From Podarcis melisellensis (Eukaryota): 64,000 bases of DNA. The notes under the pieces were generated by a model. The model had not been told where the DNA came from. It ran no database searches and worked only from the letters and a program-made list of their open reading frames with translations. A program made the translations under genes and the position numbers. This document shows positions 1 to 64,000 of the stretch, piece by piece. How positions within the stretch are numbered: position 1 is the first letter of the stretch; each line of letters starts with the position of its first letter. Where the stretch lies: the NCBI GenBank assembly GCA_964234715.1, contig OZ174286.1; one strand, written 5' to 3'.

Positions 1-103
1 CCTCTCACAGGGGTCTTGTGGAGATAAAAGGGTGAGGAGGAGAACTATGCATGCCACCTTGAGGTGCTTGGAGGAAAGGTGGGATACAAATGTAAAAATA
101 AAT
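1..103 (+). mobile_element. 3' remnant of squamate SINE (MIR/L2-tail type)
   Basis: Resembles the common '...gccaccttgag...ttggaggaaaggtgggatacaaat...aaataaat' SINE 3' end; recognised by eye. Confidence 0.55.
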
Positions 104-346
104 TATTATGATTATAATTGATTAAATGTGTATACTGTTCCTCATCTGAAAATCACAGACATAAAAAATAAAAATAAAGGACCTAGGAAACCCTCAGAGC
201 CCCCATCCTCCTTCAAAGGAGGTATGGCAAGTCCCTTGCTCCTTATTAAGGAAGGCTGGGGTATCAGCTCATCACTAGACAGTTTGTTTCTATTTATCAT
301 GCACATCCGACTTCACTCCACATTCCTGTCTTGTGATCTCCGTTAC

Positions 347-538
347 CTGTTTTCCTGCTTGTGATTCAATGTCCTGCATTGCCACTGGGTCCTCCAGATA
401 AAATTACCACCTGATTTCATTCATGGTTCTAGCTAAGTCTCCTCCAAACTCTGCTTTATGACAGAGGTAAATAGAATCCCCATTACTCCAATCTCTGGTG
501 TGCTGCTCTCTTCCCTGTCGTATTTCCCCCTTTATATA
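347..538 (-). promoter_or_regulatory. Candidate TATA promoter and alternative first exon (possible peptide MQDIESQAGKQ)
   Basis: Minus strand: TATATAAAGGGG at 538-527, ATG at 379, 11 codons, then CAG|GTAACG donor at 347/346; upstream ATGs also present; unverified. Confidence 0.25.
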
Positions 539-626
539 CTGGGGAGCGGGTACACTGGATAATCTGATCCAGAATGCACTGTACCTTCTAGCAGTGTGCT
601 TCATGATAAAACATCATATCTAATTA

Positions 627-852
627 CAGTGGTACCTCGGGTTAAGTACTTAATTCGTTCCGGAGGTCCGTTCTTAACCTGAAACTGTTCTTAACCTGAA
701 GCACCACTTTAGCTAATGGGGCCTCCTGCTGCTGCTGCGCCGCCGGAGCCTGATTTCTGTTCTCATCCTGAAGCAAAGTTCTTAACCTGAGGTACTATTT
801 CTGGGTTAGCGGAGTCTGTAACCTGAAGCGTCTGTAACCCGAGGTACCACTG
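627..852. mobile_element. Tc1/mariner (Tigger-like) MITE
   Basis: TIRs CAGTGGTACCTCGGGTTA...TAACCCGAGGTACCACTG with TA TSD; same family recurs at 9896, 39706, 55548, 59251. Confidence 0.9.
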
Positions 853-2414
853 TAATATTGAAGTATAACATTGTGCCTCTCTTTCTGTGCAGTGTGCATT
901 AAAAATCAAAGCTCCGTTTTAAAAAAATTACAATAACCTTTAAAGTATCAAACGGAAATTCACACACCAAGACTTTATTCTGAACCAAGTTTGGAATTTT
1001 TTATGGTTGAACAAAGCTTGGGCACTTGGATAAATTGAAGTGGTTCATATTGATCAGAAAGTGAGACATGTTACAGTCAGCTAAATTTAGCTGCTGACTA
1101 GTTTGTAGCTATGGTATCAGAAAAACAAAATTAACCAGTGATGTTCAGACTGTATACTGTACTGTACTAGGACATGCTGGGGTAACTATGTGAAAAAGTA
1201 GTATGGACAACAATCTTCTCTGAAAACACAGCTTATTCATCACTACCCATCTTCTCCTGCAGCATCAGGAAAATAAGGGGTGTGTTCTAGGTAACACTCC
1301 CAGATCATGTGGGATCACAGTGAGGTGGGGCTTCCTCAGCAGATGAAAGCTTTCCCCTGAAGGCTGTTAACCACTGGACTTCCTCAGCTGTCGCCTTTGA
1401 CGCTTCTCTTCCACCACCATTGCACTGCCCTGAACTTAAGAGCACATAATGGAGAAGAAACAGGCATTTGTAGTCCTTCCCCTCCTTCTTAGAATATAAA
1501 TTTATTTCTCCAAATGGTAGTGCCTTGATGAAAGATTGATTTATGTACAAACCTTTCATTTCCCTAATACCCTCTGCTATAGCAGATGTTTTGAAAAGAA
1601 AAGTGGCAATGCTGGGTTTGCAAAATGTGTTAACTCATTATTATGCTATGGGAAGCAACATCTTCATATGCATGGCAGTGGTGGACATTTTGCATCTATG
1701 ACATCACTGTCTGAGAATAACAGATTTTTATTTTATTTTTAAGGAGAAAAACCAAGAATCAATATCTAAACACTGACACAAGTGCCTTTTCCAATATAAT
1801 TTTGATATACATGTGTTACTACACAACATACATGCTTCTTTCTGTCTTTTGAGACATTGTATGTGAAGTGGATAAGGAAGTTCCTGTGCTGAGTTTTTGG
1901 CTTTACGGAGCCCATTAAAATCCCATCTGAAACAAACAAACAAAAAAGTAAAGAGCTCTTCTTACTCTCCAAGCAGAAGCCTCTGTCATCATGGTTTTGG
2001 CGGGGCAGGAGGTGCGCGAGGACAGTACATTATGAGAGCTGGGAGTATCCTGTGTGAGTGAAGCCAGCAGTGGAGAGGCGGAGCTCTCTTTCAGGTATTC
2101 ACAGACCTGCCCCCCAGAGCAAGCTTGAAGCTGACAAGATATTCTGTTCCAGGAAAGAGCATGGCCAGGTTGGGAAGCAAGCTTGGGCCCAGGGGTTCAT
2201 TCTGGAGATCCTGAATTAATGGAGCTCAGTACTTGGAGGACCTGGATAGCTCCAAACGCAGGTCAGACCAGCTTTCCTCCTGTTGCGAAGAGCAGATATT
2301 TGGGGATGGGGGCTCAATTTGGATCAGGATAAGGGCAAAGGGTCACCTTACTCTATGGTCCTAATCCATTTTCTCTTTTCCCCCATCCAACCAACACTGT
2401 CTATTTATTTAAAG

Positions 2415-2523
2415 CTCCATTGGTTAGAGTGTGGTGCTGAATAAAACCAAGGTTGCAGGTTTGATCCCTGTATGGGACAGCTGCCTATTCCTGCATTGCA
2501 GGGTTTGGTTATTATTATTATTA

Positions 2524-2554
<31 letters not shown>

Positions 2555-2648
2555 CAATTTATATATCGCCCTATACCCGGAGGTCTCAGAGCAGTGTGAC
2601 TAGATGATCGTCAGGGCTACTTCCAGCTCTGCAATTCAATTATTCTAA
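2415..2648 (+). mobile_element. tRNA-derived SINE with CR1-like tail, interrupted by (TTA)n/(TTGA)n and another repeat end
   Basis: A/B-box-like head (tggttagagtgtgg...gcaggtttgatccc), CR1-type tail gactagatgatc...ttccagctct. Confidence 0.65.
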
Positions 2649-3258
2649 GTGTGCAGGGACAAAGACCACATATAGTTTGGCCCTTCAAATGTGAAGCAAG
2701 AAAATGATCTGCCCTCAGAGAAACCTACTCCTGTGCTTGTGTGTCAGCAGCTGCTCTGGGCATTCCTCCAGAATGGAAGAAGGCAAGCACAGACTCAACC
2801 AGAACTATAATGGGCACACTCATCAGCCTTTATTTGCTTTAATTCTTCATGTTGCACAGTGGGGGAATTGCTTTCTTAACATAGTGAGAACAGATTATAT
2901 TTAAAACTAAGAGACCAAAAGCAATAAATACAAAGTATATTTCTGGTGTGGAACATTTAAAATCCTCAATGTCACTTGCTGTTTGTTTGTTTGTTTTTCA
3001 GAATCAATTTGGATACACTACTAGGGCACTGTTGCTGATCCTTGGCAACATGTTACGATTTCAAATTTTAAAGATATATATTTTATAGCTCCTGAATGGA
3101 CGGAGAGAAACCCAGGGCTGTGACACATTGAGATTTAAGGCAAAGATGCAATGAGCAGTTTCCCTTGAAACTAGACATGTTTTTAATGTTGCTGTACGAT
3201 CAAATCACACATGATGCAGAGATGTTACAGAATTACCCACTCGCAGCAGAAGACAAGT

Positions 3259-3312
3259 GGAAGGAAGGAAGGAAGGAAGGAAGGAAGGAAGGAAGGAAGG
3301 AAGGAAGGAAGG
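3259..3312 (+). repeat. (GGAA)n microsatellite
   Basis: Direct inspection. Confidence 0.95.
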
Positions 3313-6300
3313 GCAAAGTAGTGATGCAGCGTGCAGCCTATTCTGTTGGTGACTGCTTCAGGCTCACTGGAGCCTTGAACTTATTTCTTTCAGCACTCGG
3401 GCAGGTCTCTTTCAGTTCACAAGAGTGATCCCACAATAAAAACAAGTCATTTATATTCCACCAAGTGTCTGTTTCTTTAAATACAGCTTTTACATAATGT
3501 ATGCAATACCAAAATCATATTCAAGTACAATACAGGATGTCTCAAAGCCAAAGTTCCACCCAAATATTCCTCAGTTCAATAAAGAGAAAAGAATTTCTAC
3601 AAGTATACTTGTTGCTAAAGGATAATCCACAGGCTGGGAAAAACCTGTCCACAAACCCCCGGGAGTGTTATAGCTTTGTTCTCAATCACTCAAAGTGCAG
3701 TGGCAGTGGCCCAGCTGTGTGAAATCCTAAGCAGGAATCCAGCAACGAGATCACCAGATGCAAATCTCTGTTTTGAATGTTTTTCTCCCGGAGGCCCACA
3801 ATGGAATGCTGAATTTTACAGCTATAATTAATAAAGCTATATTTAAAGAAACAGATACTGGGTGGAAAATAAATGGCTTATTTTTATATTTGGTCTTTGA
3901 GAGGTTCTATATAATTGCATACAGAGTTGTGTGAGCTGTGGGACAAATACAATGGAGCATGTACATCTACAAATCCGAAAACTATTTTTTAGTTTTCCAA
4001 TCACTCCTTTGATTTGAACTTGGACAGCTTTACAGCACAGTAATTGCTATTTTGGTAATGCTCCTTGAAGAAAAAATGAATGAAACCTGTCCCACTAAGC
4101 TTAGAGAAGCATCACTAGGAGCTTACATGCAGAAGGTTTCTCCTTATACTTGCTTCTATTGATACATGCAAATGCTCTACTGAGTCTTTTCAACATTTAC
4201 TACAATTGGCAGTACTCAAAAATACTGTAGCGTTTTTGTGCCATCTTATGCTGATGTGCCTGTTAGCATGGCTGGTAAGGCATACAAATAGAAACCTTTG
4301 ATTGCACAAACACAAGCGAATAAGATAATTACAATCTGGCTCTGGGGAAAGCAAATGACAGCATTTGCAGTCCCAGTTTGAGTTTATTCCCAAAGCAGTC
4401 GGTGGCATATTAAAAGAAATTAAAACTAAGGTACTATAATCCTTTACAAAATTGTAAAAAGTTATATTTAGTTCATTTTTCACCTTGAAAATTGTTCATT
4501 TCCTTACATTCTCACACAATGTAATGTGTCCTTCCAAACTCCATTTTCTGTCTGTTTACATTGGAGAAGTTCCTTTAGCTTTAATGGTACAACTCTACAG
4601 GGTGGGTTTTTTTAACCTCTTGAATTGCTGCCTCTTGTTTAAACTGCAGTCTCTGTGCAATGCAATCACAATTGCAAGTTCACACTATGATTACTACCGT
4701 GTAGAGAGGACTGCATGGTTAAACACCTCTTCACACAGATTTCCTAACATTTATTCTGAAAAGCAGAACTGTCATGGATTTACTAAATATGAACAAAACC
4801 TGGCACACTCTGAGCATGTTTCCTGCTCCTGGACATCCTGGATTGCCCATCTTGCAGAATGAGATATGGAAGATGGTGCACCTGATATTGTCCATGTCCA
4901 CTGACGATGAACCTTTCAGGTATGCTTCACAAGGTTCAACATTTCAGCTTATGTTCCCAATCATATGAAACACTGTTTTTGTGGCCGCAAAGTATCTGTT
5001 GCATTCAGAATGAAAAACAGATTCACGGCAGCCTTGCTGCTAGGCAGTTTGTGTCAGTTCTTCAGAGTACTCTCAACTGCCACAAAACAAAGTTGTGATG
5101 TGCAGAAGGAGTGAAAAACAAGTAGCACTATGCTGAGTATTAAAGTGCATTAAAAATTCCTGGATAAAAAGAACTTCATGCTAAAAATATGTCTCATTAT
5201 CCAGCTTCTTTTTCATACAGACCTTAAAGTAAAAATGCTAATATTCCTGGGAAACTGAAATAAATTAAGGCAGCAACTCTGCGGCTGCTTGCCAATTAGA
5301 AGCCATCAACAGCATCCCCTTCTCCCATTTTTTGAAGTATTTAGAGCTACCTGCAGTTCTGTTTATCTTAGATATTTATTTTTTACATTTACATCCTGCC
5401 CAAGTGGACTTAAAGCAGTCCTGAGGGTTTTTCTTTAACCAAAAGTAAATATTAAGCAGTCTTTAAAATATGTAGCATCAGTTCTACCAACTTGTCAGTC
5501 GAGTTTCAAGTCTATATTTGAAATGAAAGGTCTCTTTGCATCTCATTCCTCCATTCAGTACTGCCTGTAATCTGTTCCAGCATGTCAGTTAAAGAACCAA
5601 CAACATTTAGCAAGACCACAGCCTAATATTTATTTGTATTTTGCACTAGTTTGTGCTTAAATTACCATCTTTATGACTGAAGTGTATCACAACTGCTCTG
5701 AGGTTGCCACGTGTTCAAGTTGTTGCCATAGTGACAACTATCAGTAGGTGTAAAAAGCAGCACATATTCTCCTCCTAGCCTTAGAGCCAGGAAGAGCCAT
5801 CTGAAGTATAAGAAGCCAGGTGTTCCAAGATCCCTTATACAGTACTGTGCAGATAATGAACAGTAGGTCAGAGACATGCTGGATAGCAGAAGAGCCCTGC
5901 TTGATTAGGCCAAAGGCCCAGCTGGCCAGCCAGATGCCTATGTGAAGGACTGCAAAGAGACAAGGGGAAGCTACGCCACAAGAGGCGACAGAGGTACCAG
6001 GGAATCTGACAAGACTTCATTGACCCTCGTCAAAGATAAACCACTCACTTTTCACTGCCTCCTTGCCCCTTTCACCGCTACCCAAAGCTATCATAATAGA
6101 TGCATTTTCATCCCTCTCATGGAGAAAAGAAATCTGGGAAAAACTGGGGAGGGAATGAGACTGGAGAGGAAGCAGGCAGGTGCCATTTTGGTGAAGTCTG
6201 CCTGACTTTGCAATTTGCACTGCATTGCTTCTTGCCCAGTGGAACCATCTTTCAAATGCTCTTAAAGGAAGTTGCAGAGTCCCCATTGCTTTCCATTAGG

Positions 6301-7572
6301 GGAAACAAAAGGTACATGCATGAAATCAGCTGGTGAAGGGAAGCTGTCCCCCCCCCTGAAAAGACCCTGTTGCCCCAAGGGTCCATGACAAGAATGGTTT
6401 CCCATCCTCTAGTCACTTTGTGAATGCACTGTGATTCCCCTCCCCAATATAAAACAATGGCTACAGAGTCTTCACTGGTTTGCATCCAGGGAAAGAAAGA
6501 CTATCTGCACGAATATGGTGGGGGAGGGGGAGCCTGTTTCCCCACCAAGGGCACTTGGGGCAAGAGGGTCCCTCTTGGGGGTTGACTCCATCCAAATCAC
6601 TGATTTAGGGGCTACAGACTTTCTTTCTTTGCATGCTTAAGAACTTCACTGAAATAAATCATTTTCCAAAATAATCTGGGGGGAAATTGAAAGAACGAAA
6701 TCTGAATTAATTAAAATATGAAAGCTTTACAAAAGAAATTACAAAAAAAGAAAAAGAAAAAGTGAGGTGAGCATTCTTCCAGAGCTAATTGCTTTTGTTG
6801 ATTAGCCAAAACCAGAGTGTCATCCTTTGGGAGAAAGTAAAAAATCAACTATAGCAACCACAGATTTTGCCAATTTAATTTCCAAACTTTTTTTTTTTTT
6901 TTTGCTCTTTTTTTTGCACTTTATAATGGGGCAAGGTGCACATTTCCTCAACATCATCCTGTAAATTAGGGGCAATAATAATCATTGCCAGATGAATCTT
7001 TATCTGGATTTGGAAAGACTCTTTTCTTGAACTAGTGTATCATAAAGTTTGAGAATTGCTGCTTTAGATGTGATTTTATTGCTGACAAACAGCATACTAT
7101 CCTCCAGGGAGTGTTATCATCTTTCTAACTGGCTGTTTTCCAAAACACGCACCAATGATATCTCTCTGGGGTATTATTAACTTTTGGGGAGGATCCCCAT
7201 GGCTAAAAGAAAACATTTTGAGAACATTTTCAAAACCTAATGGCTAAAATCAATACCAGCTCCAGCTGGCTACAGCACAGCTCAAGGGCATGGATACTCT
7301 AGTTAGAGGGCATCCATTTCATTTCTAAAGCCCTCCAGAAGACTCCTTCCTCCCCACAAACCTGTGAAAATGAGACTCATGAGCAAGACAAATCAGCCTT
7401 AACATGAGCCTTAACAGAAATTTATATTGGCACCTATGTTAACTATGGTTAATGCGAAGTAGCAGTCCTTCTTGCCTGGGATACAAAACCAGGGTTACCT
7501 AACCCTGGGTAGATTCACAACAGTTAACGTAGGCTCCAGGATAACAAATGCAGTTAAGGCTAGTAGGAAAAA

Positions 7573-7599
7573 TGTGTGTGTGTGTGTGTGTGTGTGTGT
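7573..7599 (+). repeat. (TG)n microsatellite
   Basis: Direct inspection. Confidence 0.95.
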
Positions 7600-8082
7600 A
7601 TTTGTGCCGGAGGGTGGTGGTGGAAGGTGCTCAGGAATCAATTGCCTCCATCTTGTTCTGTTTTTCCAGCATCCTATGGACATTTGTTTGGTTGCTATAG
7701 GAAAGAGTGTGCTGAGCGTATGGAGCCGTGGTGCGATCCAACATCTTTGCCTCAGTGAGTTACTTTTTATGTTAGCACTATTGAAGGGTAAAAGTGTAAC
7801 ATCCATTGTTTTATTCTGTAACAATGAATGGCTTTTAGTGGAAAGCTCCAAAGAAAAATCACATTAAAAATACAAGATCAACATTACAGATATTCCCTTT
7901 GGTATATTACAGCCGTTGAAAATGCAGACAGGAACTCTATATGGTAAATAGATTAAGAAAGGGTTATGTACAGGGTTGCTGTTGTACATACAGATAAGGA
8001 AAGAAGAAAGGAGATAGAACTGAGAAACAGAAGTTTGTGTTACTGAACATTTATAGAACATAATTTAAAAATTTTAAAAATT

Positions 8083-8255
8083 TCCAGTAGCACCTTAGAG
8101 ACTCACTAAGTTTGTTCTAGGTATAAGCTTTCGTGTGAGTGCACACTTCTTCAGAAAGCTTATGCCCAGAACAAACTAAAGTGCTACGGGATAATTTTTA
8201 AAATTTTTTATTTATTTCAACTGCGTCAGACCAACATGGCTACCTACTTGAATTT
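8083..8255. mobile_element. Penelope-like element terminal remnant
   Basis: ccagtagcaccttagagac...agctttcgtg...cacacttcttcaga motif with inverted arrangement; related copy at 14965-15150. Confidence 0.6.
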
Positions 8256-8435
8256 ATAGAACATGTTATACTGAATTATAAGCAATATAATTGAACTCTA
8301 TATGAAAGAATCCTCAGAATGAAGTTCTGAAGGTTCCTTGTCAAGAACTAAATAATTCCTTGGCTAGAATATAGCTTTTCAAATGACTACTACATCACTA
8401 AATTAGACTGACTTCACTTGCAAAGCAGGTTAAAC

Positions 8436-8571
8436 CAGGCATAGGCAAACTCGGCCCTCCAGATGTTTTGGGACTACAACTACCACCATCCCTGGCTGAC
8501 AGGACCCGTGGTCAGGGGTGATGGGAGCTGTAGTTCCAAAACATCTGGAGGGCCGAGTTTGCCTGTGCCTG
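8436..8571. mobile_element. hAT MITE (hairpin type)
   Basis: TIRs CAGGCATAGGCAAACTCGGCCCTCCAGATG / CATCTGGAGGGCCGAGTTTGCCTGTGCCTG; perfect 8-bp TSD GGTTAAAC. Confidence 0.92.
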
Positions 8572-9105
8572 GGTTAAACAGTTGCAGGCCCAGTCGCACT
8601 CAGATTAGACTAAGGCAGTGTTTCCCAACCGGTGTTCCGCGGCACACTAGTGTGCCGCGAGACGTTGCCTGGTGTGCCGTGGGAGGGAGGCGGGCGAGTC
8701 GGGCGGCGAGAGGCGGGGCGGCGGCGGCAAGGATCCGCATCGAGCCGGGGGCGGCTCCGCGGTGATGGTGCCGAGGTTTCTCTCTCCATTCTCCCCTCAC
8801 ACACACACACACACACACAGCAAATAACACAGGATCAGCTGACAGGACCCGGCCACAAAAGGGAGGAGCGCGAAACGGCGGCGCAGGGCGGGAGGGCGGC
8901 GCATTGCGCGTGCTCAAACCCGCCCTCCGAGGCGCAGAGGGGAGCTGGGCAAGCGCCTTCTTCAACCACGCGCTCGTTTAAAAGTTTCTCTTTCAAAAAG
9001 GAAACGTGGGTTTCTTCCACCCCATTGGCTGCAACTCCGCCCACTCCGTCCTCCTCCCCCTCGCCCGCCCGCCCGCCCGCGGCGCTTCGCTCCTCAGCCT
9101 CCGCC

Positions 9106-9219
9106 ATGTACCGCTCGCTCCGCCCCCTCCAGCGCCTGAGTTGCGCCAGGGGCGCTGCCGTCCACGCGCGCCAGAGGGGCCCGCCGACCTGCAGCCGCCA
9201 CGCGCAGCCACGGAGGATG
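9106..9219 (+). pseudogene. FH: Captured orphan copy of fumarate hydratase exon 1 (mitochondrial presequence) inside the hAT
   Basis: ccgccATG start; MYRSLRPLQRLSCARGAAVHARQRGPPTCSRHAQPRRM then GTGAGC donor. Recalled human FH is MYRALRLLAR...GAAV...ARM with intron 1 right after that Met. No downstream FH exons seen in the window. Confidence 0.7.
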
Positions 9220-9895
9220 GTGAGCGACGCCCCCCCCGCTGCGCGCGCAATGGAGGGAGGGAGGGAGGCGCAAGGGCGTCAGAGGTGACCTTTGCCGGCC
9301 TCTTGCGGGACAGGCGCCTCCTGCGCGGCTGAGGGGCCCCTTCCCGCCTTTGTGGGCCTGACGCGGCCTCAGGGTTCCCTCCCTCTCTCCACATATATAA
9401 ATTGGCTTTTATTATTAGCGCTTTCGCATTCCTTTTTCTCCCTCCCAGGAGCTCCGGTGGGGGGGGGCGGGCGGGGCTCCCCGCCATTTACCCCCCACAA
9501 CAACCCTGTGAGGGAGGCCGGGCTGAGAGGATTCCAACCCGCGTCCGCCCCCGCTGCTTCCTTCAAGTGGCGTCCTGGGCGAGGACAACATTTGACGGCC
9601 CCTCCCTCAAATATCCCTCATTTTCGCAATAATTCATTTTGGTACAGCTGCTTTTTCCAACGGATCTGTTCAGTGTTGTTATTTGCGCCCCTCTGCCGCC
9701 AGCAGCGTCCCAAATACAGCGCTGCTCCCCTCCTTAGGATGCCAAGCACTCTGAATTGGGAAGTGGCCCCCTTGGGAAGAGGGAGGCTTGCCTCCAAGTA
9801 AAGATGAATATGAAAGTACCTTGTTTTTAAGGGCCTGCGGTGGTGGTGGCTGTTTAACATCCAAGGCTCACAACACAAAACTACATTACATGGGA

Positions 9896-10000
9896 CAGTG
9901 GTACCTCGGGTAACTGAGGCTTCAGGTTACAGACTCCACTAACCCAGAAATATTACCTTGGGTTAAGAACTTTGCTTCAGGATGAGAACAGAAATCGTGC
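9896..10000. mobile_element. Truncated half of the Tc1/mariner MITE, inside the hAT cargo
   Basis: Matches 39706-39810 but stops at gaaatcgtgc; second TIR absent. Confidence 0.85.
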
Positions 10001-10599
10001 TCCAGCATTCAATTTTTTTATAATAATTAAAAAAGTTAACTACAGCTTTGAAACTTCCCAGGAGAGGCCGCCCAGCGCGGGGCTCTCGCCGTCTGCCTGC
10101 CTGGCTGCCTGTGAGCTCGGCGGGCAGCGCCTCCGTCCGCAGCGCCCGCCTCGCGGCTCTCATTCCCTGCCCCTGCCAAAGCTCACCCAGCCAAGCCGCG
10201 CTCTCCTTCCTGCCTCGCTTTGCTGCCTCCTCCCCCCCACCCCCAAAGCTTGGAGGTTCCCCGGCGCCGGCCCGCAGGTTTGACCCCCTTCTCACACCTG
10301 TTCGCGCTCCTTGCACGGAATGGGGCGGATGGGGAGGAACGGGGCTCGCCGCTGCCTCCGCTCGCCCTCCCCCCTCCGCTGGCGGTTCCGCAATTCTTGG
10401 CTTTTTGGCGGTTGGCACAGAAGGAAGGCGGGGGGGGGAATTGAAACTTACACTTTCATGCGTCCCTCCCGGCGTGACGCTGCGCGCTTACGTCACGGGG
10501 CTGTGGTGTGCCTCGAGATTTTTTTCATGAAACAAGTGTGCCTTTGCCCAAAAAAGGTTGGGAAACACTGGACTAAGGATCCAACCCAATGCCCTTTTC

Positions 10600-11040
10600 C
10601 ACCAGCAAGTTGTAAGAATTGCCATGAGGTAGGCAAAACCACCACACCAGCCCAATTTGTCTGCAGGCAAATTCTTCCCTAGCCCCAAATATGGCCACCG
10701 AGTGGAATGGAAGGAGCTTTACCTTCCTTTTCTTCTGGATCAAAGTATCAGGACACCCCAGTAAAGGGGTCCAAGGGGAAGGATTCTGTCTGTATGCCCT
10801 AGAACTTCCCAAATGGCATCCTGGAGGGGTTGCCTGAATTTGATGTGCCTCATATGGGAATCTTTATTTTAGGATTGACCCTGATGAAGTAATCAGCCAG
10901 CAATCTTGCTGTTTGATTCAGGATACGTAGCCAATGCCTACTGACATCTGTAATCAATAAACTTGTGGCCATTTTTGATCCCCAAATGTTGTCATGTCAT
11001 TTACTGCTTCCGGTGCCTCCGCCACAGTGACCTCAGCTGC
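10600..11040. mobile_element. Degraded LTR/DIRS-like repeat fragment
   Basis: ctgtaatcaataaacttgtggcc resembles ctgtaaccaataaggttgtggcc of the 12.6-13.3 kb repeat. Confidence 0.35.
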
Positions 11041-11147
11041 CCACACAAAGGTCGGGTGGGAGCAGACACCCTGTGGCAGCATAGCAGCTATTAAAAAGAG
11101 ATTAATTACCGAAACATATTGATGAGATAACTCACTTTACTATCTTC

Positions 11148-12022
11148 TAGAGCAAGGCAATGTTGGGTTTTCAACATTGTGGTGTATCGCTGGTGTGGGG
11201 AGCAGGGGAGCTACCTTGTCCACCTCCCCACCCCCATGGACCAAGCAGCAGTAGCCAAGTGCACAGAAACTGTCAGGCTCCGTGTGTTTGACTGCCTTCA
11301 CCTTCGCCTGTGCGAGTGTGCTCTTTCCTCCAGTGGGGGGTCGTTTCCCAGGAGGAATGATGCAGCCCACCCTTCCGGGCAAAGTCCGCAAAGCACGGGG
11401 TGCAAACCCAACCTATCCGTGTCTTGCAGACGGGGGCTGCTGGAGGCCCCTACACTGCCTGGCTGCCTTCCACTGGGAGGGTGGGCTCCGTCTTTCTGGG
11501 AGGAAAGGCTCAGCACACCCTCCCAGAGAAGGCAGCCAGGAGGGGTCGGGCTCTCTCCTACTCCCATGCAAGCAGGAGCAGTGTCAAGGCTCTCTCAGCT
11601 GGGGAGGGGGAGCACTTTAATGGAGCCCCCATCCTGCCGCTGGTTTGTGCAAGTCGGTGGTGGGTTGGGGGCTCCGTAAAAGTGCTTGGCTGAGGTGAGG
11701 GCAGCAGCACGCTCCTCAGCCAAACAGTTTAAAGAAGTGGAGGAAGGAACAAGCTGCATTGGCACCTCACAGATTCAGCTTGATTCTCCCCCTGCTGGGG
11801 CAGAGCGCCATGGCGGTTTCACCATATGTATATTGCTGGTGAGATGACCACCGCTTTAGTCCCTCTGCCTCCAGCTCCCGGCTAGTTTGTTTCTCCCTCA
11901 GCACACTGGACACTGGAGGCAGAGGGACTCAAGAGCAGTGATGTTTTCACCAGCGATATACCGCTGAGTGAAGCTGTCATTGCAGTCTGCCCCCACATAT
12001 ACTGATATATCGCCCAGGCCTA
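11148..12022. mobile_element. hAT (Ac-like TAG...CTA termini) non-autonomous element with internal hairpins
   Basis: 8-bp TSD CTATCTTC (11140-11147, 12023-12030); right end tatatcgcccaggccta, degenerate left end tagagcaaggcaat. Confidence 0.75.
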
Positions 12023-12599
12023 CTATCTTCTTGGAGATTCTGCCGTCTCACAACACACGGAAACACTGAATCACAGCTTTCGTTCCAACAGATCTATTGA
12101 CAACTCCTTGGTCTGTAACACTCAACCCACATGAAACGTCAACACAGAGAAGAGCAGCAATTACAGAAAAAGAAAAAAAGGAAACAAGCAGAGAATGGGG
12201 AGTGTATTATTCTTCCAGCGCACTCAGTGCATGAACAGAATAGCAAACTTAAGTGTACAGTTGTATAGTAATTGGCATGTTCAAGTGTCAATCATAAACA
12301 AAAATTGGGCATTTGAACTGCATTGGCATTTATATGAACATAGAAAAACCATTTCATAGTCAGGCTATTTTTTCACCTGGCCCAGCACAATCCCCAACAG
12401 AGATTCTCCAACACTTCTTCCCTGCCCTGTCACCTCACATCCTTTTAGCTGGAGGTTATTTGGCTTGAAGCTAAAGACATTTATTATCAAGCAAAGGAGG
12501 ATTATCTGCTCTTCTGTGCAACGTACCATAATCACTGTTACATATTTTTTCAATTTCATCATGGCACCACCTGTACTGCATGCAAAGCCACTCTCCTTC

Positions 12600-13304
12600 A
12601 CAGGAGGGCGGGCTTGCATGCTGGCCTTGCACTCTCCCACTTAGCGGGGGCATGTCAAGTCCCCCGTGTCACTGGGGAGTCCCGGCCCGCATCACAGCTG
12701 CAGCCAGCCAATCTGGCTGGCTGGGGGGCGTGGTTTGCCGCATTTAAGCAGCCGCACAGCCGGGAACTCTTCCTTCAGCTTCCTGCTCCCGCGGATCTTG
12801 GTTGGTCGCCTGTTGAGGGGGCCTGGTAGGAATTTTTCCACTTGGCAGATTGGCACCAGCCACTTGGTTTTCGCCTACCTCGTAGCTAATCGTCACAACT
12901 TTGTAAGGTTTGGAGGTTAGGCACTGGAAAAGCTTGGTGGACGGGAGGGGAGGTTGTGGCCATCACCTGCCCTTCCCCTTTAAGGGCATTACATTAAAGG
13001 AATCCGGGGGTCGTGGTTCCTGTCCAAAGCCTGGGTAGACACGACCTCTCCAGTGACCCTGAGGGGAGCTCTGAGTTGATGTACATCAACAGGGCTCCCC
13101 CTGCTGGTGGTTAATCCTTGAGAGACTCTCTGCATGGGGTGCAGGAGTCAGATATAGTCTGTTTGGGTCCAATGCCTAAGCCAATACCACTCACATTCTG
13201 TAACCAATAAGGTTGTGGCCTGTATTAGCCCATTAACCTAAAATACTGGTGTCCACGTGTTTTATTCATCAAATGGGGTGGAGGGTGGGCCTTGACGCAC
13301 AACA
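12600..13304 (+). mobile_element. LTR- or DIRS/Ngaro-like terminal repeat
   Basis: CCAAT box, GC box, TATA-like atttaagc, polyA-like aataag; TGTCAAG...CTTGACG inverted ends; boundaries approximate. Confidence 0.5.
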
Positions 13305-13574
13305 GTGAAAGCAAGGTGAGCTGGGGCTTCATTCAAAGAGGGTGGAGCTACAGACAGAACATGGCCACCTCTATCTAAGGAGCTCTTTGGTGATGAATAC
13401 CTGGCAGTCAGGAAGAAATGCTGGCTAAGCAAACACATTTCATGAACTGGCAGACATGTTATTCAATGTTCAGCTGTGCAAGTGAACACATGTCCAGGCA
13501 TCTAGAAGTGAGTGAACAGGATAACAAAAAATGCCAGTTTGTCATTTTGGACTTGTTCACAGGGAGGAACCTAG

Positions 13575-14208
13575 ATACATATCATAAAACTCAACAGAAG
13601 CTAGAGAAACTACCTTTGCGTGTTTTTATTATCATTGAAACGAGTAGATATCTCATCTCACCAATGGCATATTTAACTAATCTTGAAGAAACAAAACAGC
13701 TTTCACCCTGGCTCATTGCAAGGCTCTCCCCTCAGCCATCCAGAAGGTCATTTCAGGAAGACAACCTTATGAGGAGAGAAAATGTCCCTGTGGCTCTGAG
13801 AAACAATTGAACATGGTTTTTTCCCCATTGCCAGTATTATACAAATATACATGCCATGTTCATTCTGCCAATAATACACAAATTTCCAGGACACATAGAC
13901 CAATTCTATATATCTTTATTGCTCCAAGATATAAACCCTGATATAACATATTCAGTCGCCAGATATTGTGCTGCTATGATGGACATACGTCGGAGGAGGG
14001 TATGTACCACACAACTGAAGGTTTACATCTGCTTGACTTAGATGCCTTATGTGTTTTTATCTTATCCTGGTCTATCATAACTGAGAGAATGAGTATGAGT
14101 GCCCCTTACTTTTACAGTTGCCCTCTTGCCTATTTAGCAGCCTCTACTTGTGTTTGTAGGTGCTTTCACCTTATGCTGGCCTATGGGCGTAATAAAGATT
14201 TGACTTGA
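13575..14208 (+). mobile_element. Decayed 3' end of RTE-X-like LINE
   Basis: Frameshifted peptides YLTNLE..AFTLA..ALPSA..RKCPCGSE..HCQYY..LLLQDINPDITYSVARY align by eye with the C-terminus of the 59.5-60.6 kb LINE; AATAAA plus (GACTT)-like tail. Confidence 0.7.
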
Positions 14209-14964
14209 TACCTTTCCATCTAACCTACCTAGCAAGGCTGAGAGGAGTTTAAAATGGAGTAGCCCCACACGTATCACCTTTCCTTTCTTGTTCAGTCTGC
14301 TCCTAATTCATGTGCTGTTGGCAGATGCTCTCCAACTGCCTCCCCACGCCTTCTGCCATATGGCTTTGCATATTTGGAACAGTCTAACCCACTTTCTTTC
14401 ACAAGCCACCCCTCCCACACATCCCTCAAAACCCATTTCTTCTTACAGACTTTCCTGAACTGTCACAACTATCTTTCTCTTTTATGGTGTTGTCAGCTGT
14501 CAGTTAACTTTTCCCTATCCTTAATTCCCTAATTAAGCACACTCAGTGCTTAATTTCAGTTGTAAGGCTTTGTGAATTTAGGTGCTCGATAAATATTCCT
14601 TTCTCAGAGGGCTGCATGTGCGCCTCAGTTCCAAAGAAGGGGATGAGAAATGCAGAATGTGGTATTAGGCTTCCTGAGGAGCTAATTGAAAAACCAAAAT
14701 GTAATTCTCAATTTATTCCTTTCTCTCTTAATCTACCTTGCTCAATGTGGTTTATATCCAAAACATCAGTTACACAGATCCACAGAAATTGGATGGAACC
14801 AAAGGAAGTATTTATCCACATTGACATCACTGATGCTCATGGATAGCTAAAAATGTGACTAACTTCTTCTGGATCCAACTCACATCAAAAACCACAAGTA
14901 AATCACAGTATATAAAAAAAGCTCATAGTATCAAGCAGTACCAAATATCAACATTAAGCACTTG

Positions 14965-15150
14965 AATCCAGTTACAGATAGGTAGCCGTGTTGGTCTGCC
15001 ATAGTCAAAACAAAATAAAAAAATTCCTTCCAGTAGCACCTTAAAGACCAACTAAGTTAGTTCTTGGTATGAGCTTTCGTGTGCATGCACACTTCTTCAG
15101 ATACCAATTCAATTTCGTGTGCATGCACACTTCTTCAGATACCAATACTT
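14965..15150. mobile_element. Penelope-like remnant with internal ~30-bp duplication
   Basis: gtagccgtgttggtctg...ccagtagcaccttaaagacc...ttcgtgtgcatgcacacttcttcagatacc (twice). Confidence 0.6.
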
Positions 15151-15870
15151 GAATCCAATTCATCAGTTCAAGATTTTACCCCCTCTAGTTCCAAGATGAC
15201 TGAAATTGTGTGCTAAAAGCTCAGGGAGGCAGGAAGAGGGCTGGATAAGCTTTCACAGTGGTTGGGGTTGGGACTTTGGTGTTCTCCATGGCTTCCTTCC
15301 CTTCCCCACTATTAAATTAAGCAGAAAGAGCACAAATTGCAAAAAAAAATTTGCAGTATGAAAAATATGCACATTTGCTCAATGCAGGTCACCGATTTAA
15401 GCTTTTCTTAGCAGAGCATTTGGCTTGCCTGGACACAGAATTGTATGCTGTGAAATATGTGAGTGGGTCATAGAGTGGAAACTTAAAACCATTTAATTCC
15501 AATGCAAGCTACATTTTCTCTAACATTATTTTCAAACCAACCCAAATGAGTTTTAACCCATGTACCATGAAAACAAAGAAGCTTGCTTTGATTATGTGTC
15601 TGCTGAGTTACACATGGGGCACTTTAGAGGGACACGTGGGGCAAGGTATTATTACAGAGCAAAGCAGCTTCTTCCAATGTAATGGCTTTTAAACGAGAAC
15701 CTGAATATGAACATGATCTTTTAAAAGGGAATTAAATGGGGAAAGTTAAGTTCTTTAGTCTTTCCCCATCAGTCAAACAATGCACGTGACTAAAACAGTC
15801 TCTCCTCTATCGTAGCTTCCCCACTGTTTGATAGTGTGAAGTTGTAATCTCTTGCTTGTGAAAATCTTAA

Positions 15871-15906
15871 GTTGCCATGGAAACTAACATGGGTTGCCAT
15901 GGAAAT
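15871..15906. promoter_or_regulatory. Tandem RFX X-box-like motifs
   Basis: GTTGCCATGGAAAC (15871-15884) and GTTGCCATGGAAAT (15893-15906); CACGTGAC E-box at 15783. Confidence 0.45.
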
Positions 15907-17386
15907 TGCTATGTCCAATTCAGTACTGCATCTTCAGAGGCTGAGGCTGGAAAGAAACAGCAACCAAGCACAAATGTTTGTAGTGACATAGTAACAAATC
16001 CAGTAAGGGCTGTTTCACATATGACCTAAGGGGCTCTGAGAGGGGGAAAAATTTGTATGGCTGAGCACAGAGCCGACACACCCACGAAGAAAGGTGAAAT
16101 GACTGCCTCAGGCAGCAGGGTCCACCAGGGCAGCAAATCCCGATGCCAGTCTTTCTTGGCCCACCTTGTTCCTGATGCAGATCTTCCCTGACCTTTTCTT
16201 CCCTGACCTTTTCTTCCCTGGTAGGGAGCGAGGGGAGCATCATATTGAGGTCTGCCTCAGGTACCCAAATGTCTTGGGCTGGCCCTGCCTAAGCACATAC
16301 ACATAAGTGAATATTTTGCCTCCTGGGGGAGGAGGGTTATTGGTTTGTTTTGTTCTTCTTCTTGTTTTTATTATGTATTTTGTGTTGTTGTTTTTTGTAT
16401 TCTTATACTGTGAACCACCCTGAGATCTACAGATGAAGAGTGGTATACAAATTTAAATAATAACAATAATAACACTATCTTTGCAAAGTACCGTATACAG
16501 TATCTTCATTTTAGTAAAAGGTAGTAAAGACTCATCTCTTTATCCTGGCCTTTGAAAACTGAAGAACTCATTTTGGTGTCCTCCCTGTAATGAGCTATAT
16601 GGAATTATTGTTTTGGGATTTTATGGGTCGTATTGGGTGTTCTTTTATTTTTCTGGTTTCACTGTGTTTTTAAATGCTGCAATCCATTCCGGGTCCTTCT
16701 GGTAAGAAGTACAACAAACAAACAAACAAACAAACAAACAAACATGTCCTAGGTATAAAGGACCTGAGTGCTAAACTACACATGACAATGATTTAGAATT
16801 ATAGGAAGCAAAGCAGATACTCAGCCACAGAGCTACATATGTTCCCAACCAAGCACAAGTGCTGTATCCCCCAATCACATGTCAAGCCGAGGGTAAGGAA
16901 TACGCAGGCAAGGGGTGATGTACTTGACGCATGCCCCCTTCCAGCTGCTTCTCTCCTTACTGGCTCAACTTCCATTACTGAAGCCCAGATAGGGGAAATA
17001 GACTTCAAAGGAAATGGCTTCAGGGGATGCACTGCCAAGGGTTGGGGAGCCATCAGAAGGGGGATAATTCAATGGCCCTCACCCACACGACCCTTTCGTG
17101 CTTTCAGCTACACTCCTCCACCACCACCCCGCAGCCCTCTTTAAGACATGGATCTATCACCCTCATGTGAAGTTGGACCTTAAGATTGAGGCAGGTCAAA
17201 GGCAAAAGGGTAGTGATTTTGCAGTCTAAATAAATGCAGTGCTTTGCCATGGAGGTGGATTGGGGTTCATGGCACACTAACAATGATGCAAATAATTTTG
17301 TACACCTTGTTGGCAATGGTAATGAGATGGAACTATTAACAGATGTAGTTCAGATTTCCAAAATGTAGGTCACATGGCCCCACTAG

Positions 17387-17505
17387 CAGGGCTCACCAGA
17401 ACTCAGTTCTGGCACCTCTGTGGTGGGCGCCATTGCCATGATAAGAGAACGAGGGAGGTGTTCATGGTGAGTTCCGGCACCTATTTTTCTAGAACAATAG
17501 CACTG
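17387..17505. mobile_element. hAT MITE
   Basis: CAG...CTG ends with 8-bp TSD CCCACTAG. Confidence 0.75.
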
Positions 17506-18164
17506 CCCACTAGGATTACCAAAACAAAGAGGATGGAAGACATGGACTGCTGAGGGTGCAGTTATCTGAGACCAGAGATAAAGTCACATGTTGAACACAG
17601 GATGGTTCATATGAGAACACAGGAACTAAAGTAAGAGAATAACTGTAGGAAGGTTCATATGAGATACTGTAAGCAGGACTGTGAAAAAACACAAAGGGAA
17701 GTAGTCAAAAGAGCTGAACAAGTGTAGGGGCGAGGAAGACCCAGGTATGCAGCTCTGTTGGGCATAGATGTATTCTCGTAAAGTCTCAGTAGTGCTGATC
17801 TAATCTCTTGCCCAAGGCCCCAAACCTTCTATGTTTTTGCAATGAAAACCAAGAGAACAAGCTGAGCTACCACTTCACAAGTGACAGACTGAGACATACT
17901 GATAGGAATTCTCCCAAGGACACCAACTCAGTAATGGACTTTGAAAGCAGGCAAGGGTGCAGCTGTCTACTGTGGACCTCTCCTGCTCCCTTTCTGACAA
18001 TACAACAAATACAACTAAAACTTTAAAAAGGGTATGCCTACTCAACTACACTTGCGAAAGATGCAAGGATGGGACACTTTGAGAAGAACAGTGTTCGCCT
18101 TTAAAAAAATGAAAAGAAAAAACTTGACCTTTTTTGCTTATTTGTATAAGTAAAAGCACCATGG

Positions 18165-18320
18165 AATCATAGAATCATGGAATTGTAGAGTTGGAAGGGA
18201 TTCTGAGAGTCATCTGGTACAACCCTCTGCAATGCAGGAATCCTGCAAACAGCTGTCCCTGGGTGGATTTGAACTACCAACCTTCTGGTTAACAGCCAGA
18301 TGCACTGACCCATTGCGCCA
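18165..18320 (-). mobile_element. tRNA-derived SINE with CR1-type (CTATGATT)n tail
   Basis: gaatcatagaatc tail, gagttggaaggg CR1 end, B-box-like sequence on the minus strand. Confidence 0.7.
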
Positions 18321-18418
18321 AGAGTTTGCTAGAGGGAACCACTACAATCACCTAAAATGAGAACACCTAAAGAGAACAATCACCTAAAGAGAACAATCAC
18401 AAAGTAATTGCTTCCACT

Positions 18419-18557
18419 CAGTGGCATAGTGTGGGTTGTCAGCACCCGGGGCAAGGCAAGTAATTTGCGCCCCCTAACCCGTGGATTTGCGCACCCTAAC
18501 CCCCAGATGTTGCGCCCGGTGCGGCCGCCCCCCTGCACCCCCCACGCTACGCCACTG
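18419..18557. mobile_element. hAT (Tip100-like) MITE
   Basis: TIR CAGTGGCATAG/CTACGCCACTG; 8-bp TSD CTTCCACT. Confidence 0.85.
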
Positions 18558-18919
18558 CTTCCACTGCATTCCCACGCTTAGCTGTATGTGCACAGCCAGT
18601 AAAAGTGATAGGTAGATCAAAGTACGACAAGCACCTTCTTTACAGTGTTGCAGGAGCAAGAAAAATGCACACACAGAATTCAGACATAAAACTACCAACT
18701 GACAAGAGTCCCGATTCCTCAGCAGAAAAAATAACTCCCCTTTACAGCAGTGATCACTGCTATTGAAACACCTGTCTCTTTGAATATACTTGTTAGCATA
18801 GCTAGTACTGGCAGTGCGCCAACAGCCCTCAGTCCTACCAAACACTGGAGCTCCAACTTGCATCATGGAGCAGTCTGAACCTCACCTCTCAGCTATGAGC
18901 ATCCGGTAGCATGTAATGC

Positions 18920-18966
<47 letters not shown>

Positions 18967-19355
18967 TTTATTATTTGTACCCTGCCCATCTGACTGGGTC
19001 TCTCCAGCCACTCTGAGCAGCTTCCAGCGTATACAGAAACATAATAAAACATCAGACATTAAAAACTTCTAAAGGTTATATACAGTATATACATGTCTTT
19101 TAAAGGATATGTAGTTACTCATCTTCTTGACATCTGATGGGAGGGTGTTGCACAGGGTGGGTGCCACCACCAAGAAGGCCCTCTGCTTGATTCCCTGTAA
19201 CTTCACTTCCTGCAGTGAGGGAACCACCAGAAGGCCCTGGGTGATGGACCTCAGTGTCCAGGCTGAACAATGGAGGTGGGGACACTCCTTTAGGTATACA
19301 AGGCCAAGGCCGTTTAGGGCTTTAAAGGTCAGTAGCAACACTTTGAATTTCATAT
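18920..19355 (-). mobile_element. L2-type LINE 3' fragment with (TAA)n tail
   Basis: Minus ORF KFKVLLLTFKALNGLG..YLKE..RAFLVVAP.L.N.LP is typical L2 ORF2 C-terminus; related copy at 61395-62330. Confidence 0.8.
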
Positions 19356-22300
19356 AGAGGCCTGGATTCACAAAGGCTAAAATTGTGCGCGCACACCCTT
19401 CAAGAAACTGGGGGGAGCTCACACAGACTGGACCATCCAGCACACCAGTTCCAAATATACTACCTAAGTCACAGTCAGGGGAAGGGACATGCTCTCACTT
19501 CACAAAAATAGAAAAGCACACCACTCAATACATGTCTGAAAACAAGCTTTATTGTCATTATGATCCATCTGTGATACACACAACTATGGAACGGGGTTTT
19601 ATTTAAAGTGTGATCTAGCATTTAAGTATTATAATCTTGACCCATACAAAATTTCTGGTCATCCTAAACTTACGACAACTTCAAAACTTAGCTGCATAAT
19701 GTACCCCTTTCTCTCCCTACTCATTCTCAAAACTGGGTAGTTTTGAAATCACCTAGGTGTTCCACATAATTAAAGCTGAAATGCCAGTCATTTGCCCATT
19801 GTCAAAATAGACCTATTTAGTGCAATGAGCAATTTCTCACAAAAAGGAAGCTATTAGAATAATATTTCTAAGTTTTGTGATGGCTTTCTGGCAGTCCATA
19901 ATAGGTCATTTTTAATTCAATTTCATCCTTTTTAATTAACTCTTCCCAGAGGCATCATCACTGGGGGATTATTTCCATTTGAATATTTCATTGTATATTT
20001 CGAAGCAGTCTGACTAGGCCAATGAGACCATCGTATTCTTTCTTCCATCAGCTAGAGCAGCCTTTGACAACCTGGTGTCCTCCAGATGTTTACCATCAGT
20101 CCCAGCCAACACAGCCAACATCTGGAGGGCACCAGGTTGGCGTAGACTGAGTTGGACCATGTTGCCCTAACCCTCAAAGAAAAAGTGCCTTTGAAGAAAG
20201 ACAATGATAACAAATTTATTATTTTAATGCACACACTGAGCATTCTGCACAAGAACCACTATGCAAGAGGGCAACTAGAAGTGGAGAAATGGTGCACGAT
20301 TTACAATTTAACTTCATTTTTCACCCTTCCGAGTTATGGAGTTGTAACTCACCAAAATGCATCAGGGTGCCCTCTCCCCTCTGCAATAAAGGGCCCCACA
20401 AGGAAGGGGTTAAAACTTTATTTATTCTGATTTAATGTGAAAGCAGGAGCCAACTCCAGGGGCCATGGGTGCTTGGGCACCCACAATAATATAATTGTGG
20501 GTGCTGGGCACCCACAAAGTCAATGAGAAAAGCTGGCAGGCGGCAGTGATGCTGCTTCTAAGAGAAAGGCGTTTCAGTTCCACCCTTCACATCCAGCAAG
20601 CGAGGCACCCTTTGGGGAGGGGGCTCAGATACAGAGGCAGATTCTCTCTGCCTTCGAGTCTGAGCCCCTTCCCACTGCAACCTGGATGTGTGACTTCACA
20701 TGCACATGCCTGTAGGTAATGTGTGTGATGTCACAGGCATGTTCATGTGACATCGCACGTCTGTGTTGTGGCAGCAGGCACCTACAATGCTGAGATTGAG
20801 ATGGCACCCCTAGGGAGAATTGCTGCTATAGCACCGTTAAGAGCAGGAGTCTCCAAACCCAAGACCCAGTGACTTACTAGGGGCTCTGGTATGACCCATG
20901 GCAACACCCGTAACTGCATGGAACACACACTATTGAGCCATCTACAGGGGAGAAAGCCACTGCTCTCCATAGCAAAAAGGGGGGCAAGAACAAAATACAG
21001 TAGATGTTATCAAGGTGAATGCATGTGGCTCCCATTTGCTTATGTGCTGAGAGATAAGAGGAATACATGGTGTAATTGGTGAGGGCAGCTAGAGTGAAGA
21101 TTAACCTTATGTGCAGACTCTGGTTCCTCCTTCAAAAGTCTGTCTCCCGTCCGCCCGCCCCCCCCACGCCCTTTTTCACAACTCAGATGGGGTGGGTGGG
21201 GAGAGATTGACTACCAGAGACAGCATTTGCAGGGAGAAATCAGAGGGGGAGGGTAAGCTCCCTTGCTGCCCACAAATTCCCCCCTCCCAACTCCATCATT
21301 ATGGGAGGAGGGATTTACAGTAGGGGAATCCTGTGTTTTCCTCGTAACATTTTGTTCCATCCTGACTCATCACTACCTACCACTACTATCTGGCACAGAA
21401 AACCCCACTGATTCCTTTTGACAGCTGACTTTCTGGAAGACTTGTGCCTGGGATCTCCAGGACATAGTAGGGAGATGAATTTATACTTCTGCTTATCCTA
21501 TTCATTCTATAAATGTTTCACTTTTTAGGAAATGTATAACTTCTGCTTATCCTATTCATTCTATATATGCTTCACATTTTAATAAAATAGATAACGTGGA
21601 GCTGCAGTAGCCATTTTTAATGTTAGGAAAGCATTACAGCACAATCCTATCAATGCTTACTCAGAAGTAGGACTGCATTTAATAGGGCTTACCTCTTGGA
21701 AAGTGTACATGGGTTTGCAGCTTTTGCCTCTAAAATGGGGGAAATTAGATACAGCAGTATCCATTATCCATTTAATGTTATCCATTAACTGGTGGTAGAA
21801 TTTATTTTTGGAAATTGAATTTTATGCAGTTGATCTATCAAGTGAACAATAAGAGGTGGTTTCTGGGCAGTTGTTAGATTGTGAATTTGGTCCTTTGCTA
21901 CAGCTTTGTACATTTCTACTGGGAATGTGCAATACTAAGTGGAACGCTATTGCATTTCTCAGTGGTTTGTAGGTGGGAGAAAAGAGAAACCTAACAAAAG
22001 AGTTGTGCTCACCATCAAATGTATCTTACCTAACCTATTATGACTTCCATGAACAGAAACGCAATTAAAGATGCAAGTGTTTAAAATGTAGAAAGGAAAC
22101 TGGTAGAAAATGGTCATTGAAACAAGCGTGGATTGAACATCCAGGGAAAGAGATACCTGCAGAAAGACCATCCGTCAATATAGGATTTTTTTAAGAAAGA
22201 AAAAAAGTGTCTCAGTATGAGAGAAACCTTAAAAACAACAAAAGTCAAAGAGAAGGAAAGGCAGAGGAGCAGGAAGCAATCAGTGAGGCTCCTAGCTGTA

Positions 22301-23989
22301 GGAGTGGGAATGAGAAGTGGGAATGAGAAGTGGGAATGAGATGTGGAGTGTGGCTCTTTGTCTTTGTTCATCCTTTTGCATGATCTCTGCTTCTCATTTC
22401 AGCAGGACCCCACTGGCACTTCCTTTGTCTATCAATCCCATTGTGTTTGGCTATCGGGACAAAATCCTCTTTATCTTCAAAGAAACAAGAAAATAAAACA
22501 TCTCATCAGATTTTGAAAGGTTATCAAAATCACACTTAGGAAGGATTCGCAAGTCTATGTTTTTAAAAATAGATGGAGAGAGGGAATATTTTTAAAAATA
22601 TTTGCTTGGAATCAAGGAGTGGAAGGAACAAATCCTCATGATTGGTTTGTCAAGTCCATGCAGTACTGCAGTGACTGGAAGTTTTGCTTTTCAAAGAAAA
22701 AATTAATACATTTCCTTCAAAATGCAGATATGTATTTTTTTCTGCTTCAGTGACAATGAGCTGTTAAAACTGCACTTTGTCAACCTACTGTTTTCTTAAC
22801 AGCAAGCTCTTAACTGCATGCATGAATGAAAGAATGAATGAGCCTTCTGTGGAAAATATGCATCATACAACATCACTATTTCAGTAGATTCGGCAATGTC
22901 AATAGTTGCTCAAAATAATATAGTAAGACCGACTTGTGGGGCAAGATAAGAAAAACACCATTCAGAGATAAAAGAAAAAGAATCTCTTTTAAAACGGCCT
23001 TTTTTTAAAAAAAAAAAGTGAAGACCATTACTTTCTTTGTCATAGTAATGAATTCTGGCTTGCACTTCCTAGGGAAATGAGAAGCCGAAATAGTACATTT
23101 CTGTCTTGATTAGATTCATTTTGAACACGCCAATGCAGATAGCTTGCCTTTTCTGCCTGACATTAGTAAAGCTAGATTTTTTAAAAGGAGCAATAACATT
23201 TTCATTTACTAATCAATTTAAAGCAAGGGCGAATAAAGGCACAATAAGGCACACCGTGGATAAAGATTAAGACAGTGAGTCGGTATTTAATTGAGAAACC
23301 TGCTCCTGATACTGTTAGTTACAAAAAAGCAAAAACCTTAGGGTAAATAAAGAAAGAAAGAAGGGAGGAATGCAGGCATTTTAAAATACCATCACCAATG
23401 AAGTTCTTCCTGTGCCCAGTCAGAAAGGACAAAACGGTGAAGGGGAAACTGCACTTCATTCTCCCGTCTGTTCCCCTACTTGCTATACCAACTTCCATTG
23501 CCAGCTGTGAATTGCTACAGCTAAGTAAGACAAGAGGCAAGAGAGATTTCAAACCCAAGATACCTACTTAACAAGGGTTCAAAATCTCACCAATGTAGGC
23601 CACAGGCAGCAAATGTATGGCTGTCCAAACCTTTTTGGACTCACACCCATCAGCGAGCCAGCAAGGCTAATGGCTCAGGGATGATGGGAGTTGTAGTGCA
23701 GCAACATCTGGAAGGCCACAGCTTCCCCCTCCTTGATGCAGACCAAGGTGTCTTTCAGTCTCCAACATTCCAGCATTTCTCAGGCTGAAGGAAGTAGAAC
23801 TTTTATTACATCATGAGAGGAACAGCTCTAAGGATCCTTTCTCACATTTGCAATGACTCCTTCCTGGGCCATAAAGGTAAATGTCAGAAGCCCAGAGCTG
23901 CATTGGAAGGGTCCAGCTGCAGACATCCTGTTGTATCAGAATCATTCTTCCTGCAAGCTTGGGCTTCTTCTTTGCCTTACGTGAACACA

Positions 23990-24115
23990 GCCTTAACAGT
24001 GAGTCCGTGAGTGGCTGTGGAGGCCAATTCTGGATACACACATCCTTCCACAGAGGTGACATAAGTTTTCACGTGGGCTTTGATCATGGTGAGGGTTTGC
24101 CAAATATTGGCAACA
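23990..24115 (-). mobile_element. RTE-clade LINE C-terminal fragment
   Basis: CHLCGRMCVSRIGLHSHSRTH matches the RTE terminal C2H2-like 'SRIGLxSH' motif. Confidence 0.7.
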
Positions 24116-24834
24116 CCAGCATGAGGAACAGCCATTGTGTGGGCTCCTCCCAGGCAGCCCAGGACTTTTGCGGCACAGAAATGAGCCACATAACATAATG
24201 GTTTCCTTGCTTCAAGCCTAAGAATAGGGTCTCGGCTGAGTCTAAATAATGTGAATAAGCAGCTTCCTGTGGGGCACTTTTGCTGGCATACACTTTAAAG
24301 ACTTTCAAAACCAACTTTCGTTTCTGTACCACCACGGGCATCCTTGCCTCCTGACACACATACAAACAAATTTATAAGTTACTTCTACTTTGTTTATCAG
24401 CTGAATAGAGCAACCACATACTATCATTTCAGAAATCAGTTTATACCCCCCAAAAAAGTGTTCAGTCCAATTCTAAGGCAAAAGTGATATTCTAATAGCC
24501 AAACCAAACATTTTGGAAAGTGTGGTTCACTGTGAGGTATGCGTACGTTAAAAACGGAGAAAGTAGCTACACTGTATTGTCTCAGTTGAAAGAAATGTGA
24601 ATGAACACTACTGGAAAAAGAGGCAAGTGGGATCTAGACCAGGAGGAGATAGGCTGTGGCCCCTCCAGACACTGCTGGACTTGAACGCTCATCAGCCCCA
24701 GCCAGCACAGTGAATGGTTAGGGATGACAGGAGCTTTAATCCAACATCTGGTGGGCCACGGGTTTTCTATCTCTGATACAGGCTGTGGAGGAGGAAGGTG
24801 AGTGGAATCTAGTAAGTGAAGAAATAAGAACGTA

Positions 24835-25076
24835 CAGTGGTACCTCAGTTTTTGAACATCTCTGTTGACGAACATTTCAGTTTTCGAACACCATAAACCT
24901 AGAAGTAAATGCTTCATTTTTCAAACACGCCTTGGAAGTTGAACATGCCATGCGGCTTCCACTGAGTGCAGAATCCTGAGGCCTAGCTGTTTGCTATTGA
25001 GTTTTTGATTTTCAAACGTTTCAGACCTCAAATGGTCTTCCAGAACAGATCACGTTCAAAAACTGAGGTACCACTG
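24835..25076. mobile_element. Tc1/mariner MITE (second family)
   Basis: TIR CAGTGGTACCTCAGTTTTTGAAC / GTTCAAAAACTGAGGTACCACTG; TA TSD. Confidence 0.9.
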
Positions 25077-25414
25077 TATTTTTGCAGAGCCTGGCTAGCC
25101 TCCAACTAGAAGCCCTGTGATCTTCTAACAGAGTATCCACAATGATTCTACCAGAATTTAACTTTGTTTCAACCTCCAGCTCCACAGCTAGACTTCCTTG
25201 CCCAACTCTACGTTCCACTTCTTGGCTTCATTAAACTCCAGCAATTGCCTGTCAGTCCAGCTATATTACTGTCTTGCATGCCCAGTAGTATTTTTCTGGA
25301 CTGGGAGGTTCTTGTTTCTGTCTTGCAGACTTCCCACTCTGCAGTGCTACCAGGTACTCCACCAGGACTAGGGAGTAGGTTCCAGACTACCCTTCCAATT
25401 GAGCTGCTCACTTA

Positions 25415-25997
25415 CCGTATTTTTCGCCCTATAGGATGCACTTTTTCCCCTCCAAAAACAAAGGGGAAATCTGTGTCCGTCCTATGGGGCGAATGCAGGC
25501 TTTCGCTGAAGCTTGGAGAGCGAGAGGGGTCAGTGCGCACCGACTCCTCTCGCTCTCCAGGCTTCAGGAAGCTATCAGCAAGCCTGGGGAGCCCGCGGGA
25601 GTTCCCGCAGGGCTCCCTAGGCTGCGGATAGCAGCCTGTTGCACGGAGCGGGGGGTGCGCTGAAGCAGAGCACCCCGCACTTCGGGCAGACATCAGGCAG
25701 CCCCACAAGCTCAGGGGACAGCGGGGAGGCGTAGCGCCGCCATCCCGCTGTTCCCCGACCTGGTTTGGAGGCTGGCGCTGGGGGAGAAGCACACTTCTCC
25801 CCAGCGGTAGCCCCACAAGCTCGGGGGACAGCGGGGAGATGCAGCGCCACCATCCCGCTGTTCCCTGACCTGGTTTGGATTCCCCGACCTGGTTGGGGGG
25901 GGGGGAAATAAAGGAAAAAATGTTTTCCTTTATTTTTCCCAAAAAAAACCTAGGTGTGTCCTATGGACCGGTGTGTCCTATGGGACGAAAAATACGG
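25415..25997. mobile_element. Tc2/pogo-like non-autonomous DNA transposon with GC-rich duplicated interior
   Basis: TIR CCGTATTTTTCG / CGAAAAATACGG; TA TSD; ~70-bp internal unit repeated at ~25700 and ~25810. Confidence 0.85.
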
Positions 25998-28900
25998 TAC
26001 TTCAATTTCGGCTTCTTGAACCCAGTCTTAGAGTACTGGTTATTTTCAGTTTTGGTCTCATTCACACTGAATGAGTGTTAAATCTCAGGTTGCTTAGCGA
26101 GCCCTAAGACTGACATCCAGAGAACCTTTGACAGTACTGGTGCAGTGGAAAAGCATTGCCACCACTGCTTGTCCAGCTCCATCATTCCATGTTCCTCATG
26201 CTTAAAATAAGTAGGAATTTAATTCTGCTCCACAGTAAGAAACAGAAAAGGTGCAGAAATGATGGGACTCTAGAGGAATAGGGTGGGAGGTGGAAGAGTT
26301 AGCACCCTCTCCTGCTGTATAAAGCAATTGAGATGGCTCAGTCAATACAGCATGAGACTCTTGATCTCACATTGGGCAAAATATTCCTGAATTCCAGGGG
26401 TTGGACTTACATGACCCTCATGGTCCTTTCCAACTCTATGGTTCTACTACATTAGGTAAGAGGTTGCAACCCGGCAATACTAGTAAGCCCAACATGTGCT
26501 TTACTCTTGGATTGTCAACTCATGTCTATATTCAACAGCTTGAGTCATGGCCTGAGCTGCTGTGTTATCATTATGTGATGGCTATTTTACCATCAACACA
26601 AGACCAAAAGCGAAACTAATATAACATTTATCATGCCACCGAGGGCTGAATGTTCTGGGATGGAATGTCATTCTCACTGAGGAAACAAGAGTTCGCTTGT
26701 GATTAAGACTTCATATTTCCCTTGCTTGAAATTTGTGGTGTGTGTGTAAGAAAGAGCAGAAGCTCCCTAAACAATGACGACTAGAACAATTGCTTGAAAG
26801 CAAGCTTTTTCAGTAAACAAGCAAATAGCTAGGGCTTGTTTTTGCAAGGATGTATTAAAAGAAAATAAATGTCAATTAAAATATTTTAACATCAAAGGCA
26901 AATTTCTCTCAAGTTACAGGCAACAAACACTTGAATTTGATTATTAAATTGAAAAAGCTTTAATTAGCCCACGTCAGTTTGCCTTTTAAAAAATGAAAAC
27001 ATCCTATGCTAAATATACCTCTCAAGGTTTATTTTAACAACAGTATTTTATACACACTCATACAAATTAAATACAGTGTCCTTGAATCCATTTCAGATAT
27101 ACACAAAGAACTTCAGCTTTAAAAAAGAAGAAGAAGAAGAAGAAGTCCCACAGGATCACAGATGTCCCACAGATGTACCTAGGAGTACACCTCACTGTAC
27201 TTGACAGGGCTTACTTCCATGTAAACATGCATGGGATTGCACTGTCACTCTCGTAATATCTCACACATTAGCTAGTCCTAAAGCTGAGTAATGGATATAT
27301 AGCCACCAAACAGAATTTTTTCTAACCCAGTGCTTTCCACTCTGTGCTCCTAGAAACACTACCTAGGTCTAGGCAACCTACAACCCAAGGGCCACCCAGC
27401 AGTGTAACATGAGTTGCTGGTGCCCAGAGTGCGCAAGCCGCTGACACCACCAGAGCACGCTGTTCCCCCCACTGGAGCCAAATTACTTTCATTAGTAACA
27501 TGTAGTTAGCCCTTAAAGGTTCACTCACATATGAACACACTTTAGACCACATCACTCAGTGCTTAAGGTGATCTTGTGAAGTGATCATATAGCCACAATG
27601 AGCCACATTATCATCTTCCTCAATGGTTTTCGAACTGTGTTTCAAGCAACCCTGTGGTTTCTTCAGAAGTTATAGCAGGGGTTCCATAATATGATGATCA
27701 ATAACAGCAGACAAACTTCCCAGAAACACAGCTTAGGGTTTGTCATAGAAAGCACAAGTCCAAGCAGTTTTCCATTCGTCCCACACTTTCTAGGCACAGG
27801 TCTGAGTGGTTTTGCCTTTGCCCGGAGCTTTCCCCTGGAAAACCTGCTCTTTAGCACTAAATCGGAACAAGCAGAAATCAGATTGCTGATTGTTCTGATT
27901 CAGCGCCGGGGAAAACGTCAGCGCAAATGGAGGTGTGGGTGAGTCCTTGTTCACCACTATCAACCATCTGCTGCAATGCAAAGGCATGGGGGAGTGTTGG
28001 GAGAGTCCCAGGGAACCGCATTCATTTGCATTTGGGTGTTAAGTCTGCATCTCAAAATATTCCCCAGAATCCTCTGCAATGAACAGGGGTTCTGTGGCAG
28101 GAATAAAGGAGGTCCCTAGAAGACAAATGTGGAAAGGGTGTAGTAAAGGAAGAAGGCTTTAAGCTCATATATCTAGCAAAGTGACTACTCAGAGAAGCAA
28201 AGGTTCAGAAGAGACTTCCTTCTCTATAACAGACACTCCAAAAGGGATTGGGCCAATAATAGTGAAGACAAAGCCATTGCTCTAATCTCTCAAAAGAAGT
28301 CAAAGTGAAAGCCTCACATGCACCCTAGCTGCTTATGTTCTCTTCCAATGTCTGCTGTTCATATTTTTCTTTTTCCTGAAATAAAAAGAATACTATTACA
28401 TTTTTTTGTTTAGGATGGGCAATGCATGAGGCACTGTGATCATTCACCTCTGACTTTACTAAAATTCCATTTGTATTTCCCAGGGCAACCTTACTCTTGC
28501 AATGCGTGAAAGGAAACCGTACTGAAAACTAAAATCCCTTACTTTTCACTTCCTGAGATGTGAAGCAGTCAATATTTTTAGTTCTGTATCTGCTTCTCTC
28601 TCTTACCCAAGTAGAAACACAAATCTAAAATCAGAAGTATTTTAGCATTTAGTTAATATTGCTGTAGTATCTCCCCCCCTTTTTTTGTGGGTAGGGGGAC
28701 AGAAATTAGAACTGTCTTAGTATAGTGTCCAAATATACACATTATGTTTTTTTGCCTACACATCAAATTAGCAGGCTCTGAAAAGGACTACATCTTATTC
28801 TAAGAAAATTATTAATCTATGTTCCCATTGTGTGAGACATAAAGAAAATTCTGTGACCTAGAAATTACTGCATTTATAATGAACTATGTTGCAGATAACT

Positions 28901-29554
28901 GTGACACTTTGCAATTACCCACTTATTTCCTTCTGTATCAAAGCTATTAACAGAACGGAGAAGGATGCGCCAGCTTCGAGGAAAATCTCAAGGGTGGAAT
29001 GGCTGAAATAATACAACATGGAGCAGTGTGTCATCTGCCCTTTAGCACCATTCTGCTTCCAGAAAGCAAAGGAAATTGGTGGATGTGAAGGAATGAAGGC
29101 CTGAAGCAATTTTTAATGACGGCTACTCAAGGTCTCAATCATCAGGCTATCTTACATTGTATAGTCTAGACCAAAACTACTTAACAGTTCAAAATAAACC
29201 TTATTAGCTGCTGCAACATATGAAAATGGCAAGTAATCATTAAACAACTCACTACTAGACTGGTCAGCAGGTCAACCAAGGGCAGTCAGTCTAGCGTCCA
29301 GATCCCATTCTTCCCTTCTCATTTTCTTCCCTTTCTGATGTCAGACTCATAGATTCATAGCTGGATGAAGCTAAAACTTTGAGACTGGTGTGCTGCTTGT
29401 CCTAGGATGGTATGGAAGTTGAGGGTGGGAATTCACCCTTCACAAAGTCAGACAGCAGGGAGTTCATTTTAACAGGCTCTTGCTCCCCTTTAAAAATGTG
29501 TATATGTGTGTCTGTGTTGTAAGTAGTCCATGCCCACTACAAAGTGAAAATATA

Positions 29555-29899
29555 CAGTGGTGCCTCGCAAGACGAAATTAATCCGTTCCGTGAGGCTCTT
29601 CGTATAGCGGTTTTTTTGTCTTGCGAAGCAAGCCCATTGACAGCTTAGCGGATGAGTGCTATTAGCGGTTTAGCAGCTTTTAGCGTCTTTTAGCGGCTTA
29701 TCAGCTTAGCGGATCAGCTGATAAGCGGCTTAGCTGCTTAGAAAAAGGGGGGGGGAGCCGCAGCAACTCGCAATACATTTTCATCTTGCGAAGCAAGCCC
29801 ATAGGAAAATTCGTTTTGCGAAGCGCCTCCAAAACAGAAAACCCTTTCGTCTAGCGGGTTTTCCGTCTTGTGAGGCGTTCGTCTTGCGGGGCACCACTG
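29555..29899. mobile_element. Tc1/mariner (Tigger-like) MITE (third family)
   Basis: TIR CAGTGGTGCCTCGCAAGACGAA / TTCGTCTTGCGGGGCACCACTG; TA TSD; internal ttagcgg repeats. Confidence 0.9.
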
Positions 29900-31145
29900 T
29901 ATTGAGGAGATAGGAAATCTTAAGTAGGCTGCAAAAGGAAGAACCAATGTGATGCCTTTATTTTCTTACACACTAGAGTAATCTGGAAATAGAAGTAACA
30001 ATGTCCCCAGCAGGTCTTGCATTCCCTTTTCTTTTTGCTGGCAAATCACTGCCATCTCACCCTTTCATGTTTTTGGCACCCACTGCGAGGGTTTACGCCT
30101 TTTATTCACTCACATACCTAGGTGGTAGTGTAAGCATGATCTTCCCATCACCTTGGGGGCACCTGGAGTTGTTCCTATACATCCGCTTCCACCTCATCCC
30201 TCCGTCACTCTCAAAGCTGTTTCATCTGGAACAGCCCTACCACAACACGCAAGCTCCAATGTGCACATTCCTAGCTCCTCCCATAATGTAGCCAGGAGCT
30301 GCATTGCAAAAGTCAGTGTTAGACAGGGGACAGGATATTAGGGCACTGGAGGTAGCAGGGAAGCAAATGGCTAGGTTGGGGGCTGTGCTGATGCCCTGCC
30401 TGTTTCCCAACACTCTTTATCATGTGCCAGTCTCTGGGGGTCTTTGTAGGAGGAGAGGACTGTGAGCAGAGTGAGCTCTTGACTTGGGCCCAAGTCTGAA
30501 GGTAACGGTGCCATTGCCTGGTATGGGAAAGGAACTTCGTCCAGTTATGAGAAGACAAAAACTCCAATGCAAATCCTCATTATTACATATTTTACATGGC
30601 TGTTTATTTGTATATATTTTAAAATTCGTTCCTGAGAGAAGTGGACCCAGTGCCAGCTAACAGTCCCCTCCCCCAGTTGCTAACCAAATGCAAGGAAAGC
30701 GTGTGGACAGGGTGGGAAGGGACATTGCAGTAGTCCACTTTAAGAATGGAGCAGGTTAAGGTGTGCAAGAAAAAATCCTCCATCCTCTTCTCAGGGTGGT
30801 CCTCTGTGCTGAATAGCACTGTCTCCACTTTCATTCAAGGTGGTGATGAAGCAAATACCAAAACTCCATCTTTCATTGCAGCAACTCTTGCCAGTTGATT
30901 ATTTGCCTTTATAGCAGATTGGCAAAATCAGACACTTCTCTCAGGAACAAATACATTGTCCAAGTGCATTATGTCCTAACCACAGAAAGGTTACAAAACT
31001 CTAAGAATGACTCATAAAACCATTACTTAGCCTCTTGGACACTATGTATTCAGTATGAGGGAGGGGAGGAGGAGACGACCTATATTCATCTTAGATTTAC
31101 ATTGAACATTCTTCCTGTTCACTTTGACTCACAATTTGTTTGTGT

Positions 31146-31373
31146 GAAGAAGAAGAGGAGTTTGGATTTGATATCCCCCTTTATCACTACCCGAAGGAGT
31201 CTCAAAGTGGCTAACAATCTCCTTTCCCTTCCTCCCCCACAACAAACACTCTGTGAGGTAAGTGGGACTGAGAGACTTCAAAGAAGTGTGACTAGTCCAA
31301 GGTGGAGGAGCGGAGTTGCAAACCCGGTTCACCAGATTATGAGTCCACCGCTCTTAACCACTTCACCACACTG
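31146..31373 (-). mobile_element. Lacertid-type tRNA-derived SINE
   Basis: Minus-strand head cagtgtggtgaagtggttaagagcggtggactc...gaaccgggttt; (CTT)n tail. Confidence 0.75.
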
Positions 31374-31834
31374 AAGCTTTGTTTAATGGGGAAAATGGCA
31401 TCCTGGTATGTCCTCCAGCATATTAATTCCTCCTTATATTGGTTTTAACACTGTAGGAAAATGTGGTCTGCTAATGAATTCTGAAAACTTCAAAAACAAA
31501 CAAACATACATATATACATACATTCTTTGATAAGGACAAAGGGAAAGTAATAGTTTTCACCTTCCTATTCTAACTGGTTAGGGTTCAGATCTATAGTCAA
31601 GAATAATTATAAGAAGCAGATATTTGAAAGATCTACAAATCCCATAAGCACCAGCATTCCAAACATTCCCAGGTGCATCCAGTAAATTTATGTGTGCTGG
31701 CTCCTCTCGCTTGTAAAGAGGCAGATCAGAGGTGGGGAATCTCCGACCAGCATGCCTAATGAGGGCCACCAGGCCTCCCCATTTGGCCCATTTCGGTCAA
31801 GTCATGCTCACCAGCCCAGCTGTAGAATTGGAAG

Positions 31835-32737
31835 GTTCTACACTTAGGCAGGAGGAACCAGCTTCACAAATATAAGATGGGGGGCACTTGGCTTAACATG
31901 AGTCAACAGTATGATGCAGCAGCAGAAAGAAGCTATGCTATTCTAGGCTGCATCAACAGAAGCATAATATCCAGGTCAAGGAAAGTAATAGTCCCACTCT
32001 ATTCTGCCTGGAGCACTGTGTCCCATTCTGGGCACCACAGTTTAAGGATACTAACAAGCTGGAATGTAACACTGATTATTATTATATCCACTGATGATGG
32101 TGGTGGTGGTGATATATTTATTTGTACTTCACTTTGAGGGACTTGAGGTAGTGTACAGATAAAATAGGAACAGCTAAAAACATAGAAAAAACCCTCACTC
32201 ATTAAAAAAAAATTAAACATGTATAGAATAAAAACTCTCTCTGTGTGTGTGTGTGTTTTCTATTAAAAACACACAGATAATTACAATAAAAACAGCATGT
32301 TTCCCAAACCTGTTGGAATAAGGTGGTCTTCAACTGGTGGCAGAAGCACAACAAGGAGGGAATCAGTATAACTTCTCTAGGGAGGAAGTTCCAAAGTCTG
32401 GAAGCAGCCACTGAGAAGGCCCTCACCCACATCCCCACCAAGCAGGCTTGTGAGGGCAGCAGGACCGAGAAAAGGGTCTCCCCTCAAGATCTCAGAACCC
32501 AGGCAGGCTCATATGAGGTAATGCTGTCTTTTAGATAGCATTGGGTCTTTCAAATAACACTATTATTATTATTATTATTATTATTACTTACAGATGAGCT
32601 GAGATTTAAGAAGGGCAAGTGTAAGAAATAAAAGAAAGGGGAAAATCATAATGGACAAATATACACAAGTAGCCAACACTTGCTGGGATAAGGCCAAGTG
32701 GACCAAAGCTTAGAATGAACTCAGGCTTGCAAGAGAG

Positions 32738-32780
<43 letters not shown>

Positions 32781-33200
32781 GATTTATTGAGCTATGTTTG
32801 AAGCAAAAGGAAGAACAAACAAGTAGTAGGTCCTTTGTGTGGAGAAGATAGAAATGCTATTGTATAACAGAGAGAGGGCAGAACAGCGCAAAACCTCCTT
32901 TGCCTCTGTCTTCACCCGAAAGGAAAGCAATGCCCAACCTGGTGATAACATAATAAATGTTGTAAGGAGGGAGCTGCAGCCCAAGATAGGAAAAGAGGTG
33001 GTACAGGAACACCTAGCTACTTTAAATGATTCAAATCTCCAGGGCCTCAGGAGCTGTACCCAAGGGTACTAAAGGAGCAGATTACACCAAGCTAGAAGGG
33101 GTAGCTAACGCTACAGAAGACAGAACTGGGATTCAATATGTCCTTAACAGATTGGAGAACTGTCCCCAAATTGACAACATGAATTTCAATAGGGACAAAT
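31835..33200 (+). mobile_element. Cluster of CR1 LINE fragments interrupted by a minus-strand L2 fragment (~32100-32545) and (AAT)n
   Basis: Peptides LNMSQQYDAAA..AILGCINRSI.SR...VIVPLYSA, FASVFT, DYTKLEG..LNRLE..MNFNRDKC are CR1 ORF2 hallmarks; RAFSVAASRLWNFLP is L2. Confidence 0.8.
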
Positions 33201-34429
33201 GTTTTAACAAACAAAATCTTCTACTCCTTGTTTTTTTGTTCCATTAATGCCTTGACAAATTGCATATGGCATAGACGAGAGAACTAAGATATTAATGGGC
33301 GCAAAGACTATTATTGAAAAGGCCACAGAAACACATTGTAACAAAACAGAAATAGAAGAGAATGTCTATAACATCAGTCTATAACAAAAAAATAGTGCTA
33401 GGATTAATAAAATATGTGGCAAATCCATATACTTGTGACAGCAAGATATTTGCTATGTTGAGAGAAAACTCTATTATATGGGATAGCAGCGTTAGCAAGT
33501 TTTCTTTAAAATAATGCACTTAGCTTACAAAAAAAAAAGCACACATAAAATCTGATGGGGATGTCCTGACTCACAACTCAAACACCCAAATCCTAGCCAT
33601 ACTTACCTTGAAATAAATCTCATTAATTCCAGTGCAACTTATTATAAGTAAATACGCTTAGGATTCCAGCCTCGGTCTGGTTTGGAATACAGATAGGCAA
33701 CTGGCTCAATCCACTTCCCTGAGGGCATCCAAAGCGTCATTCAACACAGACCCTACTTCAAAAATGACCTCCTTATATTATGCACCTCACCCATTTCCCC
33801 CATCATGAGCTGAGACACACACAAATGGCTCTTTAACACCCTCCACATGGTTTCAACGGCAACAGAAGCCTTGGCAGAGTTTTCCCATTACACATGTCAG
33901 ATCTAATCCCCTTATGACAGCCAAGATACAGGCAAATAATATTTGTGAGCAGCTCTCCATCAAAGTCTTCTTTTTGCTGCTTGCAAAGAGGAGCTGAAGG
34001 TGCTAAAAAGCCACCTGCCTGCACTTCGACATGGGCCACAGGAGTAAGAAATGAATGACACCAAGGTTGCTGGCCTTCTAGACCTTGTTCAGTTCAAAAG
34101 ATGGCCCTTGTTAAAAAAAATTGTTGCTGATCAGCAATTTAGGATTTGTGGAGCACAAAATAACCCTGCCTTAGCACTATAAGAGCCACAGCATCATAAT
34201 CAGGCAGCTGACTGAAGCAGTCACACTTTGTTTACCCTGAGGCCAGGCAAAGGGCTTGAAGGGAAAAGAAGAAACATGGTGGATTCTTCGGATGTAATTA
34301 TGCATTCCTGAATAAAGCACAGTTGATTTTAAACACTTTGTAGGAATGCTTTCCAAATCAATTTGTCTGCTGAGGAACATCTGAGAATGCAGAGGATTCT
34401 GGGGCAAATTCTGAGGTCATCATAGTCAT

Positions 34430-34610
34430 CATCTGACTGGGTTGCCCCAGCACCAACACTTTGAATTATGCTCAGAAACATACTGGGAGCCAATGCAGAT
34501 ATTTTAGGACCAGTGTTATATGGCCCCAGCAGCTGCTCTCGGTCACCACTCTGGCAGCCACATTCTGGAATAGTTGTAGTTTCTGGATCACCTTCAAAGG
34601 TAGCGCCATG
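34430..34610 (-). mobile_element. L2 LINE fragment
   Basis: Similar to 61740-61870 (actgggagccaatgcag...ctggcagccacattctgga). Confidence 0.6.
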
Positions 34611-36087
34611 AAATCAGTACCTCTAGAGTACTCTTTCAGGTCTGATGAGCTTCACTCTCACCCTACATGTGTCCAAATCCTAGTGGTGTAGAACCCACAA
34701 GCAGGTCAGGAGGGGCTAAGTCCAGCAGGTAGTCTGGGAAGGAAAAAGATAAGGATTCCTGAAAACAACAGTGGCTGTTTTCAGAACCCTGGACAGAACC
34801 CAAAGAGCAGCCTGGCATGTTCTAAAAAGACCTTGGTCTCAACTGAGCTCTTACTACTTTTTCTTGGCAGTGAGAGGTCAAATAATAAGGGCTCACCAGC
34901 CCCATTTCCTCCCTCTCTCCTCTCCCAACCTTATATACAACACAAATGTCTCACATCAAATGTAACTGATCGGGGGGGGGGGGGTCCTACAACCTGAAAA
35001 AGAGGTAATGCACATACTTTTGTAACCTAAGAAAATCTTTAATAAAAAATATTTTTTTAAAAAAACAACCGGAGCCCTTATTACACTTCCTGAGTCTAAC
35101 TAGCCTCTCTCAAGCAGCAGCAGCATCCCCTTAAAGTGACAGTCCTCTAGCCTGGCGCCTAGTTCTCTGTCACATCTGCAGGGCCTCAGGCTGGGCACGC
35201 TGCCTGTACTGGAGAGCAGGTTTGATGGGAAGGGAGGCCCTGGAGCTCAGGGAGGGGGTTCTCTGGCTGTTGGACACAAAGTAAGCAGCGAGGTCTATAG
35301 AGACCCAGAGTCAGCACCACTCTCACCTTGCCCTCTGGGTCCACTTATGGGACACTGCTCATAGGAAACGTTCATGAGAAAATGAAAACTGAACATGGTA
35401 TTTAGGGGTGTCTTTTGTAATATTCACATGTTTAATGAAAAAGCTATGACAGACCTTGGGAGAATTAATTGTACCTATAAGCATCACCGAAGAAGAAAGC
35501 AATGCCTTTGCAGTGTGTGAGAGCATTTCAAAGCACTGCATTATATATAAAGTCCAAATAAATCATTTCGTTTACCAAACTTTCTAGGCTATGATTAGCA
35601 CCAGTCTGCATCAATCAAATAGTTGTTGTTTTTTCTCAATCAACTATTCATTTAAAAGACATAATAAAAAGGAAAGGAAAATGACTAGATGTTCTCTTTG
35701 GAAACTCAGACAGCTTGTTTCAAACTAGATTTCTTTGGTGGCTTTTCAAGCCATTGCCAGGATTTTAACTAAAATGTACCACTTACTGAGTATAATTCTA
35801 TTCAGAATAGTAATAAAAATAGTACCACACTTTTTAGAAATAATTGTGTGTGTATTTCTGAGGAAATTGAAAAGACAAGTATAGACTGCAGCCAAGACAC
35901 ATACTGTACTGTACTCTATTTCTTTACAAACACACACACAGCAGAAAAATGATAATCCCTTCTTAGTGGAAAATCCAAATTTTCAAATGACTCCCCAAGC
36001 TAAAATGAATTACTGTAATAACCAGAATCCTCATATGTTCGCTGTTCAACAAAGGCACAGCTGACCACCTGCTATGTTGCATCTTAC

Positions 36088-36165
36088 AGACAGCAGTTTT
36101 CCCATTTCTCAAATGCTGTTCTCTTTAGACCAGGGATGCGCCCCACTGAATCATATGACAGATTA
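36088..36165 (-). other. Candidate small (likely 5'UTR) exon
   Basis: Long polypyrimidine tract ending tttttAG at 36167-36166; GTAAGA donor at 36087. Confidence 0.3.
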
Positions 36166-37229
36166 CTAAAAACACAGGGAAGGGGCAAGGGGAGCAAGGG
36201 AAAGGGTTCTCCTTCTGGCTTGAGTGACTGCTGTACCGCGTCTCTGTGCTTCTGCTGAGTGCAGCATGACAGGGGTGCCTCTGCAGTTCTAAAGAGGAAG
36301 GATGTCAACAGCCAGACCCAAGCCAAATAAATAATTGCTTTAATTTGAGGATATACCACACATGGCTGAAATGGGCAAACTGAAACGCAGGAGGCTATGT
36401 GTTTGTGTGTGCACTTGCGCTATGCAGCTAGGGAAGGATTATTATTTTAAAAGCTGCATTATTCATGGTTGCATCACTGATCTTAAACCCTCAACCGCAT
36501 ATGACAACAAAACAGAAAAGGTCCTTAGCATGAGTCAATGAAACGTGCCTTTCTTTAACTTGAAAGGAGGCAAGGAGACAGCAAAGGAAAGCAAACAACT
36601 TGCCATTAAAGAATTTGCTGCATTGAGTTAGAGGCTGTTGTAAGCAAAATAAATCAGAGACAAAAAATTTTTTTAGCTCAATACAGGATTACGGAAACCC
36701 TGTCAAACTAATATGAACTGCAGATAGCACAAGGTTACCCACCTTTGTCCCTTATTTTCTTGCTAGTACCGACAGGCCAATTGATATACGCACCAAACCA
36801 AACTGATGCTGAATCCAGAGAAAACATGCACATCCCCTTTCCCCATCCTCCCAGCCACAGAACTCTCATCCTGCATAGCGGACGGGCTTCCAATTCCCTC
36901 AACAACCCGGCAAAAGGAAGGGGGAACGTGTGCACCGTCGAGAGATGCTCAGACTGTATCGTACACATAAACACAACCCTGCCCCCTCCCCCACACATCC
37001 AGTCATGTGCCAGCGGGTGAGTAAAAACTACACATTTGCTGTCACTCTACACCCATCCATTGTCTGCACCTCTTCCTTAAAAGAAGAAATACATCTCTGC
37101 AAGAAAGGAAAGAAAGCAGGCTGGGTGGGCAGGGGGGGAATCTATCTATCTATCTATATCTATCATCTATCTATCCATCCGGTGTGTGTAGCCTGACAAT
37201 GTCTGGTCCATTGGTCCAACTGACTAGGC

Positions 37230-38000
37230 TGAAGGCCCTTCCAGGCACCCAGATTCCTTTTTTGCTTTACTTGACGGGAGGTCGCACCGCCTTTCCCCTC
37301 CCGCCCCAGTAGAGCTGGCTGCACTTCGCAACACCCAGAAGGCGCCCCGGCACGAGAGAAGCCTGGCCGGAGGGGCACCACAATGGCACCTCCACCACGA
37401 CAAGACCCGGAGACGTGGATGCCCAAAGCCCAGTCCCGGGATGCTGGCCGAGGAGGTGGGAGGGCAGAGGGGCAGCCGCCCGCAGGGAAGAGGGTCGGGC
37501 GGCGCCTTACCTGGAGAAAGCGGGGCTGCGTGCAGAGCATGCTCTTCGGCCGAGGCGGCGGCGGCTCCTCAGTCCCCTCGCGCGCGGCTCCGGGCTCCGC
37601 GCTGCAGTCAGGGCGCGCCGGCCGGCCTTCCTCGGGCTGCCCCTTCGCCTCCGCCCGGGCGCCTCCGCCTCCTCCCTCGCAGCGGCGCTCGAGAGGCAAT
37701 TCCCCGCGTAGGTCCGGGCAGCGGAATACGGCAGCAAAGCGGACGCCTCCGCGGCTCCCCGCCCCGCCCTCTCTGGGTACCAGGCAGGAGCCAGCCAATC
37801 AGGAGCGTCGCCCGCCGGCTCGCTTCGCGCCAGCGGGACGCCCCCCCCCCCGCCGCTCCTCCCCGCGCCCGCGCCCGCCCACGCACGGCGGACGGGACCC
37901 GGTGCTGCAAGGGGAGAGGAGGGCGGGCAGGGCGCAGGCCCTCTCCCCAACGGCCTCCCTCCGCAAAGGGACCCCGAGCACCTCGCGCAACCTCGCCGCC
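37230..38000 (-). promoter_or_regulatory. Native CpG-island promoter of an unidentified minus-strand gene
   Basis: High GC/CpG with no flanking TIR/TSD; CCAAT at 37795-37799, GC boxes at ~37757-37769 and 37840-37880. Confidence 0.8.
37511..37740 (-). other. First exon (5' end approximate); contains ATG at 37540 giving MLCTQPRFLQ (N-terminus or uORF)
   Basis: Strong CAG|GTAAGG donor at 37511/37510 downstream of the CCAAT and GC boxes. Confidence 0.6.
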
Positions 38001-39705
38001 TGTGCTTTTGTTCAGGGCCGTTCATTCATTCATTCATTCATTTTGGTAAATCGTTTTTATTTATTTTAAACAAAAGGGAGGGAACAGTGCGAACCGTACA
38101 GGCGCTGTAAATAATAATACAGTAATAATAATAATACAACAATAACAACAACTTTGGCACAAAGATCAAACGCAGAATTGCATAATAACCAATGCCAGGC
38201 CCTGGTTAGCTTAGAAATAGATGTGGGAGAAATAGCTGGAGGGAGGCGGAGGGAGATGGGGTGAACATGGTATTAAAAGGCAAGACGCAAAGCAAAGGCT
38301 GCGAAGGCACTGACAGGGAGTGTTTCTTACATTTTCAAGAAGTTTAAGTTAGAATTGAAGGGGGAGGAAAACAGATAAGATAGCACTGCATTGGTTTATT
38401 GAATCATCCGTAAACTACAATATGCTGGATGAGCAGCCAAGTTACATGCATCATCATTAACATGTTTAATAAAACAGTACCAGATGAAATAGAATGTTTT
38501 ATTATACCACGCAACAAGATTGGCTCCCACAAGATCTTTCCAAAGCCCTTATGGCTGTAGCAGCAGTCAGTTTGCAGTGAGAAGGTACATCTTTGGTATC
38601 TGAGATGTCAAGTAGGGCCAAGTGAGGAGATGGACCAAGTGTTCAGCCTTTTTAGGGACATTTATGCTGGTGGCAAAAATTAGCTTAGAGCTTGCTTTAT
38701 TTTGTTTTTGTTGCTACAGAGTTGTTTCTGCGGTACTTCCTTTTAAAAGTGACACTCTGGCAACCTGGTTTCTCTCTCAATCACTGGCGTGTGGGGAATC
38801 CCTCCGGTGACTCCACAGTGAGGAAAGGGGCTCTGTCCTTCATCAACTCTTCACATATTTTAGCTGAGTCCAAGCACTGAGAATAGATTTAAGGCCTGAG
38901 CCCTGACATAAATGAAGCCCTGAGTTTGTTCTTCTCCCTTCTCCTTGTAGGTTTACTGTCTGCAGGGTGGGTCCATCCAAAGTTAAGTGGGAGACAGTTA
39001 AGAATTTATAGGGTTTGATTTGGCTGAAGTTAGTTGAAGTTGTGATCCGTTTTAATCAATGTGCTATGTCTGGATCCAACCAATAGACACTGACTTAGGA
39101 TATAATTTCAGGCATCTACTGAAGTGGATACAATTGAAGGATATAATTTCAGGCATCTAGCCGAGGGAAATGTATGTCACAATAAGGCTGCAGTGCTGTG
39201 TACGCTTACCTAGACTTAAGTCCCACTTAGAGTGGGGCTCACGTCTTCGTAGGCTTTTATAGGATTGGACTGTAAGTGTGTCTTTTAGGTGCTACAGGAT
39301 TTTTTATTGTTTTATTGCAGGTGGGATTTAACTTCATATTCCACTTGTAATTAAGGCTTGATGACACACTTTTCTCCAATAAAGCAGCATGGGAAAGGAA
39401 TAGTTGGGAACAAAAAAGCATCAAGGGAAGAATAGACTCACGGTGATTCTTTTCTTGCTCACCACTTCTCTTCTTGAACCTCATTCCCCCCTCCCCCAAA
39501 AATGTCCCACCCCAAGGTGAGAAGCAAATCACCCCTCTTTTATAGCAAAGAAACAGGCTCTTGTCCTTTTATTACACAAGTGTAATAATCTTTCGTTAGA
39601 ATTGAATACATCAGCTGCTTCTAGTTGTATCCAAGACTGTAAACATAAACATGCTTACTCGAGATCTTTGAAATCAGTTGATCTTCTAAGCACATTTGTT
39701 GAGTA

Positions 39706-39920
39706 CAGTGGTACCTCAGGTTACAGATGCTTCAGGTTACAGACTCCGCTAACCCAGAAATAGTACCTCGGGTTAAGAACTTTGCTTCAGGATGAGAACA
39801 GAAATCGTGCGGCGGCAGCGGGAGGCACCATTAGCTAAAGTGGTACCTCAGGTTAAGAACAGTTTCAGGTTAAGAATGGACCTCCAGAATGAATTAAGTT
39901 CTTAACCCGAGGTACCACTG
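39706..39920. mobile_element. Tc1/mariner MITE (family of 627-852, opposite orientation)
   Basis: CAGTGGTACCTC TIRs, TA TSD. Confidence 0.9.
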
Positions 39921-40799
39921 TACTGGAATGGGTGGAAGGGATGTTGGAACTAGTTTTATCTAAGATGGGTTTTTAAAAAAAATCTACAGCACAAATCCAT
40001 CCATATACTGGCATTTCTCTTTGAATAATTTTCACTTTGGATTCATTTATTGTTAAGATAAAGTATCCTCACATATATCTTAAAACTCCTGTGTTAATAG
40101 TTCTTCATGCATAAATGGTTGCTACTGACATATGAAAGATATAGTTCAGTGCATCTAAACATTAACCAACTATCTTCCAGTAAAGAAAATATTCCATACT
40201 TATGTTTTGTCTTCACCCCCCACAGATTTTGCAGTACTGCTGTACCTCATTAAATGGTGTGTCTAGCTTCAATGAATACAAATCTGGTGGAAGATTCCCC
40301 CCCTCCAGTTTTCAGCTCCCCTCCCTGAAGTGGAGCATGGACCTTTCTATTTTCAGATTCACAATGTGGCTTTAAATGCCTTGTATAAAAAGTAAAAGGG
40401 ATGGGTTTTTTAGGTCAAAGATTTCCCAACATTTTGATGAAAATTTGTGTTATGCTTTTTTCTGCCAAAAGGCAGCAGGAAGCTTATAAACATGCCTTAG
40501 TGGATTAAGCTTGCTGCTTTTGCTTGGAAGAAGGAAGAAGGTAGCATAAGAGATGAATCCCTGTTCTATGAAGACCACATGCCTACCCACCATAACATTT
40601 TGCAAGCCATATCAACTATTTCAATACTTTCAATATTTCAATAATTTCAATTTGCTCTTCTTCACGCGCTCTCACACTACATTGGATACACACACATTCA
40701 CCACACACAAACAGACCAGACATCTCTCCCCCCCACACACTTTACATGTCTACAGCCACACATAAATATGTACCTTCTACCTCTCACTCATAAATACAT

Positions 40800-41170
40800 T
40801 CAGTACTTCCTCTCCTCACTCTCTAAGAGGATCTCTTTCTCCCCACCCCACTGATCCTTCTCTCCTTTTCTCTCTCTACCCAGGACCATCTCCTCACCCA
40901 CAGATCCATCTCTATCTCTCTCTCTTTCCATCTCTTGCCTTCTCCCACCACAGCCCTTTCTCTTTATCCAAGAGCATCTCTTTCTCCCACCCTCACAGAT
41001 CCATTTCTCCACCTCACTACCCGGTAGTATATTTTTCTCCCTCTCGTCTCACAGATTTCCCTCTCTCTCTCTATACGCAGGAAACTTTATTTCCCCCAGC
41101 AGAACAGTTCTCTCTCTACCCAGGATAATCTCTCCCCACCACCACACATCCTCCTCGAGCTCTCTTATCT
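40800..41170 (+). repeat. CT-rich low-complexity degenerate tandem repeat
   Basis: Recurrent ctctctacccagga / cacagatcc units. Confidence 0.6.
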
Positions 41171-44100
41171 GTTCAAAGACCTACAACCATGAAGTAACAG
41201 GCTAAGCGATCCCACTGCTTTTTCCTCCTACCCCCAACTTTCAAATAAAAGCTTTCAGGGCCTGTAAAAGGGCCATGAAGGAGTTAGAAAACACACAGAG
41301 AGAAGGGGGGTGGGGTGAAACTCGCAGGACTTTTTAGTACTTTGGAAAGAGTCCCTACCCTTTTTTTTAGAACCTCAGGAAGCAGTGTGCTGACAATATA
41401 GTGCAAATATAGTATAGGCATATATATCAGATAAAATCTCTCCCTCGGTTTTTGCAGGCACAATATCCCCTCTGCTGCCTCCCAAACCCTTTGTTCTTGA
41501 GTTTATAACCTTAAACCTGAAAATCAATACAATGCATACAGTTCAGCAACAGAATTTCCCTCTTTCTTTCCTTGCAGTTTATATTGGTTCTGGACCCCTC
41601 AATTTTAGTAGTGAAAGATGATTTATTAAGTCTCTGGTATTTTACTGTTATAGAGTGGATCACGAGAGATCCCACCAATTTCAGCTCCTTTCTCCCAGTG
41701 TGACTTATGTGATTTTCAGACAGTCAATACTGACTCTCTCCCAGTCCTTTATTTCAGTGCCATTAATTTTCTTCTCCCACACAAAGAGACCTCTCTGAAA
41801 CGGCAGTCTAGGAAGGTCTTGCTACCGCTTTCACAGCTGTACTTTGCTCCCTTGGGAGAATGCACCGCCACTCACCCTCTTTTCTATCCAATTGTGGATG
41901 TTGCTTTCTCCGCAAGATTTTGTCATTTTTGAACAAAAGAAATGCTGGGATCTCCCAATAGAAACAGGAGGGAGTTAAGTTATATGTTGTAAACCAAAGC
42001 TAATTGTCTGCACAAAGGTACGATAGATTTCGCATGTGGACTGGCTCATTCATAAATCAAGTGACCAAATGTAATGGGAGAGGACTGCCACTGGAGACTG
42101 GACTTGCAGTGCATGGAAACCATCTGCTGCAGAAAAAGTGGGTAGTATGTATGTATCTACTTGGTGAAAGAGAAAAGGCCATCCATTTTGTAAAGTCCTG
42201 GCAGGTTTCCTGGACAGGGCCATCTGCAGTCATGTACCAGGATGGGGTGGCAGAGGTGTTTATTCCAGGCAACAGCAAGGGTGCAAGATGGTTATGAAGG
42301 ATCTTATAACACATTGAAAGAACATTGTTGTGTAATGTTTTCTCAGCTCATCGAAAGTGCACTGGAGTAATGTACTCAACATCACACAATTAACCTGGTT
42401 CCCATAATGTGTGTGCTGTAGAAAGAGGTCTGTGCATGTCAGAACAAATGAATAATAATAGGTCCAGCATGCCTACATATTTGTCTGTGGCTGTATCCTA
42501 AGTCCTGTGTCCTGACAGAGCCAGTCCACCAAAGATGTGGGGTGAGGCAGCTGCCTCCTGTGGCATCAAGAAGGAGGGCGAAGAGAAAACCAGAGGGTCA
42601 TGGCATCATATCATTGTAGAGTTAGAAGGGACACCAAGCTGCTTTCTTTGGCAAGATTGTACAGTGATTTTTCTTCCTCCCTTGCCCACCCATGGCCTTG
42701 CTTGCTTGCTCCCCCCCACCCCACCCCCCGCAACCTGCTCCTTACTAAAGGATTCATTAATTACTTTAGTTACGGCACTGTTAGGGGATACTTTGCATCA
42801 TGTTGGGGTCTTTTAGCCCTGCCCCTATCCTTGCATGTACAAGGTTTCAAATTCCTTCATTTTGCTGGTGATAACTGATCCCAATGCCATTTAACAAAAA
42901 CCCTAAAACTTAAAAGGTTGGCTGGGATGAAACCACTCAGAACACTGGTTCTATTTCAGAAGTGGCAGGTTAGATGAGGAAGTTTACCAGATCTTACAAA
43001 CTTCTTTGTGGTCAGCTAAGGCCCCTAACATGTAAAAGGCTTAAATTAAATGATAAACAAAGCTGAAGGAGAAACAAATAAACTTGTGTTATAGAGTGTA
43101 AACAAGTGCATGCGAATAAATTGGAGTGTTTCAAGCAAAGAACTGGGACACAAATTTCACACTTACTGACTGCAGATATTCAGTCAAAACTGTTCAAAGG
43201 TTCAAGTGTCACTCTCTTTGACATGGTACACAGGCAAAATAGATATTCTAAGCACATACCATTGACATTTAGGGTAATAAGCCCATCGAATATTGTCACA
43301 GAGTCTCTTTTTCCTAACTCACCCCCAGGTACCTCAAGTTCAGATGAGAGAATAAATTGTACTTAGTAAACACATTTCTCATATATTCTAGTTAAATATT
43401 TTACTCTGGTTGCAAATTTTGCATTTTATTTTGCAAAGTTTAGACGTTTTTGAATGGCAGGATTAACACAGTTTAAATATGGGCATGTTAGAGATGTTGT
43501 GGAGACACAGTCCATCCCCAAGAGTAGGAAGTATCGTGATGTCGTGGCATTCAGTCCTTGGAGGCTACAGATAAGTATGGAAAGCATATCTGCAACAACA
43601 ATAAGCACTTCTTTCCACATTCAATAAATGCTTATTCCCACATTTCTCATGATGTCACATAGCATTAAACATTTATGAAGACAGAAGGAGGAAATTGAGG
43701 TTATCCAATGCTCAGTAAATTTCTTATGGCACCGAAATGCAAAGAATGGATGAGAAGGACGAAACACTGCATTTATCATGTTGGAAATGAAAATAAAATG
43801 CAGCTTACATATTTTTTGTTTCCCTGAACTGTAAATAATACAATGTGAGGAGCATATATCATCTCCTTGTTTCATTCCACATAGTGTTTGGCTGCATGGG
43901 TGCAGTATCAGAGTGCTAAATTATGACAGCCTGTACCCCATCTTGATCAAATTAATTCCAGCCCCAGGGCTACAGTAATTTGCATAGCCTAGTTTTAAAA
44001 ATGGCTTTCTATGTGAAAATGCACCAGTTTTACATTTCCCTCTCTTGAGTCTCTTTCCCTCCAACTTCCTTTTGTTTCTGAGATGCCTACCTATGCAGTG

Positions 44101-44519
44101 GAGAACGGACAGAGGTTAGCAATTACCATACTTGGCAGCAAGCTCATTTCCATTTGCATAAAATATTAATCTATGTGGGTAAACATGTCCCCATATTTTC
44201 TATCTTAAGCTACTATAGGACCATAGAAAGCTGCTATAAATACAACAACTGCTTTTTATAAACAAGGTTCACTGTAAGTGGGAACAGAGGAGAAATCCAA
44301 GGCGTGTGTCTAAACATTATAATCTGCACCTCAGTTCAAAGGACCTTCTTGACGCCAAAGCACCCACAGCATCCCTGATCAAGCACAGTTCTCCAGGCAC
44401 TTCAAAGGCTGGTGCGGAATCATGTGCTCTTTATGGGTGTAGAACTGCTTCTTCCATTTTTAAAAATGAAAAGCAGCTTTGAGAGGGGAGGATTTACAGC
44501 TGAAAATATTTGCCTTGTT

Positions 44520-45075
44520 TATTTGTTTTGTATACTGGTCTTCAGCCAAAGATCACAGGTGCTTGAGCTTTAGTGGTCAAAAGCAATTTAGGGCTTTATA
44601 GGTCAAAACCAGCAATTTGAATTGGGCAGCCAGTGCAGTCAGGTCAGAATCTGTGTAATATGCTCAAACTGTCTTGCCCCGTGAGAAACCTGGTGGCCAA
44701 ATTCTGCACCAGCTGAAGTTTCCAAGCTGTCTTCAGAGGCAGCCCTAAGTGTAACACATTGCAGTAATCTAACCTAGAGGTTACCAGAGCATAGAGTTAG
44801 GTTATCCTTGCCCTGATGGGGGTGCAGGTGGGACGCCAGCTGAAGCAGATGGAAGGCACTCCTTGCTACTGAGGCCCCTTGAGGCTCAACCAACATCAAA
44901 CGTTTCAGAATCACCCTCAAGTCACATACTAGCTTCTTCAGAGGGAGTGTAACTCCATTATGAGCAGGCCGCCTCCCATCCATCTGGTTTAGGTAATCTA
45001 ACAGTGCCTCAGTCTTATCTGGATTGAGCTTCAGTTTGTTGGCTCTCATCCAGTCCATTACCAAGTACAGCACCT
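44520..45075 (-). mobile_element. L2 LINE fragment
   Basis: Minus ORF WMRANKLKLNPDKTE...VARSAF.LL is typical L2 RT-thumb region. Confidence 0.8.
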
Positions 45076-47156
45076 CCAGACGATGTACTCCAAAATTTTG
45101 GAGAACCCCACCTTCTGGAAGCAACTGCCCAAATAAGACTGGAGCCACTGCAAAATGGTGCCACCCACTCCTAACTCGGACAGCCACTCCAGAAGGATAC
45201 AATGGTCAATGGTAGGGTGGTGTAACGAAGCACCTCTCTTTGGGAAGGGTGTGGCTCAGAGACCAGGGGCAGTGGCGGGGGCTGCCTGGAGGACTCCCAA
45301 GGAGCGGGGAGAGGAGAGAAGGCTGAAGGAACACATCACAAGAAAGGGTGTTTGAAAAGGGGTGAGGGGCTGCCAGATCTGCAGGCAAGGGGTGACATAA
45401 CTGGGCTTCTGAGGCTTGGAGTGTGTTTCCCCACAGGGGAGCTGCAGAAAGAATGTAGTTGGTCAAGGGAGCCATGGACTCAGAAAGGTTGAAAACCTCC
45501 GCATTACACCTTTAATGGAGCTGAAGTCTAATGCTGGAAGTGACAGGGCATGGGTGTGGAATACACATGCTGATTTCACAGAGAAGAAGAAGACTTTTAT
45601 TATTTATACCCTGCCCTTCTGGCTGGGTTTCCTCAACCACTCCAAGAGTCCACTGCATCTGGCAATTTGGTTTTTAAATGCAGAAAATGCACAGAAATAC
45701 AAGCCAGAAAAAGTCCCTCTATCCCTGGTCTAGACCCTCATGGAAAATCTGCCACTTGTAGCCTCCATTGTAGTGACACAATCATCTGCCTTATACCAAA
45801 TCAGACTATGGCTGCATACACACTGTCATTTAAAGCCAGAGGCAGATTTAGAGCAGTGTAACTAGTTTCCCTACCCTGGGCACCGGTAGCCCAGGGTGTT
45901 CTGCATAGTGTCACCCTGATGATGTGGTGAATTGAGCAGAACAGAAGACAAGGAGGGAGGCACACTGAATTTTGGCCTCATACAGGGTGCTGCTGAAATT
46001 TGAAATACCAAAGTCTACCTCTGTTTAAACTACATGATTTCCCTCCAAGAATCCTGGAACCCTAGTTTGTTAAAGGTGCTTGGAATTGTTGCACTGTGGG
46101 AGGGTGGGGAAGTACAGTTGCCAGGATTATGTGGTGGTAGCCATGTGCTTTAAATTTGGGTCTGCACACAGCCTGTCCATCTAGCCCAGTATTGCCTGTT
46201 CTGACTGGCAGTTGCTATCCAGGTTTTCAGACAGAGAAGAGTCTTTCCACAAGATCTCGTCTTATTTTTGACTGTAAATGAATCTTGAACCGACTGTATT
46301 ACTAAGAGCTTTCAGGAGGAGATGCAGACTATGGAACTCTAACAGGCTTGCCCACTTCTTGAACATAACTGGCAGACTTACTCTAAGAATTACTGAAAAT
46401 CTAGGGGGTAATGATCTTGCTTTCAGCCCCTCCATTGGGAACTGCACAAATTACACTGGCGCACAGAGAAGGGGAATAGACATATATGGTCTTTGTAAGC
46501 AATATGCTTTTAGAAATCATGCCAAATAACAGGCACACTGCATTTCCTTGGGTGTTAATGGCCTCTCTGCTGCAGCTCTACAAAAGGCATTGCACGCAGA
46601 TGGTTGTTGGAAGCAATTGTGTTCTGGCTTAGCTAACCAGATGTAAGCTCCTTGAAAGCTATGATCCAGTTTCTGCTCTCCAAAAAAGCAAAGCAGGCGT
46701 TAGCACCTATTGACCTGTTGGAACAGAAAATTCTACATTGTAGGGGACTTGGTCCAAATTCACCAAACTCAAAACTCATGGTGTGATATGATGTAGTGAA
46801 GCTCACACAATATTTGTTGCCATGTAAAAGAGCCCCATTTAACCTTGTGATACAAGACTAGAGCTATTATTTATTTTTGAGCAAGTGCTCAGTAATCAAG
46901 ATGAAGAACTTCAGAAGGAGGTATCAAGGGAGGGTTGGTAAATGTATTACGTAAAGAAAGTAAGAAGAGATTTTAGGTCTTATAAAATACAAAGAAGAAT
47001 AATTATCTAAGAATACAAGGGAAGCCCTCCTAGACCAGAGCAGGTGCTCCATCATCTTTCATCCAACAGTGGACAAATATAGGAAATGCTTGAGCCTATA
47101 TATAGGATACCCTCAAGCAGGGCTTGAAGTTGCCCATCCACATTGTTGGTCCTCAG

Positions 47157-47398
47157 CATGAGCCCTTCCCTCAGTGGTGCCCTGGGCTCATGCAACTTCT
47201 CTGTTGATTGCTTTTATAACAATGTGTAAACAGCAGCATACAAAAGGTTTGCCTGAAAGCTAATGTACTTGCTCAGAAGTGTGAGGGAAGCTGTGACTTA
47301 TTACAGCAGCTCTTGTCAGAATTTATGACTTGTGAATGCTGACCATTCACACATCCCATGCACAGTTGGTGCAATGTAATTTGTTTTCTTCGGTGTAA
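47157..47398 (+). repeat. Arm A of a 242-bp inverted duplication
   Basis: Reverse complement of 50098-50339 with about 6 substitutions counted by eye. Confidence 0.92.
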
Positions 47399-47654
47399 CA
47401 TGGAGGTTTCACTGTTAATAGCTGATGAAAGATCTAGCCTTCATGATTTTGTCTAATTCTCGCTTTAAAACCATTAGACAATGTGACATGTCAGCCTCTG
47501 GTGGCTAAAAGGTGGTGAGATGTTGGTGTGACACATGGCCTGGCCTGCATCTCTTAGATGGCCTGCTGTTCCCAGTGAAAGATCATGTTGAAGTAAGACC
47601 CAATGTCAAGAAATTTAATGTCAGGAGATTTAAAGTATTCTATAGCAATGTAAA

Positions 47655-48019
47655 GCCTTATGATGAACAGCTGAGGGAGTTGAGTATGTTTAGCCTGGAG
47701 AAGACTGAGAGGTGATATACTGCAGTGTTTCCCAACCGGTGTTCCGCGGCACACTAGTGTGCCGCAAGACGTTGCCTGGTGTGCCGTGGGAGGGAGGCGG
47801 GCGAGTCGGGCGGCAAGAGGCCTTAGGCGCCCTGCAGAAAGGCGTCCTCTTTGTGGGTGGGTTCTCCCCCTTCCCTTAGCGCATCGTATTTAGTTGGGGA
47901 TTCTGGAGAGGGGGGCGGGGGCGCGCTGGCCCCGAGCGGAACAGACGCGCCGTCGTCCCCACCTCCCTCTCCTCAGTAGCTCCGAGCCGACTGACTGAGG
48001 GTGGGACGCGGCCAGCGGC

Positions 48020-48075
<56 letters not shown>

Positions 48076-49185
48076 CCTCCCAGCACCGCTTTTCCCGAGG
48101 CAGGCGCGCGCCTAAGGCTGAATGGGAGCAGCCTGGAGGCTTGACGGCCTCTCAGCGGCTCATGACGGGCGTCCCTGAGGCGGGAGGTGCTGAGCAGGGG
48201 CTCTGCGAGAGGGCGCGAGGGATGCGTGGTGGTGCCTGCGCGCGCGTGACTTAAGAGGGCAACCTGCTGCCTCTCCTCTCTCTCCCCTCCCTCCCCTCAT
48301 GGGCACGGAGTCCCCGGCACAGCTTGGCGCTACTACAGCTACAGCTGCTGCTGCTCCTGCTTGGATGAAGGCGGCTGCTTCTTCCTAACGCCCAGCCTCT
48401 GAGGGACCGCAGTCTCCCGCCCTTTTTTTGGGGGGGCGGGATGCTGAGGTAAAGGATCCCCTCGCGCGCGGGCGGGCACCTCTTTGGGCAGGGCGCGTGT
48501 GGAGGCTTAAGGTGGGGAGTGTGGAGGGGTTGCCGCTTGCGAGGGGAGGGTTCATATTGTATTGGGCTGCGGTGTGGGCGACACGGCTCTCCAATGGCCA
48601 GCCCGCGGAGGAACATTGAGTTGGAGCATTTCGAGGAGAGGGACAAAAGGCGCACTGAATAAAGTATTTTATAATTTTTCATATTTCTGTTTACTTACTA
48701 TTTCATAATAAAGTAATTATAAAATACTTTCTTTGTGTTTATTTGATTCCTATTAAAGAGAGTTACTTTATATATAGTCAATATAGGCACAGAGTTAATT
48801 TTTTAAACATTTTCTAATGGTGGTGTGCCTCGAGATTTTTTTCATGAAACAAGTGTGCCTTTGCCCAAAAAAGGTTGGGAAACACTGATATACTGAAATG
48901 GCCATCTTCAAATATCTGAAGACCTGACACATGGAAGATGGAGCAAACTTGTTATTTGCTGCTCCAGAGGGTAGAATCCAAACCAATGGATTCAAATGAC
49001 AGGAAATGAGATTCTGCCTGAACAGTCAGAGCCATTTGACAGTGGAATAGACTAACTCGGAAGGTGGTGGAGTCTCCTTCACTGGAAGTTTTTAAACAGA
49101 GGTTGAATGACCATCTGTCAGAGATTCTTTAGCTGCAAGTCCTGTATTGGGGTCCCTTCCAACAATATGTTTCTATGATTTGAGA
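47655..49185 (+). mobile_element. CR1 3' fragment split by the hAT insertion at 47723-48887
   Basis: PYDEQLRELSMFSLEK before the insertion; ggccatcttcaaatatctgaag...gtcccttccaac...ctatgatt after it. Confidence 0.8.
47723..48887. mobile_element. Non-autonomous hAT transposon carrying different CpG-island cargo (Pack-TIR-like), copy 2
   Basis: Same 15-bp TIRs as copy 1; 8-bp TSD ATATACTG (47715-47722, 48888-48895); GC-rich interior 47822-~48620; AT-rich 48650-48887 probably native hAT end. Confidence 0.92.
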
Positions 49186-50097
49186 ATGGGTTTACCGCCA
49201 TCGCATCTGGTCCTTCACATAACAAAGTGGCATGTCGATTTACATGCACCATTTATTATTAACCTTTTCCTATAATGTTCAGATTGGTTCACAAAAGGAG
49301 TTTAAAGATAATATGGAACTTCCTGATCCTTGCTTTCTTTTGCTTCTTTTACCCTCAGCCTTGTAGCAAAATTTTCCTGGCCTCTTTTAGCAGTAACTCT
49401 GAATGTACTGAGAAACTGAATCACATTAATTGACTGAGCAACTACATAGGTCACCAGGTCACAGTCTTCCACACTATGGTAAGACATATTGAATTTCTAT
49501 TTAAGTAATAGTCATTATTTATCCGTTTACATCCACATATGTAAGTTACCATATCTATTCTTCTATTTTTTATGGACATTGTGACCATTTTGGGGTGATG
49601 CATTTTCACTTTGGGAGGCCAATGTGCTGTGCTAAGTAGCTGCTCAAAGCATGATCAACACTTGTGCCCGCCACACCACAATAGGGCACAAAGGTTACCA
49701 ATTAGTAGGGCCTCCATTACCACAAAACAAATAATCCCTCCCCCTCAAATTATTGGTCCTAATCAGGAGGAAGGAAAGCTTTAAAAAAGAAAAAGGGTTG
49801 CAATGTACCAAGAGTAAATATGGTATACAGTACTTGTGTTGCTGCATAAAGTCACTGTATAACTACTGTCCTTTAGACTGAAAAACAGCTGTCTCCTTTG
49901 AACTGACCTAAACTGAGGCCTTTTCACACCATCTCCCTGTGATTTATTATATATAACAGATAAACAAATATAGGGCTTATCTTTTAAGGTGAAAGGCAGA
50001 ATACTGTGTTAACACTTGGAGGTTGATTTCATTCTCTGCTGCTGCAATGTAAATCCACCACTGTTAAGGGAAGACACCGAACAGGAATTTTTCACCT

Positions 50098-50339
50098 TTA
50101 CACCAAAGAAAACAAATTACATTGCATCAACTGTGCATGGGATGTGTGAATGGTCAGCATTCACAAGTCATAAATTCTGACAAGAGCTGCTGTAATAAGT
50201 CACAACTTCCCTCACACTCCTGAGCAAGTACATTAGCTTCCAGGCAAACCTTTTGTATGCTGCTGTTTACACATTGTTATAAAAGCAATCAACAGAGAAG
50301 TTGCATGAGCCCAGGGCACCACTGAGAGAAGGGCTCATG
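50098..50339 (-). repeat. Arm B of the 242-bp inverted duplication
   Basis: Reverse complement of 47157-47398. Confidence 0.92.
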
Positions 50340-51261
50340 TTCCCTGTTGTAGAACCCCAGACTGGTTGGAGGGAGGGAAAAGGAAATGGGTGGTCATGAA
50401 GAATGGTTTTCATGCAGCTTCTGCAGGTGTTGTGCACAGGTGTCAGCAGGATTTGTGGGTTGAGCTGTATAGTAGCCATGAGAATGGTTGCTGCTGATGC
50501 TCCACTTACTGTATTTGTATACCCCTGTTCATGTAACTTTTGTGTGGAGAAGAGGGAAGTGGAACCACATTGCTAGAACCCTGTGATGTTATGCCCCATG
50601 GTGCCCCCTCCCTCAAAGCCTGCGGAACATTCAGTGGCACATATTGCAAGGGTTGCCTAAGCATGATGAGATGCCCTGCACGATTGGGGCTCCCAGTTGT
50701 GTGGCGCGCCTATGCATCTTTGGCTGCTCACACACACACACAACCCACAAATGTGTGGGCACTTATGGGATGATGCCAACACAGTGCGCCACATCTTAGA
50801 GTGGGGTAATCAGTGCAGTCCTGCTCTCCCTTTTGCATGCACTAGAAAAGCTGACATTTTTGTTTTTATGAGTTGCTTCTGTGTGAAGACAGGATAACAC
50901 ACAGGTGCATGCAGTAGCCATTTTGGCAGAGCAGTAGGACTGGGCTGCCCTCTTTGCCAAATTCCCAGATCCCACCAATGTCACTGCTCAAAATATTTTC
51001 AAATACTATATGACTGACCTACACTGAATGATACAGAAGCAAATTGCTGGTATTCGCTCACTGCTTCATGTGGTCGACCTATTGTTTATGATGAATTCAT
51101 CTCTTAATTTGAGTGCTATCAATTAAAGAAATTACTGATTAATTCCCTTCTCTGTTCCCAATCTGTCAAGCAATCTTTCCCACACTGTCTTAAAAGTATA
51201 AAGGCATTTATGCAACATGACAAGCATGACCATTTTTGATGAATGACCAAAATGGTCATTC

Positions 51262-51425
51262 ATTGCTGCCAAGGAGTGTGGTGGAGTCTCCTTCTTTGGA
51301 GGTCTTTAAGCAGAGGCTTGACAACCATATGTCCGGAGTGCTCTGATAGTGTTTCCTGCTTGGCAGCGGGTTGGACTCGATGGCCCTTGTGGTCTCTTCC
51401 AACTCTATGATTCTATGATTCTATG
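51262..51425 (+). mobile_element. CR1 3' end
   Basis: gtggtggagtctccttc...ttggactcgatgg...cttccaactctatgattctatgattctatg tail. Confidence 0.85.
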
Positions 51426-54400
51426 GACATCAAACTGCTTGGCCAGATGCTCATATCCTTGACAAAGAAATAAATACAATGAGTCAGGAGAAGCTGAGGG
51501 AAGGAGAAATAGCCCCCTGTAGACCAGGTGTGCCGCAGCAGGAAGCTGAGCAGGAGGCTTCAAATTCTGATCCCAGCAGATACTATTTTCTCCTAACCAC
51601 TAGCCACAGCCAAGGTCCTTGGTGAAATTCACATCCAAAATTCAGAAGCACCCACTCCACAATACTGAAATAATTGTTTGGCAATGGAATGTGCAGGGAT
51701 GCGAAAGGAGCACAGTCACCGGGCAATGGCAAAGCAGGCAGCCTCTGAACCTATGCAGTAGTGGGTTTGTGGGCAGAGAAAACTAGTTGCCATAATTGTA
51801 AGTTATTACTAGCCTGTTTACTGTTGCGGTTACTTCTTTTTAAAAAGCTACGAAAAGCACCATAAAAGCAATGATTCTGAGAAAGGCCTTAGCGCTGGAC
51901 ATGCATCAAACGACCTTCTGCCACATCCACAGAGTTGACAGTTGCTGCAGACTTTGAAGGAAGTTGTTTTATTTTGCAGCTCCTGGTCTTGTTCTTATAG
52001 TAACCCATCTCTTAGGCACATGGCATCGATTAATAAAAGGGTGGATTTACATGGGTGCTTATACAATTGGTTTCTGGAATGATTATGCCAAATGTTGCTT
52101 CATGCAAGAAAGAATATAATATATGCTGACATTTCCTGATATGAAGAGTAGTTTTTAGGGGTGATGGTGATTACAAAATTCTGGCATGGAGGGAAATGGG
52201 TCTTTTGCATAGGAAGGAGAGCTAGCAATCACAGCATGGTTGGAATTCACACTGCATATTGATTTTCCACTTGATGCCAACAAATCATATCCACACTGTA
52301 TTTCTGAGAGGCAGGCTAGGTGGAGACAGAGTGATTTGCCCCAGGCAACCTAGTGAGCTTCAAAAGATGAGCAAAAATGTAAATCTTTCTTTCTAATTTT
52401 CAAACCCAACACTCCCTACTAAACAAGACTGGCAGGACTCACTTGAGGAAGCCACCAATGTTGTAGGGGTTTTCTGGAGACTGGAGGGGAGATTTAAGAA
52501 GAGGAAATCTTTATCTATATCCCTTAATAATAAGATTTGGCTTATAAACCTGACTTTAATTTCTCAGAAATGGAGAACATTGTTTGCTTCTTAATCCCAG
52601 GATCCTTAGGTATGTACGGTAACTTTATATCTGTGGCACCTTGGACTGGGAAGACATAGTCATCCTGCAATCTCCATCTTCAAACCATGTCTGCAAGCTG
52701 ACATCATGGCTGCAACACCCAGTCTAATTTCTGCAGGTGTTTCACCCCGAGGCCCCAACAATTCTCCCACCCTCTGCTTTGCCTGATGAAGAGTTGTAAC
52801 ATTTGGGTTGGTCTGAATAACTGGATTTTTAAGTTAATGATAAGAGCATTGTTGGTTGGCGGTTGCAAAAAAATATTATTTCCCTGCTAACTAGTAAATC
52901 ACCATGCAATGACAGAATTTCAGATTTCTGTGGGAAAAGAGAAGCAAGCTCCTTAGATTGCACCCCAGCACTGCATCAAGATACGATGACATCATTCCTC
53001 AGTCATTTACATTAACCACTTTGCAGAAGAAAGGTTGTTATTTTTAGCTGCCTAAGTACAACTTCAACCACCATGACTCCCTTCCATGTGTCACTTCTTC
53101 AGGGTTAACAGAAAAATAATTATAGATAATGACATGGAGACAGTGATCTATGCTTTTAGGCTATAGAGACACTGAGCCTGAACAATGACAAAGACCACTA
53201 ACTTCACACATAAAGTATTTTAAATTTGCTTCTCTCATCCATCTTTGTTTTGGCTAAAATGTCGCATTACTCCCTATCTCCCACCTGCATCTGTGCTTGC
53301 CTTTACAGCCCCCTATTCTCCTGGGATAAAACCTTCCTCCGTTGAAGTGCATACAACAGTTTAATATTCTGTACTTCAGTTTCCAGCAGTTTAAGTTACC
53401 TTCTATGGAAATTAAACAATACACTTTGAATGCTTGTTTTCTCTACAATACCATGTCTGTGTCACTGCCCAAGGTGGACTAAATGATACGAAGGCACCAC
53501 ATCTTTGAAACAGCAGGGAACTCTATTCTTTTCAGGTCCTTCTGCATTTATTATGGAAATTGCATCCATTTCTTCCTTGCTTTCACTAGATAGGCACAGC
53601 AAAATGTTGTAGTTAGTCATCATGAGGAAAAGGAAAACAATAAAAGGCCCAAGAAAACTGTGCTCTTTCATCTTTCTACATATGTTCTCTTCCATCCCAG
53701 TGTATTCTGGGGAGACAAGAGTTCTTAATCCTGGCCTAAGGGAAGCCAGTGTGGCATGCATAAGTGAGCAGTCTGGAGATGGAGATGGACGGTCTCCTGC
53801 TGATGAAACCCACCTGCTTGGATGCAACCCTGTAGGCCCATATTCTGTAGGCTCTCAGAGCGGCAGCCACTGCTAGCAACACTAATGATAATATTCTATA
53901 AAGGAGATGTGTGTGAGAGAGGCAACAACCTTGTGCACAGTGGTGACAACACACCCCTGCACATGGTTATTTAATTCAATGTGCTCAGCTTTATGTGCTC
54001 CATTACCCCTCATGCAACTACTTCTACTCATGGTATCAGCATCTTGCCCTCAGCATGATGAGCAACCACCATCTCTGGATCAGGGGCCTTGTTTCAGATT
54101 TTCGTTGCAGTAATGGGAAGATATGGGGAAGAGGACTAAGTCTGTGAAAGTTGAGATTCAGAAAAGTTCAAAGGGTGCACTTAGATGGTTAAATTGTGGA
54201 GGGGTTGAAGTGTAAAAGAAAAGGAAAGTATTTTGAGAGCTCCTCTTATGGTTACTTTTTCATGCATGGTAACAACAATAGCAGTCATATCAGTACAAGA
54301 TAAGCAGACACTTCTTTGGTGAAGCAAAGGGATTGCAAAGCAAAGAGATATCCTTGGTATGCTTACCCTGTACATAAGCACAATTAATTAAGCTCAGTTA

Positions 54401-54686
54401 GTTGAACAGAAATATGCTCCTGAGGAATAATCAAGTGCTGTATGAAACAGAAGGAGGGTGATTGCTTGTTTCCCACTAAACACCCAAAATGGCATTATTA
54501 GCCAGGAGCTGGTAATATGAATAGGCCCTTAGCATTACTGTCTTTCACTTAGCAGAGGTGCAGCACTTTCCAGCTAGTGACAGGTAAGAAGAACTGCTGG
54601 AAATTTGGAAACCTCACCTCTGCCAAACCCCACCTCCTCATCTGAACACTTGTTTTGGAGGCTTCATAAACCAAACATAGACTTTC

Positions 54687-54945
54687 TGTTATGTACTGAA
54701 GTTCTCACCCTGGGCCAGCAGGGGGGGTACTGTAGATAGTTCAGGTCCACATATGCAAATAAGAGATCGAAAGTGACGTTCAGTGATTGGATAGTTACAG
54801 AAAATGGTTACTGTTGCATTCTGGTGGAGCTCTATATAAGCAGGCTGGCTGAACCCTTCAGCTCAGTTCTGTTCTGGCCTGTGAATAAACAAGAGCTGTT
54901 TGAAGAATCGCTGTGTCGTCTGATATGTTCACCCACAACTTAACA
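54687..54945 (+). mobile_element. Solo LTR
   Basis: TGTTA...TAACA ends, 5-bp TSD CTTTC, octamer ATGCAAAT, ATTGG, TATATAA, AATAAA in LTR order. Confidence 0.9.
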
Positions 54946-55547
54946 CTTTCCCTAGGCTGAACTTCTGGGAACCTCTCACTGTGCTAGCATGCAGCCATTA
55001 AAAAAGAAATTAATCAAATGAGTTTAATCACTATGTTTATTTTGCTTTCTTTAATTGTATAATTTCAGGTTATACCTTTTTGTATCACATTACTATTTTG
55101 CCTCATTATTTATAGCATTACCCCCCTTCTTAATATACCCCTATATTTCAAAAACTACTAACTAGGAATAATTCTTCATGCTTCTGCTTATGTAGATTTT
55201 TGTCCACATAGCTTATGTCATAATAAATTCATTAGTCTTTAAGGTACTGAAGGAATTTTTCATATTTTTGCTCTGGGCCTACCTCCTTCTGATCCAGAGC
55301 ATGTTCAGGAGAGTAATTAAAACAGAATTGTATGGGGTGGGATTTTCTTGAGAGGAGGTAATTATTACCATTTCATACTCTCCAAGTAAAGCTTTTCAAA
55401 TGCAGGAACAGAGAATGATTTTATTTTAATTCAGAAAATAAGCATACCTCAACTATTAGATGATTGGAGAAAATAGATATAGTATTTGCCTTGCTTTTTA
55501 GCATCAGGAGTTATCCCTTGAAGAAGTAATTGGATAGCATGTGTCTA

Positions 55548-55764
55548 CAGTGGTACCTCGGGTTACAAACGCTTTGGGTTACAAACTCCGCTACCCTGGA
55601 AGTAGTACCTTGGGTTGAGAACTTTGCCCCAGGATGAGAACAGAAATTGCAGTCCACCGGTGCAGCGGCAGTGGCAGGCCCCATCAGTGAAAGCACACCT
55701 CTAGTTAAGAACAGTTTCAGGTTAAGAACGGAACAAATTAAGTTCGTAACCCGAGGTACCACTG
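55548..55764. mobile_element. Tc1/mariner MITE
   Basis: CAGTGGTACCTCGGGTTAC TIRs, TA TSD. Confidence 0.9.
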
Positions 55765-56875
55765 TATTCACTTCCACAGTTAAGAGAAAATCTAGTCTCA
55801 TACTTGACTGAAATTTATTTATTGTGTGTTTTTGTAAAAAAAATAACCTCAACACAGTTCATCACACACATTTCTCCAAACACCTCCAGTGTGCCTTGTA
55901 GAGTCTTTCGCATGTATTATTCCAGATGCAGGCCAAGGAATGTAGTATATATTGGAATATTATAAGTTCTAGTCATCAAGAAACCAAAAGTCACTTGGCC
56001 ACACTTTCAGGGTCAGACTTTCCTCATGGGTATTAGTGAGTGTGGGTCTTGATTCCAGAATGTGTCCCAAACAACCGTCCAAAAAGCACATGTGACATGT
56101 ATCTCCATCTAAAGCAGATCACAAGAAAGAGAGTGGGGAGGGGGGAGCTCACTTCAAAAATAGGATTTAAATCTCCTTTCAGTTTAGAAAATTTAAATAC
56201 TATTTAGACAGCTTGCTAAGTGTATCTCTTACATGCTATTTCAGTGACTTAAAAGGCAGCTGTCTTCTTTTGGTTTAATTTGGGGTTTTTTAAAATCACA
56301 TTATTGCCTGATACATGCAATCAGTTATCTCCAATTGTACATATATGGGTCACCCTTACAACATCAGAGACTGAGAATTTCTACTATCACAGCTGCCTAA
56401 ATTTGTAACTAAGATTGCTGCAAGTGTTACTCACCTCTCCTAAAACTTCTCAGAATTATATGTACATTAACAAACGACAGGGGAAATCATAGCACCTGTT
56501 TATTCCTGGCCATTCCACTCAGTGGGAGACCTTTCCTCTCCTGCATTTTTTAAAAAAATTAATTAAAAATGCAGTAAAATGGCTACATACAAATTCAATA
56601 AAACAGAATGCAGCACAAAGCAATACATAGTGCAACAATAATAGTTCCAAAGCAGCTCAAAAAAACTGCATTTTATTTTTTTTAATGAACAACTTCATTT
56701 TGAATTTCTTCTCACCATCAAGATTTTGGTGCAATTCATAATACTTATTAACTGGTAAATGTCTAGTGAGTCAAATATTAGGGGATTCTGGATAGTACAA
56801 GAGCAGTCCAACATGGAGCACCATGAGTTTAGAGGTTGCTTCAGCACTAGTTAGGTTCAAAATTGGCAGCTTTCA

Positions 56876-57304
56876 GAGTCGGTAGAAGAAGATTGGAAGA
56901 AATTTAAAGACTATTTACAGAAACACTGTAAAATTAAGGAATGTTAGAAGGATGCTGGAATGAAGTTATGTGGTTTTAGCAATAATGTTATAAAGGGGTA
57001 TGTAAAAATGGATTGTTAACAGGTGAAAATGTAAAGTTACAATACATTAAGATAAAATATCAAGATAAAAGCAAAAAGGGTAAGGACTTGCTGAAACAAC
57101 TACTGAACTAGAATACAAAAAAGGGAGGTGTGAGGAGGTCAGGGAAACAAGCAAATGAAAGACAAGACATGGAAAGACTGTTTTGTTTTTAATTGTTTTT
57201 TATTTTTCTGTATTTTGTATTTTTTGTTTATTCCCCCTTCTTTTTTCTTCTTTTCATTTTTGTAACTTCTTTGAAACTTTAATAAATATTATTTTTAAAA
57301 AAAA
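56876..57304 (+). mobile_element. 5'-truncated L1/Tx1-type LINE (ORF2 end plus 3'UTR)
   Basis: EEDWKKFKDYL.. stop, AATAAA, poly(A); 11-bp TSD GGCAGCTTTCA (56865-56875, 57305-57315). Confidence 0.8.
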
Positions 57305-57614
57305 GGCAGCTTTCAAGTTCATGCTGCTTCCTCGTTTGCCCTGACCCACAGCACTTGAGGAATTGGGCATCCTCCTTACAAGGAGTGTTCAGAAGGAGCT
57401 GTCCTTGAACTACTGGGTGGGCACTATGACTCCAGCTTTCCACACACTGCCACCTCTGCATCTGAAGCCCAGGGAGTAAACTTGCTGGATTCGATAGGAG
57501 GGAATAGAATGAAGCAGGGGGTTGGAATTTCTCCAAACCGGAGGCCTCTTCAAGTGGAATATCTTCTCAGGGGAGGTCTTCAAAGGGTTATTGGTCTTTG
57601 CTAATATCTCTGCA

Positions 57615-57932
57615 GGGACGCGGGTGGCGCTGTGGGTTAAACCAGAGCCTAGGACTTGCCGATCAGAAGGTTTGAATCCCTGCTCCTGCCAACCGAGCAG
57701 TTCGAAAGCGCGTCAAAAGTACAAGTAGATAAATAGGTACCACTCCGGCGGGAAGGTAAATGGCGTTTCCATGTGCTGCTCTGGTTTGCCAGAAGCGGCT
57801 TAGTCATGCTGGCCACATGACCTGGAAGCTGTACGCCGGCTCCCTCAGCCAATAAAGTGAGATGAGTGCCGCAACCCCAGAGTCAACCACGACTGGACCT
57901 AACGGTCAGGGGTCCCTTTACCTTTACCTTTA
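57615..57932 (+). mobile_element. Sauria SINE
   Basis: gggacgcgggtggcgctgtgggttaaacc head, (ACCTTT)n tail, imperfect TSD taatatctctgca/taatgtgtctgca. Confidence 0.9.
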
Positions 57933-57996
57933 ATGTGTCTGCAACCCCATCTATATTTGGGCCAGCAAGAGGGTCCTGCTCTTTTATTGAGGTCTC

Positions 57997-58425
57997 ATAA
58001 ATAAATAAATAAATTTTATTTATATCCCGCCCTCCCCAGCCGAAGCCGGGCTCAGGGCGGCTAACAACAATAAAATAATACAACATTCTAAAATCATTTC
58101 ATTATAAAATTAATTCAAATCAAATTGATGGCAACCATTGGGCTAGAGTTCTGTGAAGATTGCCAAAGGAGGGAGTCAGGCTGTGCCCTGGCCAAAGGCC
58201 TGGTGGAACAGCTCTGTCTTGCAGGCCCTGCGGAAAGATGTCAAGTCCCGCAGGGCCCTAGTCTCTTGTGACAGAGAGTTTCACCAGATCGGAGCCACAG
58301 CTGAAAAAGCCCTGGCTCTAGTTGAGGCCAGCCTAACCTCCCTGTGGCCTGGGACCTTCAAGAAGACCTTTGAAGACCATAAGTTCCTCTGAGGGACATA
58401 CCAGGAGAGGCGGTCCCGTATGTAC
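57997..58425 (-). mobile_element. L2 LINE 3' end
   Basis: Minus ORF LKVPG..EVRLASTRARAFSAVAP.W; (TAAA)n tail. Confidence 0.8.
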
Positions 58426-59250
58426 AAACAAGGGTACAAACAGTGTAGCATCCAGTGTAGAGATGCAGTAGAATATTTCACCTTCAGCAGAGGCTGAAAA
58501 GAAAGAGGTAAAGCCAGACCAGTGCATTTACAGCAGGCAGCTTCCTTTGTGGGCATTTTGTGCTTACAAAGGCAATTAATTAATTTCTCAGGACACACCA
58601 TTTGGGAATGTCTACAGTAGACCAATCCTTAAAATGTTATTGTTAACTAAGACCCAATTATAGTATTTGCACAATTATGAGGTAGTGATTGAAGGGAGCT
58701 AAATCCTTTAAATGCTTCTGCGGCTTGATCACCTCCTACTGAAAGGCTTCTGGAGTGTGACACAGTTCAAAGCAGCCCTTCTGAAGGTGGCAAAGTCGTC
58801 CTATTCCACCCTCTCAAAATCAGCCGATGACTGTTATAAGTGAGAGAACTCTGAAAGGGATTCTTGGTGTTTTCACACCAAGGAGGGGATGACAAAACTT
58901 GTTCCATAATAAAGTGAGTGTGATGTCAAAGGTTTTGTTAATATTCACACCGGGAATGCAGAGGGTCAGGGTTGGGATGAAGGAGACTTGGATTCAAATC
59001 GCTGTTCAGAGATGAAGCTCACTTGGCAGCGGTGGGCGGGTGGGGGGAGTGTTTACCAAAGAAGCAGACCAAAACCATGCATTTCTTAGGGCAACAGGAT
59101 GACTAGGTACAAATTATTCAATCTAACAACCCACAAGACAAAAGCAAAGTAACTTTCAGGGAAGGCAGACATGCCACCTCCTCAGTTTGTAAGAGAACCT
59201 ACCGTAGCTTTTGTTAACTCTTTGACCATTACCAATATTTGGTTCTAATA

Positions 59251-59467
59251 CAGTGGTACCTCTGGTTACGTACTTAATTCATTCCGGAGGTCCGTTCTTA
59301 ACCTGAAACTGTTCTTAACCTGAAGCACCACTTTAGCTAATGGGGCCTCCCGCTGCTGCCACGCTGCCGCCACGTGAATTTTGTTCTCATCCTGAAGCAA
59401 AGTTCTTAACCCAAGGTACTATTTCTGGGTTAGTGGAGTCTGTAACCTGAAGCGTATGTAACCTGAA
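59251..59467. mobile_element. Tc1/mariner MITE disrupted by a LINE insertion
   Basis: Left TIR with TA; the sequence resumes briefly (aacctgaagcgtat) at 60604-60617; right TIR missing. Confidence 0.85.
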
Positions 59468-60603
59468 CCTTCTTCACCGATGGGGCCCTTCATATCCCAT
59501 CGGCGTTGAAAGTCTTCAAGGCCAAGGTGATCCCGACAATTGCTTATGCCATCTCAATTTGGGGGACTTTTGCCAACCTATCTCACCTGGAGGTCATTCA
59601 AAATCAGTTTTTAAGAGGGATATTGAAACTGCCCAACTGTGTAAGTAATACAGCGTTACGCATGGAACTTAATATTGTATCCCTGGAAGATGCTCTGTGG
59701 AAGCACATACTTTGTCACTGGTTAGCTCTATGGCACAATCTCCCAAACTTGTACTTGATACAATGTATGTGGAGAGATGATTTCCAGAGCCCATGGGTAA
59801 AAAATTTACAGCTGAAAATAAGGCAATGGGAATCTCCCCATCCAAATTACTAGAGCAGGACATAGTTCCAGCTAAAAGAACAGTAACCTGTAAGCTAGAG
59901 GAGATGGACTTGCAGCAGAAAATGATCTTGGGCAATGGTACCTGCTCACCTCTAAATCTTGGTTTATTACCCCTCTTAAGGCTTCCAAACTATTTGAATT
60001 CTTTAACTTCCTCAGCTCATAGATATGCCTTTGTAAAGGCAAGATTCAACACCTTCCCATCAAACGTGCTGAGAAATAGATTCTCCAATGGACAGATATC
60101 GCTCTTATGTGATTGTAATTGTGGGGCACTGGAATCGTTGCATCACATAATTCTTGATTGTGCTTTTCACTTATCGGCCAGGAGCAAGTTTCTTGCTCAA
60201 TATCTTAAGGGAATTGCCGATGATACGACTGAAGCCAAACTGAGATATCTATTAAATGATGATGACCCCCTAAGATCACTCATGGTTGCCAGATTCTTGG
60301 TCAGCGTCCTATCCCTAAAGAAGAGAAACGGACTCCTGTGTGGCTCGGATAATCCCTTTAAACCATGATCTATGTTTTAGGATGTAATTAGGTAATATCA
60401 CCATTGATGTCTTCTATTAATTTATGAGCAGAGGGCGATGTTTAGGCTACAAATTTGTTGTAATGTATGATGTTGGTCTTTTGTTTTTGTTTTGCTTTGG
60501 TTCTTGTCTGTTTTTTTGTAAGTTTTGGCGGTTTTAAATTTGGAGGTTCAAGTACATTATGGTGGTGTGACGGGCCAATGGCCGTAATAAAGATCAATCA
60601 ATC
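59468..60603 (+). mobile_element. 5'-truncated non-LTR retrotransposon (RTE-X-like), ORF2 C-terminus with one frameshift
   Basis: ORFs 59506-59853 and 59793-60368: KVIPTIAYAISIWG..LEVIQNQFLR thumb region and CDC..ESLHHIILDC zinc knuckle; AATAAA plus (ATCA)n tail; TSD AACCTGAA. Confidence 0.85.
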
Positions 60604-61394
60604 AACCTGAAGCGTATTAAAGGATTTGCTTTTGCGTGTTGCATTTTGCTCTAAGTGGCAAGCAGAGCTTCCAGTGCAGCAAGTAAAGATTGGTTTTAGA
60701 GATCAGGAGCACTTCCTTTAATTCACAAGGTCACAGGCAGATTCTGTTTACTTTTCTCAACTAGAGGTGCCCACCAATAATAGTCAATGCTAAACTTCTC
60801 CTTGGTTTTGCTGCTGACAAAGCTGCCCAAATATTGCTTAGGCAGTCAGAAATGGGATGCACCAAGCCAAGTTGGAAACATATTTTGCCATAGCATCAGA
60901 AAAGACAACAACACAAAACTACCTTTTTGGATCCCCACCCCCATAGAAATGATAACATTTACCTATGTTTACTTCATTGATATTTCATTAAATTCAGCAC
61001 TGGGTAGGCAACTTTAAGGAATTGCAATCTATGCTGCTGCTGCTCTTGCAGCAGAAACAGAACAAGCAGCTCACCTCATTCAAGGTCAAACCATAGTAGG
61101 GAAATCTCTTAGCTGGAATCTGAACAGCTATTGCAGGCTTTGCGGTCATGCTGCAGAAGACAATTAATGGACTACAGCCTGCACGAGAAGTGGATATTGG
61201 TTTTCACCTGATGCTTATTAGTTTGCATTCCAGGAGGTACCTTCTGAGTCATAATGATAATCTAACTTTAATAAAGTTCACAAAGTGGCAAACAGGTAAA
61301 TAAGGTCTAAAGTCTGGTAAGACACAGTGGTGCCCAAAATGTTTTGTTTATTTATTTAAGACCATTTCTGCACTGCTTAGTATATAAAAACTAT

Positions 61395-62330
61395 TGTTAT
61401 TATTATTATGCTGCCCATCTGAATGATTGCCCCAGCTACTCTGCGTAGCTTCCAGCAAAATATAAAAAACAATAAAACATCAAAAATTGAAAATTGAAAA
61501 CTTTCCTATGCAGGACTGCCTTCAGATGTCTTTTATAAGTAAGATATTTGTTTATTTCCTGGACATGCGATGGAAGGACATTCCACAGGGTGGCGCCACT
61601 ACCGATAAGGCCCTCTACTTGGTTCCTTGTAACCTCACTTCTTGCAGTGAGGGAACCACCGGAAGGCCCTCAGAGCTGGATCTCAGTCTGAACAATGGGG
61701 GTGGAGATGCTCCTTCGGGTATACAGGCTGTTTAGGGCTTTAAAGGTCAGCACCAATGCTTTGTATTGTGCACGGAAACATACTGGGATCCAATGTACAT
61801 CCTTTAGGGCCGCTGGTTTATGGTCCTGACAGCTGCTCCCAGTCACCAGTCTGGTAGCTGCATTCTGGATTAGGTAGTCCCAGGTAAAGCACATTGCAGT
61901 AGTCCAAGCAGAAGATAACCAGAGCATGTACCACTCTGGTGAGACAGTGCGCAGACAGTAGGGTCTTAGCTGGCATACCAGATGGAGCTAGTATACAGCT
62001 GCCCTGGGCACAGAATTGACCTGTGCCACCATGGACAGCTGTGAGCCCAAAAGGACCCCAGGCTGGTCTTTCAGGGGCACAATTACCCCATTCAGGACCA
62101 GGGAGTCCCCCACACCTACCTGTCCCCTAGAAACAGTACTTCTGTCTTAACCCCCATCCACTCCCCAACTGCCTCCAGACACTCACACAGGACATTCACT
62201 GCCTTCATTGGTTCTGATATAAACGAGAGGTAGATTTGGGTATCATCCACATACTGGTGAACACCCAGCCCAAACCCCCTGATGATCTCTCCCCGCCTCT
62301 TGGCCAGGTAGTCTCCCCCATTCCTCCTCA
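61395..62330 (-). mobile_element. L2 LINE fragment
   Basis: HQYVDDTQIYLSF (RT YxDD), IQNAATRLVTG, HWIPV.FRAQYKAL.LTFKALN. Confidence 0.85.
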
Positions 62331-63379
62331 TCTAGCCAGTTCCTGACATTATTTGACCACTGTTGGTCAGGTGTTGAACAGGAGGAGAAACAGCACTGCA
62401 GAATGACCAAGGCAGACGAGGAGAAAGGACATTCCAGATGCTTCATGGAATACTGACTTTCCTAAGAATCAAGCCTGCTTTCCCCTTCATACCATGGCTC
62501 TGAGTTCTGCTTCTTGATCACACTGATTCTTCCTCTCTTGTCATGTTCTGCAGAAAGCAATACTCAGTAAGCCATTTTATGTGATGTTTTGAATTTAAAA
62601 GGGTATCTAATATGAATGGTATGATCCATGTCAGTTGGAAAATTATTCAGTAGTTGGGTTGCAGGAAGCAATCCAGAAGAATCCATTTCCCAAACAAAGA
62701 AGATAAACAGTGGTGGAGAGGTGATTTGTGAGGATGAAGTGGTACTGGACACTTCCCACGGCAGCCATCCCTCCCAATTACTATTCTCTCAGCTGGGTTT
62801 TGGGACTGGAAATGAGCCAGGAGGGTGTGCTTAATTAGTGACAAAGGAATAGTGACCCAGAGGCATTCAATTTTGCAACTTTGCATATTCCAAAGCTGAG
62901 CAAACAACCCTGGTTCAAATTAGATATTCCATCTGCCACAAAATCACAGTCAGTGATATTGTACTGAAGAGTGGTAAAGATATAACATCCCATCAACCAC
63001 ATCCTCAGTTAGTGCCATCTGTGCAGTTCCATTGATGTCCGTCTCACACATATTTAAACTGCCTGCAGATCTGGCCCATTGCACTTGGGTACCCATGCCA
63101 GATGTTAATGTTGCTCACTACAAAGTGTTTGCACTTGGCTTCACTGAACAGATCAAGGAACTTTGGAATTGACCTTCTGCTCATAAAGTACACAGAGTCA
63201 GTGTGAGAAGGTCTGTTGTGAGATGGACACATGCCAATACTGTCATATGAAAAGCAGATGTGTCTAACAGCTGGATTGTCTCAACCTCCCAGAAACAAAG
63301 CCTACAATGAAAGAATATAATGTGTGGTCTGAGTAGATGGATGAGTGTGTATTATGGTTGGTTTCGACACTTATTAAAT

Positions 63380-63608
63380 AATCAATTGAGGAGCGACCTC
63401 ACCCCACACAAGAGTCGAGCAGTGGGGAGCCTGGCCAGCCAACGAGGCACTTGGTGGGCGTGAACCCGGTGCTCCTCTCTGCGAGCATTGGAGGACCGGG
63501 CTGGGCCGCACTGGGGGCGTCTGTATGGGGGCGCCTGCTTCGTGCCCCCTCAAAAATTCACAACCGGGGCCGTGATCCCTCTGCTGCCCCCCCCCCACTA
63601 TGCCCCTG
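63380..63608. mobile_element. Probable one-ended hAT MITE remnant with GC-rich interior
   Basis: Ends in ccccccactatgcccctg, resembling a Tip100-type TIR; partner TIR not found. Confidence 0.35.
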
Positions 63609-64000
63609 CACAGCAGCCTTGAGTTCCAGACCTTTTGCTTCTTTTTTGAGCCTGTTAAATTGGATGGGAACATTTGAAGTGGCCCATTGGTCCATCTAGC
63701 TTAATTATCACTTACACAAAGTGGCAGCAGCTCTAATAGATGCCCCTTTGACACAACAGTTATTGAACCTGGGATCTTCTGCAGGCTAAGCATTAGTTCT
63801 GTGACAAAAATGGAACACAACCTGTATTTAAAGCTTTAGTCAACTAACTCTGCCAGTTAAGTGGCTACTTGCAGCCTTATGCCCCATATATAAAAGATTT
63901 CTATAAGATTTCTGTGCTTTTATCACTTTGCTTCTTGTTAACAGTTCAAATGATGTCATTTGATCAACATGTCACTTGACGGACATCTCAATTAAGCCTT

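What the first reader, a model, noticed from the sequence alone, without database searches (positions are those of the whole stretch)
8616..48887. A hAT family that appears to capture and move CpG-island promoters/first exons: two copies with the same ends and unrelated cargo
Seen: 8616-10570 (1955 bp) and 47723-48887 (1165 bp) share a 99-bp left end (2 differences, both CpG G>A), an identical 68-bp right end and perfect 15-bp TIRs. Each has its own perfect 8-bp TSD (GACTAAGG; ATATACTG), so each transposed as a unit. Their interiors are non-homologous, yet both are CpG-rich with GC boxes, CCAAT or CRE motifs and splice donors. Established: 8-bp TSDs mark hAT elements; gene-fragment capture is known from plant Pack-MULEs (biased to GC-rich 5' ends) and has been reported as uncommon Pack-TIRs in animals. 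Inference: two different loaded copies within 40 kb suggest a large, young promoter-shuffling family in this lizard lineage.
Basis: partly seen in the sequence, partly recalled or inferred. Interest (0 to 1): 0.9.

Follow-up and report, generated by a model that had tools for sequence, protein, structure and literature searches.

The report
Cargo-carrying hAT transposons in a lizard
Two young cut-and-paste (hAT) transposons with identical ends carry unrelated promoter-like, CpG-rich DNA, and one belongs to a cargo-bearing subfamily of roughly 7-50 copies in three related lizards; the kind is known but rare at this copy number in vertebrates, and the host source genes were not found here.

Summary
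Two elements (8616-10570 and 47723-48887) share perfect 15-bp inverted ends, a 99-bp left end and a 68-bp right end. Each has its own perfect 8-bp target duplication. Their interiors are unrelated and CpG-island-like.

Public contigs show the shared ends are present in thousands of copies. Copy 1's cargo is not a one-off capture at this site. It occurs at roughly 10, 30-50 and 7 copies in three related species, with structural variants that point to stepwise, modular assembly.

The cargo looks like ordinary genomic DNA: an ATG exon with a splice donor, a MITE cut in half, and a short stretch that is a few-hundred-copy repeat. No donor locus could be shown. The proposed FH (fumarate hydratase gene) origin could not be tested. 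No spliced or elevated transcription was seen. Empty sites were not resolved. Copy 2's cargo could not be tested at all.

This scan has already noted the same kind of element many times elsewhere in this genome (UBE2G1, AHSA1, DCLK2, SIX5, ATP6V0A2 cargoes and others). The kind (Pack-TIR) was published for animals in 2021, where multicopy cases were only 4 of 370.

The parts
8608..8615 (.). Left target-site duplication of copy 1 (GACTAAGG); repeated at 10571-10578
   Evidence: Read directly
8616..8714 (+). Copy 1 family left end. It holds the 15-bp TIR (8616-8630), a 21-nt palindrome (8639-8659), three GTGTGCC heptamers and a GC-rich inner part ending in GAGAGGC.
   Evidence: Summed contig depth about 5e5 against about 60 for single copy in run X1.
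8715..9105 (+). Cargo A, promoter-like CpG island. The piece 8776-8855, with a (CA)n run, is replaced by 17 other letters in a contig of another species.
   Evidence: CpG o/e 0.90 and GC boxes. Joint 8775>8856 in X13.
9106..9219 (+). Cargo A exon-like ORF of 38 codons (MYRSLRPLQRL...PRRM), followed by GTGAGC at 9220. It is the putative first exon; FH origin is proposed but untested.
   Evidence: The protein searches were uninformative.
9220..9894 (+). Cargo A intron-like tail. CpG o/e falls to 0.57. A short stretch within 9494-9614 is a few-hundred-copy repeat.
   Evidence: the depth bin 9494-9614
9895..10003 (+). Half of a ~230-bp MITE. It starts at the MITE's own terminus and is cut mid-element. 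Four fuller copies lie elsewhere in the window.
10004..10061 (+). AT-rich linker between the cut MITE and cargo B
   Evidence: Read directly
10062..10502 (-). Cargo B, a second CpG-rich module. It begins with GAGAGGC, the same 7 bases that end the shared left end. It holds a CRE at 10488-10495 and, on the minus strand, ATGAAAGT|GTAAGT at 10459-10446. Its copy number is higher than that of cargo A.
   Evidence: Contig depths are 25-176 times single copy, and a deletion variant 10111>10484 is present.
10503..10570 (+). Copy 1 family right end (TIR 10556-10570, two GTGTGCC heptamers)
47715..47722 (.). Left target-site duplication of copy 2 (ATATACTG); repeated at 48888-48895
   Evidence: Read directly
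47723..47821 (+). Copy 2 family left end. It has two CpG>CpA changes relative to copy 1.
47822..48640 (+). Copy 2 GC-rich cargo. It holds a (CT)n run, 4 of copy 2's 5 GC boxes, CCAAT motifs and ATGCTGAG|GTAAAG at 48441-48454. Its origin and copy number were not tested.
   Evidence: No protein hit.
48641..48819 (+). AT-rich stretch next to the right end, probably native family sequence rather than cargo
   Evidence: The last 30 bases reappear, with one difference, as the loose end in front of 10503 in contigs of species C (table 7)
48820..48887 (+). Copy 2 family right end, identical to that of copy 1

Best explanation
Both elements are transposase-less members of one very abundant hAT family. 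All they keep of the family is the cis-acting ends: the 15-bp TIR plus subterminal GTGTGCC repeats.

Their middles have been replaced by blocks of ordinary genomic, CpG-island-like DNA. These are Pack-TIR-type cargo carriers.

The cargo was most likely copied in by microhomology-mediated template switching. This would happen during repair of an excision gap or at a stalled fork, starting from the GC-rich inner part of the left end. This step is inferred. The loaded element was then moved and multiplied in trans by an autonomous hAT transposase encoded elsewhere. Multiplication is shown; the transposase was not found.

Copy 1 carries two stacked modules. It is one copy of a subfamily already amplified to roughly 7-50 copies in three related species, so the capture happened elsewhere and earlier, not at this site.

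Nothing here shows that the carried promoter-like DNA is active.
For: - Two independent perfect 8-bp TSDs, and perfect TIRs starting CAGTG.
- 10 of the 18 GTGTGCC heptamers in the window lie in the 334 bp of shared ends; none of 100 shuffles reached 18.
- The ends have a summed contig depth of about 5e5, against about 60 for single-copy contigs in run X1. The ratios are similar in X5 and X13.
- Cargo A contigs have 568-598 depth against 46-107 for flank contigs in X1. The figures are 200-358 against 6.5-7.6 in X5, and 126-152 against 15-24 in X13. Cargo B is higher in all three.
- Signs that the cargo is genomic DNA rather than family sequence: a MITE cut in half, a short high-copy stretch within 9494-9614, an ATG exon plus donor, and CpG o/e of 0.7-0.9 against 0.07-0.3 in the flanks.
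- Modularity: the 7-bp direct repeat GAGAGGC brackets cargo A, the MITE and the linker (8708-8714 and 10062-10068). Contigs in all three species join about 8726-8729 directly to 10060. Cargo B is 2-4 times more abundant than cargo A.
Against: - No donor locus was seen. No contig was shown carrying the cargo beyond its breakpoints without hAT ends.
- ORFs from the cargoes and the 38-codon exon found no relatives.
- The one RNA-like contig set shows only an unspliced contig across the putative donor, at low depth.
- Copy numbers come from per-contig k-mer depth, which the tool warns is rough.
- The joints to 10060 rest on short sides of 19-26 letters, with unknown letters in between.
- No autonomous partner lies in the window.
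Confidence: 0.62

Rival explanations
1. The interiors are intrinsic, subfamily-specific internal sequences of ordinary non-autonomous hAT consensus elements. They could be remnants of different autonomous elements' own CpG-rich 5' regions. On this view they are not host DNA, and there was no capture.
For: Copy 1's interior is fixed and multicopy in three species. The native inner part of the left end is itself GC/CpG-rich, with o/e 1.06. No donor and no protein relatives were found.
Against: The interior contains a half MITE cut at a module boundary, and a fragment of another dispersed repeat. The two interiors share nothing. Modules occur in different combinations. There is no transposase-like ORF or Pfam signal. 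Earlier, unverified notes of this scan name host genes for other copies in this genome.
Confidence: 0.22
2. The cargoes are captured and also functional. They would be mobile promoters or first exons that start transcripts and splice into host genes where they land, as the title 'promoter-shuffling' implies.
For: Promoter motifs, ATG exons and donors are intact, and CpG content is preserved.
Against: In the RNA-like contig set X15 the only contig over the donor (9193-9948) is unspliced and at depth 15. There is none over 9010-9190. Cargo depth is low for about 30-50 genomic copies. Copy 2's ends show CpG>CpA decay, as expected for methylated DNA. Youth alone explains the preserved CpG.
Confidence: 0.1
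3. The near-identity of the cargo between species reflects recent exchange of the element between species, by introgression or horizontal transfer, rather than shared ancestry of the subfamily. The cargo differs by 0.3-0.6%, against 2-3.6% for the unique flanks.
For: In X5 the cargo contigs show 3 substitutions in 891 bases, while the flank contig shows 18 in 506. In X13 the figures are 7 in 1143 against 15 in 766.
Against: Contigs of a multicopy family approximate its consensus, which changes more slowly than single loci. Promoter and exon DNA may also be constrained. No hAT end was found in viral or metagenome contigs.
Confidence: 0.15

Closest known systems
Animal Pack-TIRs, especially the multicopy Pack-hAT-N8_XT of the western clawed frog (Tan et al. 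2021, PMC8277862)
   Same: A non-autonomous hAT carries a 5' gene fragment between intact TIRs. Each copy has its own TSD, showing transposition after capture. A template-switching origin has been proposed (FoSTeST).
   Different: In that survey of 100 genomes only 4 of 370 Pack-TIRs were multicopy, and the frog example had three copies. Most arose without transposition, by gap filling in old TEs. Here one family end-set carries at least three different modules. Copy number is roughly 7-170 depending on module and species. The modules are stacked. The parental locus, which that paper's examples have, has not been shown here.
Bat Helitrons carrying gene 5' ends (HelibatN3/NUBPL; Thomas et al. 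2014, PMC4224331)
   Same: This is a vertebrate DNA transposon family that preferentially carries promoter, 5'UTR, first exon and part of intron 1. It amplifies them and stacks captures sequentially.
   Different: Helitrons are rolling-circle elements that capture by read-through of their ends, and they lack TIRs and TSDs. Here the elements are cut-and-paste hAT with 8-bp TSDs, and copy numbers are far lower than the thousands seen in bats.
Plant Pack-MULEs
   Same: TIR elements with captured, GC-rich gene fragments biased to 5' ends, often as mosaics of several genes and in many copies (general knowledge; copy figures quoted in PMC8277862 and PMC4224331).
   Different: They belong to a different superfamily (Mutator, with long TIRs and 9-11-bp TSDs) and to plants. 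Their donors are documented genome-wide.
hAT-Charlie-type MITEs of amniotes (MER5A/MER20-like)
   Same: Short non-autonomous hAT elements whose ends begin CAGTG..TC.CAACC, as recalled from memory. They have 8-bp TSDs and thousands of copies.
   Different: Those are ancient, with fixed TE-derived interiors. The resemblance of the ends was not tested here against a repeat library.

Membership tests
hAT superfamily (non-autonomous member) | 8-bp target-site duplication | tested here: met
   Two independent perfect 8-bp TSDs
hAT superfamily (non-autonomous member) | Short TIRs beginning YARNG | tested here: met
   Perfect 15-bp TIR CAGTGTTTCCCAACC on both elements
hAT superfamily (non-autonomous member) | Mobilised by a transposase with BED/RNase-H/hAT dimerisation domains that shares these ends | not testable with these tools
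   The window has no transposase ORF. No lizard genome could be searched.
hAT superfamily (non-autonomous member) | Subterminal short repeats (transposase binding sites) | tested here: met
   Five GTGTGCC heptamers per element lie within the shared ends; none of 100 shuffles reached the window's total of 18. Binding itself was not tested.
Pack-TIR (gene-fragment-carrying TIR element) | Intact family termini with TSD enclosing non-family DNA | tested here: met
   The depth drop at 8714/8715 and at 10502/10503 separates the thousands-copy ends from the tens-copy interior.
Pack-TIR (gene-fragment-carrying TIR element) | A parental host locus elsewhere that holds the cargo without the TIRs | tested here: inconclusive
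   No such contig appears among those shown. Protein searches were blank or spurious. The genome itself was not searchable.
Pack-TIR (gene-fragment-carrying TIR element) | Cargo includes genic sequence (exon/UTR/promoter) | tested here: inconclusive
   There is an exon-like ATG ORF with a donor, and CpG-island statistics. Gene identity is unconfirmed and no spliced RNA was seen.
Multicopy (transposition-dependent) Pack-TIR | The same cargo at several loci | tested here: met
   Per-contig depth of cargo A is 7-50 times single copy in three species, and cargo B is 25-176 times. This is a rough measure, and individual loci and their TSDs were not seen.

The most novel reading that the evidence does not exclude
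One still-active hAT family of wall lizards repeatedly and preferentially picks up CpG-island promoters with first exons. It stacks them stepwise and spreads each load to tens of copies. The bias would arise because the GC-rich inner part of the element's left end primes microhomology-mediated template switching into open, GC-rich promoter DNA. This would be an animal cut-and-paste counterpart of plant Pack-MULEs and bat Helitrons, on a scale the 100-genome survey did not see.
Probability: 0.35. Interest if true: 0.75.

Novelty: new member of a known kind. Interest (0 to 1): 0.5.

Why it matters
Capture of gene fragments by cut-and-paste transposons is a major source of new gene structures in plants. 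In animals it was reported as rare, mostly single-copy and mostly independent of transposition.

Here one set of hAT ends carries several different promoter-like loads, and at least one load is amplified to tens of copies in three species. A family like this would give a vertebrate system in which two things can be studied while the elements are still young:
- the capture mechanism, through microhomology at the breakpoints and stepwise stacking of modules;
- the consequences, such as dispersed CpG islands, ectopic first exons and new splice donors in introns.

The value lies in the family-wide picture, which this scan has now met repeatedly in this genome. These two copies alone do not carry it.

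Tried and rejected
- **Cargo ORF searches.** I searched the 90%-cluster protein collection with 8632-9285 (+) and 48254-48682 (-), hoping to reach other copies or donor loci. There were no hits, so contigs could not be fetched by that route.
- **Exon search.** phmmer of the 38-codon exon against 1.84 billion representatives gave one hit at E 5e-6. It is a 932-aa internally repetitive protein with incoherent Pfam matches, aligned at 35-40% over 20 residues in each repeat. I judged it spurious. The FH assignment therefore rests only on a recalled resemblance (MYR-LR-L start...RM before a phase-0 donor) and is untested.
- **Collection scans.** Exact scans for the 23-base left terminus in metagenome and viral contigs found nothing.
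- **Scan's own notes by sequence.** Look-ups with the left end and with copy 2's cargo were blank.
- **Paralogous empty site.** I looked for one inside the window for either insertion. No other repeat copy spans the junctions.
- **Orthologous empty site.** It was not resolved. Contig 30 of X5 starts exactly at 10571 with two unaligned letters, which is compatible with an empty site but far too little to claim.
- **Context searches.** Pfam on the eight long ORFs outside the CpG islands found nothing, so the host gene and any transposase remain unidentified. Rfam found nothing inside the elements above threshold.
- **Third CpG island.** I considered that the island at 37251-38100 might be a third loaded element. 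I rejected this, because it has no TIRs and looks like a genuine host promoter.
Full report
**1.

Copy 1 is at 8616-10570 and copy 2 at 47723-48887. Both begin with CAGTGTTTCCCAACC and end with its reverse complement. This 15-mer occurs exactly four times in the window, only at these four ends.

Copy 1 is flanked by GACTAAGG on both sides, and copy 2 by ATATACTG.

The left ends align over 99 bases with two differences, both CG in copy 1 and CA in copy 2. The right ends are identical over 68 bases. Nothing else is shared. blastn with 9-base words finds no similarity between the interiors, or between the interiors and the rest of the window. The exceptions are a MITE fragment and microsatellites.

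The interiors stand out by composition:
- CpG observed/expected is 0.90, 0.86 and 0.69 for the three GC-rich blocks.
- The flanks score 0.07-0.30.
- GC boxes number 16 and 5 in the two copies, against 0.12 per kb in the rest of the window.

The only other CpG island in the window, at 37251-38100, has no inverted ends. It looks like a real host promoter with a first exon on the minus strand.

**2. Anatomy**

The shared ends hold more than the TIR. There is a 21-base palindrome at 8639-8659. Each element has five copies of the heptamer GTGTGCC. Ten of the 18 occurrences in the whole window lie in these 334 bases, and none of 100 shuffles reached 18. Subterminal short repeats of this kind are what hAT transposases bind in studied elements (established knowledge). 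The two copies therefore seem to keep just the cis-acting parts.

Copy 1's interior is a mosaic:

| Coordinates | Content |
|---|---|
| 8715-9105 | promoter-like island |
| 9106-9219 | ATG-initiated ORF of 38 codons, ending at GTGAGC |
| 9220-9894 | intron-like tail with falling CpG content |
| 9895-10003 | half of a ~230-bp MITE, starting at the MITE's own terminus and cut mid-element |
| 10004-10061 | AT-rich linker |
| 10062-10502 | second CpG-rich block, with a CRE and, on the minus strand, ATGAAAGT followed by GTAAGT |

The seven bases GAGAGGC end the shared left end (8708-8714). The same seven bases open the second block (10062-10068), so they bracket the whole first module.

Copy 2 has 819 bases of GC-rich DNA, then 179 AT-rich bases. 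The last 30 of those AT-rich bases reappear in front of the family's right end in contigs of another species (table 7). That stretch is therefore probably native family sequence rather than cargo.

**3. Evidence from public runs**

Runs of three coded organisms hold the region. I laid one DNA run of each, plus one small RNA-like contig set, on 7800-11400.

X1 (organism A) matches the unique flanks with no differences, so it is the window's species.

Per-contig depths, used as a rough guide to copy number:

| Run | Unique flank contigs | Cargo A contigs | Approx. copies of cargo A | Cargo B contigs |
|---|---|---|---|---|
| X1 | 46-107 | 568-598 | ~10 | 1584 |
| X5 | 6.5-7.6 | 200-358 | ~30-50 | 488-1200 |
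| X13 | 15-24 | 126-152 | ~7 | 458 |

The bins that hold the family ends reach about 5e5 in X1. X5 and X13 give similar ratios, which means thousands of copies. The tool warns that depth is a poor measure, so I use only ratios of per-contig depth within one run and treat them as rough.

So the family is large. Copy 1's cargo is the fixed interior of a subfamily present in all three species, not a capture made at this site.

Structural variants are visible:
- Contigs in all three species join about 8726-8729 to 10060, a form without the first module. The short sides are only 19-26 letters and the letters between are unknown.
- A deletion 10111>10484 lies inside cargo B.
- In one species 8776-8855 is replaced by 17 other letters.
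- Contigs of all three species carry an extra 8 bases at 9871.

Cargo B is more abundant than cargo A, and the GAGAGGC repeat brackets the first module. Together with the variants, this fits stepwise assembly: a cargo-B element first, then the first module copied in by microhomology. The reverse, a microhomology-mediated deletion, is not excluded.

**4. Is the cargo host DNA?**

For:
- It contains pieces of other dispersed repeats, cut at module boundaries: the half MITE, and a stretch within 9494-9614 with a summed depth a few hundred times single copy.
- It has an exon-like ORF with a splice donor.
- It has CpG-island statistics.
- Its modules combine differently in different copies.

Against, or missing:
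- No contig shown carries the cargo beyond its breakpoints without the hAT ends.
- The two cargo ORFs found no relatives.
- The 38-codon exon found only a spurious repetitive protein among 1.84 billion representatives.

From memory, human FH exon 1 also starts MYR-LR-L and ends ...RM before a phase-0 donor. That is a lead and not a test, and I could not obtain a lizard FH sequence with these tools.

I put host origin at about 0.6, and an intrinsic, subfamily-specific interior at about 0.2.

**5. Activity**

The RNA-like set X15 has one contig over 9193-9948 that runs unspliced through the putative donor at depth 15. It has nothing over 9010-9190, and only 27-35 elsewhere on the cargo. The unique flanks have 0-11.

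For an element with tens of genomic copies this is background. X15 is only guessed to be RNA. There is no evidence that the carried promoters fire or that the donors are used. The two CpG>CpA changes in copy 2's end are what methylated DNA would show.

**6. Age and spread**

Several features indicate very recent insertion:
- The shared ends differ at 2 of 167 bases.
- The TSDs and TIRs are perfect.
- Copy 1 is identical to the multicopy contigs of its own species over 600 bases.

Between species the cargo contigs differ by about 0.3-0.6% from the window, while the unique flanks differ by about 2-3.6%. A family consensus changes slowly, and promoter DNA may be constrained. I therefore read this as a shared, recently active subfamily. 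Exchange between species cannot be excluded.

Whether either insertion is absent at the orthologous site of the other species was not resolved.

**7. Comparison with what is known**

Tan et al. 2021 (PMC8277862) found 370 Pack-TIRs in 100 animal genomes, 208 of them hAT. Only four were multicopy (three in a frog, one in an alligator). Most arose by transposition-independent gap filling. [quoted passage not shown]

Thomas et al. 2014 (PMC4224331) showed that bat Helitrons preferentially carry promoters, 5'UTRs, first exons and first introns, and amplify them.

No paper in the searchable library describes such hAT elements in lizards.

The present elements are hAT by the tested criteria: TSD length, TIR form and subterminal repeats. 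They work like multicopy Pack-TIRs. Formal membership needs the parental locus, which I could not show.

**8. Earlier notes of this scan**

Searches show that the same kind of element has been reported many times elsewhere in this genome. Cargoes attributed to UBE2G1, AHSA1, DCLK2, SIX5, ATP6V0A2, a transglutaminase and others were noted, several judged multicopy by other follow-ups. I did not check those claims. They are leads that raise my prior for a family-wide phenomenon, and they make this instance less new for the scan.

**9. Verdict**

- Shown: one large, young hAT family; two copies with the same ends and unrelated CpG-island-like interiors; and, for copy 1, a modular cargo amplified to tens of copies in three species.
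- Inferred: host origin of the cargo, capture by template switching, and a bias towards promoters.
- Not supported: promoter activity.

This is a new member of a known kind. The genome-wide study set out under next steps could raise it to a new variant, an animal cut-and-paste analogue of Pack-MULEs.

Noticed in passing
window 47157-47398 and 50098-50339: A pair of 242-nt inverted repeats, 98% complementary, encloses 2.7 kb that includes the whole of copy 2. No obvious TSD was seen. It may be a long-TIR element or a local inverted duplication into which copy 2 later inserted.
   Followed up: partly
window 8430-8577: A palindromic MITE (65-nt arms, 89% complementary) lies 38 bp upstream of copy 1. 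It matches the Rfam miRNA family mir-5408 on both strands below the gathering score (49.5 against 90 bits). By contig depth it is present in tens of thousands of copies.
   Followed up: partly
window 625-854, 39705-39928, 55546-55768, 59243-59466: Four fuller copies of the ~230-bp MITE with ends TACAGTGGTACCTCGGGTTA, 81-93% alike. Half of one such copy sits inside copy 1's cargo.
   Followed up: partly
window 37251-38100: The only CpG island in the window that is not inside a hAT element (GC 0.69, o/e 0.91). It looks like a real host promoter. On the minus strand ATGCTCTGCACGCAGCCCCGCTTTCTCCAG is followed by GTAAGG near 37508. The gene was not identified.
   Followed up: no
window 47640-47722 and 48888-49130: Copy 2 is inserted into a common reptile interspersed repeat (…GGTGGAGTCTCCTTCACTGGAAGTTTTTAAACAGAGGTTG…). 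A second, 79%-similar copy of that repeat lies at 51273-51333.
   Followed up: partly
window 25696-25879: Two tandem 74-nt units spaced 110 bp apart, 91% identical, in a moderately GC-rich stretch. Unexplained.
   Followed up: no
window 9033-9229 (tables 3-4): Contigs of species B and C share three substitutions and an 8-bp deletion relative to the window copy in the promoter/exon part of cargo A. The two substitutions inside the 38-codon ORF (9156 and 9204) are both synonymous. That is too few to infer constraint.
   Followed up: no

What the first reader, a model, noticed from the sequence alone, without database searches (positions are those of the whole stretch)
8820..9400. Transposon-borne FH promoter, complete mitochondrial-presequence exon and splice donor: a possible mobile mitochondrial-targeting cassette
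Seen: ATTGG (9024-9028), GC box (~9035-9043), imperfect NRF1-like GCGCATTGCGC (8899-8909) and ccgccATG at 9106. The 38 intact codons are Arg-rich and lack acidic residues (MYRSLRPLQRLSCARGAAVHARQRGPPTCSRHAQPRRM), ending ATG|GTGAGC. Recalled knowledge: vertebrate FH starts MYRxLR/MYRS, and exon 1 ends at the second Met that begins the cytosolic form. No FH exon 2 is visible in the window. Inference: a phase-0 exon with its own promoter could add a mitochondrial presequence to any same-strand downstream exon. Here it points antisense to the apparent minus-strand transcription unit from 37.5 kb.
Basis: partly seen in the sequence, partly recalled or inferred. Interest (0 to 1): 0.85.

Follow-up and report, generated by a model that had tools for sequence, protein, structure and literature searches.

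The report
Jumping gene carrying a gene start
A small cut-and-paste (hAT) transposon in a wall lizard carries the promoter, first exon and splice donor of an expressed host gene, probably fumarate hydratase (FH). It exists in about 19 copies, this copy is silent, and the kind is already known.

Summary
There is an ATG at 9106, then 38 acid-free, Arg-rich codons ending ATG|GTGAGC, with upstream ATTGG, a GC box and GCGCATTGCGC.

It lies inside a 1,955-bp non-autonomous hAT element (8616-10570). The element has perfect 15-bp terminal inverted repeats and a perfect 8-bp target duplication. A second copy at 47723-48887 shares only the ends.

Stranded RNA-seq shows the exon is a real plus-strand first exon that stops at the donor. 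No read carries this copy's private alleles (0/97 and 0/117), so the RNA comes from another locus, presumably the parent gene.

DNA contig depth suggests about 19 copies of the exon piece. No FH exons 2-10 lie in the window, and an earlier scan note puts GLI3 380 kb away, so this is not the native gene.

The FH source is likely: an MYRxLR start, and a second in-frame Met as the last codon, where human FH exon 1 holds Met1 and Met44. It could not be tested by sequence with these tools.

The mitochondrial-targeting cassette idea is structurally possible but unshown. The only hint is that 11 of 98 exon reads carry the allele of the multicopy DNA contig.

This scan has already met the same hAT family on other DNA, with CDAN1, ATP6V0A2, SIX5 and other cargo. 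Published precedents are Pack-TIRs and HelibatN3-NUBPL.

The parts
8608..8615 (.). left target-site duplication GACTAAGG
   Evidence: Identical 8 bases at 10571-10578.
8616..8714 (+). left end of the hAT element. The 15-bp terminal inverted repeat is 8616-8630, and the subterminal GTGTGCC/GGCACAC motifs follow.
   Evidence: 98% identical to 47723-47821 of copy 2. The repeat search found 4 sites against 0.19 expected. Eight of the 10 GTGTGCC sites in the window lie in the four element ends.
8715..8855 (+). junction zone of mixed origin: a GC-rich run, a (CA)11 microsatellite and a short MITE-like piece
   Evidence: DNA depth here is far above that of the exon piece. Other family members join 8723-8729 directly to 10060, or 8775 to 8856. 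It is probably not part of the captured gene.
8856..9105 (+). CpG-island promoter region and short 5' UTR. It holds GCGCATTGCGC 8899-8909, ATTGG 9024-9028 and a GC box 9037-9042.
   Evidence: CpG observed/expected is 1.1-1.2. RNA depth rises between about 9050 and 9085. The 8856-8982 contig has about 2.4 times the depth of the exon contig, so more copies hold it than hold the exon.
9106..9219 (+). first coding exon of 38 codons, Met1 to Met38. It is a presequence-like peptide, probably FH exon 1.
   Evidence: Translation. Strand-specific RNA depth is confined to the exon. The first 11 residues have a high helical hydrophobic moment of 0.85.
9220..9894 (+). GT donor (GTGAGC) and 675 bases of intron 1
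   Evidence: RNA depth drops to about 0-1 after the donor. Retained intron sequence means the capture was of DNA, not of mRNA.
9895..10059 (.). fragment of a common MITE/SINE-like repeat plus an AT-rich stretch
   Evidence: 84-93% identical to 742-853, 39705-39810, 55547-55647 and 59376-59466. Read depth is very high.
10060..10502 (.). GC-rich internal piece shared with many other members of the family
   Evidence: DNA depth is 2e4-2e5 against about 31 for one copy. Joints 8723/8727/8729 to 10060 occur in DNA contigs and in RNA reads.
10503..10570 (-). right end of the hAT element, with the terminal inverted repeat at 10556-10570
   Evidence: 100% identical to 48820-48887 of copy 2.
10571..10578 (.). 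right target-site duplication GACTAAGG
47715..48895 (+). second element of the same family, with unrelated GC-rich cargo and its own duplication ATATACTG
   Evidence: It is used here only as the comparison that defines the shared ends.

Best explanation
This is one copy of a young, non-autonomous hAT transposon of the Pack-TIR kind. Its inside holds a DNA-level copy of the 5' end of an expressed housekeeping gene, most likely fumarate hydratase (FH). The copied part is the CpG-island core promoter, a short 5' UTR, the whole 38-codon first exon, the GT donor and 675 bases of intron 1. The exon encodes the mitochondrial presequence up to the second Met.

The fragment was probably picked up once, by template switching while a gap in an element was being repaired or replicated. 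That step is inferred. The compound element was then moved by a transposase encoded elsewhere and reached roughly 19 copies.

The copy in this window landed in a gene-poor region near GLI3. It has gathered a handful of private substitutions and is not transcribed in the two libraries examined.

It has every part needed to act as a promoter and exon trap that would put a mitochondrial presequence on a downstream phase-0 exon. Nothing shows that it does so, here or elsewhere.
For: Element:
- Perfect 15-bp terminal inverted repeats starting CAGTG, and a perfect 8-bp target duplication, in both copies.
- The two copies share only 99 and 68 bases at the ends.
- No Pfam domain in any ORF of the element.

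Real first exon:
- Strand-specific RNA depth is 42-46 inside the exon, and it falls to about 0-1 after the donor and 2-7 before about 9080.

Not the native gene:
- No fumarase-like exon in 64 kb.
- All RNA reads differ from this copy: 9124 C>T in 97/97 reads, 9156 T>C in 117/117, and 9202 G>C in 87/98.

Multicopy:
- In DNA run X1 this copy's allele at 9124 has depth 31.3 out of 598.7, which gives about 19 copies.
- At 9716 it has 32.6 out of 893, which gives about 27 copies.

Young:
- The listed DNA contigs of the multicopy form differ from this copy by 6 letters and three short indels (19 gap letters) over about 1.1 kb (table 8).

FH:
- The start is MYRSLR with R6 and L8. Human FH exon 1 has R6 and L8 (PMC10126294).
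- Human exon 1 holds the targeting sequence and two in-frame Mets, Met1 and Met44, the second starting the cytosolic form (PMC7400513). Here the exon ends exactly on the second Met.
Against: - No squamate FH sequence could be fetched, so the source gene rests on a short motif, the exon layout and recall (searches gave nothing).
- The loose ends of reads at 9219 were not among the rows shown, so the exon 2 that the expressed copy splices to was not seen.
- Copy number comes from contig word depth in a run only guessed to be DNA.
- The lizards behind the RNA runs may lack this insertion or carry other alleles at it.
- The 8856-8982 contig has about 2.4 times the depth of the exon contig. The upstream limit of the captured fragment is therefore unclear, and part of the 'promoter' may belong to a wider element subfamily.
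Confidence: 0.8

Rival explanations
1. The cargo is the promoter and first exon of some other gene, not FH. The MYRxLR start and the final Met would then be coincidence.
For: No sequence test of FH origin succeeded. Arg-rich, acid-free peptides are common in GC-rich frames, about 5% of matched windows. Earlier follow-ups of sister elements also failed to confirm some proposed source genes (s1-504995).
Against: Three features together fit FH as described in PMC7400513 and PMC10126294: M-Y-R-x-L-R with R6 and L8, a 38-codon presequence-like exon, and an in-frame Met as the last codon before GT. I recall no other vertebrate gene with that layout, but that is recall and not a test.
Confidence: 0.15
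2. Some copies of this element work. The captured promoter fires, and the presequence exon splices to downstream host or cryptic exons. That would give new mitochondrial or dual-localised isoforms.
For: All the parts are intact: promoter, ATG in good context, a phase-0 GTGAGC donor. 11 of 98 exon reads carry G at 9202, the allele of the multicopy DNA contig, while the main expressed form has C. Intron depth stays near 1, so those RNAs seem to be spliced. The same design works as an exon trap in HelibatN3-NUBPL (PMC4778049).
Against: This copy gave 0 of 97 and 0 of 117 diagnostic reads. The 9202 G reads could be an allele of the parent gene. No chimeric joint was seen. No public protein of 33-105 or 120-381 residues holds this peptide. 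In bats the true transposon-driven transcripts mostly gave new 5' UTRs, not fusions (PMC4778049).
Confidence: 0.08
3. It is the native FH 5' end, with an intron 1 longer than 55 kb.
For: The exon is real and expressed, and nothing downstream contradicts a long intron by itself.
Against: A perfect 8-bp duplication and terminal repeats enclose the piece. There are about 19 copies. No RNA read carries this copy's alleles. No FH exon lies in 54 kb downstream.
Confidence: 0.02

Closest known systems
Pack-TIR / Pack-hAT elements of animals (Tan et al. 2021, PMC8277862)
   Same: A non-autonomous terminal-inverted-repeat transposon with host DNA between intact ends and target duplications. hAT is the commonest carrier (208 of 370). 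Capture is ascribed to template switching with microhomology.
   Different: In that survey the median cargo was 224 bp, and only 4 of 370 elements were multicopy (3 in a frog, 1 in an alligator). Here the cargo is over 1 kb, holds a full promoter, first exon and donor, and stands at about 19 copies. It also belongs to a family that this scan has seen carrying many different gene starts.
HelibatN3 Helitrons carrying the NUBPL promoter, six codons and a splice donor (PMC4778049)
   Same: A promoter, N-terminal coding exon and splice donor between transposon ends. That element was shown by experiment to trap downstream exons and to drive some host transcripts.
   Different: The carrier there is a rolling-circle Helitron with thousands of copies, and only six codons are carried. 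Here the carrier is a cut-and-paste hAT element with a whole 38-residue presequence ending on an internal Met, and no chimeric transcript has been shown.
Pack-MULE and Pack-TYPE elements of plants (PMC8903248)
   Same: Gene-fragment capture and amplification by non-autonomous DNA transposons.
   Different: Different superfamilies and hosts, and they usually carry internal exon fragments. Comparison by literature only.
Vertebrate FH exon 1 (PMC7400513, PMC10126294)
   Same: The exon holds the whole mitochondrial targeting sequence and two in-frame Mets, the second starting the cytosolic form. The start is MYRxLR with R6 and L8.
   Different: 38 codons against 44 in human, and the middle of the peptide is not alignable. 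Here the exon is cut off from exons 2-10 and sits in a transposon.

Membership tests
hAT superfamily, non-autonomous element | 8-bp target-site duplication | tested here: met
   GACTAAGG on both sides of copy 1 and ATATACTG on both sides of copy 2.
hAT superfamily, non-autonomous element | short terminal inverted repeats starting YARNG | tested here: met
   A 15-bp perfect repeat starting CAGTG at all four ends. 4 sites were found against 0.19 expected. The YARNG rule is from recall.
hAT superfamily, non-autonomous element | no transposase gene of its own | tested here: met
   The element is 1,955 bp and no ORF matches any Pfam family.
hAT superfamily, non-autonomous element | a matching autonomous hAT element with the same ends | not tested
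   None is in the window, and the scan notes name none.
Pack-TIR (host DNA captured inside a TIR transposon) | internal sequence unrelated to the transposon family and different between copies | tested here: met
   Copies 1 and 2 share only 99 and 68 terminal bases.
Pack-TIR (host DNA captured inside a TIR transposon) | a parental host locus for the cargo exists elsewhere | tested here: inconclusive
   RNA reads come from a near-identical exon with other alleles. The locus itself could not be fetched.
Pack-TIR (host DNA captured inside a TIR transposon) | multicopy spread by transposition (copies with distinct target duplications) | tested here: inconclusive
   Depth ratios give about 19 copies. 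The flanks of the other copies were not seen.
FH exon 1 | sequence match to FH of the same or a related species | not testable with these tools
   Protein searches are bound to 0.55-1.75 times the query length, or to 50% cluster representatives. Searches found nothing.
FH exon 1 | exon holds the targeting sequence and two in-frame Mets, the second at its end | tested here: met
   Met1 and Met38, then ATG|GT. The layout is as described for human FH in PMC7400513.
FH exon 1 | splices to the conserved start of mature fumarase (exon 2) | tested here: inconclusive
   Coverage stops at the donor, but the loose ends at 9219 were not among the rows shown.
Transposon-borne promoter and exon trap (HelibatN3-NUBPL type) | promoter, start codon and splice donor between transposon ends | tested here: met
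   and exon-shaped RNA coverage of the parent form.
Transposon-borne promoter and exon trap (HelibatN3-NUBPL type) | transposon copies start transcripts that splice into host exons | tested here: not met
   For this copy, 0 of 97 and 0 of 117 diagnostic reads. For the other copies the result is only a hint: 11 of 98 reads with the multicopy allele.

The most novel reading that the evidence does not exclude
A few of the roughly 19 copies are live. Their captured promoter starts transcripts in which the presequence exon, with its internal Met, is spliced in frame to host exons. That would give new mitochondrial or dual-localised protein isoforms, and would make a hAT transposon a natural spreader of a targeting signal in a vertebrate.
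Probability: 0.07. Interest if true: 0.8.

Novelty: new member of a known kind. Interest (0 to 1): 0.42.

Why it matters
Multicopy gene-carrying DNA transposons are rare in vertebrates: 4 of 370 in the one broad survey. Very few carry a whole promoter, first exon and donor.

This one adds a complete mitochondrial presequence to the list of cargo. This scan keeps meeting the same wall-lizard hAT family with gene starts inside it (CDAN1, ATP6V0A2, SIX5 and others).

Taken as a family, it is a natural system for two questions. One is why captures favour CpG-island gene starts. The other is whether mobile first exons ever create new targeted isoforms.

Taken alone, this copy is a silent passenger.

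Tried and rejected
- Native gene with a long intron: rejected.
- Chance ORF in GC-rich DNA: rejected by the exon-shaped, strand-specific RNA coverage, although composition alone would not reject it.
- Sequence proof of FH, all blank:
  - phmmer of the 38 residues against 1.84 billion cluster representatives gave one spurious hit in the middle of a 932-residue protein.
  - The word-indexed search with ORF 8632-9285 limited to residues 157-196 found nothing.
  - The same search with the 60-residue ORF found nothing. These length windows cannot reach a protein of about 505 residues.
  - The PDB search gave only noise.
  - Paper searches for the N-terminal strings gave nothing.
- I did not pad or join sequences to get round the length rule, and I made no spliced or joined model.
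- Pfam scan of 10 long ORFs across the window, to name a host gene: nothing.
- Run X15, guessed to be RNA, behaves like DNA: promoter and intron are covered and the exon is not. I did not use it as expression evidence.

Full report
**What is in the sequence**

- ATG at 9106 follows ccgcc.
- Thirty-eight sense codons follow (window:9106-9219:+). They hold nine Arg and no Asp or Glu.
- The last codon is ATG and is followed directly by GTGAGC, so the donor is phase 0.
- ATTGG (9024-9028), CCGCCC (9037-9042) and GCGCATTGCGC (8899-8909) are present.

Composition by itself proves little. About 5% of stop-free 38-codon windows of like GC content in this window are also acid-free with nine or more basic residues. 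The first 11 residues have a high helical hydrophobic moment of 0.85. The R-x-M end would put Arg at -2 of the cleavage site known for mammalian FH; that last point is recall.

**It sits in a transposon**

- The 15-mer CAGTGTTTCCCAACC occurs four times in the window, against 0.19 expected. The sites form inverted pairs at 8616/10570 and 47723/48887.
- Each pair is flanked by a perfect 8-bp direct repeat: GACTAAGG for the first and ATATACTG for the second.
- The two elements share only 99 bases at the left (98%) and 68 at the right (100%). Everything between differs.
- Eight of the ten GTGTGCC motifs in the window lie in the four ends.
- No ORF of the element matches any Pfam family.

This is a non-autonomous hAT element with foreign cargo.

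**It is not the native gene**

- tblastn with E. coli FumC, which by recall is about 60% identical to vertebrate FH, finds no fumarase-like exon in the 64 kb.
- The window has no N.
By recall, FH is not a neighbour of GLI3 in amniotes. I did not check that note.

**What the reads say (runs)**

*Expression.* Two stranded RNA-seq runs of the same species label were laid at 90% likeness.
- Depth is 42-46 in 9083-9169 and 29-34 in 9170-9256.
- It is about 0-1 in the next bins and 2-7 in 8996-9082.
- All of it is in the first-mate-on-minus class, which in the usual stranded libraries means a plus-strand RNA.
- So this is a true first exon with a short 5' UTR that ends at the donor.

*Which copy is expressed.* Every read differs from this copy.
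- 9124 C>T in 45/45 and 52/52 reads.
- 9156 T>C in 54/54 and 63/63 reads.
- 9202 G>C in 35/40 and 52/58 reads.
- This copy therefore contributes under about 3-4% of the signal. The RNA comes from elsewhere.

*Copy number.* The DNA-like run X1 holds one multicopy contig over 9095-9431 with T, C and G at those three places.
- At 9124 this copy's own allele has depth 31.3 of 598.7.
- At 9716 it has 32.6 of 893.
- That calibrates one copy at about 31-33. It gives about 19 copies of the exon piece and about 27 of the intron piece.
- The 8856-8982 contig stands at about 46 copies, so the upstream limit of the captured fragment is unsettled.

*Parent gene and age.*
- The main expressed form (C at 9202) is not the multicopy DNA form (G). 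I take it for the single-copy parent gene. This is inferred.
- Eleven of 98 reads carry G. They may come from transposon copies or from an allele.
- The listed DNA contigs of the multicopy form differ from this copy by 6 letters and three short indels (19 gap letters) over about 1.1 kb, so the family is young. At least two of this copy's differences from the other copies are CpG transitions (9033, 9156).

*Element backbone.* Joints 8723/8727/8729 to 10060 occur in DNA and in RNA, and the depth of 10060-10502 is very high.
- That piece therefore belongs to a widespread backbone of the family.
- It is not a second capture peculiar to this copy, as note s1-515051 supposed.

*Limits.*
- The loose ends at 9219 were crowded out of the table by repeat rows, so I did not see exon 2.

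**Is it FH?**

I could not test this by sequence. Every route to a squamate FH protein was closed by length windows or by clustering.

What remains is a short list of matches with human FH.
- The start is MYRSLR with R6 and L8. Human FH exon 1 has R6, L8, A9 and V15 (PMC10126294).
- Human exon 1 contains the targeting sequence and two in-frame Mets, Met1 and Met44, the latter starting the cytosolic form (PMC7400513). Here the exon ends exactly on its second Met.

I put FH at about 0.8.

**How it most likely arose and works**

- Shown: an intact hAT carrier, a DNA-level (intron-bearing) copy of a gene start, multicopy state, and silence of this copy.
- Inferred: a single capture by template switching during gap repair or replication, as proposed for Pack-TIRs (PMC8277862). 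Transposition by a transposase encoded elsewhere followed.
- The left subterminal region ends in a G/C-rich run. That could favour microhomology with CpG islands and so explain why this family keeps picking up gene starts. This is an idea, not a result.

**Known relatives**

- Pack-TIRs in animals (PMC8277862):
  - 370 elements in 100 genomes, of which 208 are hAT.
  - Median cargo is 224 bp.
  - Only four are multicopy.
- HelibatN3 carries the NUBPL promoter, six codons and a donor. It traps exons in experiments, though native transcripts mostly gained new 5' UTRs (PMC4778049).
- This scan has already described the same lizard hAT family with CDAN1, ATP6V0A2, SIX5, EIF3B-like, transglutaminase and other cargo. 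It has not met the FH cargo before.

**Verdict**

This is a real and neat example of a known kind. The FH label is probable. The targeting-cassette function is possible in structure but without evidence, and this copy is silent.

Noticed in passing
window 47723-48887: Second element of the same hAT family, with duplication ATATACTG. It carries about 1 kb of unrelated GC-rich, CpG-island-like cargo with a long (CT)n run. Cargo source not identified.
   Followed up: partly
window 10060-10502: This GC-rich piece, with a palindromic TGACG/CGTCA pair near 10470-10495, is present at hundreds to thousands of copies. In other elements it is joined directly to 8723-8729. It therefore looks like family backbone and not a second capture special to this copy.
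   Followed up: partly
window 8430-8577: A 65-nt inverted repeat, 89% complementary with an 18-nt loop, just left of the element. It is a very abundant hairpin MITE, transcribed on both strands as part of many RNAs.
   Followed up: no
window 37511-37540 (minus strand), CpG island about 37100-38050: A short minus-strand ORF start of 10 codons followed by GTAAGG, inside a 67% GC island. It may be the first exon of an unnamed minus-strand unit. No Pfam match was found in the 10 long ORFs tested across the window.
   Followed up: partly
window 47157-47398 and 50098-50339: A 242-nt inverted repeat, 98% complementary and 2.7 kb apart, that encloses the second hAT element. It may be the ends of a larger, young transposon into which copy 2 inserted.
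   Followed up: no
window 8775-8856: RNA reads (33 and 24 in the two runs, both orientations) join 8775 to 8856 with other letters between. No such DNA contig was listed. This suggests an expressed sister element with a different filler in place of the (CA)n stretch.
   Followed up: no
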